This document shows positions 1 through 64,000 of a stretch of DNA of 64,000 bases, piece by piece. The stretch is from Nannocystis bainbridge (GTDB lineage Bacteria; Myxococcota_A; Polyangia; Nannocystales; Nannocystaceae): contig NZ_JAQNDL010000001.1 of assembly GCF_028368995.1 (NCBI RefSeq), positions 864,001 through 928,000 on the forward strand. The letters run 5' to 3'. Positions within the stretch are counted from its first letter, which is position 1; every line of letters starts with the position of its first letter. The notes under the pieces were generated by a model. It saw only the letters and a list, made by a program, of their open reading frames with translations, searched no databases and was not told the DNA's origin. The position numbers and the translations under genes are program-made.

Positions 1-270
1 AGCCCTCGCAAGGCCTGCCACGGCGCCCAGCGGCCGTGCGGCGACGAATGCTACGACCCCTTCACCGAGAGCTGCCAGCCGGGCGCCCTGGTCTGCCGCG
101 CCGCGCAGCGGGCCTGCGGCGGCCAATGTTATGACCCGTTCTATCAGCGCTGCAGCACCGGCAAGGTCGAGTGCGCCGGTTCGCAGAAGCCGTGCGGCGA
201 GCAATGCTACGACCCGGTCACCGAGGATTGCCGGCTCGCTACCCACGGCGAGCCCCCCGAACCCGCCTGA
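1..270 (+). CDS. C-terminal part of a Cys-rich repeat protein (three CGxxCYDP repeats); 5' end outside window
   Basis: Frame 1 reads SPRKACHGAQRPCGDECYDPFTESC...ACGGQCYDPFYQRC...PCGEQCYDPVTEDC...EPA-TGA(268-270). Not in the ORF track because the start is missing. Confidence 0.8.
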   Translation, partial: SPRKACHGAQRPCGDECYDPFTESCQPGALVCRAAQRACGGQCYDPFYQRCSTGKVECAGSQKPCGEQCYDPVTEDCRLATHGEPPEPA

Positions 271-401
271 ACCGCCACGCCCCCGCACGAGGCCGCCCGA
301 ACGCGCCTGACTGTGACGCCCGCCGGTCACCTGCCCCGCGCGTCCGTCCGAGCATCACGAAGCGCGCCCCATCCCCCGCCCGGAGCCCCCCTTTTAAAAG
401 A

Positions 402-463
402 AATGCGCGAAGAGACATGCCCATCAGGACATGCCCCTTCGCACATGCCCTCACGGGCATGTC
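402..463. repeat. Array of 14-bp TGYC-N6-GRCA units at a convergent junction
   Basis: CATG junction cores at 416, 430, 444, 458 (AATG at 402); exact 14-bp period. Confidence 0.85.
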
Positions 464-479
464 GTTTCGCGCAGCTCGC

Positions 480-1274
480 TCAGGCCCGCAGCGAAGCGAT
501 CTTGTCGCGCTGGCTGCGGGCGACCTTCAGCGTCGCGCCGCCCTCGAGCACCACCACCGCCTCGCGCCGGCCGCCGCTGCGGAGCTCGCGGATCCGCCGG
601 CGGTTGACGATCGCCGAGCGGTGGATCCGGACGAACTGCGACGGGTCGAGCCGGCGCTCCAGGCTCTGCATCGTCTCGCGGTGCAGGTAGCTCTTGGGCC
701 CGGCGTGGATCTGCACGTAGTAGTCGGCCGCCTCGATCCAGTCGATCTCGTCGGCGCGCAGGAGCACCACCCGGCTGCCGTCCTTGATCGCCAGGCGATC
801 GGCAGGCTGCGCCACCACCGGCACCGGCCCGCGCGGCTCGCCGACATCGGCCAGCAGCGCCGCCAGCCGGCGCCGCAAGCCCTCGAGCTCCGCCCCCTGC
901 AGCTGGGCCTTGGCCCGCCGCAGCACCTCGACGAAGCGCTCGTCGTCGAACGGCTTCAGCAGGTAGTCGAGCCCGTGGACCTCGAGCGCCTGCACCGCGT
1001 AGCGGTCGAACGCGGTCACGAACACCACCCCGGGCACGCTCGCCGGCGGCAGCGAGGCCAGCACCTGGAACCCGGAACATTCCGGCATCTGCACGTCGAG
1101 GACCACCAGGTCGGGCCGCAGCGCCTCGATCCGGCTGGCCGCCTCGCGCCCGGAGGCGACCTCGCCGATGACCTCGATGTCGGCGTCCCGACCGAGCAGC
1201 AAGCGGATGCCCTCGCGGGCCAGGGGTTCGTCGTCGATGATCAGGGTCTTAATTGTAGGGTTACGCTCCAACAT
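480..1274 (-). CDS. LytR/AlgR family response regulator (REC + LytTR)
   Basis: IIDDEPLARE, LVVLDVQMP, FVTAFDRYA, DYLLKPFD; LytTR region IDWIEAADYYV...FVRIHRSAIVN. Start taken at ATG 1274 (MLERNPTIK). Confidence 0.93.
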   Translation of the reverse strand: MLERNPTIKTLIIDDEPLAREGIRLLLGRDADIEVIGEVASGREAASRIEALRPDLVVLDVQMPECSGFQVLASLPPASVPGVVFVTAFDRYAVQALEVHGLDYLLKPFDDERFVEVLRRAKAQLQGAELEGLRRRLAALLADVGEPRGPVPVVAQPADRLAIKDGSRVVLLRADEIDWIEAADYYVQIHAGPKSYLHRETMQSLERRLDPSQFVRIHRSAIVNRRRIRELRSGGRREAVVVLEGGATLKVARSQRDKIASLRA

Positions 1275-1679
1275 ACATCGGCTCCTCGAAGGCTGGGGGG
1301 ATCTGCAGCGACACCGCGGCTCCGCAGCCACGCGCTGCCGTGAGCTCGAATCGATGCTCGGCTGAATAGAGGCGTGAAACTCGGGCGGCCGCGGCGAGAT
1401 GGAGCCACGGTAGCGATCGGCCCGCATGGCAGCCACGCGCGGCCATCCCCCTCGCAGGGGAGCCGTGTGACGGCGCGGCCGAATCGGGGCGATGCTCCAT
1501 GCGCGAGACCTCGGCCCTTACGACCTGACCGCGGCCCGAGTGGTTGCAGCGAAGCGACGTGAAGGCGCAGCGAGCGGCCCGCTAATTTTAAATGAAACCG
1601 CCGCGCATCCGCGCGGGTCCCATCGAATTGGCCGCCATGCCGCGCCCTCGCGCGGGCGCCCTCTCGGCCCCGCGAGCGC

Positions 1680-3188
1680 TCAGCGCTCGGCCAGCACGAA
1701 GGCCATCAGCGCCATCGCGGCCGCGTTGCGCTCGAGGTGGTCCGGATCGATCTTGTCGAAGGTATCCGCCGGGCTGTGGTGCAGGTCGAAGTACGCGCTG
1801 ACGTCCGGGTGGAGCCCGAGGCTCAACACCCCGTCCTTCGTCAGCGGCGAGATGTCGGCCCCGCCTCCGCCCGCCTCGAGCACGCTGGCCCCGAGCCCGT
1901 CGAACAGCGGCGCGAACCGCTGCAGCGCCGCGACCTGCTCCGGCGTGCCGCTGATGCCGAACCCTCGCGGCGCCCCCGAGCCGGTGTCGGCCTCGATCGC
2001 CGCCACGTGCTTCTCCTTGCCGTGGGCCGCGTGGTACGCCTTGGCCCCGCGCAGGCCGTTCTCCTCGTTGGTGAACAGCACCACCCGGATCGTCCGTCGC
2101 GGCACCAGCCCCAGCTCCTTGAGCAGCGCCGCCGCCTCGATCGCCATCATGCAGCCGCCGCCGTCGTCGGTGCTGCCGTCGCCCACGTCCCACGAGTCGA
2201 TGTGCCCGCCGATCACCACGATCTCGTCGGGCAGCTCGCGCCCGCGCAGCTCGGCGATCGCGTTGCCGCTGACGCTGTCGGGCAACGTCTTGGCCCCGAG
2301 CGACAGCTCGACCGTGGTCTTGCCGCGGCGGGCCAGGCGGGCCAGCAGCTCCGCGTCCTCGAGCGTGAGCGCGGCCGCCGGGATCTTCTTGACCCCGTCC
2401 TCGTAGCGCAGCGCCCCGGTGTGCGGGCTCCGCAGGCTGTTGGCGGTGACCGAGCGGACCAGCACCGCCCTGGCCCCGACCTTGGCCGCCTCCGTCGCCC
2501 CGCTGCCGCGGATCCGCACCGTATCGCCGTAGTGCGTCTCGTTGCGCGCGTGGTCGAAGCGCGGCATCGCCTGGTTCACCACCACGATCTTGTCGCGCAG
2601 CTCGGCCCCGCGGGTCACGATCTCGGCCAGCGACTCGACCACCGCGACCTCGCCGCGGACCTTGCCGCCGACCGTCCCGCCGAGCCCGAGGATCACCAGG
2701 TCGCGCTCGATCGGCGCCACCACCCGCGCCCGCTCGGCCCCGCGGACCCAGTGCGGCACCATCACCTTCTCGCGCCGCGGATTGTCGAGCCCGTCGCGCT
2801 TCATCTGCGCGATCGTCCAGTCGATCGCCTTCTCGAGCGAACGCGACCCGCTCAGGCGGTGACCGAACGTGTCCGAAAGGACAGCCAGCAGCTCCCACGC
2901 GCGCGTGCGGCCCAGCGCCGCCGCGGTCAGCCGCTCGGCCGCGTCGACGAACACCGGCGGCAGCTCGTCGACCCGCGGCGTCGTCGCGCTGACCGCCGTC
3001 GCCGACGGCAGCGACGGCTTGTCGCCGCCGAACACCGGCCCCGCGCCCGCGTGCGAGCCCGGCGGCATCCCCCCGACCGGCATCGACTCGCCGCGGATCA
3101 TCGGCGGCGCCGTCTCGCTCGACTTCGGGGCCGGGCAGGCGGACACGGCAGCGGCGAGGAGCAGGCAGGACGCGAGGCGCACCCGCAT
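1680..3188 (-). CDS. M28 family metallopeptidase (carboxypeptidase Q-like) lipoprotein
   Basis: Lipobox AVSAC; GHRLSGS, GGHIDSWD, DDGGG, FTNEENGL, HHSPADTFDK. Confidence 0.9.
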   Translation of the reverse strand: MRVRLASCLLLAAAVSACPAPKSSETAPPMIRGESMPVGGMPPGSHAGAGPVFGGDKPSLPSATAVSATTPRVDELPPVFVDAAERLTAAALGRTRAWELLAVLSDTFGHRLSGSRSLEKAIDWTIAQMKRDGLDNPRREKVMVPHWVRGAERARVVAPIERDLVILGLGGTVGGKVRGEVAVVESLAEIVTRGAELRDKIVVVNQAMPRFDHARNETHYGDTVRIRGSGATEAAKVGARAVLVRSVTANSLRSPHTGALRYEDGVKKIPAAALTLEDAELLARLARRGKTTVELSLGAKTLPDSVSGNAIAELRGRELPDEIVVIGGHIDSWDVGDGSTDDGGGCMMAIEAAALLKELGLVPRRTIRVVLFTNEENGLRGAKAYHAAHGKEKHVAAIEADTGSGAPRGFGISGTPEQVAALQRFAPLFDGLGASVLEAGGGGADISPLTKDGVLSLGLHPDVSAYFDLHHSPADTFDKIDPDHLERNAAAMALMAFVLAER

Positions 3189-3226
3189 CCTCTACTGTAC
3201 CCGAGCGCGGACCCGCAAGGCCCGAA

Positions 3227-3258
3227 GCTGTCCCGAGAGCAATGTCTTTTCAGACATC
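3227..3258. repeat. 14-bp unit array overlapping the kinase stop codon
   Basis: Perfect TGTCTTTTCAGACA at 3243-3256, preceded by a degenerate unit at 3229. Confidence 0.65.
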
Positions 3259-5832
3259 TTCCGGCGCATCGGCCCACACGGCCCAGCCGGCGTCCCACGC
3301 GTCGGCTTCGTCACGGAAGGCGCCCGCGAACCGGGCCTCGGCGGCGAAGAACCCGTCGTCCGGCGGCGCGGCCGCGCCGGCGGTCAGCGGGGCCCGCGGC
3401 TTGTAGCGATTGGGGCCGGCCGGGTCGGCGCAGCCAGGGAGATCCGGATCTGCCACACGGGCGCCGGCGCGGGTCAACAGCGCCGCCTCGTCGAGGCCGA
3501 AGTCGTCGTCTGCCAGCGCCAGCTCGCCGCCCGGAACCTCGGCGTGGGCCAGCGGCGCGGCGAAGTTGCGCGCCAGCCACAGCCCGCCGCGCAGGTCGAC
3601 GGCGGTGTCGCGGTCACGCACGTCGAGCGGCGCCTCGAAGCCGACCACCACCGCGTTGCCGACCGTCGCCGCCGTGCCGCGGCGCAGCAACATCCCGTAG
3701 TGCTCGTGCTCGGCTCCGTGGCCGCGGCCGCACAGCGTCGCGTTGAAGATCGTCGGGGCCGAGCGCGGCGTGTTGAGCGACCCGCCGGGGTCGTTGTCGC
3801 CCTCGAGCCCGGCCGTGGTGTCGAGCGCCTCGGCCCCGTCGCGCAGCAGCAGGAACTGCAGCCGGCCGGTGTAGCCGAGGTCCCAGTCGAACCCGTCGTC
3901 GCCCGGGTCCTGGCAGATCAGGTGTTTGGCGTCGACGGTCCCGCCGAAGAACTCGAAGCAATCGTCGGCGGTGTGGCGCACCTGCACGTGATCGACCTGC
4001 GTCCCGCGGCCGACCCCGGCGAACGTGACCCCGTTGATCTCGTTGTTGGGCCCGAGCTCGGTCCCGCTGTACTCGACCCGCACGAACCGCAGCGACCCCG
4101 AGCTGTCCTCCGGGTCCTCTCCGCCGTACTCGCCGCCGTCGGCGATGCCCTCGACCCGCCCGACCGTCGCGCGCCCCTCGGCGTCGCGCAGGTTGGTCGG
4201 CGCCTTGCCGAGGATGATAAGCCCGCCCCAGTCCCCCGCCTTGCGCTCGCCCGGCCGCGCCTCGCTGGTGAACACGATCGGCCGCTCGCGCGTGCCCTCG
4301 GCCACCAGCTTCGCGCCCGGCTGGACCACCAGCGTCCCGCGGGTGTCGCGGTCGCCGACGATCGTCGTCCCCGGATCGATCGTCAGCGTCGCCCCCGGGC
4401 GCACGAACGTCACGAAGCGCAGCCGGTACACCTTGTCGCAGGTCAGCCGGGCCGCGTGCTCGATCTCCCCCGACAGCTCCACCACCGGCTTGTCGGCCCG
4501 CGCGCACGGCTCCACCACGGCTGGCTCTGCGGACATGTCCGAATCGACATGCTCCTCCGGACCTGCCTTGAAGAACATGGCCAAAGAGACAGCCAACGCC
4601 GCCGCCCCGAGCCCGACCGGCAACCAGCGCGGCACCTGCAGCGGCCGCCGCACCACCGGCGCCACCACCGACCAGGTGGCGTCGTGCGGCCCGCTCGGGC
4701 GCGCCGGGCTCGACTCGGCCGGGGCCTCGGCGGCGCGCGGGGCGTCGCGGCGGGTCGGCTCGTCGGGGTGCGCGAGGTCGCCGGGCCCGGGCTCCACGAG
4801 CGTCGCCGGGTCGGACAGGTCGAGTACCGGCAGGTCGTCGTGGGCCTGGCGCGCGCGCCGGATCTGCGCCTCGACCAGCCCGCGCAGGCTGGCCCGATCG
4901 GCGGCGAAGATGTCCCCGAGCGCGCTGCCGATCGCGCGCGGCGACGGGGCGCTCTTGCCGAGGTGCAGCTCGAGCGCCTCGCGGAACAGCTCGGCCGAGG
5001 CCGGGCGCGCCGATGGATCGATCGCCAGCGCCGAGGCCACCAGCGAGCGCAGCGCCGGCGTCGCCGCGGACTCGGCGGGCAGCGGCGGGATGTCGCCCTC
5101 TTCGAGCCGGCGCGCGATCGTCAGCTCGTCGAGCCCGCCCCACAGCCGCTGCTGCGCCAGCGCCTCCCACAGCATCACGCCGACCGAGAACAGGTCGCTG
5201 CGGCGATCGACCTGCTCGCCGCACACCTGCTCCGGCGACGAATAAGCCGCCTTGCCCTTGAACGTCCCGACCTCGGTGTCGCCGTCGCCCGCGAGCCGAG
5301 CGATGCCGAAATCGACCAGCTTGATCTGCCCGTCGTAGGTGACGATCACGTTGTGCGGCGACACGTCGCGGTGCACCAGCCCGAGCGGCCGGCCCTCGTA
5401 GTCGCGCAGCTCGTGGACGTAGTGGAGCCCGGCCAGCAGCTCGGCGAGGATCCGCAGGTGCATCGCCAGCGGCAGCCCGGGCGGCAGCGGCGGCGGCTGG
5501 TGCACGCGGCGGAGGATCCGGTGCAGCGCCTGGCCCTCGAGGTACTCCATGGCGATGAACGGCCGCCCGTCCTCGCTGCCGACCTCGTAGGTCTGGACCA
5601 CGTTGGGGTGCGACAGCAGCGTGGCGATCTTCGCCTCGCGCTGGAACATCGCCCGGTACTCCGGGTCGCGCACCAGCGCCGGCCGCAGGTCCTTGAGCAC
5701 GAGCAGCTTGAGCGCCCCGCCGACCCCGCGCGCGGCCGCGAGGTAGATGTCGGCCATCCCGCCGTGGCCGACGGCCGCGAGCCGACGAAACTTCGGCGCG
5801 TGCGGGCTCCGACTGCGCTCGTCGCTCGGCAT
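3250..5832 (-). CDS. Membrane Ser/Thr protein kinase with C-terminal extracytoplasmic beta-helix-like domain
   Basis: GHGGMA, LVLK, HRDVSPHN, DFG, SPEQ; TM segment WLPVGLGAAALAVSLAMFF; C-terminal TLTIDPGT..PIVFTS..GDWGGLIILG..EINGVTFAGVG..FEFFGG. Confidence 0.92.
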   Translation of the reverse strand: MPSDERSRSPHAPKFRRLAAVGHGGMADIYLAAARGVGGALKLLVLKDLRPALVRDPEYRAMFQREAKIATLLSHPNVVQTYEVGSEDGRPFIAMEYLEGQALHRILRRVHQPPPLPPGLPLAMHLRILAELLAGLHYVHELRDYEGRPLGLVHRDVSPHNVIVTYDGQIKLVDFGIARLAGDGDTEVGTFKGKAAYSSPEQVCGEQVDRRSDLFSVGVMLWEALAQQRLWGGLDELTIARRLEEGDIPPLPAESAATPALRSLVASALAIDPSARPASAELFREALELHLGKSAPSPRAIGSALGDIFAADRASLRGLVEAQIRRARQAHDDLPVLDLSDPATLVEPGPGDLAHPDEPTRRDAPRAAEAPAESSPARPSGPHDATWSVVAPVVRRPLQVPRWLPVGLGAAALAVSLAMFFKAGPEEHVDSDMSAEPAVVEPCARADKPVVELSGEIEHAARLTCDKVYRLRFVTFVRPGATLTIDPGTTIVGDRDTRGTLVVQPGAKLVAEGTRERPIVFTSEARPGERKAGDWGGLIILGKAPTNLRDAEGRATVGRVEGIADGGEYGGEDPEDSSGSLRFVRVEYSGTELGPNNEINGVTFAGVGRGTQVDHVQVRHTADDCFEFFGGTVDAKHLICQDPGDDGFDWDLGYTGRLQFLLLRDGAEALDTTAGLEGDNDPGGSLNTPRSAPTIFNATLCGRGHGAEHEHYGMLLRRGTAATVGNAVVVGFEAPLDVRDRDTAVDLRGGLWLARNFAAPLAHAEVPGGELALADDDFGLDEAALLTRAGARVADPDLPGCADPAGPNRYKPRAPLTAGAAAPPDDGFFAAEARFAGAFRDEADAWDAGWAVWADAPEDV
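4532..4593. repeat. 14-bp unit array inside the kinase CDS
   Basis: Cores at 4534, 4548, 4562, 4576, 4590; perfect unit TGTCCGAATCGACA at 4536. Confidence 0.8.
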
Positions 5833-6203
5833 GCGCGCGGACGCTATGCCGCCGCTCGCGGCGCAGCAAGTGACATCTGCGCCAGGCGCTCCGGCGCCGC
5901 GGCGTCACAGACTGCGACATGTAGCCGCCGCATTTGTCACGCCTCGCGCCGCGCCGCGCGAAGAGAGCCACGAGGCGCCGTTCCAGGGGCGCAACGAGCT
6001 TGCTGGAGCGAAGTGACCCCACGGGTGGTCCACGAGGCCCCCACGTCGCTTCCACGCGATCGAGCAGGCGAATCGAAGAACGACGTAATCATGCGCGAGC
6101 GAAGCGAACATCGCACGCGCGGCGCGGCCGACGACCACGCCGCGAGCGGACGCACGGCCCCGCTGCGAAGCGCGAGCATGACTTCGGTCCGGTCGGCGAT
6201 CGA

Positions 6204-7757
6204 TCAGCCGGGCAGCGGGTAGCACACGCCGCCGGGCTGGCAGGTGAGCGGCGGGCCGCAGTCCGCATTGGTCTCGCAGGGGACGCACTCGCCCTGTTTG
6301 CACTTCGGGGTCGGGTTGCCGCAGTCGTCGCCGTCGAAGCACGAGCCGCCCGGCGGTTCGCAGCCGTCGATGTCGAGGATGGCCTCGTCGTAGTGGATGG
6401 CGAAGGCGCCGACGAGGTTGATGCCGCCGACGAACAGGGAGCCCCAGATGCTAGCGAGCCCGCCCGCGTTGAACACCGCGTTGGGCTGGTAGAGGTTGCC
6501 GCCGAAGGTGAACAGGCTGACGAACGAGACCACGCCGCCGACGTACATGCGGAACGCCGCGGGGCGCTCGGTGTCGCCGAGAGTGGCGAGATCGGCGAAC
6601 GAAGCGTTGCCGGTGATGAACAGGTCGAGCTCGGCGTCGGGGCCGAGCTCGATGTCGAACAGGCCGATGCTGGTGAGGTCGCCCTTGACGGCGATGACGG
6701 TGCGGCCGGTCAGCTTGATCTTGAGCGCCAGCAGGTGCTCGATGTCATTGAAGTAGTAGACGCCGCAGGGCAGCTCGATCACCTTGGGGAGGATCACGTC
6801 GGCGAGCTCGTCGGCGTCGATGCCGGCGGCCTCGTTGTCGTTGTCCTGCGCGTAGCCGTCGACGATGCCGGCGATGTCGATCGGGTCGCTGCAGTCGCAC
6901 GGGGTATCGACCGAGACCGGGCCCTTGATGGTCTGGCCGAGCACGTTGGCGCCGGCGTTGACCTTGCCGACCGGCTGGTGCAGGTCGCCGTCGATCGTCA
7001 TCAGCGGGAGCAGGCCGCCGATGTTGCCCTCGACGAACGCATCGTCGTTGACGTGCGAGAGCACGGTGGCCGAGACGTCGCCGCCGCACTGCAAGATCTC
7101 GCCGACCTCGTGCACGGCCACGGTGCTGACCTTGCCGTCGACCCACAAGGTGCCGCCGATGTCGGCGAGCGCGACGGTCGTATAGTTGCCGTTGATACCG
7201 ACCGAGCCGCCGTGGAGCGGCTGGGGCATGTTGGCGTCGCTGTTGAACGCGTCGACTGTGAAGATGCCGGCGGTCGTGAAGTTCGTACAGGAGCACAGGG
7301 CGAACGTGAAAATGTTCTTGCCGAGGTCGCCGGAGCACTTGTCGCCGTCGCCGGGGAGCAGGATGCCGCCCTCGCCGGCGCAGAACTCGGGCTCGCCGGT
7401 GGTCGAATCACCGGTGTCCGTGTCGGCCTGGGTGGTGGTATCGCCGGTGGTGTCGACCGGGGTCGTGGTCACCGTCCCGGTGGTGGTGTCGGTGGTATCG
7501 CCGGTGTCGGTAGTGGTCGTGGCGGGGCCGGTGGTCGTGGTGGTATCGGTGGTGCCGTCCGACTCGCTGGCGCCGCCGGAGCCGGTGTCGGATATCGTCG
7601 ATGGGTTGCCGGTCGTCGGCGCCCCCTGGGTCGTGTCGCCGGGGCCGCCCGTCGTGTCCGGACCGGGCACTGTCGCCGATTCGCCGGCACCGCTGTCCCC
7701 GCACGCCATGAGCGTGGCCGCGAGACAGAACATACTCCAACCATTGCGTGCAACCAT
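6204..7757 (-). CDS. Lipoprotein with Thr-rich stalk, probable beta-solenoid domain and Cys-rich tail
   Basis: Lipobox LMAC, long T/D/G linker, repetitive V/I-x-G beta-strand pattern, C-terminal CxxxxDC repeats. Confidence 0.8.
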   Translation of the reverse strand: MVARNGWSMFCLAATLMACGDSGAGESATVPGPDTTGGPGDTTQGAPTTGNPSTISDTGSGGASESDGTTDTTTTTGPATTTTDTGDTTDTTTGTVTTTPVDTTGDTTTQADTDTGDSTTGEPEFCAGEGGILLPGDGDKCSGDLGKNIFTFALCSCTNFTTAGIFTVDAFNSDANMPQPLHGGSVGINGNYTTVALADIGGTLWVDGKVSTVAVHEVGEILQCGGDVSATVLSHVNDDAFVEGNIGGLLPLMTIDGDLHQPVGKVNAGANVLGQTIKGPVSVDTPCDCSDPIDIAGIVDGYAQDNDNEAAGIDADELADVILPKVIELPCGVYYFNDIEHLLALKIKLTGRTVIAVKGDLTSIGLFDIELGPDAELDLFITGNASFADLATLGDTERPAAFRMYVGGVVSFVSLFTFGGNLYQPNAVFNAGGLASIWGSLFVGGINLVGAFAIHYDEAILDIDGCEPPGGSCFDGDDCGNPTPKCKQGECVPCETNADCGPPLTCQPGGVCYPLPG

Positions 7758-8110
7758 AGCGGCACCCTATCACGTCCGCGTCTTCCATAGAATAGCCCCT
7801 CCCGCGGATTAATTTGTCAGCAGTCACAACCGCACGAATGCCGGCAAGATCTTCGTTATGTCGTTCGGGCTTCGAGTCTACATAGCGGCGACCGAGGCTC
7901 GGTGTCTCACTTCGCGGTGAATGTGCCCGGGCCGCATTCGCGCGAGGATCGACCGGCGCTCGAATGCGTGGGTCGCGGCAACAGCGGGCTCATGCGCATT
8001 CTCAGGCCCGTCGCCGGGCTCGGCAGGACCGGCGAAGCGTCGCGCACGGTGGCCCGGATGCTCCAACCGCGGCGGACCCGTGCGAGGGGGCTCGCATCGC
8101 AGCAGCCTTG

Positions 8111-8144
8111 GATGTCGCACGGGACATGTATGATGCGACATGTC
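8111..8144. repeat. 14-bp unit array (intergenic)
   Basis: Cores at 8111, 8125, 8139; perfect unit TGTCGCACGGGACA at 8113. Confidence 0.75.
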
Positions 8145-8323
8145 TCGATTCACGCTCGCTACATCGCCATGAGAGACATCGATGGGCCCGCCGCCCGCCC
8201 TCGTTGCTGCCGACGCGGGGCGATCCATCCCGTGGCCCACTCAAGCATCGTCTGTTCAGACGATCTTACGACCCCCTGAACCTCACAGCCGCGGTCCTCG
8301 CGGACGGGGCGAACGCGGCAATG

Positions 8324-9631
8324 TCACGGTCGCAGCGCCAGCACCTGCTCGAGCTCCATGTGCCGCAGCCGCGCCGCGCGCGGCAGCACCAGCTCGAGCG
8401 GCTCCTCGATCACCCGCCCGCGCCGCGACGATGCGTGGAGCAGCGTGCGCGTCCCCGGTCGTGGCCCGCGGAGCACCACGCCCACGTGGCACGGCGATTC
8501 GCCGGCCCCCCACAGGAACAGCAGATCGCCGGGCTCGCCGAGCGCCCGCGCCGGCGCTGCCGCCAGCGCCAGCTGATCGCTCGAGTGCCGCGGCAGCACC
8601 ACGCCCAGCGCCGCCCGCACCGCCCGCTGCACCAGCCCCGAGCAGTCGATCCCGAGCGACGTGGTCCCGCCCAGCCGATACGGCGTCCCACGGAAGCCCC
8701 GCAGCGCGCGCGTCAACGCGGCCGCCCCAGCGCGCGCCGGTGCGACTGCCAGTGCCGGGGAGGCCACCGGCAGCCCGAGCCGCTTCCGCGTCCAGCCGAT
8801 CGTCCCGTCGCTCGCGCGCACGAGCAACCAACCGCCCACCGCCGCGAGCACCCCGACCGGCCCGTCGCCCGGCAGCAGCTCGGTGCAGAGCTCGATGTCC
8901 TCACGGACATGTCCCTCGGGACACCATGACTCGTGACCGCGCCGCCCCGCTGCGTCCGTCCATTCGCGAGCAGCCGCGGCTCCGCGCCGATCGGGCTCCG
9001 CCCCGGACCACGGCCGCTGAACCTCGAGCAGCCCCTCGGGCGTGAGACCGACCGCCGACCCAATCAAGTCCCTCGCGTCATGATCCGGCGAGCCCCGCCT
9101 CTTCTTCAAGGGAGCAGGCCCAGGGGCGCTCTCTTCGCGCCACGTGCTCGATCGCAGATCTCGAACGACATGTCCCGAAGCGCATGTCTCTCGAGACATG
9201 CAAAACCCCACTCCGACCGGCGCCCGCCACAGCCGCGTCACCCCCGGAGGCAGCGCGAGCCACTCCCGCGGCGCCGCGATCTGCGTCCCCCTCGCATCGA
9301 CGGCCCACCGCGCAGGCAACACCGCGCGCAGCTCGTCCAGCGTCGCCGCCAGCGCCTTCTGACTCAGCGCCTCGCCTTCGACCACCAGCGTCCGCCGCCG
9401 CGCTTCGAACGCGCAGCGCAACCCTGGCCCGGCCCAGCCGAACCGCCGCACCAACCCTCGCCGCCGCTCGGCCAGCGCCCCTGCGATCCGGGCCTCGAGC
9501 ATCGCAAGCGACGCCGACCCCTCGCTCCCGGTGAGTCGCCCCGCCTGCACGACGACCTCCCACGACTCTCGCCCGGCCCACGCCCCGTCCACCGCGGCCG
9601 CCCCCTCGCCGCGCGCCTCAGGCCCCGTCAC
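8324..9631 (-). CDS. NlpC/P60 (C40) cell-wall peptidase with SH3-like region and an apparent in-frame insertion of about 100 aa
   Basis: GTPYRLGG..GIDCSGLV, LPRHS, PGDLLF, HVGV, LLHAS; SH3-like WLLVRASDGTIGW. Overlaps the upstream Mur ligase stop. Confidence 0.85.
   Translation of the reverse strand: MTGPEARGEGAAAVDGAWAGRESWEVVVQAGRLTGSEGSASLAMLEARIAGALAERRRGLVRRFGWAGPGLRCAFEARRRTLVVEGEALSQKALAATLDELRAVLPARWAVDARGTQIAAPREWLALPPGVTRLWRAPVGVGFCMSRETCASGHVVRDLRSSTWREESAPGPAPLKKRRGSPDHDARDLIGSAVGLTPEGLLEVQRPWSGAEPDRRGAAAAREWTDAAGRRGHESWCPEGHVREDIELCTELLPGDGPVGVLAAVGGWLLVRASDGTIGWTRKRLGLPVASPALAVAPARAGAAALTRALRGFRGTPYRLGGTTSLGIDCSGLVQRAVRAALGVVLPRHSSDQLALAAAPARALGEPGDLLFLWGAGESPCHVGVVLRGPRPGTRTLLHASSRRGRVIEEPLELVLPRAARLRHMELEQVLALRP
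8894..8925. repeat. Two abutting perfect TGTC-N6-GACA units inside the NlpC/P60 CDS
   Basis: TGTCCTCACGGACA (8896) directly followed by TGTCCCTCGGGACA (8910). Confidence 0.85.
9167..9200. repeat. 14-bp unit array inside the NlpC/P60 CDS
   Basis: CATG cores at 9169, 9183, 9197; perfect TGTCTCTCGAGACA at 9185. Confidence 0.85.
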
Positions 9632-10859
9632 CGTCGACCTCCAGCCCGAGCAGCCGCTGCACCGTCGCGCGGTCCGAGAACGGCGCTGTATCGTCGCCGA
9701 TCGTCTGTCCCGACTCGTGACCCTTGCCGGCGATCACCACCACGTCACCGGGCGCTGCCAGCTCGATCGCCAGCCCGATCGCCCGCAGGCGATCGGCCTC
9801 CTCGACGATCCGCGCCCGACCGCCGCGCTCCAGCCCCGCTCGCAGGTGCGCCGCGATCTGCCGCGGATCTTCGTGGCGCGGATTGTCGGTCGTCAGCACC
9901 GCGATGTCGGCCGCGGTGCCGACCGCCTCGCCCATCGGCTCGCGCTTGCCGGCGTCGGTGTCACCGCCGGCGCCGAACACCACGATCACCCGCTCCGCGC
10001 CCGCCAGCGCTCGCGCCGTCGCGCACGTCCGTGCCAGCGCGTCGGGCGTGTGCGCGTAGTCCACCACCACCACCGGCGCGCGGCTCATCACCTCGAAGCG
10101 GCCCGGCACCACCGGACACGACGCCAGCCCGGCGCGCACCGCCGCCGCCGGCAACCCGGCCGCCAGCGCCGCGGCCGCGGCCGCCAGCGCGTTCTCGGCG
10201 AACACCTCGCCGACGTACGCCACCTGCAGCGCCCCGCCGAGCGCCTCCGCCAGAGGCGACGGCGCCAGCGTCAGCGCGGTCCCTTCGGCGGATGTCCTCA
10301 CGGACATGGCCTCCAGGTCATGCTCTTTGAGACATGCCCCTCGGGACATGACCCCATACCACACCCGACGCACGTCGGCCGGCGTGACCTGGTCGAGCAG
10401 CAGCGCCGCCGGGTCGCGGGCGTTGAGGATCGCCGCCCCGCCCGGCGAGGTGTGGACGAACAGCTGGGCCTTGCTGGCCAGGTAGTGCTCCCACGAGCCG
10501 TGGCTCTTGAAGTGGTCAGGCGACAGGTTGGTGAACACCGCGTGATCGAACCGCCAGCGCCTGGCGTAGCCGCGGGCCAGCGACTGGCTGGTGATCTCGA
10601 CCACCGCGTGGCGGGCCCCGGCGGCGCGCGACTGCTCGGCCGCGGCGAGGAACCCCGGCCAGCTGCGCTCGACCGCCAGCGGCGTCCCGTCGAGCGAGTA
10701 GTCGAGGGTCGTCGCCGCGAACACGCGCTCGCCAGCCGCGCGCACGATCGCGGCCAGCATCGTCGTCGTCGAGGTCTTGCCGTTCGTGCCGGTCACGCCG
10801 AACGTGCGCATGTCCTCGGCCCAGGGGGCAGCTGCCGGCACCGGCCTCGGATCGCTCAC
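9618..10859 (-). CDS. murE: MurE-like Mur ligase (UDP-MurNAc-tripeptide synthetase), lacking the usual N-terminal domain
   Basis: GVTGTNGKTST P-loop, FTNLSPDH, VPGRFE, DYAHTPDA, VFGAGGD, DNPR, IAGKGHE. Confidence 0.85.
   Translation of the reverse strand: MSDPRPVPAAAPWAEDMRTFGVTGTNGKTSTTTMLAAIVRAAGERVFAATTLDYSLDGTPLAVERSWPGFLAAAEQSRAAGARHAVVEITSQSLARGYARRWRFDHAVFTNLSPDHFKSHGSWEHYLASKAQLFVHTSPGGAAILNARDPAALLLDQVTPADVRRVWYGVMSRGACLKEHDLEAMSVRTSAEGTALTLAPSPLAEALGGALQVAYVGEVFAENALAAAAAALAAGLPAAAVRAGLASCPVVPGRFEVMSRAPVVVVDYAHTPDALARTCATARALAGAERVIVVFGAGGDTDAGKREPMGEAVGTAADIAVLTTDNPRHEDPRQIAAHLRAGLERGGRARIVEEADRLRAIGLAIELAAPGDVVVIAGKGHESGQTIGDDTAPFSDRATVQRLLGLEVDGDGA
10291..10350. repeat. 14-bp unit array inside the MurE-like CDS
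   Basis: Cores at 10291, 10305, 10319, 10333, 10347. Confidence 0.85.
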
Positions 10860-10938
10860 GGGCCGGAGCTTCGCACAGGTCGGCGCGCGGTCGGGCGCGG
10901 CGAACGACCGGCCTTGCTCGATCCCCGCAGGCGGGCGC

Positions 10939-11067
10939 GTCGCCGTTCGAGCCAGGCGCTGCGCCCGTGGCTGCTGCCAGCGAGCCCGCAGGGGGTCGCC
11001 GTTCGTGCCAGGCGCTGCGCCCGTGGCTGCTGCCAGCGAGCTCGCAGGGGGTCGCCGTTCGTGCCAG
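10939..11067. repeat. 56-bp direct tandem repeat, about 2.3 copies, intergenic
   Basis: GTCGCCGTTCG(A/T)GCCAG... begins at 10939, 10995 and 11051. Confidence 0.85.
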
Positions 11068-11171
11068 CGCCGCCTCGTCGTTGTCGTGACCGGCCCGCGC
11101 TCACCCAGCGACCCGCCGGCGCCAGTTCATTTTGCTCGAGCGCGGCCTGCCGCACGCTGACGCGTCGAGCT

Positions 11172-12098
11172 TCAGCCCGCGCCGGTGCTCTCGGCCCACT
11201 GGCGCAGCAGCGCCAGGCTGACCCCAGCTCCGCCGCACACGATCACCAGCACCGGCCCGCGGCCGACGATCGGCGGCGCGCGATCGTAGATGACCGAAAG
11301 GCCAGCTCCGCACGCCGGCTCGACCAGCACCCGGTGATCGTCGAGGAAGCGCAGGCACGCCTGCACCGCGGCGCGATCGCTGACCGTCCACGGCACGATC
11401 TCGTGGCGGCGCGACCACGCCACCGCCTCGGCCGCGACCGCGCGGGCGCCGAGCGTCGTCGCCAGGGAGGTGATCGCCGGGAGCATCACCGGCGCGCCCG
11501 CGGCCAGCGCCGCGCCGTACGAAGCCGCCCCCTCCGTCTCGACCGCCAGCACCGGTACATCGGTCCAGCCGACCGCGTGCATCCCTTGCAGCACGCCGCA
11601 CAGCAGGCCCGCTCCGCCGACCGCGACCACCACCGCGCCCGGGCGCTCCGCCTGCGCAGCGGCCTCGACCACGATCTCCGCGTGACCGGTCCAGATCTCC
11701 GGATCGTCGAACGGATGGATGTAGGTCGCGTCCTCCGGCAGCTCCGCGAGCGCCGCTTGATGGGCCGCGAGCCAGTCGTCGCCGCGCACCACCACCTCGG
11801 CGCCCTCCGCCAGCAGCAGCTCGTGCGAGCGCGCGCTGGTCGTCGTTGGCACCACGACCCGCACCGCCGCGCCCAGTCGACGGCCGGCGTAGGCCACCGC
11901 CAGCCCCGCGTTCCCGCCGGACGCGCACACCAGCCGCCGCGCCCCGGCTGCCACCCGGATCGCGCACAGCCGACCGAGCCCGCGCAGCTTGAACGACCCG
12001 CTCGGCTGCAGCGCCTCCATCTTCAACAGCACCGCGTCGCCGAGCGTCGCGCCGAGCGGCACGGAGCGCAGTAGAGGAGTGACCTGCGCCAGCGACAT
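11172..12098 (-). CDS. PLP-dependent L-serine/threonine dehydratase (fold type II)
   Basis: LKMEALQPSGSFKLRG, ASGGNAG, YIHPFDD, VAVGGAGL, VEPACGA, IVCGG. Start taken at ATG 12098. Confidence 0.9.
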   Translation of the reverse strand: MSLAQVTPLLRSVPLGATLGDAVLLKMEALQPSGSFKLRGLGRLCAIRVAAGARRLVCASGGNAGLAVAYAGRRLGAAVRVVVPTTTSARSHELLLAEGAEVVVRGDDWLAAHQAALAELPEDATYIHPFDDPEIWTGHAEIVVEAAAQAERPGAVVVAVGGAGLLCGVLQGMHAVGWTDVPVLAVETEGAASYGAALAAGAPVMLPAITSLATTLGARAVAAEAVAWSRRHEIVPWTVSDRAAVQACLRFLDDHRVLVEPACGAGLSVIYDRAPPIVGRGPVLVIVCGGAGVSLALLRQWAESTGAG

Positions 12099-12940
12099 GC
12101 GACCGCCATACACCCGCGCGCGCACACCGGGCAAGTTGCAGCGCTCTCAGCCGCGACCGCCGCCGCGGCCCGTGAGCCTCACCGACTCCGCACTGCCGTC
12201 ATCTCCTCCTGTCACAGCGCCACCGCGAAGCGCCGAGGTGATCGCGGCCACCGAGCTCGGGCAGATCCCGCTGCTGGCCGCGCGCCACTCCAGCGCCGGT
12301 TCGGGAGCTTTCACGCCTCGATGGCGGGCCGCTCTCGATCGCCCGCCTGAACCCGCGCTCGGCCGGCTCGTCCCCGCGCGCTGCGCTCGACCAACTCACG
12401 GCCGACCCGTCGACCTTGCGCGACGGATGACATTTGCGACGGGCTTCCGCCCGCGACGAGCGACCGCCACGCAGACCGCGACCCCGGCTCTCGGCTCCGC
12501 CGACTGGAGCGGCGAAAGGGGATCCCCGTCGGAGCGGCCCGACCGGCGGCGTGCGAGTGTGACAGGCGAGCGTCGCAAATCGCATCGCCGGCCACTGGAC
12601 GCCTCGCCCGACGCTGCCTCGCCGGCTGTCATTCCAATCGTTTGCGACCGGACCGGCGCGTGCAGGTGATGCGTAGCCAATGACCATCCCCACCCATGGC
12701 GCCGAACTCGCGCTGTCGATCGTCGACCCCAGGCTCGAGTTCGAACGACGTTTCCCGCAGCACAGCGGGCCGGTAGGCCGCCTCTCGCGCAGTCCACGGC
12801 GCGCCGGGGCGCGTCCGATCGCGGACGGGGAATTGTCGCGCCGGGCGACCGACGCGGGTCGGAATATTTGACTTTTCCGACTGGTCGGCACGTGGAGCAT
12901 CTGCCAATCTAGAAGCCATCCCGTTCGAGGTAGCCACGTC

Positions 12941-13960
12941 ATGTTGCGGTCTCGTCTGCTCGTCTCCGTCGCCACTCCCCTTTTCGCCGCGTCGCTGTTG
13001 ATGCCGTCGGTCGCCGTCGCGTCGCCCTACGCGCGCAGCGTGCCGCTCCTCGGCCTGCAGGACCCCGGCGGCGAGTCCCTCGCTCAGCCCATCCCCGGGC
13101 AAACGCCGGTCGCCCCGGTGAACACCCAAGTCCAGGCCCCGGGCGCGCAGACCCAGGCCACGCCGCCGGGCAGCGTCGCCGGGCCGCAGAGCCAGAGCCA
13201 GACCCTCGCTGCGCCGGGTGCTGCTCCGCTCGTCGTGCCGCCCGGCAGCACGATCATGCAGCCGCAGATCCAGGTGCTCGTGCAGCCGCAGATCCAGGTC
13301 CAGGCCCAGCCGCAGGGCAACGCCTCGCCGACCAGCAGCGCCGACATCGCGACCAACACCAACTCGAACAGCAGCTCGAACACGACGCCGACGGTCACCA
13401 CCTCCACCCGCACCACGCAGCCGCCGGTGTACGTGGCCCCGCCGCAGCAGCGCTACCCGCAGACGCGCTACGCCCCGCCTCCGCCCCCGCCGCGGATCGT
13501 CACCCGCGTGGTCTCGCGGCCGTCGCACGCCGCTCCGCCGCCGGTGCTCAAGCGCCCGCCCCCGCCGCGCAAGGGCCTGATGGTCACCGGTTGGGTGCTG
13601 TTCGGCGTCTCGTACCTCATCACCGCCAGCAACGCGGCCGACCTCTACGACCGCTGCCCCGGCATGAACAAGCCCGGCCGCTGTCGTGACCTGGCCGAGA
13701 ACATGTTCATCCCGGTCGTCGGCCCGTTCCTGGCGATGGAGCAGGCCAAGTACGCCACCGACGACTTCTCGCTGGCCGTGTCCGGCTCGTTGCAGGGCCT
13801 CGGCCTCATCATGGGCATCGTCGGCACCGTGCAGTACCACCGCGACAAGTACCGCAACCGCGTGCTCAACGAGTACGGCGTCCGCGTGGCCAAGAACACC
13901 AACGTCAACGCCGGCGGCCGCCTCGGCGGCGGCCAGCTGACCCTCACCGCCCGCTTCTGA
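12941..13960 (+). CDS. Secreted Pro/Gln/Thr-rich protein with C-terminal hydrophobic segments
   Basis: Signal peptide (..AVA|SP), low-complexity linker, hydrophobic helices, ends LTLTARF; GC3-rich codons. Confidence 0.75.
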   Translation: MLRSRLLVSVATPLFAASLLMPSVAVASPYARSVPLLGLQDPGGESLAQPIPGQTPVAPVNTQVQAPGAQTQATPPGSVAGPQSQSQTLAAPGAAPLVVPPGSTIMQPQIQVLVQPQIQVQAQPQGNASPTSSADIATNTNSNSSSNTTPTVTTSTRTTQPPVYVAPPQQRYPQTRYAPPPPPPRIVTRVVSRPSHAAPPPVLKRPPPPRKGLMVTGWVLFGVSYLITASNAADLYDRCPGMNKPGRCRDLAENMFIPVVGPFLAMEQAKYATDDFSLAVSGSLQGLGLIMGIVGTVQYHRDKYRNRVLNEYGVRVAKNTNVNAGGRLGGGQLTLTARF

Positions 13961-14141
13961 CGGGCCGGCCCCCCCGGGCCGCAGCAGAGCGCGACGAGCC
14001 ATCGTCGCGCTCTTCGCATTTAACCGGCCCGCCGAGGCGCCGACAGACCCCCTCGCGGGTGCATTCGAGGTCCCCGGCAGAGCGGCAGACCCGGCCGTCC
14101 TCGTCCGGCTCGCCCACCGCCGCAGGAGCGCCGGCAGACAG

Positions 14142-14215
14142 CATGTCTCTCGGCACATGCCCTCAACAACATGTCCTCGCAGACATGCCCCTGAAGGCAT
14201 GTCCCGGCGACCATG
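14142..14215. repeat. 14-bp unit array at a convergent junction
   Basis: CATG at 14142, 14156, 14170, 14184, 14198, 14212. Confidence 0.9.
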
Positions 14216-14224
14216 CGACCACGC

Positions 14225-14974
14225 TCACTCGCGGAACGCGACCGCCACCAGCGACGAGCCGATCGGCAGGTCGACGCGACGCAGCAGCCGGCGCTCGGCC
14301 TCCATCACCGCCAGCAGCGCCTGGTTGATCGGCGCGGCCGGGACCTTCACGTCGTACTCGGGCCTGGCCTTGAGACCGCGCAGGCGGCTCGCCACGCGCT
14401 GGGCGAACACGAGCGGGAACAGCAGGCAGGTGTGGTACGAGAGCCGCTCCAGACGGAAGCCCGCGCGCTCCAGCACCGGCCGCAGCGTCGCCTTGGTGTA
14501 GCGGCGGCGGTGGTGCACCGCCACGTCGTGGTCGCTCCACAGCATCGGCAGCGCCGGCACCGTCACCACCAGGAGCCCCCCGGGGCGGACCAGGCGGGCC
14601 ACCGCGGCCATGGCCGGCTCCTCGTCGTCGATGTGCTCGAGCACGTCGAACAGCGTCACCACGTCGAACTGGCCCTCGACCGGCAGGTCGTCGGGCAGGC
14701 TGCCCGGGCGCACGTCGAGGCCGAGCTCGCGGGCCGCGAACTCGGCGGTCGGCAGGTCGGGCTCGATCACTGTCACCTCGCCGAAGCGCGTCATCTCCTG
14801 CGACACCAGCGAGCACGCGCCGCCGACGTCGAGCAGCCGCAGCGGCCCGTCCGGGGCCCAGCGCGCCAGCACGTCGAGGATCACGCCGCGCCGGCCGATC
14901 CGCCAGAAGTGGCGCTTCTCGAGCTCGAACAGCTTGTCGTAGGCGCTGCGATCCAAGGCGAATCTACGTAGCAA
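14225..14974 (-). CDS. Class I SAM-dependent methyltransferase (type 11-like); start may be TTG at 14956
   Basis: EKRHFW, LLDVGG, FDVVTLFDVLEHIDD, RPGGLLVVTVPA, HHRRRY. Confidence 0.88.
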   Translation of the reverse strand: MLRRFALDRSAYDKLFELEKRHFWRIGRRGVILDVLARWAPDGPLRLLDVGGACSLVSQEMTRFGEVTVIEPDLPTAEFAARELGLDVRPGSLPDDLPVEGQFDVVTLFDVLEHIDDEEPAMAAVARLVRPGGLLVVTVPALPMLWSDHDVAVHHRRRYTKATLRPVLERAGFRLERLSYHTCLLFPLVFAQRVASRLRGLKARPEYDVKVPAAPINQALLAVMEAERRLLRRVDLPIGSSLVAVAFRE

Positions 14975-15046
14975 CCAGCCCCGCGCTTGTAAAGCGCGCG
15001 CCGCCCGCTCGACGAATCTGCCACCGGAGCGTCACCGAAACGACGA

Positions 15047-15077
15047 CGGGCCGATCGGCGCTGCGCCGACCGGCCCG
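15047..15077 (-). terminator. GC-rich stem-loop downstream of the FG-GAP gene
   Basis: CGGGCCGATCGGCG / CGCCGACCGGCCCG inverted repeat about 20 bp after the stop; weak U-tract on the minus strand. Confidence 0.5.
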
Positions 15078-15098
15078 CTCGGGCTCACGCGAGGACGA

Positions 15099-17663
15099 CT
15101 AGCCTGCCTCGGGGCAGAACGCCTCGGTCACGAGCGCGCCGTTGTTGTCTTCCCTGCACTCCTGGACCAGGCCGTTGTTGATGCCCGGATCGATCTCGAC
15201 GAAGAAGTTCTTCTTGTTGTTCTTCGTCGGGCCGGGGACGGTCCAGGTCAGCTGCGTCGAAGCGCCGGGCAGCAGCGACGCCGCGGTCGGCTTGGTGCCG
15301 AGCTTCACGCCCGTGTTGTCGACGCCCTCGTAGAACGAGACATCGATGCCGGACGTGATGCCGAGCGCGCCCTCGTTGTAGATGGTCGCCACCAGCACGA
15401 GCTCGTCGGAGCACTTGTTGAGGTCGGCCGCCAGCGAGATGGTCAGGTCGACCGCGTTGAACACACCCTCGCCCTGCACGTTCTGGCGGAAGTTGTTCAG
15501 GCCCGGCGACGCCCAGTTGGCCTCCTCGGTCATCGGCGGGTTGCCGGCCGAGTCGGCGTCGGTCACGTGGTAGGTGTGCTGCGTCCAGACCCGGCGGGTC
15601 GGGACCCAGTTGTCACCGCCGGCGCCGTACACGAACACGCCCTTGCGCGCGGTGAAGCCCGGCGTCTTGGCCTGGCAGTCGGTGACGTTCTTGGCCTCGG
15701 CGAAGTTGGCGACCACCACGAACTCGGAGTTGCCGTCGCCGTCGATGTCGGCCACGAGCGGGTACTCGTGGATCGTCGCGCTCGAGTTCATGATCTGCAG
15801 CTGCACCGCCCCGGTCGCGCCGTCGTACACGCGGGCGAAGCACTCGTCCTGGTACGCGACCTCGGCCTTGCCGTCGCCCTGGAAGTCGAACACCGACGAG
15901 CCCGTGGCGGCCGACGAGTTGTCCTGGATCGCAGCGGTCCAGCGGGCGTACATCGCCCCGGCCACCGGCGCCGGGTCGGCGGGCAGCTTGACCACCGTCT
16001 CGCCCGAGCGGTTGAAGTCGTAGACCGCGTAGGCCACGCCGCCGGCGACGCCGGCCTCGGGGCGACCGTCGCCGTCGAAGTCGGCGATGGTCGCCGGGCC
16101 GCCGAGGTTCGCGCCCTTGATCTGGATCGGCTGGGTCCGCAGAGCCGGGTTCTGCTGGCACATCGCGTCGGTCGGATCGACGCCGCACCACAGCGTACCG
16201 GTCTGGCCGTTGATGACGCGGATCGCCGGCCAGGCGACCAGCACCACCTCGGGCTTGCCGTCGCCGTCGAGGTCGGCGACCGACGGCCAGCCGTCGTTGT
16301 TGTGGCTGGGGCCCGGGTTGGTCTTGTTGGACCAGAACAGGGTCATCGTCACCGACGGCGGGTTACCGGGCACCCACTCGATCTTCCACGCGTCGCGGCC
16401 GGTGATGAGCTCGGCCTTGTTGTCGCCGTCGAGGTCGGCGAAGGTCGCCACGCCGCCGGGGTAGATCGGCGTGTTGCCGTTCATCGGCGTGCCGTACATC
16501 GCCCCCCACGGCTGGTTGTTCGGGCCCCACGGCTGGTTCCACACCATCAGGCCGTCGTCGTCGAAGATGGTGCCGCCGAACGCGATCTCGGCCTCGGGGT
16601 CGTTGTCGAGGTTGACCACCGCCGCGGCGGCGTTCTCGATGCGGACCTTGGCCACCGCGTTGTTCGAGGTGCGGGCCGTCCACAGCAGCGCGCCCATGCC
16701 GTCGACCGCGTGGACCGGGGAGATGTGGTTGTTCCCCTCCTCGCGGCCGGCGTAGATGATGTCGGGCAGGCCGTCGCCGCTCACGTCGGCGACCGCGACC
16801 GAGGCGCGGCCGTGCGAGCCGAACTTCATCATCGCCGGGTTGTGGCTGATGCGCCACTTCTCCTGCCCGGTCGCGCCGTCGATCAGCACGATCTCGCCGA
16901 GCGGGTAGCTGCCGGGCATGTTGTCGATGCGGGTCGTGTTGACGACCACGTCGGGCACGCCGTCGCCGTCGACGTCGGCGATCACGGGCAGCGTGATGAC
17001 CTCGTTGGCGGTCCACGCCCACTCGAGCTGGACATCGATGTCGTCGAACGTCGGCACGACCTCGCAGTCGAGCGGGTCGGGCTGCGGCAGGCACTGACCG
17101 AACAGCGGCTCGCAGTAGAAGCCCGGGTCGCAGTCGTACGAGTCGGCGCATTCTCCCGCCGGCTGCTCGCACACGTCACCGAGGCACACCGCGCCCTCGT
17201 CGCAGCAGATCGACTTGTCCTCGCCGCAGCGGATGCCGCTCAGGCACTCGGGCAGGCAGGCTCCGTCGACGCACTCTTCAGCGGCAGCGCAGCACTGGGC
17301 CGGCTCGCCGCAGAGGATCGTCATGCACATGTCGAGGGTCTCGCCCACCGGCCCCGTCGAGGTCGACGTCGTGCCATCGGTGGTCGTGTCGACCGTCGTG
17401 CTCGTGGTCGACGTCGGCTCGACCGTGGTCGAAGTCGTCGTCGTGCCGGACGCCGTCATGCCCGAGTCGGTGACCTCGGTCGTCGGGGTCGTGTCCGTGC
17501 TCGGGGCGGTCGTCGAAGTCGTCGGGCTGGTGCTGGTGTCACCGGTCGACGTGTCGGTGTCCGTGCCCGTTGCGACGTTGGTGGCGTCGCCGCACGCGGC
17601 CAGCGCGGGGCTGAGCAGCGCAAGGCCGGAGAGTGCCCAATAACGCGCTAAGTACGTGTTCAT
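15099..17663 (-). CDS. FG-GAP repeat lipoprotein with Thr-rich stalk, Cys-rich segment and C-terminal CARDB-like domain
   Basis: Lipobox LAAC; repeated D(V/L/F)DGDG(x)PE/D loops; ends VQECREDNN. Start taken at ATG 17663. Confidence 0.88.
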   Translation of the reverse strand: MNTYLARYWALSGLALLSPALAACGDATNVATGTDTDTSTGDTSTSPTTSTTAPSTDTTPTTEVTDSGMTASGTTTTSTTVEPTSTTSTTVDTTTDGTTSTSTGPVGETLDMCMTILCGEPAQCCAAAEECVDGACLPECLSGIRCGEDKSICCDEGAVCLGDVCEQPAGECADSYDCDPGFYCEPLFGQCLPQPDPLDCEVVPTFDDIDVQLEWAWTANEVITLPVIADVDGDGVPDVVVNTTRIDNMPGSYPLGEIVLIDGATGQEKWRISHNPAMMKFGSHGRASVAVADVSGDGLPDIIYAGREEGNNHISPVHAVDGMGALLWTARTSNNAVAKVRIENAAAAVVNLDNDPEAEIAFGGTIFDDDGLMVWNQPWGPNNQPWGAMYGTPMNGNTPIYPGGVATFADLDGDNKAELITGRDAWKIEWVPGNPPSVTMTLFWSNKTNPGPSHNNDGWPSVADLDGDGKPEVVLVAWPAIRVINGQTGTLWCGVDPTDAMCQQNPALRTQPIQIKGANLGGPATIADFDGDGRPEAGVAGGVAYAVYDFNRSGETVVKLPADPAPVAGAMYARWTAAIQDNSSAATGSSVFDFQGDGKAEVAYQDECFARVYDGATGAVQLQIMNSSATIHEYPLVADIDGDGNSEFVVVANFAEAKNVTDCQAKTPGFTARKGVFVYGAGGDNWVPTRRVWTQHTYHVTDADSAGNPPMTEEANWASPGLNNFRQNVQGEGVFNAVDLTISLAADLNKCSDELVLVATIYNEGALGITSGIDVSFYEGVDNTGVKLGTKPTAASLLPGASTQLTWTVPGPTKNNKKNFFVEIDPGINNGLVQECREDNNGALVTEAFCPEAG

Positions 17664-17981
17664 GTGGATATTTAGCCATACTGAGCGGCCCCGGACCACG
17701 CAACAAATCAGCATTTTTTCGCGGCCGCGGGACCACGTCGCTGGGCCGGACGGATGGCCGAGCGCGACATTTGGATCATGCCCTCCGCGCGTACGAGCCC
17801 TCGCGCGGCTTTCGCCGCAGCGTGACTTTTATTCACCTCGAGGGCCGCGGCGTGACACCACCGGCAGCCGCGACGGCGATCGTGCAGACGTCGCATTCGC
17901 CCGAGATCTGCCCGTAAACGCCTCCAGACGCAGATCTGCAGCCGCGTCGCTGACCACGACGAAAGGTTCGATCGCCATGAT

Positions 17982-18608
17982 CTATGCGCCGGGCACCAGC
18001 GGCGGAGGGCTCGCCACCGCCTCGCCGCGCGTCGCGACAGCGACCTCTTCGGGCACGTAATTGCCGCCCGACAGCAGGAACTTGAACACCTCGTCGACCG
18101 CCAGCGAGGTCGGCCGGCACCGCGACAGCGGCACGAACAGGACCCGGCCGACCATCGGGTTCGGCGTGGTCGGCACGAACACACAGACCGCGTCGGTGCC
18201 GGCGCCGATGGGCTCGCCGCTGGTGAACGCGAGGTGCCACGCGTCGCCGTCGAGGCGGACCAGCACGACCTTGGAGTAGATGCCGCTGCTCCCGCCGGGC
18301 GTCAGCGAGATCTGCTTCCACGCCTTGTAAAGCTCGGCCAGCACCGGCACGCGCAGCAGCAGGCGATCGATCGCCGCCAACAGGTAGCGGCCGATCAGGC
18401 TGCGCACCAGCAGGCCGAGCGCGAAGATCCCGACCAGGGCCAGAGCCACGCCCGCGAACGGCACGTCGAGCCCGACCCATTCTTTGAGCGGGTCGCGCGT
18501 GAGGTGGTCGACGTACCACAGCACGAACACCGTGACGACGAGCGGGATCGCGGCGAAGACCCCGGCGAGGAAGGTATTACGGGCGAAGTTCTTGGCGTCC
18601 GCGATCAT
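17982..18608 (-). CDS. DUF502-like membrane protein
   Basis: FLAGVFAAIPLVVT, two TM helices, RVPVLAELYKAWKQI, VFVPTTPNPMVG, FKFLLSGG. Confidence 0.85.
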   Translation of the reverse strand: MIADAKNFARNTFLAGVFAAIPLVVTVFVLWYVDHLTRDPLKEWVGLDVPFAGVALALVGIFALGLLVRSLIGRYLLAAIDRLLLRVPVLAELYKAWKQISLTPGGSSGIYSKVVLVRLDGDAWHLAFTSGEPIGAGTDAVCVFVPTTPNPMVGRVLFVPLSRCRPTSLAVDEVFKFLLSGGNYVPEEVAVATRGEAVASPPPLVPGA

Positions 18609-18614
18609 CTCGAT

Positions 18615-20171
18615 TCATCCGGCGTAGGCCTCGTCCTGCTCGATCTTGCTGAGCACCCAGTCGAACTCGCCGCGCGTCAGGTGAGCGCCGCAGTACTCGC
18701 ACGCGCCGGCCATGGAGACGCGGTCGAGCGGCGCCCCGCAGTTGGGGCAGTTCGCGTCCGCGGCCGGCTTGCCGCGGACCTTCGCCCCGCGGATCAGCGT
18801 CCAGTACTCGCTGTACGTGCGCGGGTACTTGGCGCTGCCCGACACGTGATCCCCGTTCATGCGCGCCGTGTAGTCGAGGCCGCGGGCCCACACGCGCACC
18901 GTCAGCGCGTCGTACCAGCGGTCGCGCTCGAGCTTGACGATCACCAGCCGCAGCACCTGCGTGCCCGCGAGCACGTTGCGCAGGCCCTGGGCCCGGTAGG
19001 CGTCGATCCAGTACTGCAGGTAGTTGAACAGCGAGTCGGACACGAACGGCCGCACGCGGCGGAGGTCGAGCGCGGTCCAGCCGGCGTTGAGCTCGGCGTG
19101 GATCGTGCGCACGCGCTGGTCGATGCGCTCGGGCGAGGTCGACGGGTCCTCGGCGATCAGGGCCGCGTGGGCCTGCTGGATGCCGGGCATGAACAGCGTG
19201 CGGTCATCGGTGCCGACCTCCTCCGCGTGGTGCGTCAGCGGCGGCGGGCGCGACTCGAGCCTGAGCACGCGCACGTGATGGACCGACCAGTCGAACCGCC
19301 CGCCCTCGACCTGCTGGCCGCAGAAGCGGCACGCGCCGCTGTCGCTGCGCTCGAACGGCGCCCCGCAGTTGGGGCAGCCGAGCGCCGTCACCGTCTCCGG
19401 CGTGCGGCTCCTGGCGTCGGCGCGCCGCTGCAGCCGCCACGCCTCGCGCACGTAGAACCCGCGCTCGCCGTCGGGCAGCGCGGCGCTGTAGTTGGCCTCG
19501 AACGCGACCTCGACCTCGATCATCCCGTCGGGCGTCGCCGGCAGCTGGACCTTCTCGACCTGCATCGAGCCGATCACGACCCCGCGGATCGGCGCCCCGG
19601 TCGGCTCGCGCTTCATCAGCGTCCTGCGGGTCTCGGGCCCGACGTAGGGCGCCAGCGCCTCCATCGCCCGCGCGTCGCCGCGGGCCCCCTGGGCGCGGGC
19701 GTACAGCGCGTAGACGAAGTCGGCGAACAGCACCGGCGAGAAGTCCGGATCGAGGCGACGGATCGCCGCCAGGTCGCCGCGGCGACCCGCGTGGGTCGCC
19801 GTCGTCGGCGCGCTGTCCCACGTCTCCTCGGCCTGACGCTTCCGATCGCTGCGGTAGTGGAAGTAGACGACCACGCCGACGATGACCAGCAGCGGCACCC
19901 CGAGCTGCGGCACCTCGAACACCAGCCGCACCAGCAAGTAGAGGATCACCCCGCCGTCGCCGCCGCCGCTGCTGCCCCCGCTGAAGCCGCCGCCGCCGCT
20001 GCTGCCCCCGCCGGAGTAGCCGTGGCCGCCGCCCGGGCGCGCCGCCGCCTCGGCCGCCAGCGCCAACAGCACCGCCGCCGCCGCGATCGCCAGGCCCCTG
20101 GACCATGTCCGCCAGGACATGCCCTTCGCGCCATGCCCCCGAGAGCATGTCCCTTGCGACATGTCCTTCAT
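18615..20171 (-). CDS. TIM44-like domain membrane protein with zinc-ribbon motifs
   Basis: ARPGGGHGYSGG glycine tract, DPDFS, two NTF2/Tim44-like domains (YSEYWTL), CPNCGAP...CxFC/CEYC twice. ATG 20171 overlaps the upstream TGA. Confidence 0.85.
   Translation of the reverse strand: MKDMSQGTCSRGHGAKGMSWRTWSRGLAIAAAAVLLALAAEAAARPGGGHGYSGGGSSGGGGFSGGSSGGGDGGVILYLLVRLVFEVPQLGVPLLVIVGVVVYFHYRSDRKRQAEETWDSAPTTATHAGRRGDLAAIRRLDPDFSPVLFADFVYALYARAQGARGDARAMEALAPYVGPETRRTLMKREPTGAPIRGVVIGSMQVEKVQLPATPDGMIEVEVAFEANYSAALPDGERGFYVREAWRLQRRADARSRTPETVTALGCPNCGAPFERSDSGACRFCGQQVEGGRFDWSVHHVRVLRLESRPPPLTHHAEEVGTDDRTLFMPGIQQAHAALIAEDPSTSPERIDQRVRTIHAELNAGWTALDLRRVRPFVSDSLFNYLQYWIDAYRAQGLRNVLAGTQVLRLVIVKLERDRWYDALTVRVWARGLDYTARMNGDHVSGSAKYPRTYSEYWTLIRGAKVRGKPAADANCPNCGAPLDRVSMAGACEYCGAHLTRGEFDWVLSKIEQDEAYAG
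20104..20165. repeat. 14-bp unit array at the 5' end of the TIM44-like CDS
   Basis: CATG at 20104, 20118, 20132, 20146, 20160; perfect units at 20106 and 20148. Confidence 0.9.
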
Positions 20172-20788
20172 GCCAGCACCTCGTCGGGCAGCTCGTTGAC
20201 GTCGTCCTCGCCGCGCGGCAGCGCGTCGGCGCACAGCGCCCCCAGGGCTTGCAGGTGCGGCGCCAGCTCGCTCGCGCGCGCCCCCGCGGCCACGGCGGCC
20301 TGCAGCCCGGCGACCGCCTGGTCCCACGGCGCGCGCGGGACCTCGCGGCGGACCCCGCGGTCGGCCAGGACCACCGCCGCCCGCTCGGTCAGCGACACGT
20401 ACACGAACACCCCCGTGCGACCGCGGGTCTCCATCACCCCGTGGTCGAGGAACCCGGCCTTGGCCGCGCGCAGCACCGCCTCGTCCCGCCACGCGCGCGG
20501 CGTCAGCAGCCGGGCCAGCGCGTGCGCGTGGCGGACCAGCCACGCCGCCACCAGCCCGGCCAGCAGCGGATCGATCAAGAACCAGTGCAGCCCGAACGCC
20601 GGCTCGCCGTACAGCAGGAACGCCAGCGTCACCGTCGCCGCCAGCCCGCCGACCAGCGCCGGCACGTGGGCGTAGCGCTCGGACGTCGGCCGCACCGCGA
20701 TCACCAGCTCCGCCGAGGTCCCCGCCTCGAACGCCTCGATCGCCCGGCGCAGCGCGCCCTTCCCGTCGTCGGCGAAGAACCCTGCCAT
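20168..20788 (-). CDS. TPM-domain-like membrane protein
   Basis: AIEAFEAGTSAELV, TRGRTGVFVYVSLTER, LADRG, DVNELPD. Start ATG 20788. Confidence 0.85.
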   Translation of the reverse strand: MAGFFADDGKGALRRAIEAFEAGTSAELVIAVRPTSERYAHVPALVGGLAATVTLAFLLYGEPAFGLHWFLIDPLLAGLVAAWLVRHAHALARLLTPRAWRDEAVLRAAKAGFLDHGVMETRGRTGVFVYVSLTERAAVVLADRGVRREVPRAPWDQAVAGLQAAVAAGARASELAPHLQALGALCADALPRGEDDVNELPDEVLA

Positions 20789-20790
20789 CG

Positions 20791-21963
20791 TCAGCCTCCT
20801 CCGTCGCGCAGCTCGAACACGTAGTCGGTGCCGCCGCCGCGGACCCGCAGACGACCTGCCTCGAGGAACAGGTAGTCCGGCCCGCGCCGCAGCGGCGTCG
20901 TGCTCACCGTCTTGCCGGTCGTCGCGTCGAGCACGTAGAGCTGCCCGGGCCCGCCCGCGGTCCCGTGGCCGCTGTAGACGTGGCCGCGGTGGACCACGAA
21001 GTCGGCCGCGTTGGCCACCCGCGGCGCGCTGCGCCACAGCAGCTCGCCGCTGTCCACGTCGAGCGCGGTGATGAAGCCGTCATCGCCCCGCGCCTCCGCG
21101 GCATGGGCGTGGCCGACCAGCAGCACCGGGCCGGCGATCGCGGCCCAGGTCGCGCGCTGAGCCGCGCTCGTCCGCTCGCCCGCGGCCGTCCCTGGCGGGA
21201 GCGCGTAGGCCTCGAAGTCGAACAGCGCCACGATCTCCGCGGTGTCCTCGCGCTGGACCGCGACCAGCCGCCCGCCCGCGTAATCGGCCCCGTAGAACAA
21301 AATGTTGAAGCCGTCCTGGTGGATCGCCTGGACCAGCAGGAACTTGCCGAACGTCGGCGGGATCGTCGGCGGCAGCGCGCCCGGGTCGCCGCGCATCGGA
21401 TTTGGCACCGCGTACTCCGGCAGCGCCAGGCCGTTGCGCGTCAACCACTCGGCGTCGCCGCTCGCGTCGGTCCGCTCCGACACCAGCGTCAGCGTCGGCG
21501 GCGGACCGGCCTCGATCGGCGCCGGTCTCTTCGTCACCTGGGCCCACGGCGGCGCCGGCAGCACGGTCGCCGTGCTGCCCGCGAACCACTCGCTGACCCG
21601 CGCCTGCGTAACCAGCAACGCCTCCGTCGCCGCGTCGAACAGCGCCTGCGTCGCCAGGTTGTCGGGCGCCGCGTCGAGCACCTCGGCGAACGCCTGGCGC
21701 GCCAGGTCGTGGCGACCGCCGTCCATCGCCGCCACCCCCTCGGCCCGCCGCCGCGCCAGCGCGGGCGGCAGCGCCTCGCCGCCGATCGTCACGACCTGTC
21801 CCAAAGGACCGGTACTCGCCTTCGCCGCGCCGGGGCCCGCCGGAGGGGCCGAAGTCGCGGCCTCGCCGGGCGAGCGCGACGGATCGCCGCGGCGACACGC
21901 CGCGAGGACGATCACGAGCGCGAGGGCGCTCCCGCGGCGGGCCTTTCGTCGCACCGGCCGCAC
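20791..21963 (-). CDS. Lipoprotein with TPR-like helix and C-terminal PQQ-type beta-propeller repeats
   Basis: Lipobox LAAC; ALDVDSGELLW and VLDATTGK repeats. Confidence 0.75.
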   Translation of the reverse strand: MRPVRRKARRGSALALVIVLAACRRGDPSRSPGEAATSAPPAGPGAAKASTGPLGQVVTIGGEALPPALARRRAEGVAAMDGGRHDLARQAFAEVLDAAPDNLATQALFDAATEALLVTQARVSEWFAGSTATVLPAPPWAQVTKRPAPIEAGPPPTLTLVSERTDASGDAEWLTRNGLALPEYAVPNPMRGDPGALPPTIPPTFGKFLLVQAIHQDGFNILFYGADYAGGRLVAVQREDTAEIVALFDFEAYALPPGTAAGERTSAAQRATWAAIAGPVLLVGHAHAAEARGDDGFITALDVDSGELLWRSAPRVANAADFVVHRGHVYSGHGTAGGPGQLYVLDATTGKTVSTTPLRRGPDYLFLEAGRLRVRGGGTDYVFELRDGGG

Positions 21964-22016
21964 TGTAGCGCAACCTCCCGCGTGACAGCCTCGCCGCGAC
22001 CCCCTATCGTCCCCGC

Positions 22017-22589
22017 GTGACCTCTCGTCGGCTCTTTTTCGCGTGCGCGCTGGCGGCCGGGTGCGGCGACGCCGGCGGCCCCGGCAGTGACGGCGGCTCC
22101 GCCAGCACCGGCTCGGTCGTCGAGATCGACGGTACCATGGTCGACCTCGTGAAGCCGCAGCTGTGGCTGCAGCTCGGGGCCGACGCCGACCCGCTGCCGG
22201 ACCACCGACCGGCCAGCGTCGAGTGCCCGCTCGGCGCCGGCTGGCTGGTCGAGGTCACCGGCTTCGAGGTCAACACCGGCGGCTGCAACTACGGCGCGTT
22301 CACCCAGCCGACGCTCCGCGAGATCGTGCCCGGAGCGCAGATCTCGCTGAACCTCTACCACTTCGACCTCGTCGCCGCCGAGCCCGCGACCGCGCACGCC
22401 GTGATCATGATCGGCGACCACGTGGTGCTCGAGCGCGAGGTCGAGATCCCCGGCAAGGCCATGGTCTACGACATCGACCTCGTCGCCGACTTCGCGCTCG
22501 CGGCCGGCGAGCCGGTGGTGTTCCACCTGCACAACCACGGCCAGAACACGTGGACCCTCGCCAGCATCCAGGTCGAGGTCGAAGACTGA
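22017..22589 (+). CDS. Hypothetical lipoprotein
   Basis: LAAGC lipobox, GC3-biased codons, His-rich HLHNHG motif near the C-terminus. Confidence 0.75.
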   Translation: MTSRRLFFACALAAGCGDAGGPGSDGGSASTGSVVEIDGTMVDLVKPQLWLQLGADADPLPDHRPASVECPLGAGWLVEVTGFEVNTGGCNYGAFTQPTLREIVPGAQISLNLYHFDLVAAEPATAHAVIMIGDHVVLEREVEIPGKAMVYDIDLVADFALAAGEPVVFHLHNHGQNTWTLASIQVEVED

Positions 22590-22682
22590 CGCGCAGCCGT
22601 GACCTTTCGTTCCGTGACAATTCGTCGCCGCTGAAGTAACCCTCGATCTCGCGGGCCCAGGCCCGGAGAGGGTCGACGGACG

Positions 22683-24152
22683 ATGTTCATCCAGAAGATG
22701 TGCGGACCTGCGGCGGTCGTGCTGGCGTGCGTGACGACGATCGGCTGCAGCGACCCGGGCCCCGGCCTCGAGAGCGCCAGCGAGACCGCCGACGCCGGCA
22801 CCGAAGCCACCACCGCGAGCACGACCGGCACCACCGCGCCGACCACCACCGACGCGCCCGAGGCCGAGCCCGTCACCTGGCATCAAAACATCGCCCCGAT
22901 CTTCGTGCAGAAATGCAGCGGCTGCCACAGCGACGGCGGCATCGCCCCGTTCTCGCTGACCAGCTACGAGGCCGCCAAGCCGTTCGCTACCCCTGCCCTC
23001 GACGCGGTCGAGCGCGGCACCATGCCCCCGTTCCTGGCCGATGAGACAGCCGACTGTCGGCCGCGCCACGGCTGGCAGGACGACCCGCGGCTCAGCGACG
23101 ACGAGCTCGAGCTGCTGCGCGCGTGGGTCGACCAGGGCGCGCCGGAGGGCGACCCGGCCACCGCTGCGCCGCTGCCCGAGCCGCCCGAGGTCGCGCTGAA
23201 CGACGCCGACGTGCGCGTCGCCATCCCGACCCCCGTGTCGGTCGACGGCGACAAGGACCTGTTCCTCTGCTTCAGCCTCGACCCCGGCTTCGAGGACGAC
23301 ACCTGGATCGACGCCGTCCAGATCAGCGCCGGCAACCCGCAGGTCGTCCACCACGTGCTGGCCTACGTCGACGAGAGCGGCGCCTCGGCCGACAAGGTCA
23401 ACGAGGACGGCTACTACCCGTGTTTCGGCGGCCCCGGCATCAACACCGCCAACCTGATCGCCGCCTGGGCTCCCGGCATGACCCCGTTCGAGATGCCGCC
23501 CAAGGTCGCCTCGCGGGTCGCCGCCGGCTCGCGGATCGTCATGCAGGTCCACTACCACCCGACCGGCAAGCCCGAGCTCGACAGCGACACCTCGCTCGAC
23601 CTGCGGATCCACGACACCGTGCCCGAGTTCGTCGGCATGCTGGCGCTGATCGGCAACAGCGAGGGCCCGCAGCTGCTGCCGAGCGAGCACGACGACAAGG
23701 GCTACCCGGAGTTCCGGATCCCCGCCGGCGTCGAGAACCACGTCGAGCAGATGCTGTTCAAGCTCGACGACGTCCCGCCGCTGCGCGTGTTCGCCGTCGG
23801 CACGCACATGCACTACGTCGGCACCGACATGCTGGTCGGCCTCCAGCGCCCGAGCCCCGACGGTGACGAGCCCGCCGAGGAGTGCCTGCTGCAGACCCCG
23901 CGCTGGGACTTCAACTGGCAGCGCACCTACAGCTACGACGCCGCGCTCGACGCCGTCCCGCAGGTCACCGCCGGCGACCAGCTGTACCTGCGCTGCACCT
24001 ACAACAACAGCATGTCGAACCCGTTCGTGGTCCAGGCGCTGGCCCAGCAGGGTCTGGACGCGCCCAAGGACGTCCGCCTCGGCGAGGAGACCCTCGACGA
24101 GATGTGCCTCGCCGTGGTCGGGATCGCCATCGCCCTCAAGGACGCGATCTGA
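22683..24152 (+). CDS. Lipoprotein with heme c site and copper type II (PHM/DBH-like) monooxygenase-like domains
   Basis: CSGCH, MPP, AWVDQGAPEG; VVHHVL, HMH and EMC copper-ligand motifs; WDFNWQ. Confidence 0.82.
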   Translation: MFIQKMCGPAAVVLACVTTIGCSDPGPGLESASETADAGTEATTASTTGTTAPTTTDAPEAEPVTWHQNIAPIFVQKCSGCHSDGGIAPFSLTSYEAAKPFATPALDAVERGTMPPFLADETADCRPRHGWQDDPRLSDDELELLRAWVDQGAPEGDPATAAPLPEPPEVALNDADVRVAIPTPVSVDGDKDLFLCFSLDPGFEDDTWIDAVQISAGNPQVVHHVLAYVDESGASADKVNEDGYYPCFGGPGINTANLIAAWAPGMTPFEMPPKVASRVAAGSRIVMQVHYHPTGKPELDSDTSLDLRIHDTVPEFVGMLALIGNSEGPQLLPSEHDDKGYPEFRIPAGVENHVEQMLFKLDDVPPLRVFAVGTHMHYVGTDMLVGLQRPSPDGDEPAEECLLQTPRWDFNWQRTYSYDAALDAVPQVTAGDQLYLRCTYNNSMSNPFVVQALAQQGLDAPKDVRLGEETLDEMCLAVVGIAIALKDAI

Positions 24153-24154
24153 AG

Positions 24155-24230
24155 CCTGTCCCCGAGGACATGCCCCACGAGGCATGCGCTCCCGGACAGG
24201 TCTCCAGGGACATGCCCCTTCGGGCATGTC
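24155..24230. repeat. 14-bp unit array at a convergent junction
   Basis: Cores at 24155, 24169, 24183, 24197, 24211, 24225. Confidence 0.9.
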
Positions 24231-24243
24231 CCGAAAGCGACTC

Positions 24244-24783
24244 TCAGTAGTCGATCAGGTCCGGATCGATCCGGCGGGACGTGTGGACCACCTCGGGCTG
24301 GACTTTGCCGGCCCTGGGCAGCTCGGGCTCGGGGGCGTCGCCGTCGCGCCACACGCAGCCGAACACCCGTGTGCTCGCGCGCGCGGCCACGGCCGCCGCC
24401 GTGCACTCGCCGTCGAGCGCGGGCGTCAGCTTCGCGTCGGCCCCTGCGGCCAGCCAGGCCGCCATCTGGGCCTTGAGTACCCGCGCGTGGGCCTCGCGGC
24501 TGTCCGCGGGCAGCTTGTCGGCGATGCAGGTCCGGTAGCGATCGGCGTAGGCGTCGCAGGCCGGCACGCCCGTGTTCCCGTCGGCGACCGCGACCGGCGG
24601 CGCGGGTTCGGGCGTCGGCGCGGGCGCCTCGACCCTCGCCGGCAAGGTCGGCGGCACCACTTCGGGGGCGGGCTTCGCTGCGGGCTGCGCCTCGGGCTTC
24701 GCTGTCGGCTGCGGAGCGGGCTCCGGCGCGGTGCAGGCGACGAGCCACAGGCAGAGCAAGGTGCAGGGGCGCGAGCGCGACAT
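24244..24783 (-). CDS. Hypothetical lipoprotein (Pro-rich linker plus small Cys/helical domain)
   Basis: GGAGG Shine-Dalgarno before ATG 24783; LVAC lipobox; TGVPACDAY..Y..C motif. Confidence 0.75.
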   Translation of the reverse strand: MSRSRPCTLLCLWLVACTAPEPAPQPTAKPEAQPAAKPAPEVVPPTLPARVEAPAPTPEPAPPVAVADGNTGVPACDAYADRYRTCIADKLPADSREAHARVLKAQMAAWLAAGADAKLTPALDGECTAAAVAARASTRVFGCVWRDGDAPEPELPRAGKVQPEVVHTSRRIDPDLIDY

Positions 24784-24979
24784 CGATCCTCCTCCAGGGC
24801 GAACCGGGCCACGCCCGGCGACGACCTTGAGTTTCTCGCGGATCGCGGGAAGATGCGAACAGAAGCTGCGAAGGGAAGATCGCCGCTCGCTCGCGCGTAG
24901 CCACGATCGCGCCCGCTCCCCCGACCGGCCTCGCGCTCGCTCACGAACCTGTCTCTTCCACCCTGTCCTCGAGGTCAGC

Positions 24980-25618
24980 ATGTCCCGACTCGCGCTCGCC
25001 CTGTCCCTCGTCGTCACCGGCCTCGTCGTCAGCCTCCCGAACGCCGCCGACGCCTGCGGCAACAGCGTGCGGCGGGTCGTCGATCGCACCCAGGAGTACC
25101 TCCAGCGCGCCGAACAGCTGCTCGCCAAGGGTCAGTACAAGAAGGCCGTCGGGGCGGTCCGCGACGTGTTCGGCGACCGGGCCATCGCCGCCCACCGTGC
25201 CGGACCGGGCGCGCACCTCCACGCGCGCGCCCAGCGGATCCTCGCCCTCACCGTCGCGCGCAGCGGCGGCGACGTGCCGATCGGCATGGACCTCGGCGGC
25301 CCCGCGCAGGGCCGCAAGGACGCCGCGATCGCCTGGGCCGTGCTCACTCTGCGGCTGCAGGCCGGCGAGCAGCCGAGCCCCATGCAGACCGCCGAGCTGG
25401 CCGAAGCTCTGGCCCGGCAGGCCAGCGGCCGCGCCGAGGCCTTCGACCTGCTCAAGGGCCTCGGCGACGGCGACCTCATGCCGACCGCCCACGGCTGGGC
25501 CCTGCTCGCCGAGCTCAGCAAGCAGAACGGCGACGTCGAGCGCAGCAAGCAGGCCGTCGCGCGCTGCCTGCAGATGAACGCGCGCGGCGTGCAGTGCGAA
25601 GTCGCCGAGCAGGCCTAG
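24980..25618 (+). CDS. Secreted TPR-like helical protein (paralog 1)
   Basis: GAGG before ATG 24980; signal peptide ..ADA|CGN; similar to the downstream gene along its length. Confidence 0.8.
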   Translation: MSRLALALSLVVTGLVVSLPNAADACGNSVRRVVDRTQEYLQRAEQLLAKGQYKKAVGAVRDVFGDRAIAAHRAGPGAHLHARAQRILALTVARSGGDVPIGMDLGGPAQGRKDAAIAWAVLTLRLQAGEQPSPMQTAELAEALARQASGRAEAFDLLKGLGDGDLMPTAHGWALLAELSKQNGDVERSKQAVARCLQMNARGVQCEVAEQA

Positions 25619-25642
25619 CGCGCCGCACCGGCGTTGCCGATG

Positions 25643-25760
25643 TATGACTCTTTGGACATGTCCCGTTAGACATCTCGCTCCTCACGCCTGAAGCCGTCGA
25701 CGGGACCTGGCCCAGCGCCGGTCACCGCTCCCCGGCGCGACATGTCCATTCGAACATGTC
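25643..25760. repeat. 14-bp units between the TPR-like paralogs
   Basis: Cores at 25643, 25657, 25671 and 25741, 25755 (25741 is 6x14 from 25657); perfect unit at 25659. Confidence 0.7.
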
Positions 25761-25818
25761 GCTATTAGAGAAAACATCTCACGACAGGCCCGCCGTCACG
25801 GCGGAGCAGGTTCTTCGC

Positions 25819-26487
25819 ATGCGCAAAGCCATCGCCACAGTCATCCTCGTCTCGACGGTCTCCCTCCTCTCTCCCGCGTCCACGCGCGCCTGCGGCGGCA
25901 AGGGCCTGTGGGGCCCCGAGCATGACGAGTTGAACCAGGCCGCCAGGTCGATCGAGCGCGGTCGTCATGGCGAGGCCGTCGCGCAGGTGCGTCGTACCGT
26001 CAAGACGGCCGCCGAGTCGGCCTCGCCGGTCGCGGGCGCCGATCCATGGGTTCACAACCGGGCCCGCCAGCTGCTCGCCCTCGCGGTGGCGCGCAGCGCC
26101 GGCGCCGTGACGATCGCCCCGGGCCTCGGTGGCAAGCGCAAGGAGCACCGCAGCGCCGCGATCACCTGGGCGATCTCGGCGATGCGCGCCGACATCTCGC
26201 CGAGGACCGGCCAGCTCGCGTGCGAGCTCGGCCAGTGCCGCACCCTCGACGACCCGGCCTACACGGGGGCTCTGGCCGAAGCGCTGGCGCTCGTCGAGGA
26301 TTCGCGCCCCGAGGCCTACCGCTTGCTCAAGGATCTGGGCGACCATGATCTCATGCCGACCGCGCAGAGCTGGGCTGTGCTCGCCGCGCTCCACCGTCAG
26401 CGCGGCGAGCTCGAAGCCGGGGCCGTCGCCCTCGAACGCTGCCGCCAGCAGGCGGCCAAGGGGGTTCGGTGCGACGTCACCCTGTGA
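25819..26487 (+). CDS. Secreted TPR-like helical protein (paralog 2)
   Basis: Signal peptide ..TRA|CGG; shares VARS.G, LAEALA, LLK.LGD.DLMPTA..WA and RC......GV.C with paralog 1. Confidence 0.8.
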   Translation: MRKAIATVILVSTVSLLSPASTRACGGKGLWGPEHDELNQAARSIERGRHGEAVAQVRRTVKTAAESASPVAGADPWVHNRARQLLALAVARSAGAVTIAPGLGGKRKEHRSAAITWAISAMRADISPRTGQLACELGQCRTLDDPAYTGALAEALALVEDSRPEAYRLLKDLGDHDLMPTAQSWAVLAALHRQRGELEAGAVALERCRQQAAKGVRCDVTL

Positions 26488-27755
26488 TCGCCGGCCCGGG
26501 CGCGCAGCCCCGCGGCCTCGCCGTCGCTTCGCTGACTGTCCTTTTATTCATGTCGTGCGGGACAGGTCCAAAAGACCCGGTCGACATCCCCGCCCCCGCC
26601 ATGCCATCCGCCGTCCCCGCGGCCGTGCTCGAGCCGGCCGCCGACCCCGCCGCCGTCGCGCGCGGGCAGCTCCTCGTCGACCGCTTCGAGTGCGTACGCT
26701 GCCACGACATCCCCGGCCGTGAGCCGGCCCCGCTCGAGAAGCACTGCGTGCGCTGTCACCAGGACATCCTCGCCGGCCGGTTCCCGGCCCCGCCGGAGAC
26801 CCTGCGCGAGTGGCAGGGTCATATCCACCACCTCACCGACGTCCCCGCGCTGCGCGGCCTCGATCGCTTCCGCCGGGCCTGGCTGGCCGCATGGTTGCAT
26901 GCCCCGCACGACCTGCGCCCCGGCCTCGACACGACCATGCCGCGCCTGGCTCTCGGGACAGCCGAGGCCGCCGACCTGGCCGCCGCGCTCATCCCCGACG
27001 CCGAGGCCGCCGCCCCGATCGCCGGCGATCTCGAGCGCGGCCGCGAGCTGTTCGGCCTCAAGTCGTGCGCCCTGTGCCACCGCTTCACCGGCGCCCCGAC
27101 CATCCCCCCCGCGCCCCGGTTGCCCGTCCCGCTCGACGACGCCCAGCTACAGCGCGGCCTGGCCCAGGCCCCCGACCTCCGGTTCACGCGCGAGCGCATG
27201 CGCCCCGCCGCGCTCGTCGCCTGGTTGATCGATCCGCCGCGGCACAAGCCCGGCACGCCGATGCCCCAGATCCCGCTCACCGAGGCCGACGCGCGCGCCC
27301 TCGCGGCCTGGCTCGTCGAGGTCCCGCTCGCGCCGCCGCCCGCTCCGAAGCCCGTGCAGCGCCTCCCCTTGCTCGACCGCCGCGTCACCTGGGCCGAGGT
27401 CGAAGCCCAAGTGTTTAAAAAAACCTGCTGGCACTGCCACTCCGATCCGGACTTCGCCCGCGGCGACGGCGGCCCGGGCAACAGCGGCGGCTACGGCTTC
27501 ACGCCGCGCCGGCTCGACCTCGCCTCCTACACCGGCATCAGCTCGGGCAGCGTCGGCGACGACGGCAAGCGGCGCAGCGTGTTCGCCCCGCTGGCCGACG
27601 GGACCCCGCGGATCGTCGCCCACCTGCTCGCGCGCCACGCCGAGGTCGAGGGCGGCGCGCCGGAGCAGCGCGGCATGCCGCTCGGCCTCACGCCGGTGCC
27701 GCTGGCCGACATCCAGCTGGTCGACACCTGGATCGCCCAGGGCCGGCCGCAGTGA
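26484..27755 (+). CDS. Multiheme c-type cytochrome (4 CxxCH), probable lipoprotein
   Basis: CVRCH twice, CALCH, CWHCH, with MP axial-ligand motifs; GTG start overlaps the upstream TGA. Confidence 0.88.
   Translation: MIAGPGAQPRGLAVASLTVLLFMSCGTGPKDPVDIPAPAMPSAVPAAVLEPAADPAAVARGQLLVDRFECVRCHDIPGREPAPLEKHCVRCHQDILAGRFPAPPETLREWQGHIHHLTDVPALRGLDRFRRAWLAAWLHAPHDLRPGLDTTMPRLALGTAEAADLAAALIPDAEAAAPIAGDLERGRELFGLKSCALCHRFTGAPTIPPAPRLPVPLDDAQLQRGLAQAPDLRFTRERMRPAALVAWLIDPPRHKPGTPMPQIPLTEADARALAAWLVEVPLAPPPAPKPVQRLPLLDRRVTWAEVEAQVFKKTCWHCHSDPDFARGDGGPGNSGGYGFTPRRLDLASYTGISSGSVGDDGKRRSVFAPLADGTPRIVAHLLARHAEVEGGAPEQRGMPLGLTPVPLADIQLVDTWIAQGRPQ
26535..26580. repeat. 14-bp unit array in the cytochrome signal/lipobox-coding region
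   Basis: Cores at 26535, 26549, 26563, 26577; perfect unit TGTCGTGCGGGACA at 26551. Confidence 0.7.
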
Positions 27756-27756
27756 G

Positions 27757-27900
27757 CCTGGCGCAAGGGACATTTCTCTTCAAACATGTCCTTAAGAACA
27801 TTCTCGAAGGAGCATGTTCAAACGGACATCTAATTTCGCCCGATCGGCGACACCCATGTCCTCCGGGACACCTCGTCGTCGGGCTCTGCTCGCAGCCATG
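27757..27900. repeat. Longest 14-bp unit array in the window (AT-richer, intergenic)
   Basis: Cores at 27757, 27771, 27785, 27799, 27813, 27827, 27855, 27869, 27897, all in one 14-bp phase. Confidence 0.88.
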
Positions 27901-28090
27901 GATTAGAGACACCTCCCTATCATCCCCGCCGCGGTCGGGCTTGCGCCCGCCTTCGCCGCCGCGCGGCGAGCTCGCCGCCGGGCGAGCGCGCTCACATGGC
28001 CGGTCAGAACTCCGCTCCGCAGCCTGCAGCGGCGGCGCGTCGGCGGCCTCGCGCCTTGGACCCGCGGCGGGCGTCAGGTAGCGTCCTGGC

Positions 28091-30544
28091 ATGCGCCTCA
28101 GCTACCACCAGCTCGTCGATCGCGTCCGCGCCCGCGTCTCGGGGGTCACTGCCGCGGAGCTCGCGGCGCGGCGCGGCGCCACCGGCGATCGCAGCGTCGT
28201 GCTCGACGTGCGCGAGCCTGAAGAATTCGCCGGCTCGGGCACCCTCGCCGGCGCCGTGCACGTCCCGCGCGGCCTCGTCGAGAAGCTGGCCGCCGACATC
28301 CTGCCCGACCTCGACGCCGCGATCGTCGTCGTCTGCGCCTCCGGGCACCGCGCCGTGCTCGTCGCCGACGTCTTGCAGCTGCTCGGCTACACCCGCGCCC
28401 AGTACCTCGAGGGCGGCCTCTTGGCCTGGCAGGCCGCCGGTCTGCCGGTCGCCGCTTGCGCCGCCGCGCGCGCCGCTGCGGCGTCCGCCTGCGTCCGCAC
28501 CCCGACCTGGGCCGACATCCGCGCCGCCTTCCCGATCGTCGGCCGCCAGGTCCCGGTCATGGGCGAGGGCGAGCGGGCCCTCCTCTACCTCGATCACGCC
28601 GCCTCCACCCACGCCCCCGATCGGGTCCTCGATCGCTACGCCCGCTTCATGGCCGGCGAGTACGCCAACATCCACCGCGGCACCCACCTGCTCTCGCGCA
28701 AGGCCACCGAGCACTTCGACGAGTGTTACTACGTCGTCTCCGACTTCATCGGCGGCGACCTCGAGCGCGACTGCGTGGTCTTCCTCGGCAACACCACCCA
28801 GGCCGTCGACCTCGCCGCCCACGTCATGGCCGCGCTGCCGGGCAAGGTCATCGTCACCGAGCTCGAGCACCACTCCAACGACCTCCCGCACCGCAACCGC
28901 GGCCCCGTCCTGCGCGCCCGGATCACCCCTGACGGTCGCCTCGACATGGACCACCTGGCCCAGCTGTTGCGGCACAACCAGGTCAAGCTGGTCGCCGTCA
29001 CCGGCGCCAGCAACGTCACCGGCTGGATGCCCGACATCCACGCCATCGCCCGCCTCGCCCACGAGCACGGCGCGCTGATCCTCGTCGACGCCGCCCAGCT
29101 GCTCGCGCACCAGCGCATCGACGTGAGGCCCGCCGGCGATCCCGAGCACCTCGATTTCGTCGCCGCCGCCGGTCACAAGGCCTACGCCCCGTTCGGCGCC
29201 GCCTTCCTCTACGGCCCGCGCGGCATCATGGACGCGGCCCCGCCCTACCTGCCCGGTGGTGGCACCGCCTCACGCGTCGGCCCGCACAGCGTCGAGTATG
29301 TCAGCGCCCCCGATCGCCACCAGGGCGGCACCCCCAACATCGGCGGCGTGCTCGCCCTCGCCGAGGCCCTGCGCTTCCTCGACGGCATCGGCATGGCCCA
29401 CGTGCGCCAGCACGAGCTCGCGCTGACGCGGCGGGCCATGGCCGGCATGCAGGCGCTCGGCGTCACCCTCTACGGCCCCGCCGATCCCGACGCCCGCCTC
29501 GGCGTCCTCAGCTTCAACGCCGTCGGCGTCTCCGATCCGCTGGCCGCCGCCGTGCTCAGCGAGGAGCGCGGCATCGCCGTCCGCAACGGTCGCTTCTGCG
29601 CCCACGTCCACGTCGACCGCCTGCTCGCCAGCCAGGGCGGCGCCACCCCCGAGCCCGGCAGCGCCCCCGGGGCCGTGCGCGCCTCGTTCGGCCTCTACAA
29701 CGACGAGGCCGACGTCGACCGCCTGCTCGAGGGCGTGGCTGTCCTTCAGGACAGGCGATGGGTCGGCCGCTACCGCGTCCGCGCCGCCGGCGTCACCGCC
29801 GAATTCGCCGGCCGCTGCAACGACCGCTGGATGGAGGCCGACGCTCCGAGCCCGCCCGCCCACGTCGACGGCGACCCTGGCGACGCCCTGCTGTTCGCCC
29901 AGCTCAACCCGAGCGGCCCGACGCGCTCCTACCTGGTCGCCGATCGCAAGACCGGCGCCGCCATGCTCGTCGATCCGCGGCGCGACCAGGTCGACCGCTA
30001 CCTCGCCGAGCTGCAGCGCCACGGCCTGCGCCTCGAGCTCGTGCTCGACACCCACACCCACGGCGATCACCTCTCCGGCGCCAAGCGGCTCAAGGACCTC
30101 CTCGGCTGCGAGATCGCCATGCACCGGGCCGCCGCCGCTCCCTGCGTCGATCGCCCGCTCGACGACGGCGACTCCATCGCGCTCGGCGGCCTCGCGCTCG
30201 AGGTCTGGCACACCCCCGGCCACACCCCCGACTCCCTGTGCCTCCTCTTGCCCGATCGCGTGCTCACCGGCGACACCTTGTGGCTCGGTGGCACCGGCGG
30301 CTGCGACCTCGCCGGCGACCCGGCCGCCCTCGCCGCCAGCCTGCTGCGCCTGCGCGGGCTGCCCGCCCACACCGAGGTGTGGCCGCTACACGACTTCGAG
30401 GGCCGCGGCCGCGGCACCATCGGCGAGGAGGCCGGCCAGAACCCGTTCCTCCAGGGCGACCTCGGCCAGCTGCGCGCGCGCCTGGCCCCCGGCCGGGCCG
30501 AGGCCAGCGCCGTCAGCCAGGCCAACGCCGCCTGTCAGACATGA
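28091..30544 (+). CDS. Rhodanese + SufS-type cysteine desulfurase + MBL-fold persulfide dioxygenase-like fusion protein
   Basis: LDVREPEE..VCASGHRA; YLDHAAST, HRG, EHHSN, DAAQ, GHK, GTPN, RNGRFCAH; THTHGDH, TPGHT, TGDTL, TIGEE..NPFL. Confidence 0.9.
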   Translation: MRLSYHQLVDRVRARVSGVTAAELAARRGATGDRSVVLDVREPEEFAGSGTLAGAVHVPRGLVEKLAADILPDLDAAIVVVCASGHRAVLVADVLQLLGYTRAQYLEGGLLAWQAAGLPVAACAAARAAAASACVRTPTWADIRAAFPIVGRQVPVMGEGERALLYLDHAASTHAPDRVLDRYARFMAGEYANIHRGTHLLSRKATEHFDECYYVVSDFIGGDLERDCVVFLGNTTQAVDLAAHVMAALPGKVIVTELEHHSNDLPHRNRGPVLRARITPDGRLDMDHLAQLLRHNQVKLVAVTGASNVTGWMPDIHAIARLAHEHGALILVDAAQLLAHQRIDVRPAGDPEHLDFVAAAGHKAYAPFGAAFLYGPRGIMDAAPPYLPGGGTASRVGPHSVEYVSAPDRHQGGTPNIGGVLALAEALRFLDGIGMAHVRQHELALTRRAMAGMQALGVTLYGPADPDARLGVLSFNAVGVSDPLAAAVLSEERGIAVRNGRFCAHVHVDRLLASQGGATPEPGSAPGAVRASFGLYNDEADVDRLLEGVAVLQDRRWVGRYRVRAAGVTAEFAGRCNDRWMEADAPSPPAHVDGDPGDALLFAQLNPSGPTRSYLVADRKTGAAMLVDPRRDQVDRYLAELQRHGLRLELVLDTHTHGDHLSGAKRLKDLLGCEIAMHRAAAAPCVDRPLDDGDSIALGGLALEVWHTPGHTPDSLCLLLPDRVLTGDTLWLGGTGGCDLAGDPAALAASLLRLRGLPAHTEVWPLHDFEGRGRGTIGEEAGQNPFLQGDLGQLRARLAPGRAEASAVSQANAACQT

Positions 30545-30613
30545 ACCTTCGGACATGCCCGATCGGCCATGCCCTGCGGGACATGGCCCCGGGAACATGC
30601 CCCGAGGGCCACC
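30538..30613. repeat. 14-bp unit array at a convergent junction (overlaps the stop codon)
   Basis: CATG at 30540, 30554, 30568, 30582, 30596; CACC at 30610. Confidence 0.9.
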
Positions 30614-30616
30614 CGC

Positions 30617-31438
<822 letters not shown>

Positions 31439-31480
31439 ACTGTCAATATACCACGTTCAGCGCCGGCCGGCCGCCGACCA

Positions 31481-31498
31481 CATGTCCCGAGGGACATG
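31481..31498. repeat. Perfect TGTC-N6-GACA unit in a divergent intergenic region
   Basis: CATGTCCCGAGGGACATG. Confidence 0.75.
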
Positions 31499-31563
31499 CG
31501 ACCCTGTGACTCCGGCGTCGCCCGCTCGCACCCGCCCGCACGTCCTACGCTATCGTCGCCGGC

Positions 31564-33762
31564 ATGCGGACGCGCTCGCTCTGGTCTCTCCTCGCCCTGC
31601 TGGCCGGTTGCGCCGACCGCGGGCGCGAGCCGGCGGATCCACCGTCCACGCCCGGCGACCGCGACGCACCGGGTCCGACGCTCGCGCTCGGCGTCAGCCA
31701 CACCTGCGCGCTCGAACGCGGCGAGGTGTACTGCTGGGGCTTCGGCGGTCACGGTCAGCTCGGCCTCGGCGACCGCAGCGATCGCAGCGAGCCCACGCGC
31801 GTGCCCGGCCTCGCCGACGTCGTCGCCGTCACCGCGGGCACCTGGCACACCTGCGCCCTGCGGCGCGGCGGCGAGGTCCTGTGCTGGGGCGATGGTTCGC
31901 TCGGCCAGCTCGGCGACGGCCTCCTCGGCACCCGCCCGCGCCCGAGCCCCGTCGCCGGTCTGCGGGCCGTGGCGATCGGCGCCGGTGGTTCTCACACCTG
32001 CGCGATCGACCCTGTCCGAAAGGTCCTGTGCTGGGGCTCCAACGACCGCGGCGAGTCCGGCCCCGGCGCGGCGCCGATCGTGCGCCCGGCCGCGGTGCCC
32101 GGCGCCCCTACCGCCGACGCGATCGCCGTCGGCGAGCCGTTCGCCTGCGCCCTCGCCGACGGCCTCGTCACCTGCTGGGGCCGCGATCCGCTGCGCGACG
32201 GCGCCGGCACCGAACCCGCCGAAGTGCCCGCGCTCGCCGGCGCCGTCAGCCTCGCGGCCGGCGTCGACCACCTGTGCGCCGTCGGCCGCGACGATCGCCT
32301 CCTGTGCATCGGGACAGGTTCCGAAGGACAGCTCGGTGACGGCCGCCCGCCGGCGATCGAGCCGCCGCGCAGCCCCCACGGGGTCGCCATGGCCCGCCCG
32401 CGGCTCGCCGAGGTCGCCGACGTCACTGACGTCGCCGCCGCCGCCGTCGGCGATCAATTCGCCTGCGCGCTCCGGCGCTCCGGCGGCGTCGCCTGCTGGG
32501 GCGGCAATCGCGACGGCCAGCTCGGCGACGGCGGCCAGATCCCCCGCGATCGTCCTTCGCCTGTGCGTGACCTCGACGACGCCGTCGAGCTCGTCGCCGG
32601 CACCGCGCACGCCTGCGCCCGGCGCACCCGCGGCGACCTGGTGTGCTGGGGCTACAACGAATTCGCCCAGGCTGGCGAGCGCACCACCGCCGCTGCTGCC
32701 CCCACCGTGCACGCCCTCGCCGCCGCCGGCCTCGCCGTCGGCGACTCCCACGCCTGCGCCTGGAACGCCGACGGCGCCTGGTGCTGGGGCGACGGGACCT
32801 ACGGTCAGCTCGGCGACGGCGCCCGCGACCGCCGCGACGTCCCGACCGCGGTGCCCGGCCTCGGCCGCGTGCGCGAGCTGGTCGTCGGCGCGCGTCACAC
32901 CTGTGCTTTGGAACATGGCGGAACAGTCATGTGCTGGGGCGACGACAGCTTCGGCCAGCTGGCCGGTCGCGGCGTCCCGCGGGGCGAGCCGATCGACGAA
33001 CATCGCGGACCGCTGCCGCTGCCGCCGATCGAGGCCCGCAGTCGACCGCGCGCGGGCCCCGTGGCCGGGCTCGCGGACATCGTCGACCTCGCCGTCCACG
33101 AGCACCGCACCTGCGCCCTGCGGCGGGACGGCGCGGTGGTGTGCTGGCACGCCTTCGCCGACCAGCCGCTGGACCACGCGCGCACGATCGCCGGCGCCGT
33201 CGAGATCGCCGTCGGCGCCGCGCACGCATGCACGCGCGACACGACCGGCCGCGTCCGCTGTTGGGGCACCAACCACAGCGGTCGCCTCGGCGACGGCACC
33301 ACCGAGTCCCGCGACGCCGACGTCGCCGTCCGCGGGCTCGACGACGCCGTCGCGCTCGCGGCCGGTCGCCTCCACACCTGCGCCTTGCGGCGCGGCGGCG
33401 ACGTCGTGTGCTGGGGCGACGGTCTGATGGGTCAGCTCGGCGACGGCACGCGGGCAGGTCGCCCGACCCCGACCCGCGTCGCCGAGCTCGGTCGCGTGCG
33501 CGCGATCGCGGCGGGCGAGGACGCCACCTGTTCGATCGGACAGGCGCACGATATCCACTGCTGGGGCGACGGCGCGGCCGCGGGCCGTCGCTTCACGCCC
33601 CAGCGCGTCGACCTCGGCCCCGCATCGCTGCTCGCCGTCGGCGCGCAGACTGCGTGCGCCGGCGAGGGCGAGCGCGTCGTGTGTTGGGGCCAGGCTCTCC
33701 CGCCACCGATCACGCGCACGTGGGACGTCGTCACCACACCGCGCGTGATCGCGCTGCCGTGA
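31564..33762 (+). CDS. RCC1-repeat (BLIP-II-like) lipoprotein
   Basis: LAGC lipobox; more than 10 repeats of AGxxHTCAL...V.CWG....GQLGDG. Confidence 0.92.
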   Translation: MRTRSLWSLLALLAGCADRGREPADPPSTPGDRDAPGPTLALGVSHTCALERGEVYCWGFGGHGQLGLGDRSDRSEPTRVPGLADVVAVTAGTWHTCALRRGGEVLCWGDGSLGQLGDGLLGTRPRPSPVAGLRAVAIGAGGSHTCAIDPVRKVLCWGSNDRGESGPGAAPIVRPAAVPGAPTADAIAVGEPFACALADGLVTCWGRDPLRDGAGTEPAEVPALAGAVSLAAGVDHLCAVGRDDRLLCIGTGSEGQLGDGRPPAIEPPRSPHGVAMARPRLAEVADVTDVAAAAVGDQFACALRRSGGVACWGGNRDGQLGDGGQIPRDRPSPVRDLDDAVELVAGTAHACARRTRGDLVCWGYNEFAQAGERTTAAAAPTVHALAAAGLAVGDSHACAWNADGAWCWGDGTYGQLGDGARDRRDVPTAVPGLGRVRELVVGARHTCALEHGGTVMCWGDDSFGQLAGRGVPRGEPIDEHRGPLPLPPIEARSRPRAGPVAGLADIVDLAVHEHRTCALRRDGAVVCWHAFADQPLDHARTIAGAVEIAVGAAHACTRDTTGRVRCWGTNHSGRLGDGTTESRDADVAVRGLDDAVALAAGRLHTCALRRGGDVVCWGDGLMGQLGDGTRAGRPTPTRVAELGRVRAIAAGEDATCSIGQAHDIHCWGDGAAAGRRFTPQRVDLGPASLLAVGAQTACAGEGERVVCWGQALPPPITRTWDVVTTPRVIALP

Positions 33763-33877
33763 GCGCGACGTCGCTGCGGCGCCGACGCGGCGCCGCACCG
33801 GCGCTCGCGCAGCTTGAAAGCCGAAGCGTCGCCGGGCGATAGTCGTGATCGGCTCGACTCTTCGCGCGGTGAAAATT

Positions 33878-35311
33878 ATGGCACGCAAAACTTCTCTCGT
33901 ATGGATGACTTCGCTCGGCCTCGTCGTGGGTTGCGGTGACGACGGCGACGCGACGTCGCAGACCGGCGCCGCCTCCCAGGGCACCATGTCGACTCTGGTG
34001 ACCACGGTCGACACGGTCGCCACCATGGACGGCACCGAATCCGCCACTGGCACCCCGCCGACCACCACCGAGGGCACCATGGGCGCCACCAGCGACAGCT
34101 CGGGCGTGCCGACCTCGACCAGCGAGAGCACCTCGACCGGCATGGTCACGGCGACCATGGGCAGCACCGAGACCGTCACCGACACGCTGGCGACCGACCC
34201 GTCCGAGACGGCGACCTCGAGCACCAGCGACAGCGACAGCGACACGAGCACCACCGTCGACACCACCTCGACGACCTCGACCACCGACACCACGACCACG
34301 ACCACCGGCGACCCGGGCACCACCACCGAGGACACGCCCTGCAACGAGATGCAGGTGACGCTGACCCCGGTCGTGCCGAACGTCATGCTCGTGCTCGACA
34401 AGTCCGGCTCGATGCTGTCGCTGTGGGACCACGACGCCAACGCCAACACCCCGACCGTGAGCCGCTGGTACAGCCTCTACGCCGTCGTCGACCAGGTGCT
34501 CACCAACTTCAACGCCAAGTTCAACTTCGGCATGAACCTGTTCCCCAACAAGCAGGCGGTCGACACCTACGTCGTCGGCGCCTGTCCGGTGAACGGCAAC
34601 GTCGAGGTCCCGGTCGCGCCGTTCAACAAGAACCCGATCCTCAACGCCCTGCCGGCGCAGAACAACAACACCATCAAGGGCGGCACCCCGGCCCAGGCCG
34701 GCGTCCTGGCCGCGCTGACCCACCTCAAGACCCTCGACCCGATGGTCCCGCGGGCGATCATGCTCATCACCGACGGCGCCGCCAACTGCACCACTGGTCT
34801 GCAGCCCCCGCCGCTGTTCGAGAACTACGACCAATCGCTGCACACCCTGGTCGGCAACGCCTGGACGCAGGACACCATCCCGACCTACGTCATCGGCATC
34901 GCCATCGCCAACTCGGTCTCGCCGGTGCAGATGGACGGCAGCCCCGACAGCACCAACCCGTACGTCAAGCTCAACGAGCTGGCGACCCAGGGCGGCACCG
35001 CCAAGCCCGGGCCCGAGAAGTTCTACAGCGCCGACAACCAGGTCGAGCTGCAGGCCGCGCTCAACGCCATCGTCACCGACGCCCAGAGCTGCGTGATCGC
35101 CCTCAACGACGAGCCCGGGTTCCCGCAGTTCACCAAGGTCAAGATCGGCGACGTCGAGGTGCCGAAGATCAATAACTGCGCCAACGAGAACGGCTGGAAG
35201 TACACCGACCCCGCGCCGCCGTACGTCGCCATCGAGCTGTGCGGCACCGCCTGCAACTCGCTCAAGCAGACCGGCGAGGCCGGCGTCGAGTACTACTGCA
35301 AGCCGGCCTGA
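33878..35311 (+). CDS. von Willebrand A domain lipoprotein with Thr-rich stalk
   Basis: VVGC lipobox; MIDAS LDKSGSM, GTP, LITDG, TYVIG. Start ATG 33878. Confidence 0.88.
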   Translation: MARKTSLVWMTSLGLVVGCGDDGDATSQTGAASQGTMSTLVTTVDTVATMDGTESATGTPPTTTEGTMGATSDSSGVPTSTSESTSTGMVTATMGSTETVTDTLATDPSETATSSTSDSDSDTSTTVDTTSTTSTTDTTTTTTGDPGTTTEDTPCNEMQVTLTPVVPNVMLVLDKSGSMLSLWDHDANANTPTVSRWYSLYAVVDQVLTNFNAKFNFGMNLFPNKQAVDTYVVGACPVNGNVEVPVAPFNKNPILNALPAQNNNTIKGGTPAQAGVLAALTHLKTLDPMVPRAIMLITDGAANCTTGLQPPPLFENYDQSLHTLVGNAWTQDTIPTYVIGIAIANSVSPVQMDGSPDSTNPYVKLNELATQGGTAKPGPEKFYSADNQVELQAALNAIVTDAQSCVIALNDEPGFPQFTKVKIGDVEVPKINNCANENGWKYTDPAPPYVAIELCGTACNSLKQTGEAGVEYYCKPA

Positions 35312-35344
35312 TGGGCTCGGTGCATTCGCCCGATCGCCAGCGGC

Positions 35345-35480
35345 GGTCGGTGCGGCCATTCGCGGGGGCGCTCGTCGATCGCGGGCGCCCCGGTCGGCGC
35401 GGCCATTGGCGCGAGGCGCTCGTCGAATGCGGAGCGCCCCTGTCGGCGCGGCCATTGGCGTGAGCGCCCCTATCGGCGCA
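35345..35480. repeat. Imperfect tandem repeat of about 48 bp, intergenic
   Basis: GGCCATT(C/G)GCG cores at 35354, 35401, 35450; GGCGCTCGTCGA and GCGCCCC..TCGGCGC also repeated. Confidence 0.7.
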
Positions 35481-35648
35481 CGAGGACGCCAGCCGGCGGG
35501 CCGGACGTGCGGGGCTGCGCGCCGCATTGCGCGGCCCCGGCTGCGCGCCGCATTGCGCGGTCCAGGCGAGCGGACGCAGCTCCCGAGCGAGGTGCTCGCG
35601 CGCGCGGCATGATTGCTGAGTAGCGCGGCCCCTGGTAGGGTGGCTGAA

Positions 35649-37751
35649 ATGCGTTACATCCGTCCCGATGTCGTGGCTCTCGTGTCGTGCGCCGTGTTGC
35701 TCGCGGCCTGCGGCGACGATCAGCCGGTCACTTCCACTGATACTACCCCGCAGATCACGTCCGCGACCAACCAGACCACCAACCAGGTCTCGTCGACCAG
35801 CGGCCCGCAGGACACCGATCCGACCACCGGCACGCCGACCGAGCCCGGCACCAGCTCGCTCGGCACCGAGTCGAACGGCACCGACACCACCGGCACGCCC
35901 GGGACCTCGACCACCGATCCCGGCGGCACCGACACCGACACGACCGGGCCCGACCCGAGCACCACGACCACCGATCCCGGGACCTCGACGATGACGATGC
36001 CGTGCGAGGAGGCGAACTGTCCCATGGGCCAGTTCTGCGATCCCGTCAGCGATCAGTGCATCCCCGGCTGCAACGACGACTCCGACTGCAACGCCCCCTC
36101 CAAGTGCGACGTCGGCAGCAACACCTGTAAGGGCTGCCTCGGCGACGGCGACTGTCCGCTCGGCACCGTGTGCGACGCCGGCGAGTGCACGCCCGGCTGC
36201 AACGACATGCAGCCGTGCCAGGACGGCCTCGCCTGCTGCAGCAACACCTGCCTCGACCTGCTGGTCGACGTCGACAACTGTCAGGCCTGCGGCAACGTCT
36301 GCCCGGTCCCGCCGAACGCCGCGGCGACCTGCGCGATGGGCCAGTGCGGACTCGGGGCCTGCAAGGCGCCGTGGAACGACTGTGACAAGGACCCGGCCAA
36401 CGGCTGCGAGAACCAGGGCCAGTGTCAGTGCACCCCGGGCGCGCAGATGGCCTGCTACACCGGCCCGAACGGGACGCAGGGCGTCGGCATCTGCAAGGAG
36501 GGCGTGCAGACCTGCAACCCGCAGGGCACCGGCTTCGGCCCGTGCACCGGCGAGGTCACGCCCAACCCGACCGAGATCTGCGCCAACAACCTCGACGACA
36601 ACTGCAACGGCCAGACCGACGAGGACTCCGACAAGGACGGCGACGGCTACACCGTGTGCGGCGGCGACTGCTGCGACGAGGTCGGCCCCAGCTGCCTCAA
36701 CCCCGTGCTCGTCAACCCGGGCGCGTTCGAGGTCGGCGGCAACATGGTCGACGACGACTGCGACGGCACCAAGGACAACCCGGTCGCCTCGTGCGACGGC
36801 GGCCTCGCCAGCAACTCCGGCACCCCGATCGACTACGCCAAGGCGATCGACCTGTGCCAGACCACGACCGAGAACCCGCCGCAGAACCAGAAGAAGTGGG
36901 GCGTCATCTCGGGCACGCTCACCCGCGCCGACGGGTCCGGTGCGATCGACGCCCAGGCCCGGTCGATCCGTCCCGGCTTCGGCACCAACGTGGTCCCGCA
37001 GCAGAACGCTCGCCTGGCGATCCTCTCGACCGGCAACGCCGCCGACTCGAACGATGCCAACCCGCCCTACGCCGACTTCCAGACCGGCAAGGACAACGGC
37101 GCCAACAGTGCCGCGCCGGCCGACTGGCTGGCGGCCAACGGCGGCAACTTCCCCAACGCCCCGGGCTGCCCGGGCGCCGGCAGCAACGCGGCCAACAACA
37201 GCGCGATGCTGAAGCTGCGCGTCCGCGTGCCCACCAACGCCAAGTCGTTCAACGTGCAGATGTACTTCTACTCGGCCGAGTGGCCCGAGTGGACCTGCAC
37301 CGCTTACAACGACATGTTCGTGACGCTCGTCAACTCGAACGCCGCCGGCAACCCGGCCGACCGCAACATCGCCATCTACACCACGCCGAACAACCAGAAG
37401 TACCCGGTCGGCGTCAACCTGGTGAAGGCCGCCACCGGCCTGTTCACGCAGTGCAAGAACGGCACGTTCGGCTGCAGCGGCGGCAACGGCGGCAACTACA
37501 ACGGCTGCCTGAGCCAGGCCGGGCTCGCCGGCACCGGCTTCGACATCCTCGAGGGCGGCTGCGGCAACAACAACACCACCGGCGGCGGCACCGGCTGGCT
37601 CAAGATGGCGGGCAACGTCAACGGCGGCGAGGTCATGGAGATCCGGTTCGCCATCTGGGACACCGCCGACGGCGTCTACGACTCGCTGGTCCTGCTCGAC
37701 GACTTTGTGTGGTCGGTCCAGGCCTCGCAGCCCGGCGTGCAGCCCAACTGA
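35649..37751 (+). CDS. Cys-rich lipoprotein with putative metal-binding repeats and a choice-of-anchor L-like C-terminal domain
   Basis: LAAC lipobox, Thr stalk, DVDNCQACGNVC, EICANNLDDNCNGQTDE, DDDCDG, FAIWDTADGVYDSLVLLD. Confidence 0.85.
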   Translation: MRYIRPDVVALVSCAVLLAACGDDQPVTSTDTTPQITSATNQTTNQVSSTSGPQDTDPTTGTPTEPGTSSLGTESNGTDTTGTPGTSTTDPGGTDTDTTGPDPSTTTTDPGTSTMTMPCEEANCPMGQFCDPVSDQCIPGCNDDSDCNAPSKCDVGSNTCKGCLGDGDCPLGTVCDAGECTPGCNDMQPCQDGLACCSNTCLDLLVDVDNCQACGNVCPVPPNAAATCAMGQCGLGACKAPWNDCDKDPANGCENQGQCQCTPGAQMACYTGPNGTQGVGICKEGVQTCNPQGTGFGPCTGEVTPNPTEICANNLDDNCNGQTDEDSDKDGDGYTVCGGDCCDEVGPSCLNPVLVNPGAFEVGGNMVDDDCDGTKDNPVASCDGGLASNSGTPIDYAKAIDLCQTTTENPPQNQKKWGVISGTLTRADGSGAIDAQARSIRPGFGTNVVPQQNARLAILSTGNAADSNDANPPYADFQTGKDNGANSAAPADWLAANGGNFPNAPGCPGAGSNAANNSAMLKLRVRVPTNAKSFNVQMYFYSAEWPEWTCTAYNDMFVTLVNSNAAGNPADRNIAIYTTPNNQKYPVGVNLVKAATGLFTQCKNGTFGCSGGNGGNYNGCLSQAGLAGTGFDILEGGCGNNNTTGGGTGWLKMAGNVNGGEVMEIRFAIWDTADGVYDSLVLLDDFVWSVQASQPGVQPN

Positions 37752-37796
37752 CGCCGGCTCGACAGGCGCGGCGATCGTGATACGTTCGCGCTCGCC

Positions 37797-38576
37797 GTGC
37801 CCGACCTGCCCCGAATCACCATCCTGGGCGCCGGCCGCGTCGGCGGCGCCCTCGCTGCGCAGAGCCCGATCCCCGCCGACCTCGTCACCCGCGAGGCCGG
37901 CTGGGAGGCCCTGGACGGCCCCGCGGGCGCGCCCGTGGTCGTCGCCGTCGACAACGCCGGCCTCGACGCGGCGCTCGCCCGCGTCCCGGCCGCGCGCCGG
38001 CCCGACCTGGTGTTCGTGCAGAACGGGGTGCTCGAGCCGTGGCTGTTCGAACATGGCCTTCAGGACAGCACCCGCGCCCTGCTCTACTTCGCCGTGCCGC
38101 GCCGCGGCGCCGCGATCGAGCCCGGCGGCACCAGCGTGCTGACCGGGCCGCACGCCGAGGCGCTGGCGACCTGGATGCGGGCGATGGACCTGCCGGTCGA
38201 GGTCGTCGCCCGCGAGGCGTTCACCGCGGCGATGCTCGAGAAGCTGATCTGGAACAGCGCGTTCGGCCTCCTGTGCCAGCGGTTCGACTGCAGCGTCGGC
38301 GAGGTGCTGGAGCGCCACGACGAGACCCTCGCCGCCCTCGTCCACGAGCTGCTCGCCGTCGGCCGCGCCGCCCTTGGCGTCGAGCTCGCGGCCGCCCCGC
38401 TGCTGCAGCGCCTGCGCGCCTACTCGCGCGCCATCCCGACGTACCGCGGCGCCGTCAAGGACTGGCGGTGGCGCAATGGCTGGTTCGTCGCCGCCGCGGC
38501 CGAGCACGCGATCGCCACGCCGACGCACCTCGCCCTGCTGCGCGAGGCCGGCGTCGACATGGCCCCAAAGACATGA
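37797..38576 (+). CDS. Ketopantoate reductase-like Rossmann-fold protein
   Basis: ILGAGRVG, FVQNG, EKLIWN. Confidence 0.7.
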   Translation: MPDLPRITILGAGRVGGALAAQSPIPADLVTREAGWEALDGPAGAPVVVAVDNAGLDAALARVPAARRPDLVFVQNGVLEPWLFEHGLQDSTRALLYFAVPRRGAAIEPGGTSVLTGPHAEALATWMRAMDLPVEVVAREAFTAAMLEKLIWNSAFGLLCQRFDCSVGEVLERHDETLAALVHELLAVGRAALGVELAAAPLLQRLRAYSRAIPTYRGAVKDWRWRNGWFVAAAAEHAIATPTHLALLREAGVDMAPKT

Positions 38577-38657
38577 CCTAAAGGACGGGTGGCTGCGCCG
38601 CGCTCCCGGCGTGTCCCGCGATTCATCAGTCGCAGTCAATCTGTCCCGCGAGACAGA
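38556..38657. repeat. 14-bp units at a convergent junction (including the last codons and stop)
   Basis: Cores at 38558, 38572, 38586; perfect TGTCCCGCGAGACA at 38642. Confidence 0.75.
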
Positions 38658-38675
38658 TTGACCGCGAGCGCCGGC

Positions 38676-40916
38676 TCAACCGCCGAGCGCGATCGTCAGC
38701 GCGTGGCGCACCGGCGCGCCGGCGAACTGCAGCGATGTCACTGCCTCGCGGATGCAGCGGTCGAGCGGGTGCCGCTCGTCGACCGAGACGTGCTGGACCT
38801 CGAGCAGGCGCGTCGGCCCGCCGACCTCGAGCGACAGCACCAGCCGCCTCGGCGCCCCCGGACACGCGCGCAGGCGCGGCGCCAGGGCCTCGACCGCGGC
38901 CACCACCTCGGCCCGCGTCGGCCCCGGTTTCGGCGTCACGGCCGGCGACGGGGCGACCGCCGGCGGCGCGGCGCTGGTCGGCGGGTCCGGGCTCGCCGGC
39001 GGCGTCGAACCTGTCCACAAGGACATGGCGAAGAAGCCAGCCACGGCGAGCGCCGCCGCCCCGAGCCCCAGCCCCCAGCCCAGGCGGGCGCCGCCGGCTC
39101 GCCTCGCGGGTGTCCTCGAGGACATGTCCCTCCAGGCAGCCGCGGACGCGGCCACCGGTGCGGCCGCGCGCGGCCGCGAGCCCGTCGCCGCCGCCCCGGG
39201 CGCCCGCTCGCCGCGATCGCTGTGGAGGCTGCGCAGCGCGTCGCGCTCGGCGCGGAGCAGCTCGAGCAGGCCCGTCATCGAGCCGACCCGCTGCTCGGGG
39301 TCCTGGGCCAGGATGTCCTGGAAGTCCGCCGCCAGGAACGTGTCCTCGAGCTGCGGCGCGGCGACGACCACGTGCTCGCGCAGGCGCTCGGCGCCCTCGC
39401 CGGGCTCGGCCGCCAGCAGCTCGCGGATCACCGCGTTGGGCATCTGCGCCCCCGTGATCAGCATGAACAGCACCGCGCCGAGCGAGTAGACGTCGCTGCG
39501 CTCCGACTTGGCGCCGCCGGTGAACAGCTCGGGCGCGGCGAAGGCCGGGTGGCCGTACGCGCGGCCGTCGTCGCCGCGGTGGCGGGGCGTCGGCGCGTAG
39601 CGCTGGTCGGTCGCGGCGTAGAACGCGTCGAGGAAGCGGCACTCGCTGAGGTCGATGATGCGCGGCCGCGGCGGCAGGCTGCGCTCGAGCATCAGGTTGG
39701 TGAAGCTGATGTCGCCGTGGAGGATGCCGCGCGCGTGCGCGTCGTGCAGCGCCTCGGCCAGCTCGATCACCAGCTCGACCGCCGCCAACGGGTCCATCGG
39801 CCCGCGCTGGATCGTGCGCGCCAGCGGCTCGCCGTCGATCAGCTCCTCGACCAGGTACCACGAGCCGTCGTCGTTGTAGTCGCACTCGTAGATCCGCGGG
39901 AAGGCGCGATGGCTCAGCTTGTCGAGCGCCATCGCCTCGCGGCACAGATCGGCCAGCACCGGGGTGCGGGCCAGCGCGCGCGGCAAGATCTTGACCGCGA
40001 CGTCGCGCCCGAGGATGTGGTGATGCGCGCGCCAGGTCTGCCCGCACTTGCCCTGCCCGAGCAGCGTGCGCAGCTCGAGCCGGCGCGCGTACAGCCGCGG
40101 CGGCGCCGTGGCGCTGCAGCGGGTGTCGCCGGCGTCGCTGCAGCCCGGCTGTTCGAGCGGCGCCGGCGTCAGGTCCGGCGCCAGCGGCCACACCTGCGGC
40201 TCGGGCAGCAGCACCGGCTGCGTCGCCGCCAGCTTGTGCGGCCACACCTCCATGCCCGCGGCCAGCCAGGCCGCGCGCAGCTCGTCGGCGCGCAGCTGCG
40301 GGTGACCCTCGACGTCGGCCGCGAGACCGAGCACGCGGCGCAGCGGCTCGGGCACCGGCTCGGCCGGATCGTCGCGGTCCATCAGCGCCTTGAGCGTGCG
40401 CCCGAGCTGGGCCAGATCGGCGCGCGACGAGCGGGCCCCGCTCGCCTCGTCCGCATCGGTCTGCGGCGCCGTCAGCAGGCGCGCCACGCCGGCGTCGCTC
40501 CAGCGGATGTTGCGGGCCGTGACCGCCCCGTGGGCGAGCCCGTGCTCGTGCAGGCACATCAGCGCCTCGGCGATCTGCAGCCCGACCTGCCACGACGTGT
40601 CGATCGCCAGCGGCGCCTGCGTCCACCGCTGCGCCAGCGACACGCCGCCCTCGTCCTCGCGCACGAAGTACGGGTGACCGTCGCCGCCGACCCCGTGATC
40701 GACGACCGGGGCGATGTACGCGTGGCGCAGCGCCGCCAGCAGCTTGGCCTCGCGCCCGAACCGCTCGGCCGCCGCGGCCCCGAGCGCGTGCTGCAGCGAC
40801 ACCACCTGCACCCGCGTCCGCTCGCGCTCGTCGTGCGCCACGTACACGCTGCGCCCCGGCTCCTCGTCGATCCGCTCGACCAGGCGGAACCGCGGCGAAT
40901 CGGGCGCGACGGACAT
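38676..40916 (-). CDS. Membrane protein with two tandem Ser/Thr kinase-like domains (first degenerate)
   Basis: Domain 1: F.REAKLL..L.H, HGAVTARNI. Domain 2: LGQGKCG, VAVKIL, HGDISFTN, IIDLS, APE, DVYSLG. TM segment near the C-terminus. Confidence 0.85.
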   Translation of the reverse strand: MSVAPDSPRFRLVERIDEEPGRSVYVAHDERERTRVQVVSLQHALGAAAAERFGREAKLLAALRHAYIAPVVDHGVGGDGHPYFVREDEGGVSLAQRWTQAPLAIDTSWQVGLQIAEALMCLHEHGLAHGAVTARNIRWSDAGVARLLTAPQTDADEASGARSSRADLAQLGRTLKALMDRDDPAEPVPEPLRRVLGLAADVEGHPQLRADELRAAWLAAGMEVWPHKLAATQPVLLPEPQVWPLAPDLTPAPLEQPGCSDAGDTRCSATAPPRLYARRLELRTLLGQGKCGQTWRAHHHILGRDVAVKILPRALARTPVLADLCREAMALDKLSHRAFPRIYECDYNDDGSWYLVEELIDGEPLARTIQRGPMDPLAAVELVIELAEALHDAHARGILHGDISFTNLMLERSLPPRPRIIDLSECRFLDAFYAATDQRYAPTPRHRGDDGRAYGHPAFAAPELFTGGAKSERSDVYSLGAVLFMLITGAQMPNAVIRELLAAEPGEGAERLREHVVVAAPQLEDTFLAADFQDILAQDPEQRVGSMTGLLELLRAERDALRSLHSDRGERAPGAAATGSRPRAAAPVAASAAAWRDMSSRTPARRAGGARLGWGLGLGAAALAVAGFFAMSLWTGSTPPASPDPPTSAAPPAVAPSPAVTPKPGPTRAEVVAAVEALAPRLRACPGAPRRLVLSLEVGGPTRLLEVQHVSVDERHPLDRCIREAVTSLQFAGAPVRHALTIALGG
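39010..39140. repeat. Two short 14-bp unit arrays flanking the TM-coding region of the dual kinase
   Basis: Perfect units at 39012 and 39111; cores at 39010/39024/39038 and 39109/39123/39137. Confidence 0.75.
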
Positions 40917-41020
40917 CCCCGGAGCGTGCCCGGTCGGACCCGCGAACGCAATTGCCGGCGCGCGGCGGCCGCTGTGTTGCGTCGCCGCGTGGCGAGGTTG
41001 TGGTATGTCTTCGGGGCGCG

Positions 41021-41977
41021 ATGAATCCTTGCCTGTGCATCGTCCTGGCCGCCCAGATCGCCGCAGGCCCGGCCCCCACGGCGTCGTCGCCTTCGTTTGG
41101 CCAGCTCGAGCGGCGCATGCAAGAGCTCGTCGAACAGGAGAGGTTCGAAGAGCTTGCGCGCGACGGCGAGTCGGCGTTCGCGCGGGTCGACCTGGAGCCG
41201 TGGCAGCGCCGCGAGCTCGCCTTCTACGCGCTGCGCGGCTACCACCGGGTGTTCGCCGCCACCGGTCAGCCCGCGGGTCTGTGCCGGGCTCGCAATTTGT
41301 TGCGTCGCGTCGAGCGAGAGGTCGGCCTCGGCGAGGACGCGGCGATCGCCGCCCGCCTGCGCGACGTCACCGAGACCGACCTCGCCAGGCAGGGCCCCAA
41401 GGATCCCTGCGGCAAGCCGCGACCTGCTGCCGCCAGCGCCCCGCCGACGACGCCGGCCCAGCTGTTGCCGGTGCAGCGCAAGCCGGCCCCCCCGCCCGCG
41501 GTCGACGACGGCCAGCCGCCGCTGCTCGCCGTCTCGCGGACAAAACCCGCCAGCGCGCCCGCGACTGCGCCCACGCGGCCGACCCCCGATGTGCCGCCGG
41601 CCCAGCCCGACCCGGCCCCGAGCCCGCGCAACCGGATCCTCGCCGGCAGCCTGCTGCTGGTCGCCGGCCTCGGCCTCGGCGCCGGCACGGCGGTGATGCT
41701 GCTGCGCCGCAGCGAGGCCAACGGCGAGATCGTCGAGATCGGCGAGACCGTGTCCGCCCAGAATCGATGGCCCACCGACGCTGAGCTCGCGCGCGCCAAC
41801 CACCTCGCCGACGTCTACCGCGACCTCACGCCCGCGGCCGGCGTCACCGGGGCGGTGGCCAGCATCGCGGCCGTCACTGGCGTGGTGCTGCTGGCCGTCC
41901 CGCAGCGCCGACGCGCCACCGCCCGCGTGTCGGCGAGCCCGTGGTCGGCGATGCTGACCATCACCGGCCGGTTCTGA
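41021..41977 (+). CDS. Secreted protein: helical/TPR-like N-domain, Pro-rich linker, C-terminal hydrophobic segments
   Basis: Signal-like MNPCLCIVLAAQIAA; ends MLTITGRF, similar to the ending of 12941-13960. Confidence 0.7.
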   Translation: MNPCLCIVLAAQIAAGPAPTASSPSFGQLERRMQELVEQERFEELARDGESAFARVDLEPWQRRELAFYALRGYHRVFAATGQPAGLCRARNLLRRVEREVGLGEDAAIAARLRDVTETDLARQGPKDPCGKPRPAAASAPPTTPAQLLPVQRKPAPPPAVDDGQPPLLAVSRTKPASAPATAPTRPTPDVPPAQPDPAPSPRNRILAGSLLLVAGLGLGAGTAVMLLRRSEANGEIVEIGETVSAQNRWPTDAELARANHLADVYRDLTPAAGVTGAVASIAAVTGVVLLAVPQRRRATARVSASPWSAMLTITGRF

Positions 41978-42057
41978 AGCCGCGCCGGCGCGGCGAATGG
42001 CATGAGTCGATCCGCCGCGCCTCGTGACATTGGCGACACGACGTTGCAGATCCAAGG

Positions 42058-42077
42058 GACATGTCCCTTCGGACAGC
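42058..42077. repeat. Perfect TGTC-N6-GACA unit (intergenic)
   Basis: TGTCCCTTCGGACA at 42062. Confidence 0.7.
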
Positions 42078-42434
42078 ATGAGCGCCCCCCGCGCGAATCG
42101 CCCCTGCGGCCGCTCGCCCGCGCGCGCCGGTGACCCCCGCGTGTCCCCAGGATCCCCCGTCGGAGCATTTCCGCGCCGCGCGAAATCATGACACGCGCGG
42201 CCGCGCACCTCTGCGCGAGATGTCGATAGCGCGGCCTGCCACGAGTCCGGCGGCGCGACCCGCCGCGCGGGCCCGACATTGACACCGCGCGGTCAATCGC
42301 CGGAGCACCGCCAAGCGGCGTCGAACACGGGTCTGCCGCGCGATGGACCGCCGACGAACTCGTGTGCGCCCTCGAAGTCACGCGCTCGTCGGCCCGCGAA
42401 CTCGCGAGGCTCGGCTACCCTGTTGTTCGCGGAG

Positions 42435-44102
42435 ATGCAGCGGCGCGCCTTCCCCAGCCTCCCGGGCATCGTCGTGCTCGGCGTCGCGGCCTGCACGGCG
42501 CCCGGCCTCGGCAACCTCACCCACGACCCGCCGGCGCAGGAGTCCGCGACGGGCGCGAGCGGCAGCGCCAGTGAGGACGGCCCGGCGACCACCAGCGAGC
42601 CCGCGCCGCCCACCGGGACCACCAGCGAGGACCCCGCGACCACCGCCGTCGGCAGCACCACCACCGAGGGCAGCAGCAGCAGCTCGAGCGGCAGCAGCAC
42701 CACCACCGAGGACGATCCGTCCGCGCCGCCCGCGATCGTCGACGGCGGTCTCGGCCCCGATCCGCTGCAGCAGCCCGGACCCGTGAGCGTCACCATCGAC
42801 ACGGCGCACGCCGACGGCGTGCGCATGCAGGTCGACGGCGGCCCGGTGATCGAGCTCGGCCCCGCCGAGGCCGACGCCTTCACCGGCGAGATCGTCGTCT
42901 ACACCGCGCTCGACAACGGCCCGCACTTCGCCACCTTCGTCGCCTGGCGTGGCGAGCTCGAGAGCGAGGCGCTCGAGCTGCCGTTCACCGTGGCCCTGCC
43001 GCCGATGGGCAGCGAGCTGTTCTGGGAGGGCGACAACGCCATCGGCCAGGGCACCGTCATCGCCCTCGCCGTCACCCCTTCGCACCACCTCATCGAGCTC
43101 GGCACTTATTATCCCCAGGGCGATGCGCGCTGCTACTTGCGCCGCCGCAGCCTCGGCGGCACCTGGGCCGACGGCGACCTGTTCGAGGTCAAGCCGGGCC
43201 TCAAGTGCAGCGCCATCGACCTCGCGGTCGACGACGACGGCGCCCTGCTCGTGCTCGTCGACAAGCTCGAGGGCGGCGAGCTGCGCTGGTGGCTCGGCAA
43301 GTACGACGCCTGGGCCGGCCAGCCCGTCAACGTCGGCGCTGGCGTCGTCGGTGACCGCGCCCGCGCCCTCGCCCGCACCGGCGACCGCGCCGCCGTGTGC
43401 GGCACCCGGCCCAAGGGCAACACCGTCACCGCCACCGCCTGGATGTTCGCCTCCGGCGGCGGGGCCGGCACGATCGTCACCTACGATTATTTGCCCCCCA
43501 CCCAGCCGCCCCTGCCCCTCGAATTCAGCGAGACCCCCAACGATTGCACGTTCCTCGACGATCGCCTGTTCATCACCGGCGAGGTCAAGGGCAAGCACGA
43601 GCAGGACAACGTCATCCGCGTGAAGCACTTCCTGCTCGAGTCCGGTTTCGCGGGCGAGGACCCGATCTGGAAGCTGGCGGCCTCGGGCTTCAGCCAGGGC
43701 GGCGGCCGCGTCATCACCACCGACGGCGACTCGCAGGTGATGACGGGCGGCTACTTCTGCGGCGATCAGTGCGACCCGCTCTCCGAGCTGCGCATGTTCG
43801 CCGGCGGCCAGCAGGTCTGGCGCCGCTCGCTGGACCCGCTGCTGCTCGACCCGCGGGCCCTCGCCTGGCACCCGGCCGGTTACGTCGTGTTCGTGGCCTC
43901 GCGCCAGCTCGAGAAAGACGTCACCTCGTTCTTCGCGCAGGCGTGGTTCCCGCTGAAGAACCAGTCGCTGTGGACCTACGAGCATCAGGACGGGCCCACG
44001 ATTCACACGCCCACCGCCCTGGCCATCGGCCCCTATGGCCAGATCTACGCCGGCGGAATCACGGCAGGCGGTTACCCCGCCGTCGCCATCATCGCCCCGT
44101 GA
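42435..44102 (+). CDS. Hypothetical lipoprotein (Ser/Thr stalk, Ig-like domain plus probable beta-propeller)
   Basis: GGAG before ATG 42435; VAAC lipobox; repeated (A/D)LA(V/I)xxxG blade-like motifs. Confidence 0.75.
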   Translation: MQRRAFPSLPGIVVLGVAACTAPGLGNLTHDPPAQESATGASGSASEDGPATTSEPAPPTGTTSEDPATTAVGSTTTEGSSSSSSGSSTTTEDDPSAPPAIVDGGLGPDPLQQPGPVSVTIDTAHADGVRMQVDGGPVIELGPAEADAFTGEIVVYTALDNGPHFATFVAWRGELESEALELPFTVALPPMGSELFWEGDNAIGQGTVIALAVTPSHHLIELGTYYPQGDARCYLRRRSLGGTWADGDLFEVKPGLKCSAIDLAVDDDGALLVLVDKLEGGELRWWLGKYDAWAGQPVNVGAGVVGDRARALARTGDRAAVCGTRPKGNTVTATAWMFASGGGAGTIVTYDYLPPTQPPLPLEFSETPNDCTFLDDRLFITGEVKGKHEQDNVIRVKHFLLESGFAGEDPIWKLAASGFSQGGGRVITTDGDSQVMTGGYFCGDQCDPLSELRMFAGGQQVWRRSLDPLLLDPRALAWHPAGYVVFVASRQLEKDVTSFFAQAWFPLKNQSLWTYEHQDGPTIHTPTALAIGPYGQIYAGGITAGGYPAVAIIAP

Positions 44103-44120
44103 AGCGGGCCCGCGATCGGA

Positions 44121-44138
44121 CCTGTCCCTCGGGACAGG
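44121..44138. repeat. Perfect TGTC-N6-GACA unit at a convergent junction
   Basis: CCTGTCCCTCGGGACAGG, an extended inverted repeat. Confidence 0.8.
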
Positions 44139-44154
44139 GATCCGCGAGCGCCGC

Positions 44155-45231
44155 TCACTGCGGGATGAAGGCCGAGCAGGCCTGGCTGATCCGGTCGGTC
44201 GCCACGTCGAACGCGGGCCGGTAGTCCGTCTCGTCGTTGTCGGCGATGTGCCAGTACGGGAAGTAGTATTTGACCAGATCGCACACCGTGTCCCACGGGT
44301 TGCAGTCCGGCTTTTGAATGCTGAACATCACCACCGAATCTGGGTCGCCGTGTTTGGCGCCGGTAATGGCATCGGCCCACTGCTTCGGCGTGCCCTCCGA
44401 GTCGGTGTCGGGCGTGTTCGAGATGAACGTGACCATCAGCAGCGCGTCGTCGCGGAGGAAGCCCGCGTTGCAGCCGCCGGGCTCGTTGAGCGCCGGCGAC
44501 ACCGCCGCCGTCACCGCCTCGCCGAGCTCGTCGTCGCCGCTGAGGCCGATCTGGGCCAGACACGCGAAGGTCCCCTGCAAGTCGGGCTGCTCGCGGGTGA
44601 GGTAGCGGCGCCCGCCGACGACCCCGCAGCTCTCATTGGTCGCCGCGTCGCCGGCGGGGAAGACCGTGCCGGCGCCCATCGTCGCGTCGCAGGCCGAGGC
44701 CTCGGCGACCGCGTCGCACGGATAACCCGGGTACGGGCACGCCTGGCAGGCGGCGTTGCACGCGGCGCTGCCCCACGTCTCGTCGCCGTCGACGACCATG
44801 ATGTGATAGTCGAAGTCGGCGAACTTGCTCTCGATGGTGGCGATGAAGTGCGGGAACGCGTCGATGAGCCGCGCCTGCATGTTCTCCATGTAGCCGAGGC
44901 GCGAGATCACGAACAGGAAATCGATCTTGCCGCGGCAGCCGACCGGGTGCGGATCGCCGAGGTCGGGCATCCCGAGGTCCTGCAGCGGCGTGGTCGTCGA
45001 AACCTCGCCGGTGGTGGTGCCCGTCGAGCTGTCCTCGGGGACAGGCTCTCCGGTGGTCGTCGAGGTGGTGCTCGTCGAGAGCTCCGGCACCTCGCCCGTC
45101 GACGCCGGGGCGGTCATCGCCGGCGGGACGGCGAACGACGACGCGGCCGGATCGGGGCCCTCGCAGGCCGCCGTCAGCAGCAGGCTCGCCAGGGCCAGCC
45201 GAGCGGGGCTGCGCCGGCGCTCCGCGGACAT
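44155..45231 (-). CDS. Lipoprotein with a degenerate vWA-like domain (KIDFLFV family)
   Basis: TAAC lipobox, Thr stalk, GCRGKIDFLFVIS..M...Q..L, DYHIMVV, CNAGFLRDDALL. Start taken at ATG 45231. Confidence 0.78.
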   Translation of the reverse strand: MSAERRRSPARLALASLLLTAACEGPDPAASSFAVPPAMTAPASTGEVPELSTSTTSTTTGEPVPEDSSTGTTTGEVSTTTPLQDLGMPDLGDPHPVGCRGKIDFLFVISRLGYMENMQARLIDAFPHFIATIESKFADFDYHIMVVDGDETWGSAACNAACQACPYPGYPCDAVAEASACDATMGAGTVFPAGDAATNESCGVVGGRRYLTREQPDLQGTFACLAQIGLSGDDELGEAVTAAVSPALNEPGGCNAGFLRDDALLMVTFISNTPDTDSEGTPKQWADAITGAKHGDPDSVVMFSIQKPDCNPWDTVCDLVKYYFPYWHIADNDETDYRPAFDVATDRISQACSAFIPQ

Positions 45232-46093
45232 GTCCGCAAGGACAGCCGAAGACCCTCCCCCGTCGGCGGTGAGCGCGGCGGCGGGCAGTTCCAGTGGCAA
45301 TACGGTAGGGTTTGGGCTCTCGCTGGCCGCCGGCGCGGCCACGACTGCACTCATTCCCCGCACGTCCCCAGCTTACCCCGACCGGGCGCAACCGCGCTGC
45401 GCGGAAGCGTGAGGTTCGAGGCTGCACATCGGCGCAGGGCCGCGCCTCAACAGTCCTTCGAGACATGTCCCGAAGTCTCAATCGTGACGATGTTCTCGCC
45501 GCCGAACCGTCGCCAGCCGCCGTTCCGACGGCGAGACGACCCATTGCGGCGCCGCGGCCCCACGCCCGAGGTTCGGGCCCTGGATCCACGAATCGGCAGC
45601 GGCGATCGGATCGCCTCCGCATCAAGGATTTAATAGTGCTGCACGCGGCGGAGAAGCGCGGCGCCCCGGGATCGTGCGCCGGAGCCGAACGGCCGCGGCA
45701 CCGCCTGTCCCGAGGGCCAGGTGAGAATCGCCGGAGCGTCGACCCCCGCGCTCGCGCCACTCCGACCAACATCATTCAGGCCCTCGCTCGCCGGCCGGCG
45801 ATTCGCTCCTCTTGATCCCAAGAGGCCGCCTCTGCCGGACCGTGGCCAGCCGGACCTGCCGACTGCGCGATTTCACCCATCTTGCCGAGACCGGCGAGCT
45901 CCGCATCCCGCGCACTCCTGGCAAGGCTTCCGGGCCGACTCTGGAGCTCACCGACGCCCGGAGACGCCCCGCGGACCTTCGCTCGCCCCGATTGTCCCTC
46001 GTAGCCCCCGATCGTTGGGCTCCGGGCTTCCTCGATGGGTGGCAGGCGGATCCCTGGACGGGCCAGCCCGCGACATGATAGTTTCGCCAGGTT

Positions 46094-47152
46094 ATGAAGC
46101 TTTGCGACGCCTGTCATCGTCACGTGCGCGCGAGCGACGGCGCCTGTCCGTTCTGCGGTCGCTGCCTGCGCACCACCGCGGCCACCCGCCTCGGCGCGGT
46201 CGTCTTGCTCGGCGCGCTGGAGACGGCGTGCAGCGGTCGGCCGGTCGAGGAGACCGCCGGGGACACGACGGCGCCGACCAGCAGCAGCAGCAGCGACACC
46301 TCCAGCAGCGCGCCGACCAGCTCGTCCTCCACGACCACGACCACGACGACCGCGACCGTCACCTCGACCGGCGATCCATCGGCGACCCAGGCCAGCAGCA
46401 CCGGCGAGCTCTCGAGCACCGGCGACATCGACACCAGCGACACCGGCTGCAGCTTCTATGGCGGCTGCCCGGCCGACTTCGCCAACACGATCGAGTGCAG
46501 CACCTTCGCCCAGGACTGTCCCGAAGGCCAGAAGTGCAGCTCGAAGCAGGTCGGCGATCAGTTCTTCGACGCGACCGAGTGCGTCCCGATCGCGCGCGAC
46601 CCGGACCAGCCGGGCCAGCCGTGCACGGTCGAGGGCTCGCCCAACTCCGGCCTCGACTCGTGTGAACTCGGCAGCATGTGCTGGCACGTCGACGCCCAGA
46701 CCCTCGCGGGCACCTGCGTGAGCCAGTGCGCCGGCACGCCCGACGACCCGGCGTGCCCTGCCACCACCACCTGCGTCCGCTTCAACGAGGCGCTGCACCT
46801 GTGCCTGCCGACCTGCGACCCGCTGGCCCCCGCCTGCGCGCCGGACGAGGTGTGCGCCCCCAACTCCTTCGACGCCAACGCGCTGTTCGTGTGCGTCGCG
46901 GACAGCTCGGGCGACGGCGGCGCCGAGTTCGAGCCGTGCGAGTTCGTCAACGCCTGCGACCTCGGCCTCGCGTGCCTGGACTCCGCGCTGGCCACCGAGT
47001 GCGATCCGCTGGCCTCCGGCTGCTGCCTGACCTACTGCGACCTGAGCGCGCCGACGTGCAGCGGCGCCGGGGCCGAGTGCACGCCGTGGCACGAGGACAG
47101 CCCGGCCCCGCCCGACCTCGAGAACGTCGGCGTCTGCGCGCTGCCGACCTGA
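46094..47152 (+). CDS. Cys-rich putative lipoprotein with N-terminal CxxC-RHV-CPFC leader and a single FYG motif; candidate splicease substrate
   Basis: MKLCDACHRHVRASDGACPFCG, hydrophobic stretch ending TAC, S/T stalk, SFYGGCP (Y122), then a Cys-rich domain homologous to 58628-59593. Confidence 0.85.
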   Translation: MKLCDACHRHVRASDGACPFCGRCLRTTAATRLGAVVLLGALETACSGRPVEETAGDTTAPTSSSSSDTSSSAPTSSSSTTTTTTTATVTSTGDPSATQASSTGELSSTGDIDTSDTGCSFYGGCPADFANTIECSTFAQDCPEGQKCSSKQVGDQFFDATECVPIARDPDQPGQPCTVEGSPNSGLDSCELGSMCWHVDAQTLAGTCVSQCAGTPDDPACPATTTCVRFNEALHLCLPTCDPLAPACAPDEVCAPNSFDANALFVCVADSSGDGGAEFEPCEFVNACDLGLACLDSALATECDPLASGCCLTYCDLSAPTCSGAGAECTPWHEDSPAPPDLENVGVCALPT

Positions 47153-47158
47153 CGCTGC

Positions 47159-47251
47159 GACATGTCCCCCGGGACATGTCGACTCATTGCATGGACATGT
47201 CCTCGAGGACATGTCCTTTTGGCGCGCGAATAAACCGTCCCGAAGGACAGG
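47159..47251. repeat. 14-bp unit arrays at a convergent junction
   Basis: Perfect units at 47163 and 47198; cores at 47161/47175, 47196/47210, 47234/47248. Confidence 0.88.
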
Positions 47252-47254
47252 CGC

Positions 47255-48574
47255 TCACGCGACCGGCACGCCGGGCCCGAACGGCATCACGTCGCGACCG
47301 ACGCGCGGGTCGTCGACCGCCACCGGCCCGCGGGCAGCGGCCTCCGGATCGGTCGCCTCCCGGACCACGCGATACAGACCGTGGTCGAACGGCAGCCCGG
47401 GGGCCGGTGCGACCGGCTCGATGCGCTCGCGCAGGCCGGCGCGGCCCAGCTCGAGCGCGCGGTGATGACAGTACGGATTGTTGCCCGGGCGGCCGAGCAG
47501 CGGCTCGCTGGTGGCCGAGCAGCCGGCCAGGCACACATCATTGTAATAGCAGTCGCGGCAGTACCCCCAAAGATCGTCCACGGTGCGCACGCGGGTGAAC
47601 TGCAGCTCGGGCGCGTCGGCCCAGATCTCCGCGAGCGGCCGCTCGCGCACGTTGCCGGCCACGTTGGCCGGGCCGCCGAGGCTGGGACAGCCCTTGATCG
47701 TGCCGTCGGCCTCGATCCCGAGCGCGTGGCGGCCGGCGATGCAGCCCTTGTAGTGCCCGCCCGCCTTCTGCCGCCCGCGCAGCTCGGCCTCGAGCGGCCC
47801 GAAATAGCCGAGGTTGTTGGCCGGGAACAGCCGCAGCCCGTGCGGCGCTGCGCGGGCGATCAGCTGCTCGATCACCGCGAAGACCTCCACCATCATGAAT
47901 GGTTGCAGCAGGATCTCCGGGTGGTCGGCCGCGTTGCCGAACGGCGCCGTGATCTGCAGCTGCCAGCCGCCGATCTTCTCGGCGATCAGCAGCTCCGCCA
48001 GCGCCGCGAGCGTCGGCAGCGTGAGGCGGTTGATCTGGGTGTTGACGGCCCGTCCGACCCCCGCCGCGCGCAGCCGGGCCAGCGCCGCGAAGGCCCGATC
48101 GAAGCTGCCGTGGACCCCGCGCAGGGCGTCATGCGCGGCCCGGGTCCCGTCGATCGACACGCTGACGCTGCGGATCCCCGCCTCTGCCAGCGCGGCCACC
48201 CGCGCCTCGGACAGGTTGAGCCCGCCGGTCGTCATCGTGCAGTCCATGCCGGCGCTGCGGATCGCCCGCGCGATCAGGATGAAGTCGTCGCGCAGATACG
48301 CCTCGCCGCCGATCAGCGTGACCTCCCCGATCCCCAGCGCGCGCAGGTCGGTGACCAGCGCCAGCGCCTCGTCGGTGGTCAGCTCGCCGTGACGCGCCGC
48401 CCCGGCCCGCGACCCACAATGGAGGCACTTCTGATCGCACTTCAGCGTCAGCTCCCACACCGCATAGCGCGGCGTGGGCACCTCCCCGGCGATTCGCGTG
48501 AGGGCGCGGCGATCGTCGGGCCGCGGCAGCGAGGCCACCACCGGCAGGCGGCGGCGATTGTCACGCAGGCTCAC
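47255..48574 (-). CDS. Radical SAM/SPASM enzyme, PlpX-like (splicease / nif11-class peptide maturase family)
   Basis: YAVWELTLKCDQKCLHCGSRAG (CxxxCxxC), EVTLIGGEAYLR, MTTGG, VSVSIDG; SPASM GCIAG..LGIEADGTIKGCPSL, YCRDC..C.AGC, GNNPYCHHRA, PFDHG. Confidence 0.9.
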   Translation of the reverse strand: MSLRDNRRRLPVVASLPRPDDRRALTRIAGEVPTPRYAVWELTLKCDQKCLHCGSRAGAARHGELTTDEALALVTDLRALGIGEVTLIGGEAYLRDDFILIARAIRSAGMDCTMTTGGLNLSEARVAALAEAGIRSVSVSIDGTRAAHDALRGVHGSFDRAFAALARLRAAGVGRAVNTQINRLTLPTLAALAELLIAEKIGGWQLQITAPFGNAADHPEILLQPFMMVEVFAVIEQLIARAAPHGLRLFPANNLGYFGPLEAELRGRQKAGGHYKGCIAGRHALGIEADGTIKGCPSLGGPANVAGNVRERPLAEIWADAPELQFTRVRTVDDLWGYCRDCYYNDVCLAGCSATSEPLLGRPGNNPYCHHRALELGRAGLRERIEPVAPAPGLPFDHGLYRVVREATDPEAAARGPVAVDDPRVGRDVMPFGPGVPVA

Positions 48575-48849
48575 GGCCTCAGGGTATCACGAGGCGGCGG
48601 CCGGCCGCCTGGATCGGGCGGACCGCCGTCGTCGACGTGCTCGGGCCGCTGCTCCTTCTTGGCGACGATCACGTGCTGGGTCGAGGGCGCCAGCATCTGC
48701 TGCAGCTCGGCCAGGGCGTTGCCGGCCCCCGTGGTCGAGGGCTTGCGGACCCGATAATAGATGTACCCGCGGCGCTCGAGCGCCAGCAGCAGGCGGTCGG
48801 CCACGAACAGCCCGACGACCACGACGACGACGGTGAGCGGCCACGACAC
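48571..48849 (-). CDS. Small membrane-anchored protein translationally coupled to the radical SAM gene
   Basis: N-terminal TM segment, DRLLLALERRGYIYYR, Pro/Gly tail; 4-nt overlap with the downstream start. Confidence 0.7.
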   Translation of the reverse strand: MSWPLTVVVVVVGLFVADRLLLALERRGYIYYRVRKPSTTGAGNALAELQQMLAPSTQHVIVAKKEQRPEHVDDGGPPDPGGRPPPRDTLRP

Positions 48850-48984
48850 GCAGCGATCCTATCGCGGGTCCTCCGCCGATCTGACACCGCCCGTCGGGAC
48901 CGTGACGCCGCGAACGACCGGCGCCCGCTCCGCGAGCCGTCGGTGCTCGGCGCGCCCGCCTCCATCAGCGGCGAGCGCGGCGGG

Positions 48985-49557
48985 TCACTTGCCCTGCGAG
49001 TCGGAGACGTACTTGGCGGCGACCTTGCCGAGGTTGCGCCCGGCCATCTCCATGCGCTGATGGTCGGACGGCGTGGTGAGGCTGGCGCCGACGCTCGTCT
49101 TGGTGTCGATGATGTCGGTGACGGTGCCGTCCTTCTGCCACGAGAAGCGGGCCTGGACCTTCGACGGCACGCTGTACACCGGCGTGTAGATGCCGGTCGT
49201 CACGTGCACGTAGGCGACCACCAGGTCGGGCTTGGCGTCGGCCGCCACGGGCACCGCGTTGACGCCCCGGTCGCGCATGCCCTCGAGGATCGCCGCGTCG
49301 GTCTCCTGCTTGATCTTGGCGAAGTCGGCCTTCTCCTCGTCGTTCTTGGTCGCCAGGTATTCCGCCTCGGAGCTCTTGTCGAGCACGGTGACCTGCGACC
49401 AGTCGAACCCGACCGTCATGCCCGTCATCCCCTTGAGGGCCGAGGGCGGCCCCGACTGCTGCACGACCGCGTAGGGCTTGCAGGCGGTGGCGGCGAGCGG
49501 CGCTGCGGCGAGGGCGAGCACGAAGGCGAAGCGGCGAAACAGACGGACGTGGGTCAT
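48985..49557 (-). CDS. Hypothetical lipoprotein
   Basis: Signal ending ATAC; strong GC3 bias. Confidence 0.8.
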   Translation of the reverse strand: MTHVRLFRRFAFVLALAAAPLAATACKPYAVVQQSGPPSALKGMTGMTVGFDWSQVTVLDKSSEAEYLATKNDEEKADFAKIKQETDAAILEGMRDRGVNAVPVAADAKPDLVVAYVHVTTGIYTPVYSVPSKVQARFSWQKDGTVTDIIDTKTSVGASLTTPSDHQRMEMAGRNLGKVAAKYVSDSQGK

Positions 49558-49721
49558 GGCCGGGGAGGATATCCCGGTCGAGGCGCCGGTGGCGCCCCTC
49601 CGACATGGCGCACCCTACGCACATCCGCGGCCCTCGTGCGCGCGACGGCGCCGAACCTCGTCGCGAGGGCGCTACCGGACAGTGACCGGACACCGCCTCC
49701 GTCCCGGCAACACTATGCCGC

Positions 49722-50012
49722 GTGACCGTGCCTTCCATCCAGATGCTCCATACCTTCGACCATGGAGCCGCCCTCGCGCATTACGAGCGGTCGATCGCTC
49801 GCATCGAGGCTCGGTTCGGCGCTTCACACCCGTCCCTGGCCGGGCTCCACAGCAGCGCCGCCGGTGAACTGTGCCAGCTCGGTCGCTACGCCGCCGCGAT
49901 GAAGAGCGCCGAACAAGCCATCGCCCTGTCGAACCTCGCCGGCAACTACGGCGAGATCTTCGACGAGGCCCAGCGCGTGCTGGCGCGCGCCCGCGCCCGC
50001 GTGTACCCGTAA
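49722..50012 (+). pseudogene. Short TPR-repeat fragment
   Basis: ALAHYERSIARIEARFGASHPSLA..LGRYAAA is TPR-like, but the ORF is only 96 aa with no clear start context. Confidence 0.4.
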
Positions 50013-50258
50013 CCGCGGGTTCGCTCGCACCGCGAGCGAACATCGAGATCGAAGTCATCGGCGCGCGCATCGTGGGATGCGCGCGCTCGTGTTTTTCATG
50101 CGTGGGCCCGACCGGCCCTCGGCCCGCCTCCTCGGCGGGCCCCTCGTCGCGCGCCCGGGCTCGCCTCGCATTTGCGCGCATCGGCTCGCCGCGCCGCGAT
50201 CGCGCCGCGCGGAGACATGCATTGTCGCGGGCCCTGCGGCTTGGGTAGCGTGCGGGCG

Positions 50259-51857
50259 ATGCAGCCCTCGACCTTCAATTCGCCGCGCCTCCGCTTCCTC
50301 GTCGCCGGGCCGTTGTCGCCGCGACCGGGCGGGCGGCGCGGGCGGATCTTGCTGGCCGAGCTGGCCGAGCGCCTGACGCAGTCTTCGCTGGCCCTCGACG
50401 TGGACGTCGGCCCTGCGCTCGGCGCCGCCGGTGAGCTCAAGATCAAGGCCAAGTTCTCCCGCTTCCGCGACTTCTCGGTCACCGAGGTCGTGCAGCAGAG
50501 CCTCGGCGAGCTGCACCGCCTGCGCGAGCGGCTGCTCGCCCCCAGCGGTCGCCCGCGCAGCGACGAGCTGCTGGCCCAGGTCGCCCGCATCGCCGGTCGC
50601 GGCCCGCTGCACGCCGAGATCGCGGCCTGCTTCGCCCCCCCGCCCGAGAAGCCCGCCGATCCGGGCGGCGGCGACCTCGTGGACGAGCTGCTGGCCCGCG
50701 GCTCGGCCCCGCCGAAGAGCGCTGCAAGCTCGGCGATCGACGCCCTGGTCCGCGGCGGCGTCCAGAGCACCCCGGCCGGCGCGGGCGTCGAGCCGTCGCG
50801 GGCTGCCCACGCCGCGCTGTCGGCCGCGCTCGCGCGAGCGGCCACCGCCGTGCTCGCCGATCCCAAGCTGCGGGCCGCGGAGCTGCGCTGGCGGAGCTTG
50901 CGGCTGTTCTTGAGCCAGTGCCCCCGCGACCCCGAGCTCGACGTGGAGCTGCTCGACGTCGACCCCGCCGGCCTGCCTGCCGCCCTCGCCGAGCTCGCCG
51001 AGCTCGACCCGCTCGCCCGCCCCGACGCCATCTTCCTGCTCGACCCGCTCGCTAGCCTCGCCGAGGCCGCCGCGATCGCCGAGGTCGCGGCCGACCTGCA
51101 CGCGCCCGTGTGCGCCGAGCTCGACCCCGCCGCCCTCGGGCGCGCCGGCACGGCCGCGATCGCGGCCGGCGTCGCCCAGGACCTGGGCCTGGGCGACGAG
51201 TTCGAGGCGCTGCGCGACGACCCGGCCAGCCGCTGGCTCACCCTCGCGGTCAACGGCCCCGTCCTGGCCGCCGAGGCCACCCCGGCCGGCGAGCGCGTGC
51301 TCGCCGGCGGCGCCGCCCTGGCCGTCGCCGCCCTCATCGCCTCCAGCCTGCGCCTCGGCGGCACCCTGGCCCAGATCGGCCGCGACGCCGACCTGCGGGC
51401 GCCCGCGACCTGGTCCTTCCGACATGGCCAGGAGGACATCCCGATCGCCACCGCCGAGCGGTGCTCCGCCGAGGACCAGCTGGCGCTCGCGCGCCGCGGC
51501 CTGACCGCGCTCGGCGGCCCGCAGCAGAGCGACCTGCTCACCCTCGCCGCCTGCCCCGTCGTCCATCGCAGCGACGAGCCGACGAGCCTGGCCGGTCAGC
51601 TGCTCGTCGGACGCACCGTGCGCTTCGCCCTGTGGGTCCGCCATCGCATCCCCGCCGGCGCCAGCCCCGAGCAGGCCGCCGACGCCGTGACCCGCGCCGC
51701 GGCCCTGATGCTGCTGCCCGGCACCCCGCTCCGCCCGCGCTTCGGCGCCGCCCTCAACCAGGGCGAGTCGGGCCCCGAGCTCAAGATCGGCGCCTCGTTC
51801 CCGGCCGGCCTCGCCGGCCACCCGGTCGCCCTGTCGTTCGCCCTGCCGATCTCGTGA
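50259..51857 (+). CDS. Divergent type VI secretion contractile sheath-like protein (TssB-like N-part fused to TssC-like part)
   Basis: KFSRFRDFSVTEVVQQ..L..LRERL is TssB-like; VLADPKLRAAELRWRSLRLFL, A.VAADLHAP and FEALRDDPASRWL are TssC-like. Start taken at ATG 50259. Confidence 0.65.
   Translation: MQPSTFNSPRLRFLVAGPLSPRPGGRRGRILLAELAERLTQSSLALDVDVGPALGAAGELKIKAKFSRFRDFSVTEVVQQSLGELHRLRERLLAPSGRPRSDELLAQVARIAGRGPLHAEIAACFAPPPEKPADPGGGDLVDELLARGSAPPKSAASSAIDALVRGGVQSTPAGAGVEPSRAAHAALSAALARAATAVLADPKLRAAELRWRSLRLFLSQCPRDPELDVELLDVDPAGLPAALAELAELDPLARPDAIFLLDPLASLAEAAAIAEVAADLHAPVCAELDPAALGRAGTAAIAAGVAQDLGLGDEFEALRDDPASRWLTLAVNGPVLAAEATPAGERVLAGGAALAVAALIASSLRLGGTLAQIGRDADLRAPATWSFRHGQEDIPIATAERCSAEDQLALARRGLTALGGPQQSDLLTLAACPVVHRSDEPTSLAGQLLVGRTVRFALWVRHRIPAGASPEQAADAVTRAAALMLLPGTPLRPRFGAALNQGESGPELKIGASFPAGLAGHPVALSFALPIS
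51409..51440. repeat. Degenerate 14-bp unit array inside the sheath-like CDS
   Basis: Cores at 51409, 51423, 51437. Confidence 0.55.
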
Positions 51858-51873
51858 CGGCCCGCCGCATGGG

Positions 51874-51946
51874 CATGTCCGAAGGGACATGCCCATCAGA
51901 AATGTTCAAAGGGACATGCTCCTTCGAGCATGTCCCTTCGCGCAGG
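51874..51946. repeat. 14-bp unit array at a convergent junction
   Basis: Cores at 51874, 51888, 51901, 51915, 51929, 51943 (one 13-bp step). Confidence 0.88.
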
Positions 51947-51959
51947 TCCGGCCGGCCGC

Positions 51960-53087
51960 TCAGTCGGTGCCAAGCATGCGCAGGATCGTCCGCATCTTCG
52001 GCACCACGTGGGTCTCGTACTCGAGCACGGCCTCGACCAGGATCGAGTACTGGTCCATCACCAGCGCCTGACCGGCGTCGCACAGCTGCTCGCGGCGCCA
52101 GGCCTCGGTGTGGACCGTCTCGGTGATCGAGCCGTCGACCAGGTGGCCGCAGGCGGCCATCAGGTTCTCGGCGACGATGCGGTGGTCGCCGGCGACGTGG
52201 CTGGGGTCGAAGATGATCGGCAGGATCGTCTGCTTGCGGGCGAAGGTGCAGGCGTTGAGGTCGGGCTGATTGCGGCAGTAGCCGCCCTTCGTGTACAGCG
52301 TCTTCATCCCGCGCTCGCACAGGACGATGTCGAGGTTGCCCTGGTTGGCGATGTACTCGGCCGAGTAGAACCACTCCTCGGCCTCGTTGCCGAACCCGCG
52401 CTTGAGGATGACCGGCTTGCCGAAGCGGCCGACCGACTCGAGCAGGTCGAAGTTCTGCGCGTTGCGGGTGCCGATCTGCAGCATGTCGGCGTGGGCGCCG
52501 ATCTGCTCGACCAGGTTGTGGTCCATCACCTCGGTCGCGTACGGCAGGCCGGTCTCCTCGCGCGCGGCGTCCATGATGGCGATGCCCTTCATGCCGAGGC
52601 CGCGCCAGTCGGTCGGCCGCGTGCGCGGCTTGAACGCGCCGCCGCGCAGCATCACGCGGTCGAGGATGCCGAACTTCTCGCCGACCTCGCGGGCCATCCG
52701 CGCGGTCGCCAGCGTCTGCTCGAGCGTCTGCGGCGAGTCGGGGCCGCACACGAAGATGTGCTTGCCGCCGCCGAACCGCCGCGCCTTGCCGTCGAGCCCC
52801 TTGACCTCGACCACGCGCCGCTCGCGGTGCAGCGCCTTGCCCTCGTTGCCGCGGACCACCCGGGCGATGTTCTTGTAGCCGCCGGTCGGCTGCCACGCGG
52901 CGCGCACCCCGGGCAGGCCGAGGATGTAGCTCTCGCGGCTGGCGAACTCGCGGCTGTCGCCGATGATGTGGACGGTGTCGTAGACCCCCGTGCCCTCGCT
53001 CAGTTCGACACGGTTGCCGAAGCGCACCGCGAGGTCGCGGATCTGGTCGAGAGTTGACTGTCTGCCACGTTCGAGCTCGATGATCAT
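51960..53087 (-). CDS. aroF: 3-deoxy-7-phosphoheptulonate (DAHP) synthase, class I-beta, with N-terminal regulatory domain
   Basis: LRGGAFKPRT, TEVMD, LQIGTRNAQNF, KPVILKRG, LCERG, PIIFDPSH. Start ATG 53087. Confidence 0.88.
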   Translation of the reverse strand: MIIELERGRQSTLDQIRDLAVRFGNRVELSEGTGVYDTVHIIGDSREFASRESYILGLPGVRAAWQPTGGYKNIARVVRGNEGKALHRERRVVEVKGLDGKARRFGGGKHIFVCGPDSPQTLEQTLATARMAREVGEKFGILDRVMLRGGAFKPRTRPTDWRGLGMKGIAIMDAAREETGLPYATEVMDHNLVEQIGAHADMLQIGTRNAQNFDLLESVGRFGKPVILKRGFGNEAEEWFYSAEYIANQGNLDIVLCERGMKTLYTKGGYCRNQPDLNACTFARKQTILPIIFDPSHVAGDHRIVAENLMAACGHLVDGSITETVHTEAWRREQLCDAGQALVMDQYSILVEAVLEYETHVVPKMRTILRMLGTD

Positions 53088-53544
53088 GGGCCCTCGAAGC
53101 GTCGCTCCATCGCCGTCGCGGCGCAAGCTCGCCGGTGGCGCCGGGCACCCGTCCGCGCGCGCCTCCGCGACCCGACTTCAGGCCGCGCTGCACCACCCTT
53201 CGCGCCGCGCTCGCGGCGAAGGGCCCCGTCCGCCGACGTTCTCGCACCCCGGCGGAGTCGTACGCGCTTCGTCTCTGTTCTCGCACTCCCAGCGCAGCCG
53301 GCGCTGCGCACCCCCTTCCACGCGATCGTCGGGGCCGCACGGACGCCGGATCGCAGACCCCTCACGCTGCCCCTGCGAGCGCGAGCCTCGCCCAGCGAAG
53401 CACCGACGCTGCCGGTCGAGGTCGAAGTCCCACATGTCGACGAGCTCGCGCGGCCGCCAGCGACTTCGCGGTCGCCCCCCGTGTCCCATCGTTCCTCTGC
53501 GCTCCGCGGAGATCGTTCAGGACGCAGCAGGGCGGCCGACGTAA

Positions 53545-53576
53545 CCTGTTCGTTCGCACATGTCTCATCGTACATG
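53545..53576. repeat. 14-bp unit array (intergenic/decayed region)
   Basis: Cores at 53545, 53559, 53573. Confidence 0.65.
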
Positions 53577-53863
53577 CGCCAATCGCCACCGGCCGACGCG
53601 ATCGTCTGCGGCCGGGACAACCGCGCCGCCCACCTCGAAGCGTTCGTGGCCGGCCGCCTGCGCGGCAGCATCGAGGGCAGCGTCCGTCGCTGCCGCGCGC
53701 TCGGTGACATCCTCGACGACACCGGCGTCGCGCCGTATCCCTTCGAGATCCGCTTCGACCCGAACGAGGAGCCCCCGCGCCCTCCCCGTGATGCGATGCC
53801 CCATCACGGCGCCAGCGCGACGCCCGCTTCATCGCGGCCGCCGATCCGGCGTAGATTGGCCGC

Positions 53864-54607
53864 GTGACCTCCTATCGGCCGACCCTCCACCGCTTCCCGG
53901 ACGACACCTCGGGGCGCTTCCAGGTCCTCCGCGAATTCCTGCTGCGGTGGCACGGGCTCGACACCGGCGCGGTCGGGCGGACCGTGGACCGCGTCGGCGA
54001 GGCCGAGGCGCGCGTCGACAAGCCGCTCCCGCTCGCGGTGCGCGAGTGGATCGTCCTGCTCGACGACCTCGCCCGCATCGACGGCTGGAAGTACGTCCTG
54101 CGCGACAGCTGGGGGCTGAAGCAGGTGCCGAATTGCGCCGCCTTCTCGCTGCTGACGGCCGGCGAGGGCGACCGTCACTGGGGCCCGTTATTCCGCGACC
54201 TCGCGCGCGAGGACCCGCCGGTCCGCGAGTTCGTGCCCGACTACGAGCGCGACGAGCAACGATTCAAGCGCGGCCGTCAGGTCGCCTCGCGCGTCTCGAC
54301 CTGGGCGCTCGAGTTCATCGTCGACTACCTGCACCTCAGCCGGAGCCTGCAGCTCGAGCGACGCGCGTCGAAGCCGACGCTCGAGCGCCTGTGCGACCGC
54401 TCGCCCAGCCCCGTCGTGGCGTCGCGGATCGGCGCCACCGAGCTGTTCGAGTTCGAGGGCGGCTTGATGCACGCAGAGCCGGACGGGCCCGAGATCTATC
54501 GCCTGCGCTGCTACGCCCCCCGCGCCCAGACCGACGCGTTCGACTCCGATGCGACCCACGCGTTCGGGCAGCAGATCGACGCGATGCTCGGCGTGATCCG
54601 GCTGTGA
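53864..54607 (+). CDS. Hypothetical protein with SMI1/KNR4 (SUKH)-like N-terminal motif
   Basis: VGEAEARVDKPLPLAVREW resembles the SUKH opening motif; GC3-biased. Confidence 0.65.
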   Translation: MTSYRPTLHRFPDDTSGRFQVLREFLLRWHGLDTGAVGRTVDRVGEAEARVDKPLPLAVREWIVLLDDLARIDGWKYVLRDSWGLKQVPNCAAFSLLTAGEGDRHWGPLFRDLAREDPPVREFVPDYERDEQRFKRGRQVASRVSTWALEFIVDYLHLSRSLQLERRASKPTLERLCDRSPSPVVASRIGATELFEFEGGLMHAEPDGPEIYRLRCYAPRAQTDAFDSDATHAFGQQIDAMLGVIRL

Positions 54608-54621
54608 CCGTCGGGCTCACG

Positions 54622-56316
54622 TCAGACCTGCCACAGGCGCAGCCCGTACGCGTCGGCGGCGACGCCCAGCACGCCGTCGCGCGAGAGCGCCAGCCCTTCG
54701 GCGTCGATCGTCAGGCGCGAGCGCTCCGGGTCGCGCCCGAGGTCGACGCGCTCGACGAGCGTGCCCTCGTTCGCGTCGTAGAGGCTCAGCGTGCTGGTCT
54801 CCGTCTTGCTGGCCGCGTCGAACACGAGCTCGCTGACGACCAGCCGCGCGCCGTCGGGCGCCAGCGCGAGGCGAAAGCCGGCGTGCGGATCGTAAGCCGG
54901 GTTGGTCGGCCCGCCCACGAATTCGTGAAGGACGCGACCCGACGCGACCTCGACGATCTGCACGCGCGTACGCTCGCCGGTCGATCCGAGCGCCACGCGG
55001 GTCCCGTCGGCCGAGGCGGCGAAGATCGACGCATCGGCCCAGGTCGTCACCACCTTGCCCGTGTCGAGATCGAGCAGCTTCACCGCGGACGGGCCGGTGA
55101 GCGCCATGGCCCCGAAGTCGAAGGCCTGGACATGGACGAGCACGCGGCCCGGGTCGCCGCCGACGGCCCCGAGCCGGCGCACGTGCTTCACCTTGGGCAC
55201 CGTCTTCACCACGCCCTGGGTGGCCAGATCGAGCACGTGCAGCGCATCGGCGTTGTCGGCCACGACCACCCGGCCGCCGCCGATGCAGGCCAGCGTCGTC
55301 AGCTCGCCGCCCGGCCGCCACGGCGCGCGCTGCAGCGGCTTGCCGGTCGCGCCCGAGCGCAGCACCAGCCGATCGACGGGCTCGCCCGATCCCTTGTGCT
55401 CGAGCACCGCGACGATCTGGCCGTCCTGCGAGAGGTCCATCGCATGGGCGTGCTTCTGCTGCCACACCCGCTCGCGCCGGCCGACGTCGAGGACAAACAG
55501 CCCGTAGTCGCCGCCCCAGACCACCAGGCGCTGGCCGTCGGCGCTGAACACCGCCCGGCGCGGGTTGTCGTCGGCGACCACCACGGGCGGCTGCTTCAGC
55601 GACGGCAAGGGGGAATGGGCGCTCGGCCCGTCGCTCGCGGGGGCCAGCACCTGCACGCGCGTGGCCTTCGGCGCCTTCTTCTTCGGCAGGCGCTCCAGCA
55701 GCGGCGCCCACTCTTCCGCCGGGAAGTCCGCGAGCGAGGCCTCGAGCTCCGCGCGCAGATCGATGTTGAGGCTCGCCTCCGCCTTCTTGTCGAGGAACGC
55801 GTAGTACCAGCGGCGCGTGCCGAACTTCTCGAACCACGCGACGAACTCTTTGAAGTCGAGGTCGTTCAGCGGATAGGCCGCGTCGGCGCGGTCCACCAGG
55901 TAGATCGTGGGCTCGTCGGCGAAGTAGTCGATGGCGAGCTCGGTCGACTCGCCCGCGACGCTCACCAGCAGCTTGAGCCGCATGCGGAGGTTGAGCCGGT
56001 CGAGTGATTTCTTGTCGGTGACGTCGCCGTGCTCGTTGAAGAACCGCTCGTAGAACGGCAGGTCCGACCACTCCAGCTCGTCCAGGTCGGCCTTCTTCAC
56101 GACGACGTGGGGACGAAACGCCCGCTTCTCGAGCCCGCCGAACATCTCGACGAGGCCGACGAGCACCGCCTCTTCACCGTCCCAGGCGACCTTCAGGCCG
56201 TCGCGCTCGGCGTAGAAGCGCGCGACGGCGCGGGGCAGGCCGCCAGGGAGGACGGCGGCGATCGCCGGTTTCAGCTTCTCGAGCTTGCTCGGGGGGGACT
56301 TGAGGCGCCGCTTCAT
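54622..56316 (-). CDS. SMI1/KNR4-like N-domain plus WD40-like beta-propeller protein
   Basis: GLPRAVARFYAERDG; repeats FSADGQRL, LSQDGQIV, ASADGTRV, LAPDGARL, ending LRLWQV. Start ATG 56316. Confidence 0.75.
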   Translation of the reverse strand: MKRRLKSPPSKLEKLKPAIAAVLPGGLPRAVARFYAERDGLKVAWDGEEAVLVGLVEMFGGLEKRAFRPHVVVKKADLDELEWSDLPFYERFFNEHGDVTDKKSLDRLNLRMRLKLLVSVAGESTELAIDYFADEPTIYLVDRADAAYPLNDLDFKEFVAWFEKFGTRRWYYAFLDKKAEASLNIDLRAELEASLADFPAEEWAPLLERLPKKKAPKATRVQVLAPASDGPSAHSPLPSLKQPPVVVADDNPRRAVFSADGQRLVVWGGDYGLFVLDVGRRERVWQQKHAHAMDLSQDGQIVAVLEHKGSGEPVDRLVLRSGATGKPLQRAPWRPGGELTTLACIGGGRVVVADNADALHVLDLATQGVVKTVPKVKHVRRLGAVGGDPGRVLVHVQAFDFGAMALTGPSAVKLLDLDTGKVVTTWADASIFAASADGTRVALGSTGERTRVQIVEVASGRVLHEFVGGPTNPAYDPHAGFRLALAPDGARLVVSELVFDAASKTETSTLSLYDANEGTLVERVDLGRDPERSRLTIDAEGLALSRDGVLGVAADAYGLRLWQV

Positions 56317-56386
56317 GCCGGGCGAACACATCACGGATCGGGCACCGAAGAAAGCGGAGTTCCTCGGCTCAGGCGCCCCGAGAGCA

Positions 56387-56404
56387 CATGTCCCCAAAGA
56401 CATA
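56387..56404. repeat. Perfect TGTC-N6-GACA unit (intergenic)
   Basis: TGTCCCCAAAGACA at 56389. Confidence 0.7.
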
Positions 56405-56468
56405 TCACGATCATCGGCGAAGTTCGCCGCAATCGCCAGTCACGGGCTCGTGACAGCGGCGCGGCCTG

Positions 56469-56927
56469 TCACGCCGGGGTGACGAACTTGGCCAGCAGCA
56501 CCCGCCGGGTCCCGCCGAAATCGATGGTCAACTTGCGCTGCCCGTCCGCAGACGGCTCGGTGGCGACGATCGTCCCGAGGCCGAACTTCGCGTGGGTCAC
56601 TCGCTCGCCCACCGCGTGCGGCTCGACGACCTGCGGCGGCGGCGGCTTCGGCGGCGCCGCGGCAGCCAGCATGGTGCTGCAGGCGCGCGAGCCGGGGGCC
56701 GACGAGCGACGCGCCAGCGCTAGCGCCGTCCTGCCCTCGGGCCCGCGACGGTCGGTCGCGCCGCGGGCCAGGAGCACCCGCACCGCCTCCTCGTTGCCCT
56801 GCGCCGCGGCGGCGTGCAGCGCGGTCCAACCGTCGATACCGCCGCTCTCGCGGCTGCACTCGAGGTCGGCCCCGGCGTCGATCAGCGCCGTGACTTCCTC
56901 GGCGGACGCCACCCCGGCCGTGCGCAT
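56469..56927 (-). CDS. Ankyrin repeat protein with C-terminal PcrA/UvrD tudor-like domain (possibly 5'-truncated)
   Basis: LIDAGAD, GWTALHAAAAQGNEEAVRVLLARGA, GRTALALA; VGERVTHAKFGLGTIV...LTIDF. Confidence 0.72.
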   Translation of the reverse strand: MRTAGVASAEEVTALIDAGADLECSRESGGIDGWTALHAAAAQGNEEAVRVLLARGATDRRGPEGRTALALARRSSAPGSRACSTMLAAAAPPKPPPPQVVEPHAVGERVTHAKFGLGTIVATEPSADGQRKLTIDFGGTRRVLLAKFVTPA

Positions 56928-57089
56928 GAGCCCCTCGGTGATCGCCGCCCGCCACCCGTAGTTTTCATGAGGAGCGCGCGCCGAGGTGACCCGTGGACAG
57001 CGAGGATGTGCGGGGTCGGCCCCGAGCGTGGAGGACCTGGCCGCGCAGCTCGGTGCATCACCCCTGGCGGTGAGCGAAGCCTACGGGCG

Positions 57090-57274
57090 CTCCACGCCTG
57101 GCTCGCGCGCACCGACCACTCGGAGGGCTACGTAATGGACCTGCCGACGCTTTGGCGACTCGCCCGTGGCTGGTACGCGGGCCGCCTGGAGCGCGGGTAG
57201 CAGCGCCGCGAGCCCGCGAGCGCCGCGGCCTATTCCGCGAGGCGGGCCTCCACGGCCCCTTCTGGGGCCTGTGA
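57090..57274 (+). pseudogene. Remnant of a gene for a MerB (organomercurial lyase)-family-like protein, C-terminal part
   Basis: HAWLARTDHSEGYVMDLPTLWRLARGWYAGRLERG, then in-frame TAG (57198), QRREP, and a 1-nt frameshift restoring ..REAGLHGPFWGL-TGA(57272-74). The family call is from memory of this C-terminal pattern. Confidence 0.6.
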
Positions 57275-57409
57275 CGGCGGCGACGCGCTCGCCGTCGCTG
57301 GGGCGGCTCCATGCACGATAGCAACGACTGAATCGTCCTCGCGCCACTGGAGGCGTCGGCCGCGGTGGTATGTCAAGCTCCGAGCGACGCGGCCGGGCAC
57401 CACCCGCTC

Positions 57410-57892
57410 CTAGCGTTTTTCTCGGCGTCGCTGCTCGACGAGCAGCCAAGCCAGATCGGCGCGATCTTGCAGCTCCTTGGCCGAGCCTGGCTCACGGCGG
57501 TGAATCGACTCTCGCTTGGCGGAGATGAGGGAGGAAAGCCCGAGCACCGGCACCTCGACGTCGGCGATCTTGACCAGCACATGCTCGCCCCAGGCCTGAT
57601 CGAACGTGTGCACGTCGATACGGTCCGGCTCGATCCCCATGAAAAAGCCGACCCCGGGCTGCGACAGTTCCTCCGCAGTCACGCCGAAGTACTCCAGCGA
57701 TACATCCGCAAAATCGCGGACCGCCGACGCCAACCGGCGAGTGTTCGCGAGTGCGGGTTCAATCAGGATGTCGATGTCGCCGGTGGCCCGTACGTGCCCG
57801 TGCGCCGCGAGGGCGTGGGCTCCGACGACGATGTGCCTAACGCCGGCCGCCGACAAGGCGATCAGGAAGTCTTGAATGTCGCTCTCGGCCAT
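57410..57892 (-). CDS. Minimal nucleotidyltransferase (DUF6036-like)
   Basis: HIVVGAHALAAHGHVRATGDIDILI, RIDV, LISAK, QDRADL. Confidence 0.8.
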   Translation of the reverse strand: MAESDIQDFLIALSAAGVRHIVVGAHALAAHGHVRATGDIDILIEPALANTRRLASAVRDFADVSLEYFGVTAEELSQPGVGFFMGIEPDRIDVHTFDQAWGEHVLVKIADVEVPVLGLSSLISAKRESIHRREPGSAKELQDRADLAWLLVEQRRREKR

Positions 57893-58073
57893 CGCTGTCT
57901 CGCTGCAAGATTGCATAGACTCGGCGGCTCAGCTCGCGCATCAGAGCGATCCGCTGGGCAGGCGTCATGTCCCGGTAAGCGTCGTGCGTATCGGGAAACG
58001 CACCCGAGTCGGCGACGCGACCACCGATGAGCCGGGACGATGGGACCTGCTTCTTCAGCACTGAACGCAACAT
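57837..58073 (-). CDS. Small helical protein overlapping the nucleotidyltransferase start (putative partner)
   Basis: YRDMTPAQRIALMRELSRRVY; start ATG 58073 inferred. Confidence 0.5.
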   Translation of the reverse strand: MLRSVLKKQVPSSRLIGGRVADSGAFPDTHDAYRDMTPAQRIALMRELSRRVYAILQRDSDGRERHSRLPDRLVGGRR

Positions 58074-58444
58074 AACCGGCACTGACGCAGGCCGCCAGCG
58101 CGGGCAGAACGCCGCGCGCCGTTTCGCCCTGCTCCTCGCGCAATAGCCCTGTAACTCGGGGGCGACGCCAAAGTCGCCGGCGCGCTCGACCCTGTCTCGC
58201 TCGGCGCTCTCGACATGAACAAACGAACACTCGCGCAGGTGGCGCGCTAGCGGCCGTAGGGGCATCGGGCGCAGCGGGCCGCCACCGAGCCGTCGGTCGC
58301 GGTGATGACCGATCGCTACAAGCACAAGCCGCTGCCTGTCGTGCGCGCGACCCACCTCAATATCGTGAACGCCGAGCGCCTCGTGTTCGCTGGCCCTCCG
58401 CTGGCGGAGCGCCGCCCGAGCAGGACGCGACAGCCGGCGCCAGA

Positions 58445-58490
58445 TATGTCCATGAGGACATGTCGCTAAAAACATGTCGAAAAAGACAGA
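58445..58490. repeat. 14-bp unit array
   Basis: Cores at 58445, 58459, 58473, 58487; perfect units at 58447 and 58475. Confidence 0.85.
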
Positions 58491-58492
58491 CG

Positions 58493-58527
58493 AAAAGGCC
58501 CGTCGGCTGTCTCCCGCCGGCGGGCCT
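58493..58527 (-). terminator. Intrinsic terminator-like hairpin for the 58628 gene
   Basis: AGGCCCGTCGGC / GCCGGCGGGCCT stem followed by TTTT on the minus strand. Confidence 0.65.
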
Positions 58528-58627
58528 GTCGCCTCTTACTTTTGATTGATGCGCTCGCTACGCCCTGCTCCCTCGTCTGTCCGCTTACCCACGGACACCG
58601 AGGGCTGCAAGGTCTTGCTACGCGGCA

Positions 58628-59593
58628 TCACTGCGGGATGCCGCAGACGCCGACATTCTCGAAGCCTGGAGGGGCCTGACCCATCTCGTACCACGCCAGG
58701 CACTCGGCGTTTTGGCCGGTGCACACGCCGGCCTCGGTCATGTCACAGAACGCGATGCAGCAGCCGATCGCCATCGGGTCGCACTCGGCCGCGATCTCCG
58801 GGTTGGCGCACGTGAAGCCCTTGTCGCACGCGTTGATGTACTCGCACGCGTCGAACTCCTGGCCCTCTTCGCCCGAGGCGTCGAGCACACACAGGAACGC
58901 GTCCGGGTTCTGCGGGTTGGGGATGCACAGGTTGTTGCCCGGGCAGTCCTGCAGCAGCGGATCGCACGACGGCAGGCACAGCGTCAGCACGCCGTCGTTG
59001 GAGATCAGGCACGAGGTCATCGGCTGGGCGCAGTCGGGCGCGTCGGGCGAGCCGACGCAGAGGGCCACGCACGTCCCGACGCCTTCGGTGACGTCCCAGC
59101 ACATGTTGCCCTTGTCGCAGTTGTCGATGCCGCTGACGCCGCTGCCCTCGACGGTGCACGGGTCGCCGACCTGGCCGGCGTTCTCCATCACCGGCGTGCA
59201 CTTGAGCGACTCCCACGCGTTGTCGCCGTCACCCGAGTACGGCATGCACTTCTGTCCTTCGGGACAGTCCTGCGTCCACTGATCGCACTCCTTGGCCCCG
59301 CCGCCGCCGTCGGGCGGGGTGATGAACGAGCCGTCGGTGGTGCTCTCGCCTTCGGTGGTCTCGGTCGGATCGCCCGGCGTCGTCGTCGAAGTCGGGTTCG
59401 TCGTGGTCCCGCCGGGCCCGCCCGTCGAGGTGTTGCCCTCGGACCCGCCCGAGCTCGTCTCGTCGTCGGTGGTGTTGTTGTTGTTGGTGGTCGGGGTGTT
59501 CGTCGCGTTGCCCTTGCCGCCGTCGTCGCCGCACGCCGACAGGAGCACACTCACGAGCGCACACGGTATCCATCGCATCGTCATCACTGGCAT
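58628..59593 (-). CDS. Cys-rich lipoprotein with Thr/Asn stalk, paralog of 46094-47152
   Basis: GGAGG upstream of ATG 59593; LSAC lipobox; shared QDCPEGQKC, CTVEGS..SG.D.C, CDPL, EF..CE..NACD.G, ENVGVC. Confidence 0.85.
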   Translation of the reverse strand: MPVMTMRWIPCALVSVLLSACGDDGGKGNATNTPTTNNNNTTDDETSSGGSEGNTSTGGPGGTTTNPTSTTTPGDPTETTEGESTTDGSFITPPDGGGGAKECDQWTQDCPEGQKCMPYSGDGDNAWESLKCTPVMENAGQVGDPCTVEGSGVSGIDNCDKGNMCWDVTEGVGTCVALCVGSPDAPDCAQPMTSCLISNDGVLTLCLPSCDPLLQDCPGNNLCIPNPQNPDAFLCVLDASGEEGQEFDACEYINACDKGFTCANPEIAAECDPMAIGCCIAFCDMTEAGVCTGQNAECLAWYEMGQAPPGFENVGVCGIPQ

Positions 59594-60237
59594 CTCTTCC
59601 CCTCCGGGAGGGGCGCCCTCGAGCGAGCCCCATCCATTCCCCGAGGATGCCATAACCGCCAAAGCCGCTGCAACAGTCGAGTGGTTTTTCTCTCGTCTTC
59701 TTTCATGAAGACCGTGAAACATTCGACCCATTCTGTCGAGAACGTCATTCCGTGGCCTCAGGCTGCGTTGCGGTCTCTCGCCGCAGAGGATCACGCAGCC
59801 CGGGTTACCGGCGCGATTTCGACCCGTCCGCATCGGCGACCTGGGCCCATGACCCCGCGAGAGACGCACCCCCGCGCTCGCCGAGTCCGAGTCATTGGCA
59901 GCCCCGTCCAGCCGATCGTTGCAGCGATCGTCGCAACGAGGTCTCGCCGATCGCCGCGACGCGAACGCGTCGTGCTCGCGGCACCGCGAGCACGAGACGT
60001 CCTGCGTGGCCACGACGGCGCGACAGCTCGCCGCGCTGCAACATCGCCATGAATGTGCCAGCGCGGCCGCTCGCGCGTCCCCTTGCTTCGGCCCCGCGAC
60101 GACCGAGCTCCGCCCTCGAGCGGCGCACGCGACCCGCGGCCGCGACACGAACCACCGCCGCTGCCGCCCGATTCCCGCGGTCGCCATGACTTCGCCGCCG
60201 TTGACACGCGGCCGCGGACGCGCAAGAACCGGCGCGC

Positions 60238-61041
60238 ATGCGGAAAGCCCGGCGATGCGGCGCGCTCGTGTTGGCAGGCCTCCTCGCCCTGCCGGCGCCG
60301 GCGCGCGCGGCCGACCTGCGGCCCGTCGAAGCCCCGGTCGAGGTCCCGGTGCCGGAGCGGCCCGACGCGCAGCCTGGCGCGAAGGACAGGCCCCTGAGCG
60401 CGGTGCCGGTGCCGGATCAACCTGTCTCTTCGGACATGTCTCCGAGCACAGGTCCCGAAGCACAGGTCCCCGAGGCCAGGGTCGAAGGGCCAGCTCCGCC
60501 GCCGCCGCCGTCGCTGGCCCCCGGGGCCGGGCTCGGCGAGCCCGAAGACGCGATCACCGTGGCGGTCGGGCTCGGCCCGACAGCGCCGGGGACGAAGCCC
60601 GAGGTCGCCCTGGTCGACGCGCTGGAGCGCGCCGTGCGGTCGTCCGCGGCCCCCAGGACCACGGTCCGCCGGCTGCGCGCCGGGGTCGGCGAAGGCAAGC
60701 TCGTGTGCCGCGAGCGCCGCGACGATCTGGTGATCCTCGTCGAGTACCTCGCCGATCGCCCCGACCCGGTGCTGCTGCCGCACGACTGCCGGCTCGACCG
60801 CGCCCTGGGCGTGCGCGGGGCCGACGCCGCCAATCACCCGGAGCTGGTGGCGACGCTGTGGGGCGAGCACGAGGCGCTGGTCCGCGACGGGGCGAAGGAG
60901 CGGCGGCGGACCCGGTTGGGTCCGAAGGTGAGGACGGGTCTCATCGCCGGCGGGGCGATCCTGGCCGTCGGCCTGGCGATCGGTCTCGTGGTCGCGGCCA
61001 GCTTGCGCCGTGAGATCGTCGTGCTCACAGTCAGTCCATGA
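60238..61041 (+). CDS. Secreted/membrane-anchored hypothetical protein
   Basis: Signal peptide ..ARA|AD, Pro-rich linker, C-terminal TM segment; stop overlaps the next ATG. Confidence 0.7.
   Translation: MRKARRCGALVLAGLLALPAPARAADLRPVEAPVEVPVPERPDAQPGAKDRPLSAVPVPDQPVSSDMSPSTGPEAQVPEARVEGPAPPPPPSLAPGAGLGEPEDAITVAVGLGPTAPGTKPEVALVDALERAVRSSAAPRTTVRRLRAGVGEGKLVCRERRDDLVILVEYLADRPDPVLLPHDCRLDRALGVRGADAANHPELVATLWGEHEALVRDGAKERRRTRLGPKVRTGLIAGGAILAVGLAIGLVVAASLRREIVVLTVSP
60421..60494. repeat. 14-bp unit array inside a CDS linker
   Basis: Cores at 60421, 60435, 60449, 60463, 60477, 60491; perfect unit at 60423. Confidence 0.85.
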
Positions 61042-62006
61042 CCCGTCCCTGGCGCGCGGCGCTCGGCCTCTTTCTCGCGGCGTTGTTGTTCCTGTTCGTG
61101 GCGCCGCAGGCCGCCCGCGCCGACGTGAGCCGCCCGGTCGGGTGGTCGCTGGCGAGCGCGACGTCGCAGGTGCACGTCGGCCGCGTGACGCTGCGCTACG
61201 ACCCGCGCCTGCAGGACGAGGCGCTGGCGGTGGCCCGCGAGATCCCGCGAGCCTGGTCGGAGATCGAGCACGCGCTGGCCGGCGATCTCGAGGACGCCTT
61301 GACGATCCACTTCGTCGCCCACTCGGGCCGCATCGCCGAAGGCACCGGCATGCCGCAGTGGGCCGCCGGCGTCGCCCACCCGCCGACCGGCGAGATCGCG
61401 ATCGCGGCCCACGCCCCCGACGGCTCGCTGACCGACCTCGACGGCCTGCTGCGCCACGAGATGGCCCACGTCGCGCTGTTCCGGGCCACCGGCGGCGAGC
61501 CGCTGCCGCGGTGGTTCCACGAGGGCGTGGCCGAGAGCTTCGGCGAAGAGATCGATCTGATGCGCAGCCAGACGCTGGCCGGGGCGATCTTCGGCGCCGG
61601 CGTGCCGCGCCTCGAGCAGCTCGAGCAGAACTTCCGCAGCACCGACGCGATCACGGCCACGGTCAGCTACGCGGCCGCGCGAGACTTCGTCAACTTCCTC
61701 CGCTGGCACGACGAGAACGGCTCCGACATGCGGCAGGCGCTGGCGCAGATCAAGCAGGGCAAGGGCTTCGAGGCCGCGTTCCAGAGCGGCTTCGGTCGCT
61801 CGCTCGCCGAGCTCGACACCGACTGGCGCGGCGGCCTCACCGGTCGCTTCATGTGGTTCCCGATCGTCAGCGGCGACGGCCTGCCGATGGCGCTCGCGTT
61901 CCCGCTGGTGTTCGTCGCCGCGATCCGCCGCCGCCGCCACGTGCGTGAGGGCTGGGCCCGCCTCGAGGCCGAAGACGCCGCGCTGCGTGCGCCGGTCGCG
62001 GCCTGA
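61038..62006 (+). CDS. Peptidase MA-like zinc metallohydrolase with C-terminal TM segment
   Basis: LRHEMAH (HExxH), PRWFHEGVAE, downstream Tyr (SYAAA). Confidence 0.88.
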   Translation: MTRPWRAALGLFLAALLFLFVAPQAARADVSRPVGWSLASATSQVHVGRVTLRYDPRLQDEALAVAREIPRAWSEIEHALAGDLEDALTIHFVAHSGRIAEGTGMPQWAAGVAHPPTGEIAIAAHAPDGSLTDLDGLLRHEMAHVALFRATGGEPLPRWFHEGVAESFGEEIDLMRSQTLAGAIFGAGVPRLEQLEQNFRSTDAITATVSYAAARDFVNFLRWHDENGSDMRQALAQIKQGKGFEAAFQSGFGRSLAELDTDWRGGLTGRFMWFPIVSGDGLPMALAFPLVFVAAIRRRRHVREGWARLEAEDAALRAPVAA

Positions 62007-62021
62007 TCGTCACCTGTCGCA

Positions 62022-62039
62022 CCTGTCGCAGAGGACAGG
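62022..62039. repeat. Perfect TGTC-N6-GACA unit upstream of rsmD
   Basis: TGTCGCAGAGGACA at 62024. Confidence 0.7.
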
Positions 62040-62089
62040 TCATCCATGAGCCCTGGGCGCGCGCCGCGACGTGCGGTATATGCCCGGGC

Positions 62090-62704
62090 GTGCAGCGGAT
62101 CAGCGGAGGGAGCCTGCGCGGGCGGGTGTTGAAGTCGCTGCCGACTGTGCCCGGCTTGCGCCCGACCGGCGCGCGCGTGCGTGAGGCGATCTTCGACCGC
62201 CTGCAGCACGAATTGCGCGACGCAGTGGTGCTCGACCTGTTCGCCGGCTCGGGCGCGCTCGCCTTCGAGGCGCTGTCTCGCGGCGCCGCGCGGGCCACCC
62301 TCGTCGAGCGCAATCCTGCGGTCGCGCGCCACCTGCAGGCTCAGATCCGTGAGCTTGCGCTCGACGAGCGCGCGCGGCTGTGGCAAGGCGACGCGACGAC
62401 GTTCTTGCGCCGACATTCGCCGAGCGCGGCCGAGCTCGCGGGTCCTTACGACCTCGTGTTCGTCGACCCGCCGTACGACGACACCGAGGTCGTGCTCGCG
62501 GCGGTGCTGCCCGCGCTGGTCGCCGGTGGTTGGCTGGCTGAAAGCGCCGCGCTTGTATGCGAATATGACCGCGCTGGAGGCCGCAGGCCGCCCGCATGGC
62601 CGCAGGGGCTGGTCGTCGAGACGACCCGGCACTACGGCCAGACGGCGGTCGAGTTCCTCCGTCATACTAAGACGACGACCACGGGGGCCCCACAGCTGTG
62701 CTAA
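62090..62704 (+). CDS. rsmD: 16S rRNA (guanine966-N2)-methyltransferase RsmD
   Basis: RISGGSLRGR, RPT..RVREAIF, LDLFAGSGALAFEALSRGA, DLVFVDPPY, RHYGQT. Confidence 0.93.
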   Translation: MQRISGGSLRGRVLKSLPTVPGLRPTGARVREAIFDRLQHELRDAVVLDLFAGSGALAFEALSRGAARATLVERNPAVARHLQAQIRELALDERARLWQGDATTFLRRHSPSAAELAGPYDLVFVDPPYDDTEVVLAAVLPALVAGGWLAESAALVCEYDRAGGRRPPAWPQGLVVETTRHYGQTAVEFLRHTKTTTTGAPQLC

Positions 62705-63924
62705 GGCGCGAACTTGAGACCAATGCACGAGCCCAGGTGCTGAGCGAGTCGCCGACGTTGGCGATGTCGGCCCGCGCCAAGGAGCTCAAGGCCCAGGGCA
62801 AAGAGGTCCTCGACTTCAGCGCCGGTGAGCCCGACTTCCACCCGCCTGCCGGCGTCACCACGGCCGTCATCGAGTACCTGCGTACGCACCCGGTGCACTA
62901 CGCCCCGGTGCCTGGCCTGCCCGCCCTGCGCGACGCCGCAGCGGCCGAGTTCGCGCGCTACCACGGCCGCGACGTCGCCCGCAACGAGATCTTGGTGTCG
63001 TGCGGCGCCAAGCACAGCCTCGCCAACCTGTTCATGATCACGCTGTCGCCCGGCGACGAGGTCGTGATCCCCGCGCCGTACTGGGTCTCGTACGCCGACA
63101 TGGTGCGCCTCGGCGACGGCGTGCCGGTGATCGTGCCCACCAGCCGCGACGACGGCTGGCGCCTGCAGCCCGAGGCGCTCGCGGCGGCGCTGACCCCGAA
63201 GACGCGCTTCATCGTGCTCGGCAACCCGACCAACCCGACCGGCGCCGGCTACCCCGCGCCGCTGCTGCGGGCCCTCGGCGAGGTCATGGCGCGGGTCGCT
63301 CCGCGCTGCTGGTTGCTCGTCGACGACATCTACCGCCGCCTCGTGTACGGCGGCTTCGAGCACGTCAGCGCGGTCCGGACCCTCGCCGACGTCACCGAGC
63401 AGATCGTCCTCGTCGACGGCGTGTCCAAGAGCTACTCGATGACGGGCTACCGGATCGGCTTCATGCTGGCCCCGAGCAAGGTGGTGTCCGCGGCCTCGCG
63501 CCTGCAAGGCCACGTCACCTCCGGCGCGGCCACGGTGTCGCAGATCGCCGCCCTCGCCGCGATCACCGACCCGAGCTGCGAGGCCGCCGTGCAGGAGATG
63601 CACGCCGCCTTCACCCGCCGCCGCGAGTTCATGCTCGCCGGCCTCAAGGCCCTGCCCGGCCTCGACATCGTCGCCCCCGACGGCGCCTTCTACCTGTTCT
63701 GCGACGTCTCGCGCCACCTCGGCCCCGGCACCGCGTTCGCCGACGACATTGCCTTTGCGACATGGCTCTTGGAGCAGAAGCTGGTCGCCACCGTGCCGGG
63801 CACCGCGTTCGGCGCTCCGGGCCACCTGCGCGTGTCGTACGCCGCCGCCGAGCGGACCCTGCGCGACGGCCTGGAGCGGTTCGGCCAGGCCTTCGCCGAT
63901 CTTCCGCCGCCGCGCGCCGGCTGA
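62698..63924 (+). CDS. PLP-dependent class I aminotransferase (aspartate aminotransferase-like)
   Basis: SPTLAM, AGEPDF, GAK, PAPYWVSY, NPTNPTG, DDIY, SKSYSMTGYRIG, PDGAFY, PGTAFG, LRVSYA. Confidence 0.93.
   Translation: MLRRELETNARAQVLSESPTLAMSARAKELKAQGKEVLDFSAGEPDFHPPAGVTTAVIEYLRTHPVHYAPVPGLPALRDAAAAEFARYHGRDVARNEILVSCGAKHSLANLFMITLSPGDEVVIPAPYWVSYADMVRLGDGVPVIVPTSRDDGWRLQPEALAAALTPKTRFIVLGNPTNPTGAGYPAPLLRALGEVMARVAPRCWLLVDDIYRRLVYGGFEHVSAVRTLADVTEQIVLVDGVSKSYSMTGYRIGFMLAPSKVVSAASRLQGHVTSGAATVSQIAALAAITDPSCEAAVQEMHAAFTRRREFMLAGLKALPGLDIVAPDGAFYLFCDVSRHLGPGTAFADDIAFATWLLEQKLVATVPGTAFGAPGHLRVSYAAAERTLRDGLERFGQAFADLPPPRAG
63747..63778. repeat. Degenerate 14-bp unit array inside the aminotransferase CDS
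   Basis: Cores at 63747, 63761, 63775, coinciding with rare AT-ending codons (ATT, TTT, ACA). Confidence 0.5.
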
Positions 63925-63935
63925 CCGGCGCACTG

Positions 63936-63953
63936 CCTGTCTCTCGGGGCAGG
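63936..63953. repeat. Near-perfect 14-bp unit after the aminotransferase stop
   Basis: CCTGTCTCTCGGGGCAGG; another unit starts at 63989 and runs off the window. Confidence 0.6.
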
Positions 63954-64000
63954 TCTTCGCTCCGCGCCGCTGCGCGCTCCTATACGCCTGTCCTTCGGGC

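What the first reader, a model, noticed from the sequence alone, without database searches (positions are those of the whole stretch)
402..63953. Dispersed 14-bp palindrome TGTC-N6-GACA forming head-to-tail arrays: candidate undescribed chromosome-wide binding-site system
Seen: I counted 33 perfect TGTC-N6-GACA sites by eye, at 2870, 3243, 4536, 8113, 8896, 8910, 9185, 10293, 14172, 20106, 20148, 24157, 25659, 26551, 27857, 29740, 31483, 38642, 39012, 39111, 42062, 44123, 45030, 45231, 47163, 47198, 51876, 56389, 58447, 58475, 59253, 60423 and 62024. A rough zero-order estimate at about 72% GC expects fewer than one in 64 kb. Degenerate units abut with no gap, so CATG junctions recur every 14 bp in arrays of up to about 9 cores. 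Left-end cores tend to keep only the TG(TC) half (CCTG, GATG, GCTG) and right-end cores only the (GA)CA half (CAGG, CAGC, CATC), which defines the unit as TGTC-N6-GACA rather than GACATGTC. The N6 spacers differ from unit to unit, so this is not recent slippage. Inference: cooperative sites for an abundant dimeric DNA-binding protein (nucleoid organiser, topoisomerase or SMC loader, or global regulator). Three units make 42 bp, about four helical turns, so adjacent dimers would spiral around the DNA. I do not recognise it as parS, matS, a CRP/FNR box or a classical REP.
Basis: partly seen in the sequence, partly recalled or inferred. Interest (0 to 1): 0.9.

Follow-up and report, generated by a model that had tools for sequence, protein, structure and literature searches.

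The report
Phased 14-bp dyad arrays in Nannocystis
A short DNA palindrome, repeated thousands of times and often stacked head-to-tail just after genes, is kept intact across a whole genus of soil myxobacteria in a way that suggests an unknown protein reads it on the DNA.

Summary
All 33 TGTC-N6-GACA sites are at the stated coordinates, against 0.76 expected from shuffles. The 11-Mb genome holds 3663 such sites, against 29-155 at other spacings. CATG self-distances peak at 14, 28 and 42 bp.

The unit is TGYCC-N4-GGRCA. It forms about 5300 sites or arrays in exact 14-bp register.
- **Location:** 55% of convergent intergenic regions carry a unit, against 15% of divergent ones. 804 of 1987 perfect units lie inside genes, in codon-compatible phases.
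- **Distribution:** it was found in 10 of 10 other genomes of the genus (Nannocystis by named relatives), and only as single hits in 6 of 300 other Myxococcota.
- **Conservation:** at orthologous positions in related species the arms and CATG are conserved (0.93-0.95). The 4-nt centres are not (0.36-0.61).
- **No pairing signal:** mirrored arm positions show no base-pair covariation. No RAYT transposase was found in 11 of 11 genomes. Rfam and the paper searches gave no match.

Best reading (0.45): double-stranded DNA sites for an unidentified dimeric protein that binds side by side on arrays. Binding was not shown. Rivals are REP-like RNA hairpins, a DUS-like drive and selfish repeats.

The parts
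404..473 (.). 5-unit array in a convergent intergenic region (271-479)
   Evidence: array caller; gene calls
2870..2883 (.). single perfect unit inside a peptidase M28 gene (1680-3188, minus strand), identical in 4 related species
4522..4591 (.). 5-unit array inside a Ser/Thr kinase gene (3250-5832, minus strand), downstream of the kinase domain; conserved in 4 relatives
8113..8154 (.). 3-unit array in a tandem intergenic region
8896..8923 (.). two abutting perfect units in a tandem intergenic region (8852-9617); the orthologous regions hold 6-8 units
10293..10348 (.). 4-5-unit array inside a MurE-like coding sequence (variable loop of the Mur ligase middle domain); conserved in 4 relatives
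14144..14213 (.). 5-unit array next to the 3' end of the minus-strand gene in convergent region 13961-14224; a canonical-looking terminator hairpin for the plus-strand gene lies in the same region
20092..20175 (.). 6-unit array between two minus-strand genes, just downstream of the stop of 20168-20788; arms conserved and loops variable in 5 species
24157..24240 (.). 6-unit array filling convergent region 24153-24243
27759..27870 (.). cluster of 5 units (3+1+1) in tandem region 27756-28090
29740..29753 (.). single unit in the linker between the aminotransferase and metallo-beta-lactamase domains of gene 28091-30544; conserved in 4 relatives
30528..30611 (.). array filling the 72-bp convergent region 30545-30616 from stop to stop; same length (72-73 bp) and register in 5 species, with arms and CATG conserved and loops randomised
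39012..39138 (.). two 2-unit arrays inside the C-terminal linker of a Ser/Thr kinase gene (38676-40916, minus strand); conserved islands in a variable, indel-rich stretch
45030..45043 (.). single unit that is a perfectly conserved island in a hypervariable part of gene 44155-45231 (minus strand)
47163..47249 (.). 5 units in convergent region 47153-47254; the orthologous region is 126-545 bp long in relatives and holds 3-11 units, partly as higher-order repeats of about 50 bp
51862..51958 (.). 3+4 units filling convergent region 51858-51959; G000 has about one unit more than 4 relatives
58447..58488 (.). 3-unit array with AT-rich centres, in a region whose genes have no orthologue in the 4 relatives
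60423..60492 (.). 5-unit array with CAGG-type junctions, inside the called ORF 60268-61041
62010..62037 (.). unit 14 nt after a stop codon in a tandem region; present in all 5 species, with a 9-bp duplication in G000

Best explanation
The 14-bp dyad TGYCC-N4-GGRCA (extended form C[A/C]TGYCC-N4-GGRCA[T/G]G) is a cis-element specific to the genus Nannocystis. I propose that an as yet unidentified dimeric protein reads it as double-stranded DNA, one half-site per subunit, with the 4-bp centre not contacted. Units abut in exact 14-bp register and share the CATG. Arrays of 2-7 units would therefore hold neighbouring dimers side by side, each rotated about 120 degrees from the last (14 bp at about 10.5 bp per turn). 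The sites are kept wherever the genome tolerates them. Single dyads sit in codon-compatible phases inside genes. Arrays sit in non-promoter intergenic DNA, just after stop codons and above all between convergent genes. The preferred full size is 5-6 units (70-84 bp). The likely role is chromosome-level, such as nucleoid organisation or a topological or insulating function at the ends of transcription units, not gene-specific regulation. What is shown: enrichment, strict spacing, genus restriction, orthologous conservation of arms but not centres, lack of pairing covariation, and conserved intragenic copies. What is inferred: protein binding, dimer geometry, cooperativity and the biological role.
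For: Geometry is strict. Spacing 6 gives 3663 sites against 29-155 at other spacings. GGACA/TGTCC abut 956 times against at most 19 at other offsets.

Half-sites vary independently. In 6320 units, Watson-Crick pairs at mirrored positions equal the expectation under independence (2728 vs 2722, 3920 vs 3914, 3734 vs 3755; mutual information at most 0.01 bit). The same holds for the CATG-centred view. RNAalifold on five species gave a covariation term of +1.52.

Central positions 7-8 are AT-enriched and variable.

Units are mirror-symmetric with respect to the direction of transcription.

Unit presence or absence per intergenic region is conserved across 5 species. For intergenic units the identity is 0.93-0.95 at TG/CA, 0.68-0.84 for the rest of the arms and 0.36-0.61 at the centre (44 comparisons; an earlier, smaller set is). 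Non-consensus arm positions are often retained: 49 of 94.

Intragenic units are conserved islands. In coding sequence, arms score 0.84-0.99 and flanks 0.66-0.96. 804 of 1987 perfect units lie in called genes, evenly spread along them, with codon phases 456/283/65.

There is no master copy: no near-identical arrays with flanks exist outside duplicated contig ends. Array flanks have no conserved termini. Density is about 48 loci per 100 kb on every contig.
Against: No binding protein was identified and nothing was tested at the bench.

The 3'-end and convergent bias is what RNA 3'-end elements or REPs show.

Arrays fold very stably as RNA on both strands (z from -3.3 to -7.3).

There are weak signals in the direction of pairing. 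The flank pair (-1,+14) covaries (odds ratio about 2.2 in isolated units). Sense-strand G.U-type changes exceed C.A-type changes 894 to 743. 6 of 6 double substitutions in orthologues keep the pair, with 2.9 doubles expected, and those comparisons are not independent.

In arrays, each arm can pair with several partners, which would itself suppress covariation.

A 14-bp step is not a multiple of the helical repeat, and no known protein family was tied to this geometry here.

Gene positions come from my own codon-bias caller.
Confidence: 0.45

Rival explanations
1. REP-like RNA (or single-stranded DNA) hairpin arrays. Each unit, or a junction-loop-junction stretch, folds into a stem-loop in the 3' untranslated region of either strand. 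These stem-loops would act as U-tract-less bidirectional terminators or as blocks to 3' exonucleases.
For: The median distance to the flanking 3' end is 27 bp, against 180 bp to a 5' end. 42% of convergent regions carry an array of at least 2 units, against 8% of divergent regions. 55% against 15% carry at least one strong unit. Arrays often fill the whole convergent region: 37% of 419 arrays occupy at least 70% of it. RNA folds have z-scores of -3.3 to -7.3 on both strands, with stems of 10-11 bp. There is a weak wobble asymmetry of 1.2-fold. 6 of 6 double changes are compensatory. The flank pair covaries. TTCG/CGAA is the commonest centre in oriented units.
Against: There is no covariation in 6320 units or in five-species alignments. 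One-sided, pair-breaking differences (54) far outnumber compensatory ones (6), and mismatches are retained. 25% of units have C at position 3 with no depletion of C.A combinations. 40% of perfect units lie inside genes and are conserved there, which is hard to reconcile with terminators. rRNA operons end in a canonical hairpin plus T-run and have no array. Canonical terminators occur independently of units (odds ratio 1.1-1.2, not significant, crude scan). Array flanks show no T-run. Loop length is fixed at exactly 4 nt and inter-unit spacing at exactly 0.
Confidence: 0.25
2. A motif maintained by molecular drive, like DUS/USS. A protein of DNA uptake, recombination or short-patch repair prefers the dyad. 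The motif then accumulates in resident DNA wherever it is tolerated, without any local function.
For: The motif is genus-specific. There are about 5300 loci with a median gap of 1148 bp. Most are intergenic, just after stop codons, yet many sit in permissive, phase-biased coding positions. Density falls in low-GC 100-kb bins, which are probably acquired DNA (r = 0.54). No master copy or transposase was found. Neisseria DUS show comparable features: inverted pairs in terminators, a majority intergenic, permissive regions of genes, and spacing of about 1.1-1.5 kb (passages of PMC2397512).
Against: The half-site alone is not enriched: 12351 TGTCC against roughly 10000 expected from composition (my arithmetic). 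Uptake does not require phased arrays with a preferred size of 5-6 units in convergent regions. No evidence on competence or uptake specificity in Nannocystis was obtained.
Confidence: 0.15
3. A selfish mobile repeat (REPIN/MITE-like) that spreads by transposition or slippage and survives only where insertion is harmless.
For: There are thousands of dispersed copies, enriched between convergent genes. Gains and losses of about one unit occur between species. One region has expanded into higher-order repeats of about 50 bp in two relatives. Adjacent centres are identical slightly more often than random pairs (2.5% vs 1.5%).
Against: No Y1/RAYT transposase was found in 11 of 11 genus genomes, and the control genomes were positive. 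Arrays have no conserved termini or flanks. Among 838 arrays of at least 4 units, no near-identical copies exist apart from duplicated contig ends and overlaps. Centres differ between units even when arms are perfect. Occupancy of orthologous regions is conserved across 5 species, with arms under constraint. Other transposase families were not searched.
Confidence: 0.1

Closest known systems
REP / BIME / REPIN elements with RAYT transposases (Enterobacteria, Pseudomonas)
   Same: Both are short palindromic units present in hundreds to thousands of copies. Both are lineage-specific, clustered and enriched in extragenic DNA at gene 3' ends. E. coli BIME-2 is also a protein (gyrase) target (passages of PMC6379681; REP definition in PMC3116915).
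   Different: The unit here is 14 bp, not about 20-60 bp. Units abut head-to-tail in strict phase, whereas REPINs are inverted doublets with a spacer. Centres are variable. Compensatory changes are not common, though they are in REPINs. 40% of perfect units are genic, against 14 of 1067 in SBW25. No RAYT was found in 11 of 11 genomes.
DNA uptake sequences (Neisseria DUS, Pasteurellaceae USS)
   Same: Both are genus-specific short motifs at roughly one per 1-2 kb. Both are mostly intergenic after stop codons, often as inverted pairs, and also occur in permissive coding positions. Neither has a master copy or a transposase (passages of PMC2397512).
   Different: A DUS is a non-palindromic 10-12-mer that works and occurs singly. 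Here only the dyad is enriched, and it forms phased arrays. Uptake was not tested.
HIP1-type highly iterated palindromes of cyanobacteria (recalled, no call)
   Same: A hyper-abundant, lineage-specific palindrome found in both coding and non-coding DNA, with unknown function.
   Different: HIP1 is a contiguous 8-bp palindrome without arrays or a 3'-end bias (recalled).
Tandem abutting operator boxes bound cooperatively by small dimers, such as MetJ metboxes, omega heptads and ParR iterons (recalled, no call)
   Same: Short dyad units repeated without gaps, with one dimer per unit and cooperative binding along the array. This is the working model proposed here.
   Different: Those occur at a handful of loci per replicon and control specific promoters or centromeres. 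Here there are about 5300 loci, and they are depleted at promoters.
CATG-centred 24-bp palindrome arrays of Solirubrobacterales
   Same: Dispersed arrays of abutting palindromes with recurring CATG, and no known transposase.
   Different: In those notes the two arms of each palindrome change together, which points to a hairpin constraint. Here no covariation is seen in either the hairpin-centred or the CATG-centred view. The unit is 14 bp with conserved arms.

Membership tests
REP/REPIN-RAYT | Imperfect palindromic unit of about 20-60 bp (PMC3116915 introduction) | tested here: not met
   The unit is 14 bp, or 18 bp with the shared flanks.
REP/REPIN-RAYT | Essentially extragenic placement | tested here: not met
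   804 of 1987 perfect units lie in called genes. Only arrays of 5-6 units are mostly extragenic, with 6-14% fully in coding sequence.
REP/REPIN-RAYT | Inverted doublets with a spacer forming a hairpin, with compensatory changes common | tested here: not met
   Units abut head-to-tail. There is no covariation. Between orthologues there are 54 pair-breaking differences against 6 compensatory ones.
REP/REPIN-RAYT | A RAYT (Y1 transposase, PF01797) gene in the genome, flanked by the repeats | tested here: not met
   0 matches in the window's own genome and 0 of 11 genus genomes. 6 of the 14 control genomes matched. Genome completeness was 64-91%.
REP/REPIN-RAYT | Hundreds or more of lineage-specific copies | tested here: met
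   About 5315 loci. 10 of 10 other genus genomes hold the motif, with only single hits elsewhere.
Intrinsic (Rho-independent) terminator | GC-rich hairpin followed by a T/U run | tested here: not met
   The consensus flanking 5- and 6-unit arrays is G/C with no T run. Canonical terminators exist elsewhere, for example after 5S rRNA.
DNA uptake sequence (DUS/USS) | Abundant genus-specific motif, in intergenic terminator-like pairs and in permissive coding positions | tested here: met
   compared with passages of PMC2397512.
DNA uptake sequence (DUS/USS) | A single copy of the motif is the functional, enriched entity | tested here: not met
   The half-site TGTCC is near its composition expectation. 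Only the dyad at N4 is enriched.
DNA uptake sequence (DUS/USS) | The motif enhances DNA uptake or transformation | not testable with these tools
   This needs uptake assays.
Any Rfam RNA family | Match at the gathering score | tested here: not met
   0 matches in the 64-kb window on both strands.
Operator array of a dimeric DNA-binding protein | Dyad-symmetric half-sites at fixed spacing that degenerate independently, with a variable non-contacted centre | tested here: met
Operator array of a dimeric DNA-binding protein | A protein that binds in a sequence- and spacing-specific way | not testable with these tools
   No candidate protein was identified. This needs pull-down, EMSA or DAP-seq.

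The most novel reading that the evidence does not exclude
Nannocystis has a previously unknown chromosome-wide protein-DNA system. A genus-specific dimeric protein would polymerise on phased 14-bp dyad arrays of 70-84 bp at the ends of more than half of convergent transcription units, and would bind single dyads inside genes. This would form thousands of helical nucleoprotein plugs that insulate, roadblock or topologically separate neighbouring transcription units. It would be a protein-based counterpart to what REP/BIME elements and intrinsic terminators do elsewhere.
Probability: 0.3. Interest if true: 0.85.

Novelty: new variant of a known kind. Interest (0 to 1): 0.62.

Why it matters
Dispersed short palindromes such as REP, BIME, DUS and HIP1 are among the least understood features of bacterial genomes. 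This family is unusually clean. There are thousands of copies and one strict geometry. It is restricted to one cultivable genus. Occupancy at orthologous positions is conserved, which separates constrained positions (arms and CATG) from free ones (centres).

It also shows constraint on sequence without constraint on pairing. That argues for a reader of double-stranded DNA and gives a direct handle (array probes) for fishing out the protein. If the protein exists, it would define a new way of marking the ends of transcription units, or of organising a large (11-13 Mb) myxobacterial chromosome.

On the practical side, the motif is a sharp genus marker. It is also a source of annotation artefacts, because its CATG supplies spurious ATG starts on both strands and arrays contain no fixed stop codon.

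Tried and rejected
- **RNA evidence:** no RNA holder was listed for window 46000-49000.
- **Classical REP/RAYT:** rejected, because PF01797 is absent in 11 of 11 genomes.
- **Recently copied larger element:** rejected, because all-against-all BLAST of 838 arrays of at least 4 units with 60-bp flanks gave only duplicated contig ends and overlapping extractions as long hits.
- **CATG-centred covarying palindromes** (a lead from earlier scan notes): tested and not found.
- **Gyrase as the direct reader:** not supported. The E. coli gyrase motif is a degenerate 130-bp pattern with 10.75-bp periodic flanks (passages of PMC6379681), not a 14-bp repeat, and rRNA operon ends carry no arrays. It remains only an analogy through BIME-2.
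- **CATG restriction avoidance or enrichment:** CATG is unremarkable overall (observed/expected 1.24).
- **Analogous motif in a sister genus:** none among the top dyads in 200 kb of G011. Only 41 kb of G013 could be read.
- **Viral contigs:** no exact double unit.
- **Literature:** searches found no description. GGACATGTCC returns p53 response-element papers only (listing seen). Supplements were not consulted.
- **Candidate binding-protein genes next to promoter-side arrays:** 38 arrays in divergent regions were listed but not annotated, because the expected yield was low.


Full report
**Observation.** All 33 perfect TGTC-N6-GACA sites are at the coordinates given. 100 dinucleotide-preserving shuffles of the window gave a mean of 0.76 and a maximum of 3. 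The window is G000:C1:864001-928000 of an 11.05-Mb, 5-contig, 71-72% GC genome. Genome-wide there are 3663 sites at spacing 6, against 29-155 at every other spacing from 0 to 14. GACATGTC occurs 2237 times. Perfect TGTCC-N4-GGACA occurs 1987 times, against 9, 16, 28 and 83 for four scrambled palindromes of the same composition. CATG self-distances peak at 14 bp (3736 pairs), 28 (2073), 42 (1586) and 56 (751), against a median of 129 per distance.

**Anatomy.** I called arrays from a seed unit matching at least 9 of 10 arm positions, extended in 14-bp steps while at least 6 of 10 matched. This gives 5315 loci. Their sizes are 2585, 1292, 600, 205, 292, 218 and 78 for 1 to 7 units, then 30, 10 and 2 for 8 to 10 units, and 3 arrays of 12 units.
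- The consensus is TGYCC-N4-GGRCA. Position 3 is T 59% and C 25%; position 12 is A 61% and G 22%. The centre is variable and AT-enriched at positions 7-8. There are 854 distinct N6 among the 3663 sites.
- The basic unit is the dyad, not the junction. 1695 TGTCC half-sites have only the N4 partner, 591 have only the abutting partner and 1376 have both.
- Arrays of 5 and 6 units have weaker outer half-arms and featureless GC-rich flanks. They have no conserved termini and no T-run.
- The window holds 44 sites or arrays with 105 units. The longest have 6 units.

**Location.** Gene positions come from my own codon-bias ORF caller (8134 genes, 84.5% coding), so they are approximate.
- Arrays of at least 2 units occur in 42.3% of convergent, 15.3% of tandem and 8.3% of divergent intergenic regions (2.62, 0.92 and 0.27 per kb). 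The median distance is 27 bp to a flanking 3' end and 180 bp to a 5' end. Single units were left out of this count.
- At least one strong unit is present in 54.7% of convergent regions, against 1.3% for a control palindrome. The figures are 36.5% for long tandem regions and 15.3% for divergent regions.
- The 5-6-unit mode belongs mainly to convergent regions: 155 and 141 arrays, against 62 with 4 units. Of 419 convergent arrays of at least 4 units, 37% occupy at least 70% of their region.
- 804 of 1987 perfect units nevertheless lie inside called genes. They are spread evenly along the genes, in codon phases 456, 283 and 65. In the window these include a 4-5-unit array inside the Mur ligase middle domain of a MurE-like gene, at a variable loop, and arrays in the linkers of Ser/Thr kinase genes.
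- Loci occur on all contigs at about 48 per 100 kb, with a median gap of 1148 bp. They are rarer in low-GC 100-kb bins (r = 0.54).

**Distribution.** The window's closest named relatives are Nannocystis species.
- The two-unit test pattern occurs 1-120 times per strand in 10 of 10 other genomes of the genus. It occurs once in 1 of 8 other genera of the family, and not at all in 12 other families of the class.
- Among 300 further Myxococcota genomes (209 genera counted with G000), 6 have a single hit and none is enriched.
- In 200 kb of a sister genus, no analogous dyad stood out.
- No viral contig holds the double unit.

**Conservation.** I fetched syntenic regions from four related species at about 90% protein identity.
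- Unit occupancy per intergenic region is conserved: regions empty in G000 are empty in the relatives, and occupied regions are occupied with similar unit numbers.
- The clearest case is convergent region 30545-30616. It is 72-73 bp in all five species, filled from stop to stop by five units in the same register, with arms and CATG conserved and the 4-nt centres randomised.
- In a 204-kb comparison with three relatives there were 146 seed units. 89 had an orthologous region, giving 227 comparisons. 88 were dropped for indels within 12 bp, leaving 139.
- For intergenic units (44 comparisons) identity is 0.93, 0.95, 0.68, 0.77, 0.80 for the left arm, 0.43, 0.41, 0.61, 0.36 for the centre, and 0.82, 0.84, 0.77, 0.95, 0.93 for the right arm.
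- For genic units (90 comparisons) arms score 0.84-0.99 and flanks 0.66-0.96. An earlier, smaller set gave the same profile, with fourfold-degenerate sites at 0.83.
- Units at 45030 and at 39012/39111 are conserved islands in hypervariable, indel-rich coding stretches.
- Because units were chosen for matching the consensus in G000, arm conservation is if anything underestimated.
- Arrays also change. Gains and losses of about one unit occur, and one region has expanded to about 540 bp with higher-order repeats of about 50 bp in two relatives.

**Structure or sequence?**
- In 6320 units from arrays of at least 3 units, Watson-Crick pairs at mirrored arm positions equal the expectation under independence (2728 vs 2722; 3920 vs 3914; 3734 vs 3755). 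Mutual information is at most 0.01 bit.
- The CATG-centred view, a lead from earlier notes of this scan on other genomes, shows the same absence, with observed/expected of 0.94-1.04.
- RNAalifold on the five-species alignment gives a covariation term of +1.52, with 1 of 28 pairs compensatory.
- Between orthologues, of 601 pairs that are Watson-Crick in G000, 523 are unchanged. 72 differ on one side (54 give a mismatch and 18 give G.T). 6 differ on both sides, and all 6 still pair, against 2.9 doubles expected. Of 94 non-paired positions, 49 are retained identically. These comparisons share ancestry and are not independent.
- Oriented by transcription in tandem regions, units are mirror-symmetric: TTCG 67 against CGAA 58. 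G.U-type variants exceed C.A-type variants only 1.2-fold, 894 against 743, using units within 100 bp of a stop only.
- The one clear covariation is at the outer flank pair (-1,+14), with an odds ratio of about 2.2 in 925 isolated units.
- As RNA, arrays would fold strongly on both strands, with z from -3.3 to -7.3. A structural role is therefore physically possible. But constraint acts on sequence and register, and only weakly if at all on pairing.

**Relation to terminators and mobile elements.**
- The three 5S rRNA genes are followed by a canonical GC hairpin plus T-run, with no array.
- A crude scan finds canonical terminators after 11-14% of genes, whether or not units are present (odds ratios 1.22 and 1.13, not significant).
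- No Y1/RAYT transposase domain was found in the window's own genome or in any of the 11 genus genomes, and control genomes were positive. Completeness was 64-91%.
- All-against-all BLAST of 838 arrays of at least 4 units with flanks shows no near-identical copies, apart from duplicated contig ends and overlapping extractions.
- Adjacent centres are identical in 2.5% of cases against 1.5% for random pairs, so slippage contributes a little.
- Rfam has no match in the window.

**Interpretation.** The best-supported reading (0.45) is a double-stranded DNA site for an unidentified dimeric protein, with arrays as platforms for side-by-side binding. It is kept by selection wherever coding and promoter constraints allow. 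Four features fit this reading better than a hairpin reading: the strict N4 and zero-gap geometry, independent half-site degeneracy, a free AT-rich centre, and conserved intragenic copies. The rotation of about 120 degrees per unit, the cooperativity and the biological role are inferences.

The rivals are as follows:
- **REP-like RNA hairpins or terminators (0.25).** Favoured by the 3'-end bias and folding energy. Disfavoured by the lack of covariation and by the genic copies.
- **A DUS-like drive (0.15).** Neisseria DUS share many distribution features (passages of PMC2397512). Here, however, only the dyad is enriched, and phased arrays are unexplained.
- **A selfish REPIN/MITE-like repeat (0.10).**

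**Known systems.**
- REP/REPIN elements are the closest named kind. In passages of PMC3116915 they are defined as about 20-60 bp, extragenic, forming inverted doublets with compensatory changes, and linked to RAYT genes. Four of these features were tested here and not met.
- E. coli BIME-2 being a gyrase target (passages of PMC6379681) is a precedent for protein-read repeats at gene ends. The gyrase motif itself, 130 bp with 10.75-bp periodic flanks, does not resemble a 14-bp repeat.
- HIP1 and the MetJ/omega/ParR operator arrays are comparisons from memory only.
- No paper describing this family was found with the searches. Only listings and abstracts were seen for those, and supplements were closed.
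- This scan previously noted CATG-bearing palindrome arrays on other DNA (Solirubrobacterales). Those are described as hairpin-constrained, unlike this family.

**Verdict.** This is a real, strongly non-random, genus-wide and evolutionarily constrained repeat system. By the searches made, it is undescribed. I file it as a new variant of the dispersed-palindrome kind, with a substantial chance (about 0.3) that it marks a new protein-DNA system. Interest is 0.62.

Noticed in passing
window 9618-10859 (minus strand) and 10939-11067: The MurE-like ORF starts at about residue 99 of solved MurE structures, so the N-terminal domain is not in this frame. A 56-bp tandem repeat (2.3 copies, 97% matches) lies just upstream, where that domain would be encoded.
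   Followed up: no
window 47153-47254; L003 and L004: The orthologous convergent region is 102 bp here but about 540 bp in G010 and G007. There it consists of higher-order repeats of about 50 bp, each carrying one TGTCC-CGAA/CGAG-GGACA unit.
   Followed up: partly
window 53574-57892 and 6204-7733: Six called genes have no tblastn match in the syntenic regions of the four relatives: five at 53574-57892, and 6204-7733, which carries DUF7305. They look like strain-specific insertions, yet they are flanked by units at 56375, 58447 and 8113.
   Followed up: no
G000:C1:2062846, C1:4462953, C5:64878: All three 5S rRNA genes are followed by the same canonical hairpin plus T-run terminator, so classical intrinsic terminators exist in this organism.
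   Followed up: yes
whole genome (G000): CTAG is strongly under-represented (observed/expected 0.20). AATT (3.09) and TATA (2.19) are over-represented relative to a second-order expectation.
   Followed up: no
window 35344-35578: A 49-bp tandem repeat (2.6 copies) and a 26-bp tandem repeat (2.1-2.5 copies) lie in the intergenic region 35312-35648. They are unrelated to the 14-bp unit. This region is 337 bp here and about 195 bp in the relatives.
   Followed up: no
G000 contig ends (C2:841, C5:711218 and 716591; C1:4516425-4533719, C2:3023406-3030940): Array-bearing stretches that are 100% identical recur at or near contig ends, some in inverted orientation. These are probably large duplicated regions that broke the assembly.
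   Followed up: no
G000 C1:1.1-1.3 Mb and other low-GC 100-kb bins: Array density drops to 9-17 per 100 kb, against a mean of 48, in bins with GC of 0.686-0.71. This suggests depletion in atypical, possibly acquired DNA.
   Followed up: partly
window-wide ORF lists: Arrays contain CATG every 14 bp and no fixed stop codon, so they supply ATG starts on both strands and let spurious ORFs run through them. Examples are the ORFs starting at 14200, 20148, 24227, 47212, 51896 and 56403 on the minus strand. This is a likely source of start-codon mis-annotation in these genomes.
   Followed up: partly

Follow-up and report, generated by a model that had tools for sequence, protein, structure and literature searches.

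A PlpX-related radical SAM/SPASM enzyme and a zinc-ribbon lipoprotein as its probable substrate in Nannocystis and other Myxococcota

Organization of the locus

The window analyzed here, a 64,000-nucleotide stretch of the Nannocystis bainbridge genome, holds two convergent genes, one for a radical SAM/SPASM enzyme and one for a candidate precursor protein, with a 102-nt gap between them (Table 1). The first-pass annotation had described the second product as a zinc-ribbon leader followed by a hydrophobic segment ending in TAC, a Ser/Thr stalk, an F-Y-G motif and a Cys-rich domain. All of these elements were found where they had been claimed, and translation bears out that the motif contains the only YG of the protein.

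Table 1. Coordinates of the genes and features discussed, numbered within the window
Feature	Position	Strand	Basis
Putative substrate precursor lipoprotein, 352 aa	46094..47152	+	ORF and translation
Zinc ribbon of the precursor, C4-x2-C7-H-R-H-V-x6-C18-P-F-C21-G	46103..46159	+	sequence, partner consensus
Hydrophobic signal segment T31-C46, lipobox-like end L-E-T-A-C46	46184..46231	+	sequence, family alignment
Ser/Thr-rich stalk, residues 47-117	46232..46444	+	composition; pLDDT 45-52
F121-Y122-G123, proposed modification site, between C119 and C125	46454..46462	+	sole YG of the precursor
Cys-rich all-beta domain, up to residue 352	46469..47149	+	paralogs, database relatives
Intergenic gap: GGACATGTCC palindromes, hairpin and T-run 3' of the enzyme stop	47153..47254	.	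sequence
Radical SAM/SPASM enzyme, 439 aa, GTG start, without a ribbon of its own	47255..48574	-	Pfam, NCBIfam
92-aa protein, one N-terminal hydrophobic helix	48571..48849	-	ORF; GTGA overlap with enzyme start

An in-frame stop lies four codons before the ATG of the precursor gene, with no other start codon in between; GC3 of the reading frame is 0.95. Its product contains 34 cysteines in total and only two tyrosines, at positions 122 and 314, the former in the context G-C119-S-F121-Y122-G123-G-C125-P. Orthologs with 67-69% identity and identical synteny are found in three Nannocystis genomes. In the AF2 model, pLDDT is about 90 for the ribbon, about 50 for the stalk and site (52-57 in the stretch that holds F-Y-G) and 90-98 for residues 131-352. 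The low values suggest that the F-Y-G site probably lies in a disordered stretch and should thus be accessible.

The GGACATGTCC palindrome of the intergenic gap occurs in 8 copies in the window, against 0.05 expected. A terminator-like site at 47250-47235 (minus strand) is not significant by count, since one was found where 1.1 were expected. No sigma-70-like promoter was found in the promoter scan, and no Rfam match at E<=0.1 in positions 45000-50000.

The small gene upstream of the enzyme has a GC3 of 0.91, and its product shows a weak match to DUF4936, under the cut-off. Homologs, at 83-84% identity, occur only at three orthologous Nannocystis loci (L007, L008 and L010); the protein has no paralog in the genome, and none in the paralogous cassettes described below or at the remaining loci. 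Judging from this distribution and from the gene overlap, it is a lineage-specific accessory, translationally coupled to the enzyme, and its confinement to three orthologous loci led us to reject it as a core component. The proposal that it stands in PlpY's place is therefore not borne out, the protein being absent from every paralogous cassette. Pfam finds no PqqD/RRE domain in the six neighboring proteins, in agreement with the first-pass annotation, and the locus has no gene for a protease or an exporter.

The enzyme belongs to the PlpX/TIGR03913 clade by HMM score

The enzyme matches the Pfam families Radical_SAM (1.1e-20) and SPASM (3.4e-8). Both the CxxxCxxC core and the SPASM domain are present, and C46, C50, C53 and the SPASM cysteines are invariant in 64 sequences. 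The motifs quoted earlier as typical of the splicease family can be read in the 439-residue translation: CDQKCLHC (46-53), TLIGGE (86-91), GIEADGTIKGCPSL (286-299) and GNNPYCHHRA (364-373).

Among NCBIfam models, the PlpX family TIGR04103 reaches 441.6 bits, TIGR03913 419.8 bits and the next family 150, so that these two run ahead of all other SPASM families by about 270 bits. HMM scores thus place the enzyme in the PlpX/TIGR03913 (splicease) clade. The claim of PlpX-family membership stands in this wider sense only: the scores lie under the curated cut-offs of 725 and 591.75 bits, respectively, and we discarded assignment as a curated PlpX equivalog or as a TIGR03913 member. Because the enzyme falls under both cut-offs, any transfer of function from PlpX spans a large distance. 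The TIGR04103 cut-off is reached by none of the 110 cluster representatives scanned. Along TIGR03913 the match stops at profile position 392 of 477, the enzyme being without the ribbon-plus-helix extension (about 393-477). In a quick, midpoint-rooted tree, the TIGR03913 type forms a sister branch to that of the enzyme. Among relatives with solved structures, SkfB and PqqE are the nearest. In public records, these enzymes are named 'radical SAM/SPASM domain-containing protein' only.

Four paralogs with 46-60% identity are encoded in the same genome. The five enzymes score 389-441 bits on TIGR04103, and the next-best radical SAM protein of the genome 93 bits.

Enzyme and ribbon protein recur as a pair

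All five paralogous enzymes have, 102-282 nt away, a protein combining a ribbon, a lipobox and a stalk with Y-[G/A]-x-P sites: SFYGGCP, FIYAAPD, LPYGAPP, four copies of EP[ED]YGVP and three of TYAG[PA]DE. In a six-frame search of the 11-Mb genome, the pattern C..C.RH.{4,10}C[PA].C gave two matches, each adjoining an enzyme paralog. A looser ribbon pattern gave 41 matches, seven of which were recognized by inspection as ribbon-lipobox-stalk proteins; five of these seven flank the five enzyme paralogs.

We then considered 85 loci, namely 80 that were fetched, the window and the four paralog loci. A partner protein lies within 3 kb of the enzyme in 61, the enzyme itself ends in the ribbon, as in the TIGR03913 type, in 12, and neither arrangement is seen in another 12, five of them interrupted by contig ends. 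The seven with full flanks and no partner protein include the orthologs of paralog B in N. punicea and N. exedens (L032 and L048). The system is present in 77 of 301 Myxococcota genomes sampled, about a quarter.

This recurrence across myxobacteria bears out the view of the lipoprotein as the partner of the enzyme, and we therefore regard it as very probably the substrate of the adjoining enzyme. The expected joint occurrence of leader, YG and enzyme holds for ribbon and enzyme, but the site is often Y-A and the pairing is not universal.

The tyrosine site follows a Y-[G/A]-x-P rule

Site statistics were drawn from 71 partners with a lipobox-like Cys, whose mature parts contain 158 tyrosines. 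The following residue is Gly in 90 cases and Ala in 33, and the residue at +3 is Pro in 91, against background frequencies of 15.6% for Gly, 8.8% for Ala and 7.2% for Pro in the same mature parts. Y[GAS]x0-2P is found in 64 of the 71 partners and YG or YA in 67, with Y-A alone in 19. These frequencies define a Y-[G/A]-x-P site rule and not a strict YG, a departure from the published X-Y-G rule given the Ala after 33 of 158 tyrosines and the 19 partners with Y-A only. In most partners, G/A and P are the only fixed residues around the Tyr, and no Cys lies near it. Closer to the precursor, F121 is invariant in eight of eight aligned ribbon-bearing relatives, and the Tyr occupies the same column in seven and sits one residue later in the eighth.

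The Cys-rich domain provides another view of this site. About 35 paralogs occur in the Nannocystis genome and 382 relatives in the databases at E<=1e-5, and by these matches the domain defines a Myxococcota-specific lipoprotein family. No Pfam or NCBIfam family was found on the precursor, a PDB sequence search gave no match, and Foldseek of the domain against the PDB gave none at E<=0.001. A wide VIA search reached at best Z 3.4, all matches being cystine-knot peptides of 30-50 residues over residues 169-211 or 275-322; this is too weak for us to assign the domain a fold or function. Atlas neighbors of the domain are unnamed Myxococcota clusters. Public names of the substrates are 'hypothetical protein', 'Lipoprotein' or 'ribulose phosphate epimerase'.

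We compared 112 homologs of the domain. The 28 that bear the ribbon have, without exception, Y[GAS] where stalk and domain meet. Another 81 have neither ribbon nor Tyr, with a junction F-I-x-P-P-D-G-G behind ordinary lipoprotein signals. Only three of the 84 ribbonless homologs have a junction Tyr, and two of these have cut N-termini. The association is significant by Fisher's test (p = 2e-23, a value inflated by relatedness): ribbon and Tyr site go together in this family. The family thus amounts to a clean natural experiment, in which paralogs differ mainly in having ribbon and Tyr together, or neither. For the site predicted in the first-pass annotation, Y[GAS] is kept in every ribbon-bearing family member, while strict YG does not hold across partners.

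Predicted lipoprotein signal

Several observations point to export of the 352-residue protein as a lipoprotein, which we consider likely. Cys46 shows at least 90% conservation across 120 aligned family members, and the majority of these start with ordinary lipoprotein signals. A Cys ends the hydrophobic segment in 71 of 72 partners, preceded at -1 by A, G or S in 70 of 71 (A45 here). The canonical residue at -3 is L, V or I, and 25 of 71 partners have Leu there; the Glu of our precursor is atypical.

Proposed mechanism and alternatives

Taken together, the two genes may form a protein-modification cassette of the splicease kind; we hold the full scheme of docking, Tyr modification and export to be reasonably probable. 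The gene pairing, the coupling of ribbon and Tyr site, the clade of the enzyme and the presence of the ribbon on either enzyme or substrate are observed; chemistry, step order, cleavage, location and any protease-inhibitor role are inferred. The scheme would run as follows. The 352-residue protein would be synthesized in the cytoplasm, where its N-terminal zinc ribbon would dock onto, or activate, the oppositely encoded enzyme. Still in the cytoplasm, the enzyme would act on the exposed F121-Y122-G123 where the disordered stalk ends, probably by excision of tyramine. The chain would be exported unfolded after modification, Cys46 lipidated, and the ribbon taken off by signal peptidase II along with the signal peptide. 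As a last step, the Cys-rich domain would fold with disulfides on the envelope.

For the chemistry itself we have a slight preference for tyramine excision at Tyr122. SPASM enzymes catalyze many kinds of reaction, and the same pairing might serve another one, in which the Tyr of Y-[G/A]-x-P is cross-linked, epimerized or changed in its side chain. The score under the PlpX cut-off, the frequent Y-A sites, C119 and C125 flanking the site, and the diversity of SPASM reactions, with SkfB and PqqE as nearest solved relatives, could all be read in this way. This alternative has a low but appreciable probability: it must contend with the lead of the TIGR04103 and TIGR03913 models over all other SPASM families and with the Y-G shared by unfused and fused branches. 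Moreover, formation of a thioether or of a three-residue cyclophane cannot apply generally, because most partners have no fixed residue near the Tyr but G/A and P.

The enzyme and the site could also be as proposed and the ribbon protein a type II membrane protein, whose uncleaved ribbon serves as cytoplasmic anchor or lasting enzyme partner. Membrane proteins often have a zinc ribbon with a membrane helix behind it and, given the Glu at -3, the ribbon might indeed remain as a cytoplasmic anchor. We find this improbable in view of the near-constant terminal Cys of the partners and the small residue before it, and since, in the alignment, Cys46 falls on the lipobox Cys of paralogs with ordinary lipoprotein signals.

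That some enzymes have no visible neighbor might suggest that the ribbon protein serves the enzyme in a regulatory or structural role and that the true substrate lies elsewhere; this is very improbable, as it leaves unexplained both why the Tyr site is limited to ribbon-bearing members of the Cys-rich family and why otherwise low-complexity stalks follow so strong a Y-[G/A]-x-P rule. Chance adjacency has next to no probability, even in a genome where Ser/Thr-stalk lipoproteins are common (three more lie within 4 kb), as it is contradicted by the pairing at all five paralog loci and at 61 of 85 loci phylum-wide, and by the position of both RH-type ribbons of the genome next to the enzyme family.

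The ribbon as a possible portable module

The idea that the ribbon recruits the enzyme gains from natural ribbon-enzyme fusions, which would fit a docking or activating role. The partner ribbons follow the consensus CxxCxRHVRxxxxxCPFCG, the spacer being 10 residues long in 69 of 71, and all 12 fused enzymes carry C-x2-C-x-R-H-V-x6-C-P-[FH]-C. Four of five fused enzymes tested exceed the TIGR03913 cut-off, with matches extending to profile positions 466-475 of 477; in the seven unfused enzymes tested, the match stops at 390-395. In one protein, P0125, the ribbon sits on the enzyme N-terminus. Small upstream peptides with P-x-Y-G were seen in all eight fused loci inspected, so YG is common to both branches.

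Tentatively, and with more doubt than confidence, we may view the ribbon as a movable module of the splicease clade, used for activation or docking. On this speculative reading, the module would be placed at the enzyme C-terminus in Acidobacteriota, at the N-terminus in P0125 and before the substrate lipoprotein signal in Myxococcota; in this last arrangement, a single short N-terminal piece would act as leader, export signal and disposable tag in a system that writes beta-amino ketoamides into envelope proteins. If true, a folded 30-kDa lipoprotein would be among the targets of a cytoplasmic radical enzyme, and arrays of sites whose Tyr follows varied residues (T, L, A, D, P, F and others) would be possible; such sites could shield the surface of predatory myxobacteria with protease-reactive warheads.

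Comparison with known systems

Spliceotides are made by radical SAM spliceases acting on X-Y-G precursors, with PlpX and PcpX (type I, accompanied by PlpY and PcpY) and RhaX, RasX and RcsX (type II) as representatives. The Nannocystis locus resembles them in having a radical SAM/SPASM enzyme with the PlpX model as best family and an adjacent X-Y-G precursor; a PlpX-related-clade enzyme adjoining such a precursor is one mark of a spliceotide system in the wide sense. It differs from the PlpX type in the enzyme score under the family cut-off. Unlike spliceotides, its leader is a zinc ribbon plus lipoprotein signal, not Nif11/NHLP or helical, Y-A occurs besides Y-G, there is no protease or exporter gene, and the predicted product is a lipoprotein of the envelope, whose folded domain spans about 220 residues in the present case. 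According to PMC11414181, non-cyanobacterial spliceotide types lack the Y protein, as does our locus, and the activating element of characterized spliceases acts either in trans or as a fusion, to the substrate or to the enzyme C-terminus; here, too, it may sit on substrate or enzyme.

TIGR03913, described as 'GDL motif peptide-associated radical SAM/SPASM maturase' (rad_SAM_trio), shares the catalytic core, the ribbon motif and a neighboring peptide with Y-G. There the ribbon is the enzyme's own C-terminus, whereas in Nannocystis it is on the substrate. The TIGR03913 substrate is a small Lys-rich peptide with a helical RGD[AL]xEMK tail and no export signal, in contrast to the exported Nannocystis substrate predicted here; neither P-x-Y-G nor RGD[AL]xEMK is found in the 92-residue protein encoded upstream of the Nannocystis enzyme. 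Among the 25 of 356 literature matches listed, splicease or spliceotide is never joined with zinc ribbon or lipoprotein, and a literature search on the GDL motif, TIGR03913, IPR026482 and TIGR04103 brought up nothing on the ribbon or such substrates.

The anaerobic sulfatase maturase and QhpD, with QhpC, are cytoplasmic SPASM enzymes acting on periplasm-bound proteins; the logic of modification before export is similar, with an unrelated family and different chemistry. DAG-RiPPs, as described in PMC13056109, are precursors modified by multinuclear iron oxidases (MNIO), include proteins above 30 kDa and use the lipoprotein signal as leader. Cytoplasmic modification, a lipoprotein signal peptide as leader and removal by the housekeeping pathway are likewise predicted for the Nannocystis protein. 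The enzyme here is a radical SAM/SPASM protein and not an MNIO, and DAG-RiPPs as covered there have no zinc ribbon; the words 'radical SAM', 'splice' and 'zinc' are absent from the text of that paper.

If the chemistry holds, backbone splicing would extend beyond small secreted peptides and be a regular feature of cell-envelope lipoproteins in the Myxococcota genomes that carry the system. The natural placement of the ribbon in cis or in trans, which parallels the engineered enzyme-leader fusions described in PMC11414181, would also give splicease-based protein engineering a minimal handle that is already at hand.

Gene layout of the enzyme/lipoprotein pair

The genes for a 439-aa radical SAM/SPASM enzyme and a 352-aa protein converge across a 102-nt gap in the 11.05-Mb genome (roughly 72% G+C) of Nannocystis bainbridge, whose nearest named relatives, Nannocystis pusilla, Nannocystis sp. 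RBIL2 and N. punicea, have enzyme orthologs of 92-94% identity. The parts list drawn up for the 352-aa protein in the first-pass annotation is borne out, each element being present in the translation: a zinc ribbon (C4-x2-C7 ... C18-P-F-C21-G), a hydrophobic segment up to L-E-T-A-C46, then a Ser/Thr stalk, G-C-S-F121-Y122-G123-G-C-P and a Cys-rich remainder. Tyrosine occurs at positions 122 and 314 only. Two of the flanking lipoprotein genes, encoding 190 and 402 residues, were compared and keep their position across three orthologous Nannocystis loci. The 92-aa protein, earlier proposed as coupled to the enzyme, does adjoin and overlap the enzyme start, and is 83-84% conserved in the three orthologous loci alongside the upstream 190-aa lipoprotein. 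Neither the four paralogous cassettes nor the other loci hold a relative of it, and it is outside the conserved system.

The palindrome GGACATGTCC, which looks like a REP-like intergenic element, occurs 8 times in the window versus 0.05 expected, and explains why GTCP, EHVP and DMS peptides recur among spurious ORFs. The convergent gap holds two copies and a related hairpin.

Features of the locus and of related loci (plain coordinates refer to the window)
Feature	Location	Strand	Remarks
352-aa ORF	46094-47152	+	ribbon, signal segment, Ser/Thr stalk, F-Y-G site, Cys-rich remainder
Cys-rich domain region	46469-47149		
Convergent gap	47153-47254		
rSAM/SPASM enzyme, 439 aa	47255-48574	-	GTG start
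92-aa ORF	48571-48849	-	upstream of enzyme; GTGA overlap with its GTG start
Lipoprotein-like gene	48985-49557	-	beside the pair
Lipoprotein-like gene	44155-45363	-	beside the pair
Lipoprotein-like gene	42279-44102	+	beside the pair
Palindrome GGACATGTCC	4531, 8905, 25654, 39120, 42057, 45226, 47193, 47207		
Four more enzyme + ribbon-lipoprotein cassettes	L001 (G000:C1:1322000-1330000), L002, L003, L004		source genome
Orphan ribbon-lipobox protein	L005, G000:C1 about 2357728-2358195	-	source genome
Orphan ribbon-lipobox protein	L006, G000:C4 about 322230-322624	+	source genome
C-terminal ribbon fusions	L055, L061-L063, L068, L070, L073, L074, L076, L077, L082, L083		Acidobacteriota and Eremiobacterota
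Cut upstream ORF	L067, 1-378	+	

A large splicease-related clade

The enzyme had been ascribed to the PlpX family; its place in the clade stands, but equivalog membership does not. The best match is to TIGR04103, the PlpX spliceases (441.6 bits, cut-off 725), followed by TIGR03913, the 'GDL motif' peptide-associated maturases (419.8 bits, cut-off 591.75), and the third-ranking NCBIfam family reaches 150 bits. The enzyme thus lies inside the splicease-related clade and, with both leading scores below cut-off, outside both curated equivalogs. This clade is large (517 clusters at 50% identity, E<=1e-30). Among 110 of the 150 listed cluster representatives (340-700 aa, in listed order up to a total of 50,000 residues), 106 match one or both profiles at E<=1e-60, three pass the TIGR03913 cut-off and none reaches that of TIGR04103. 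Public names for these enzymes are generic, and no solved splicease structure was found, the nearest solved chains being SkfB and PqqE. Enzyme matches at E<=1e-80 are present in 77 of 301 sampled Myxococcota genomes (57/209 genera).

Enzyme, ribbon and tyrosine occur together

All five enzyme paralogs of the source genome (46-60% identity) have a gene for a ribbon-lipobox-stalk protein at 102-282 nt, convergent in four cases and co-directional in one. When the genome is translated in six frames, a strict R-H ribbon pattern turns up only twice, each time beside one of these enzymes. The four further cassettes carry the sites FIYAAPD, LPYGAPP, EP[ED]YGVP (four times) and TYAG[PA]DE (three times). 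In a census of 85 loci (80 fetched, the window and the four paralog loci), a ribbon-leader protein lies within 3 kb of the enzyme in 61, the ribbon is fused to the enzyme in 12, and neither arrangement is seen in 12, five of which are cut by contig ends. The seven with full flanks, where no ribbon protein was seen, include two orthologs of paralog B, from N. exedens (L048) and N. punicea (L032). At both, the opposite strand carries a second, unrelated radical SAM gene about 1.5 kb downstream.

At L067, one of the five loci cut by contig ends, an upstream ORF cut at its 5' end by the contig end reads RALYGMPADV (twice), RAAYGMPPQ and MPLYGAPPPP, and is a putative substrate whose leader lies beyond the contig end. 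Two ribbon-lipobox proteins of the source genome, L005 and L006, have no adjacent enzyme; their sites are AVYGVP and PEYGSP. Their C-P-H-C ribbons resemble that of the paralog D partner, which suggests that the enzyme of paralog D may serve both.

The strongest test of the association is the Cys-rich family itself. Among 120 database relatives (8 without a recognisable domain start), 28 bear the ribbon, and these without exception show Y[GAS] at the stalk/domain junction. Another 81 have neither ribbon nor tyrosine, with ordinary lipoprotein signals and the junction F-I-x-P-P-D-G-G. Three have the tyrosine with no visible ribbon; of these, one is a fragment and another was annotated from a start that falls within the ribbon. 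Of roughly 35 Cys-rich paralogs in the source genome, only the two bearing a ribbon have the junction tyrosine. The family is large and Myxococcota-specific, with about 35 sites in the genome besides that in the window; the name 'ribulose phosphate epimerase' on some public records is probably wrong.

Site statistics were drawn from the mature parts of 71 partners with a lipobox-like Cys, composed mostly of T, G, S and D and holding 158 tyrosines. Of these, 90 are followed by G and 33 by A, and 91 have P at position +3, giving the consensus Y-[G/A]-[G/A]-P-[P/D]; the preceding residue is variable (T 24, L 21, A 16, D 14, P 10, F 9, others). YG is present in 48/71 partners, and 19/71 have YA alone.

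Placement of the ribbon

The ribbon consensus is CxxCxRHVRxxxxxCPFCG, with a 10-residue spacer fixed in 69 of 71 partners. The 12 fused loci belong to Acidobacteriota, chiefly Pyrinomonadaceae, and to one Eremiobacterota genome; here the motif forms the enzyme C-terminus in frame, followed by a short helix-like tail. Of five fused enzymes tested, four exceed the cut-off of TIGR03913, with matches extending to profile positions 466-475 of 477; the match of unfused enzymes ends near position 392. All eight fused loci inspected encode, upstream of the enzyme, one or two small peptides in which P-x-Y-G and RGD[AL]xEMK occur. These are the NCBIfam 'GDL motif' peptides, and since they read ...PPYGEAIRGAIARGDAQEMK..., the latter carry a conserved Y-G, which is thus common to the fused and unfused branches. 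In P0125, a cluster representative, the ribbon is at the enzyme N-terminus and is followed by about 60 residues of Pro/Ala-rich linker. In a quick midpoint-rooted tree the fused enzymes cluster as a single group, nested next to unfused enzymes of Myxococcota.

Export and structure

In 70 of 71 partners the lipobox-like Cys is preceded by A, G or S, and Leu is the commonest residue at position -3; the 352-aa protein has an atypical Glu there, and its Cys46 falls in the same alignment column as the lipobox Cys in paralogs bearing canonical signals. An AF2 model (120 sequences, mean pLDDT 81.8) gives about 90 for the ribbon, about 45-57 for residues 29-130 and 90-98 for an all-beta domain (131-352). 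The low values suggest that the F-Y-G site lies in a flexible stretch. Structure searches with the Cys-rich domain returned no clear solved relative, only weak local cystine-knot-like matches.

Comparison with known systems

Among the papers listed in our literature search, none joins a splicease or spliceotide with a zinc ribbon or lipoprotein, and none treats TIGR03913. As a citing article relates, the survey of Scott et al. 2022 found YG-rich neighbours in 189 genera and confirmed 27 pairs (PMC10849128); the survey has 'peptides and proteins' in its title and may therefore already include ribbon-led lipoproteins. Spliceases are described as acting on X-Y-G, and ketoamides as inhibitors of Ser and Cys proteases (PMC9811515, PMC11626197, PMC10533398, PMC11002830). 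A precedent for the proposed leader is found in MNIO systems, where a lipoprotein signal is used as RiPP leader (PMC13056109). Richter et al. showed by experiment that the splicease is activated by the Y protein and by the RhaA leader helix, whether these are supplied in trans or joined to the substrate or to the C-terminal end of the enzyme (PMC11414181). The placements of the ribbon observed here, on the substrate or at either end of the enzyme, mirror these arrangements; the enzyme/lipoprotein cassette works like a Y-less spliceotide system, with a putative splicing chemistry.
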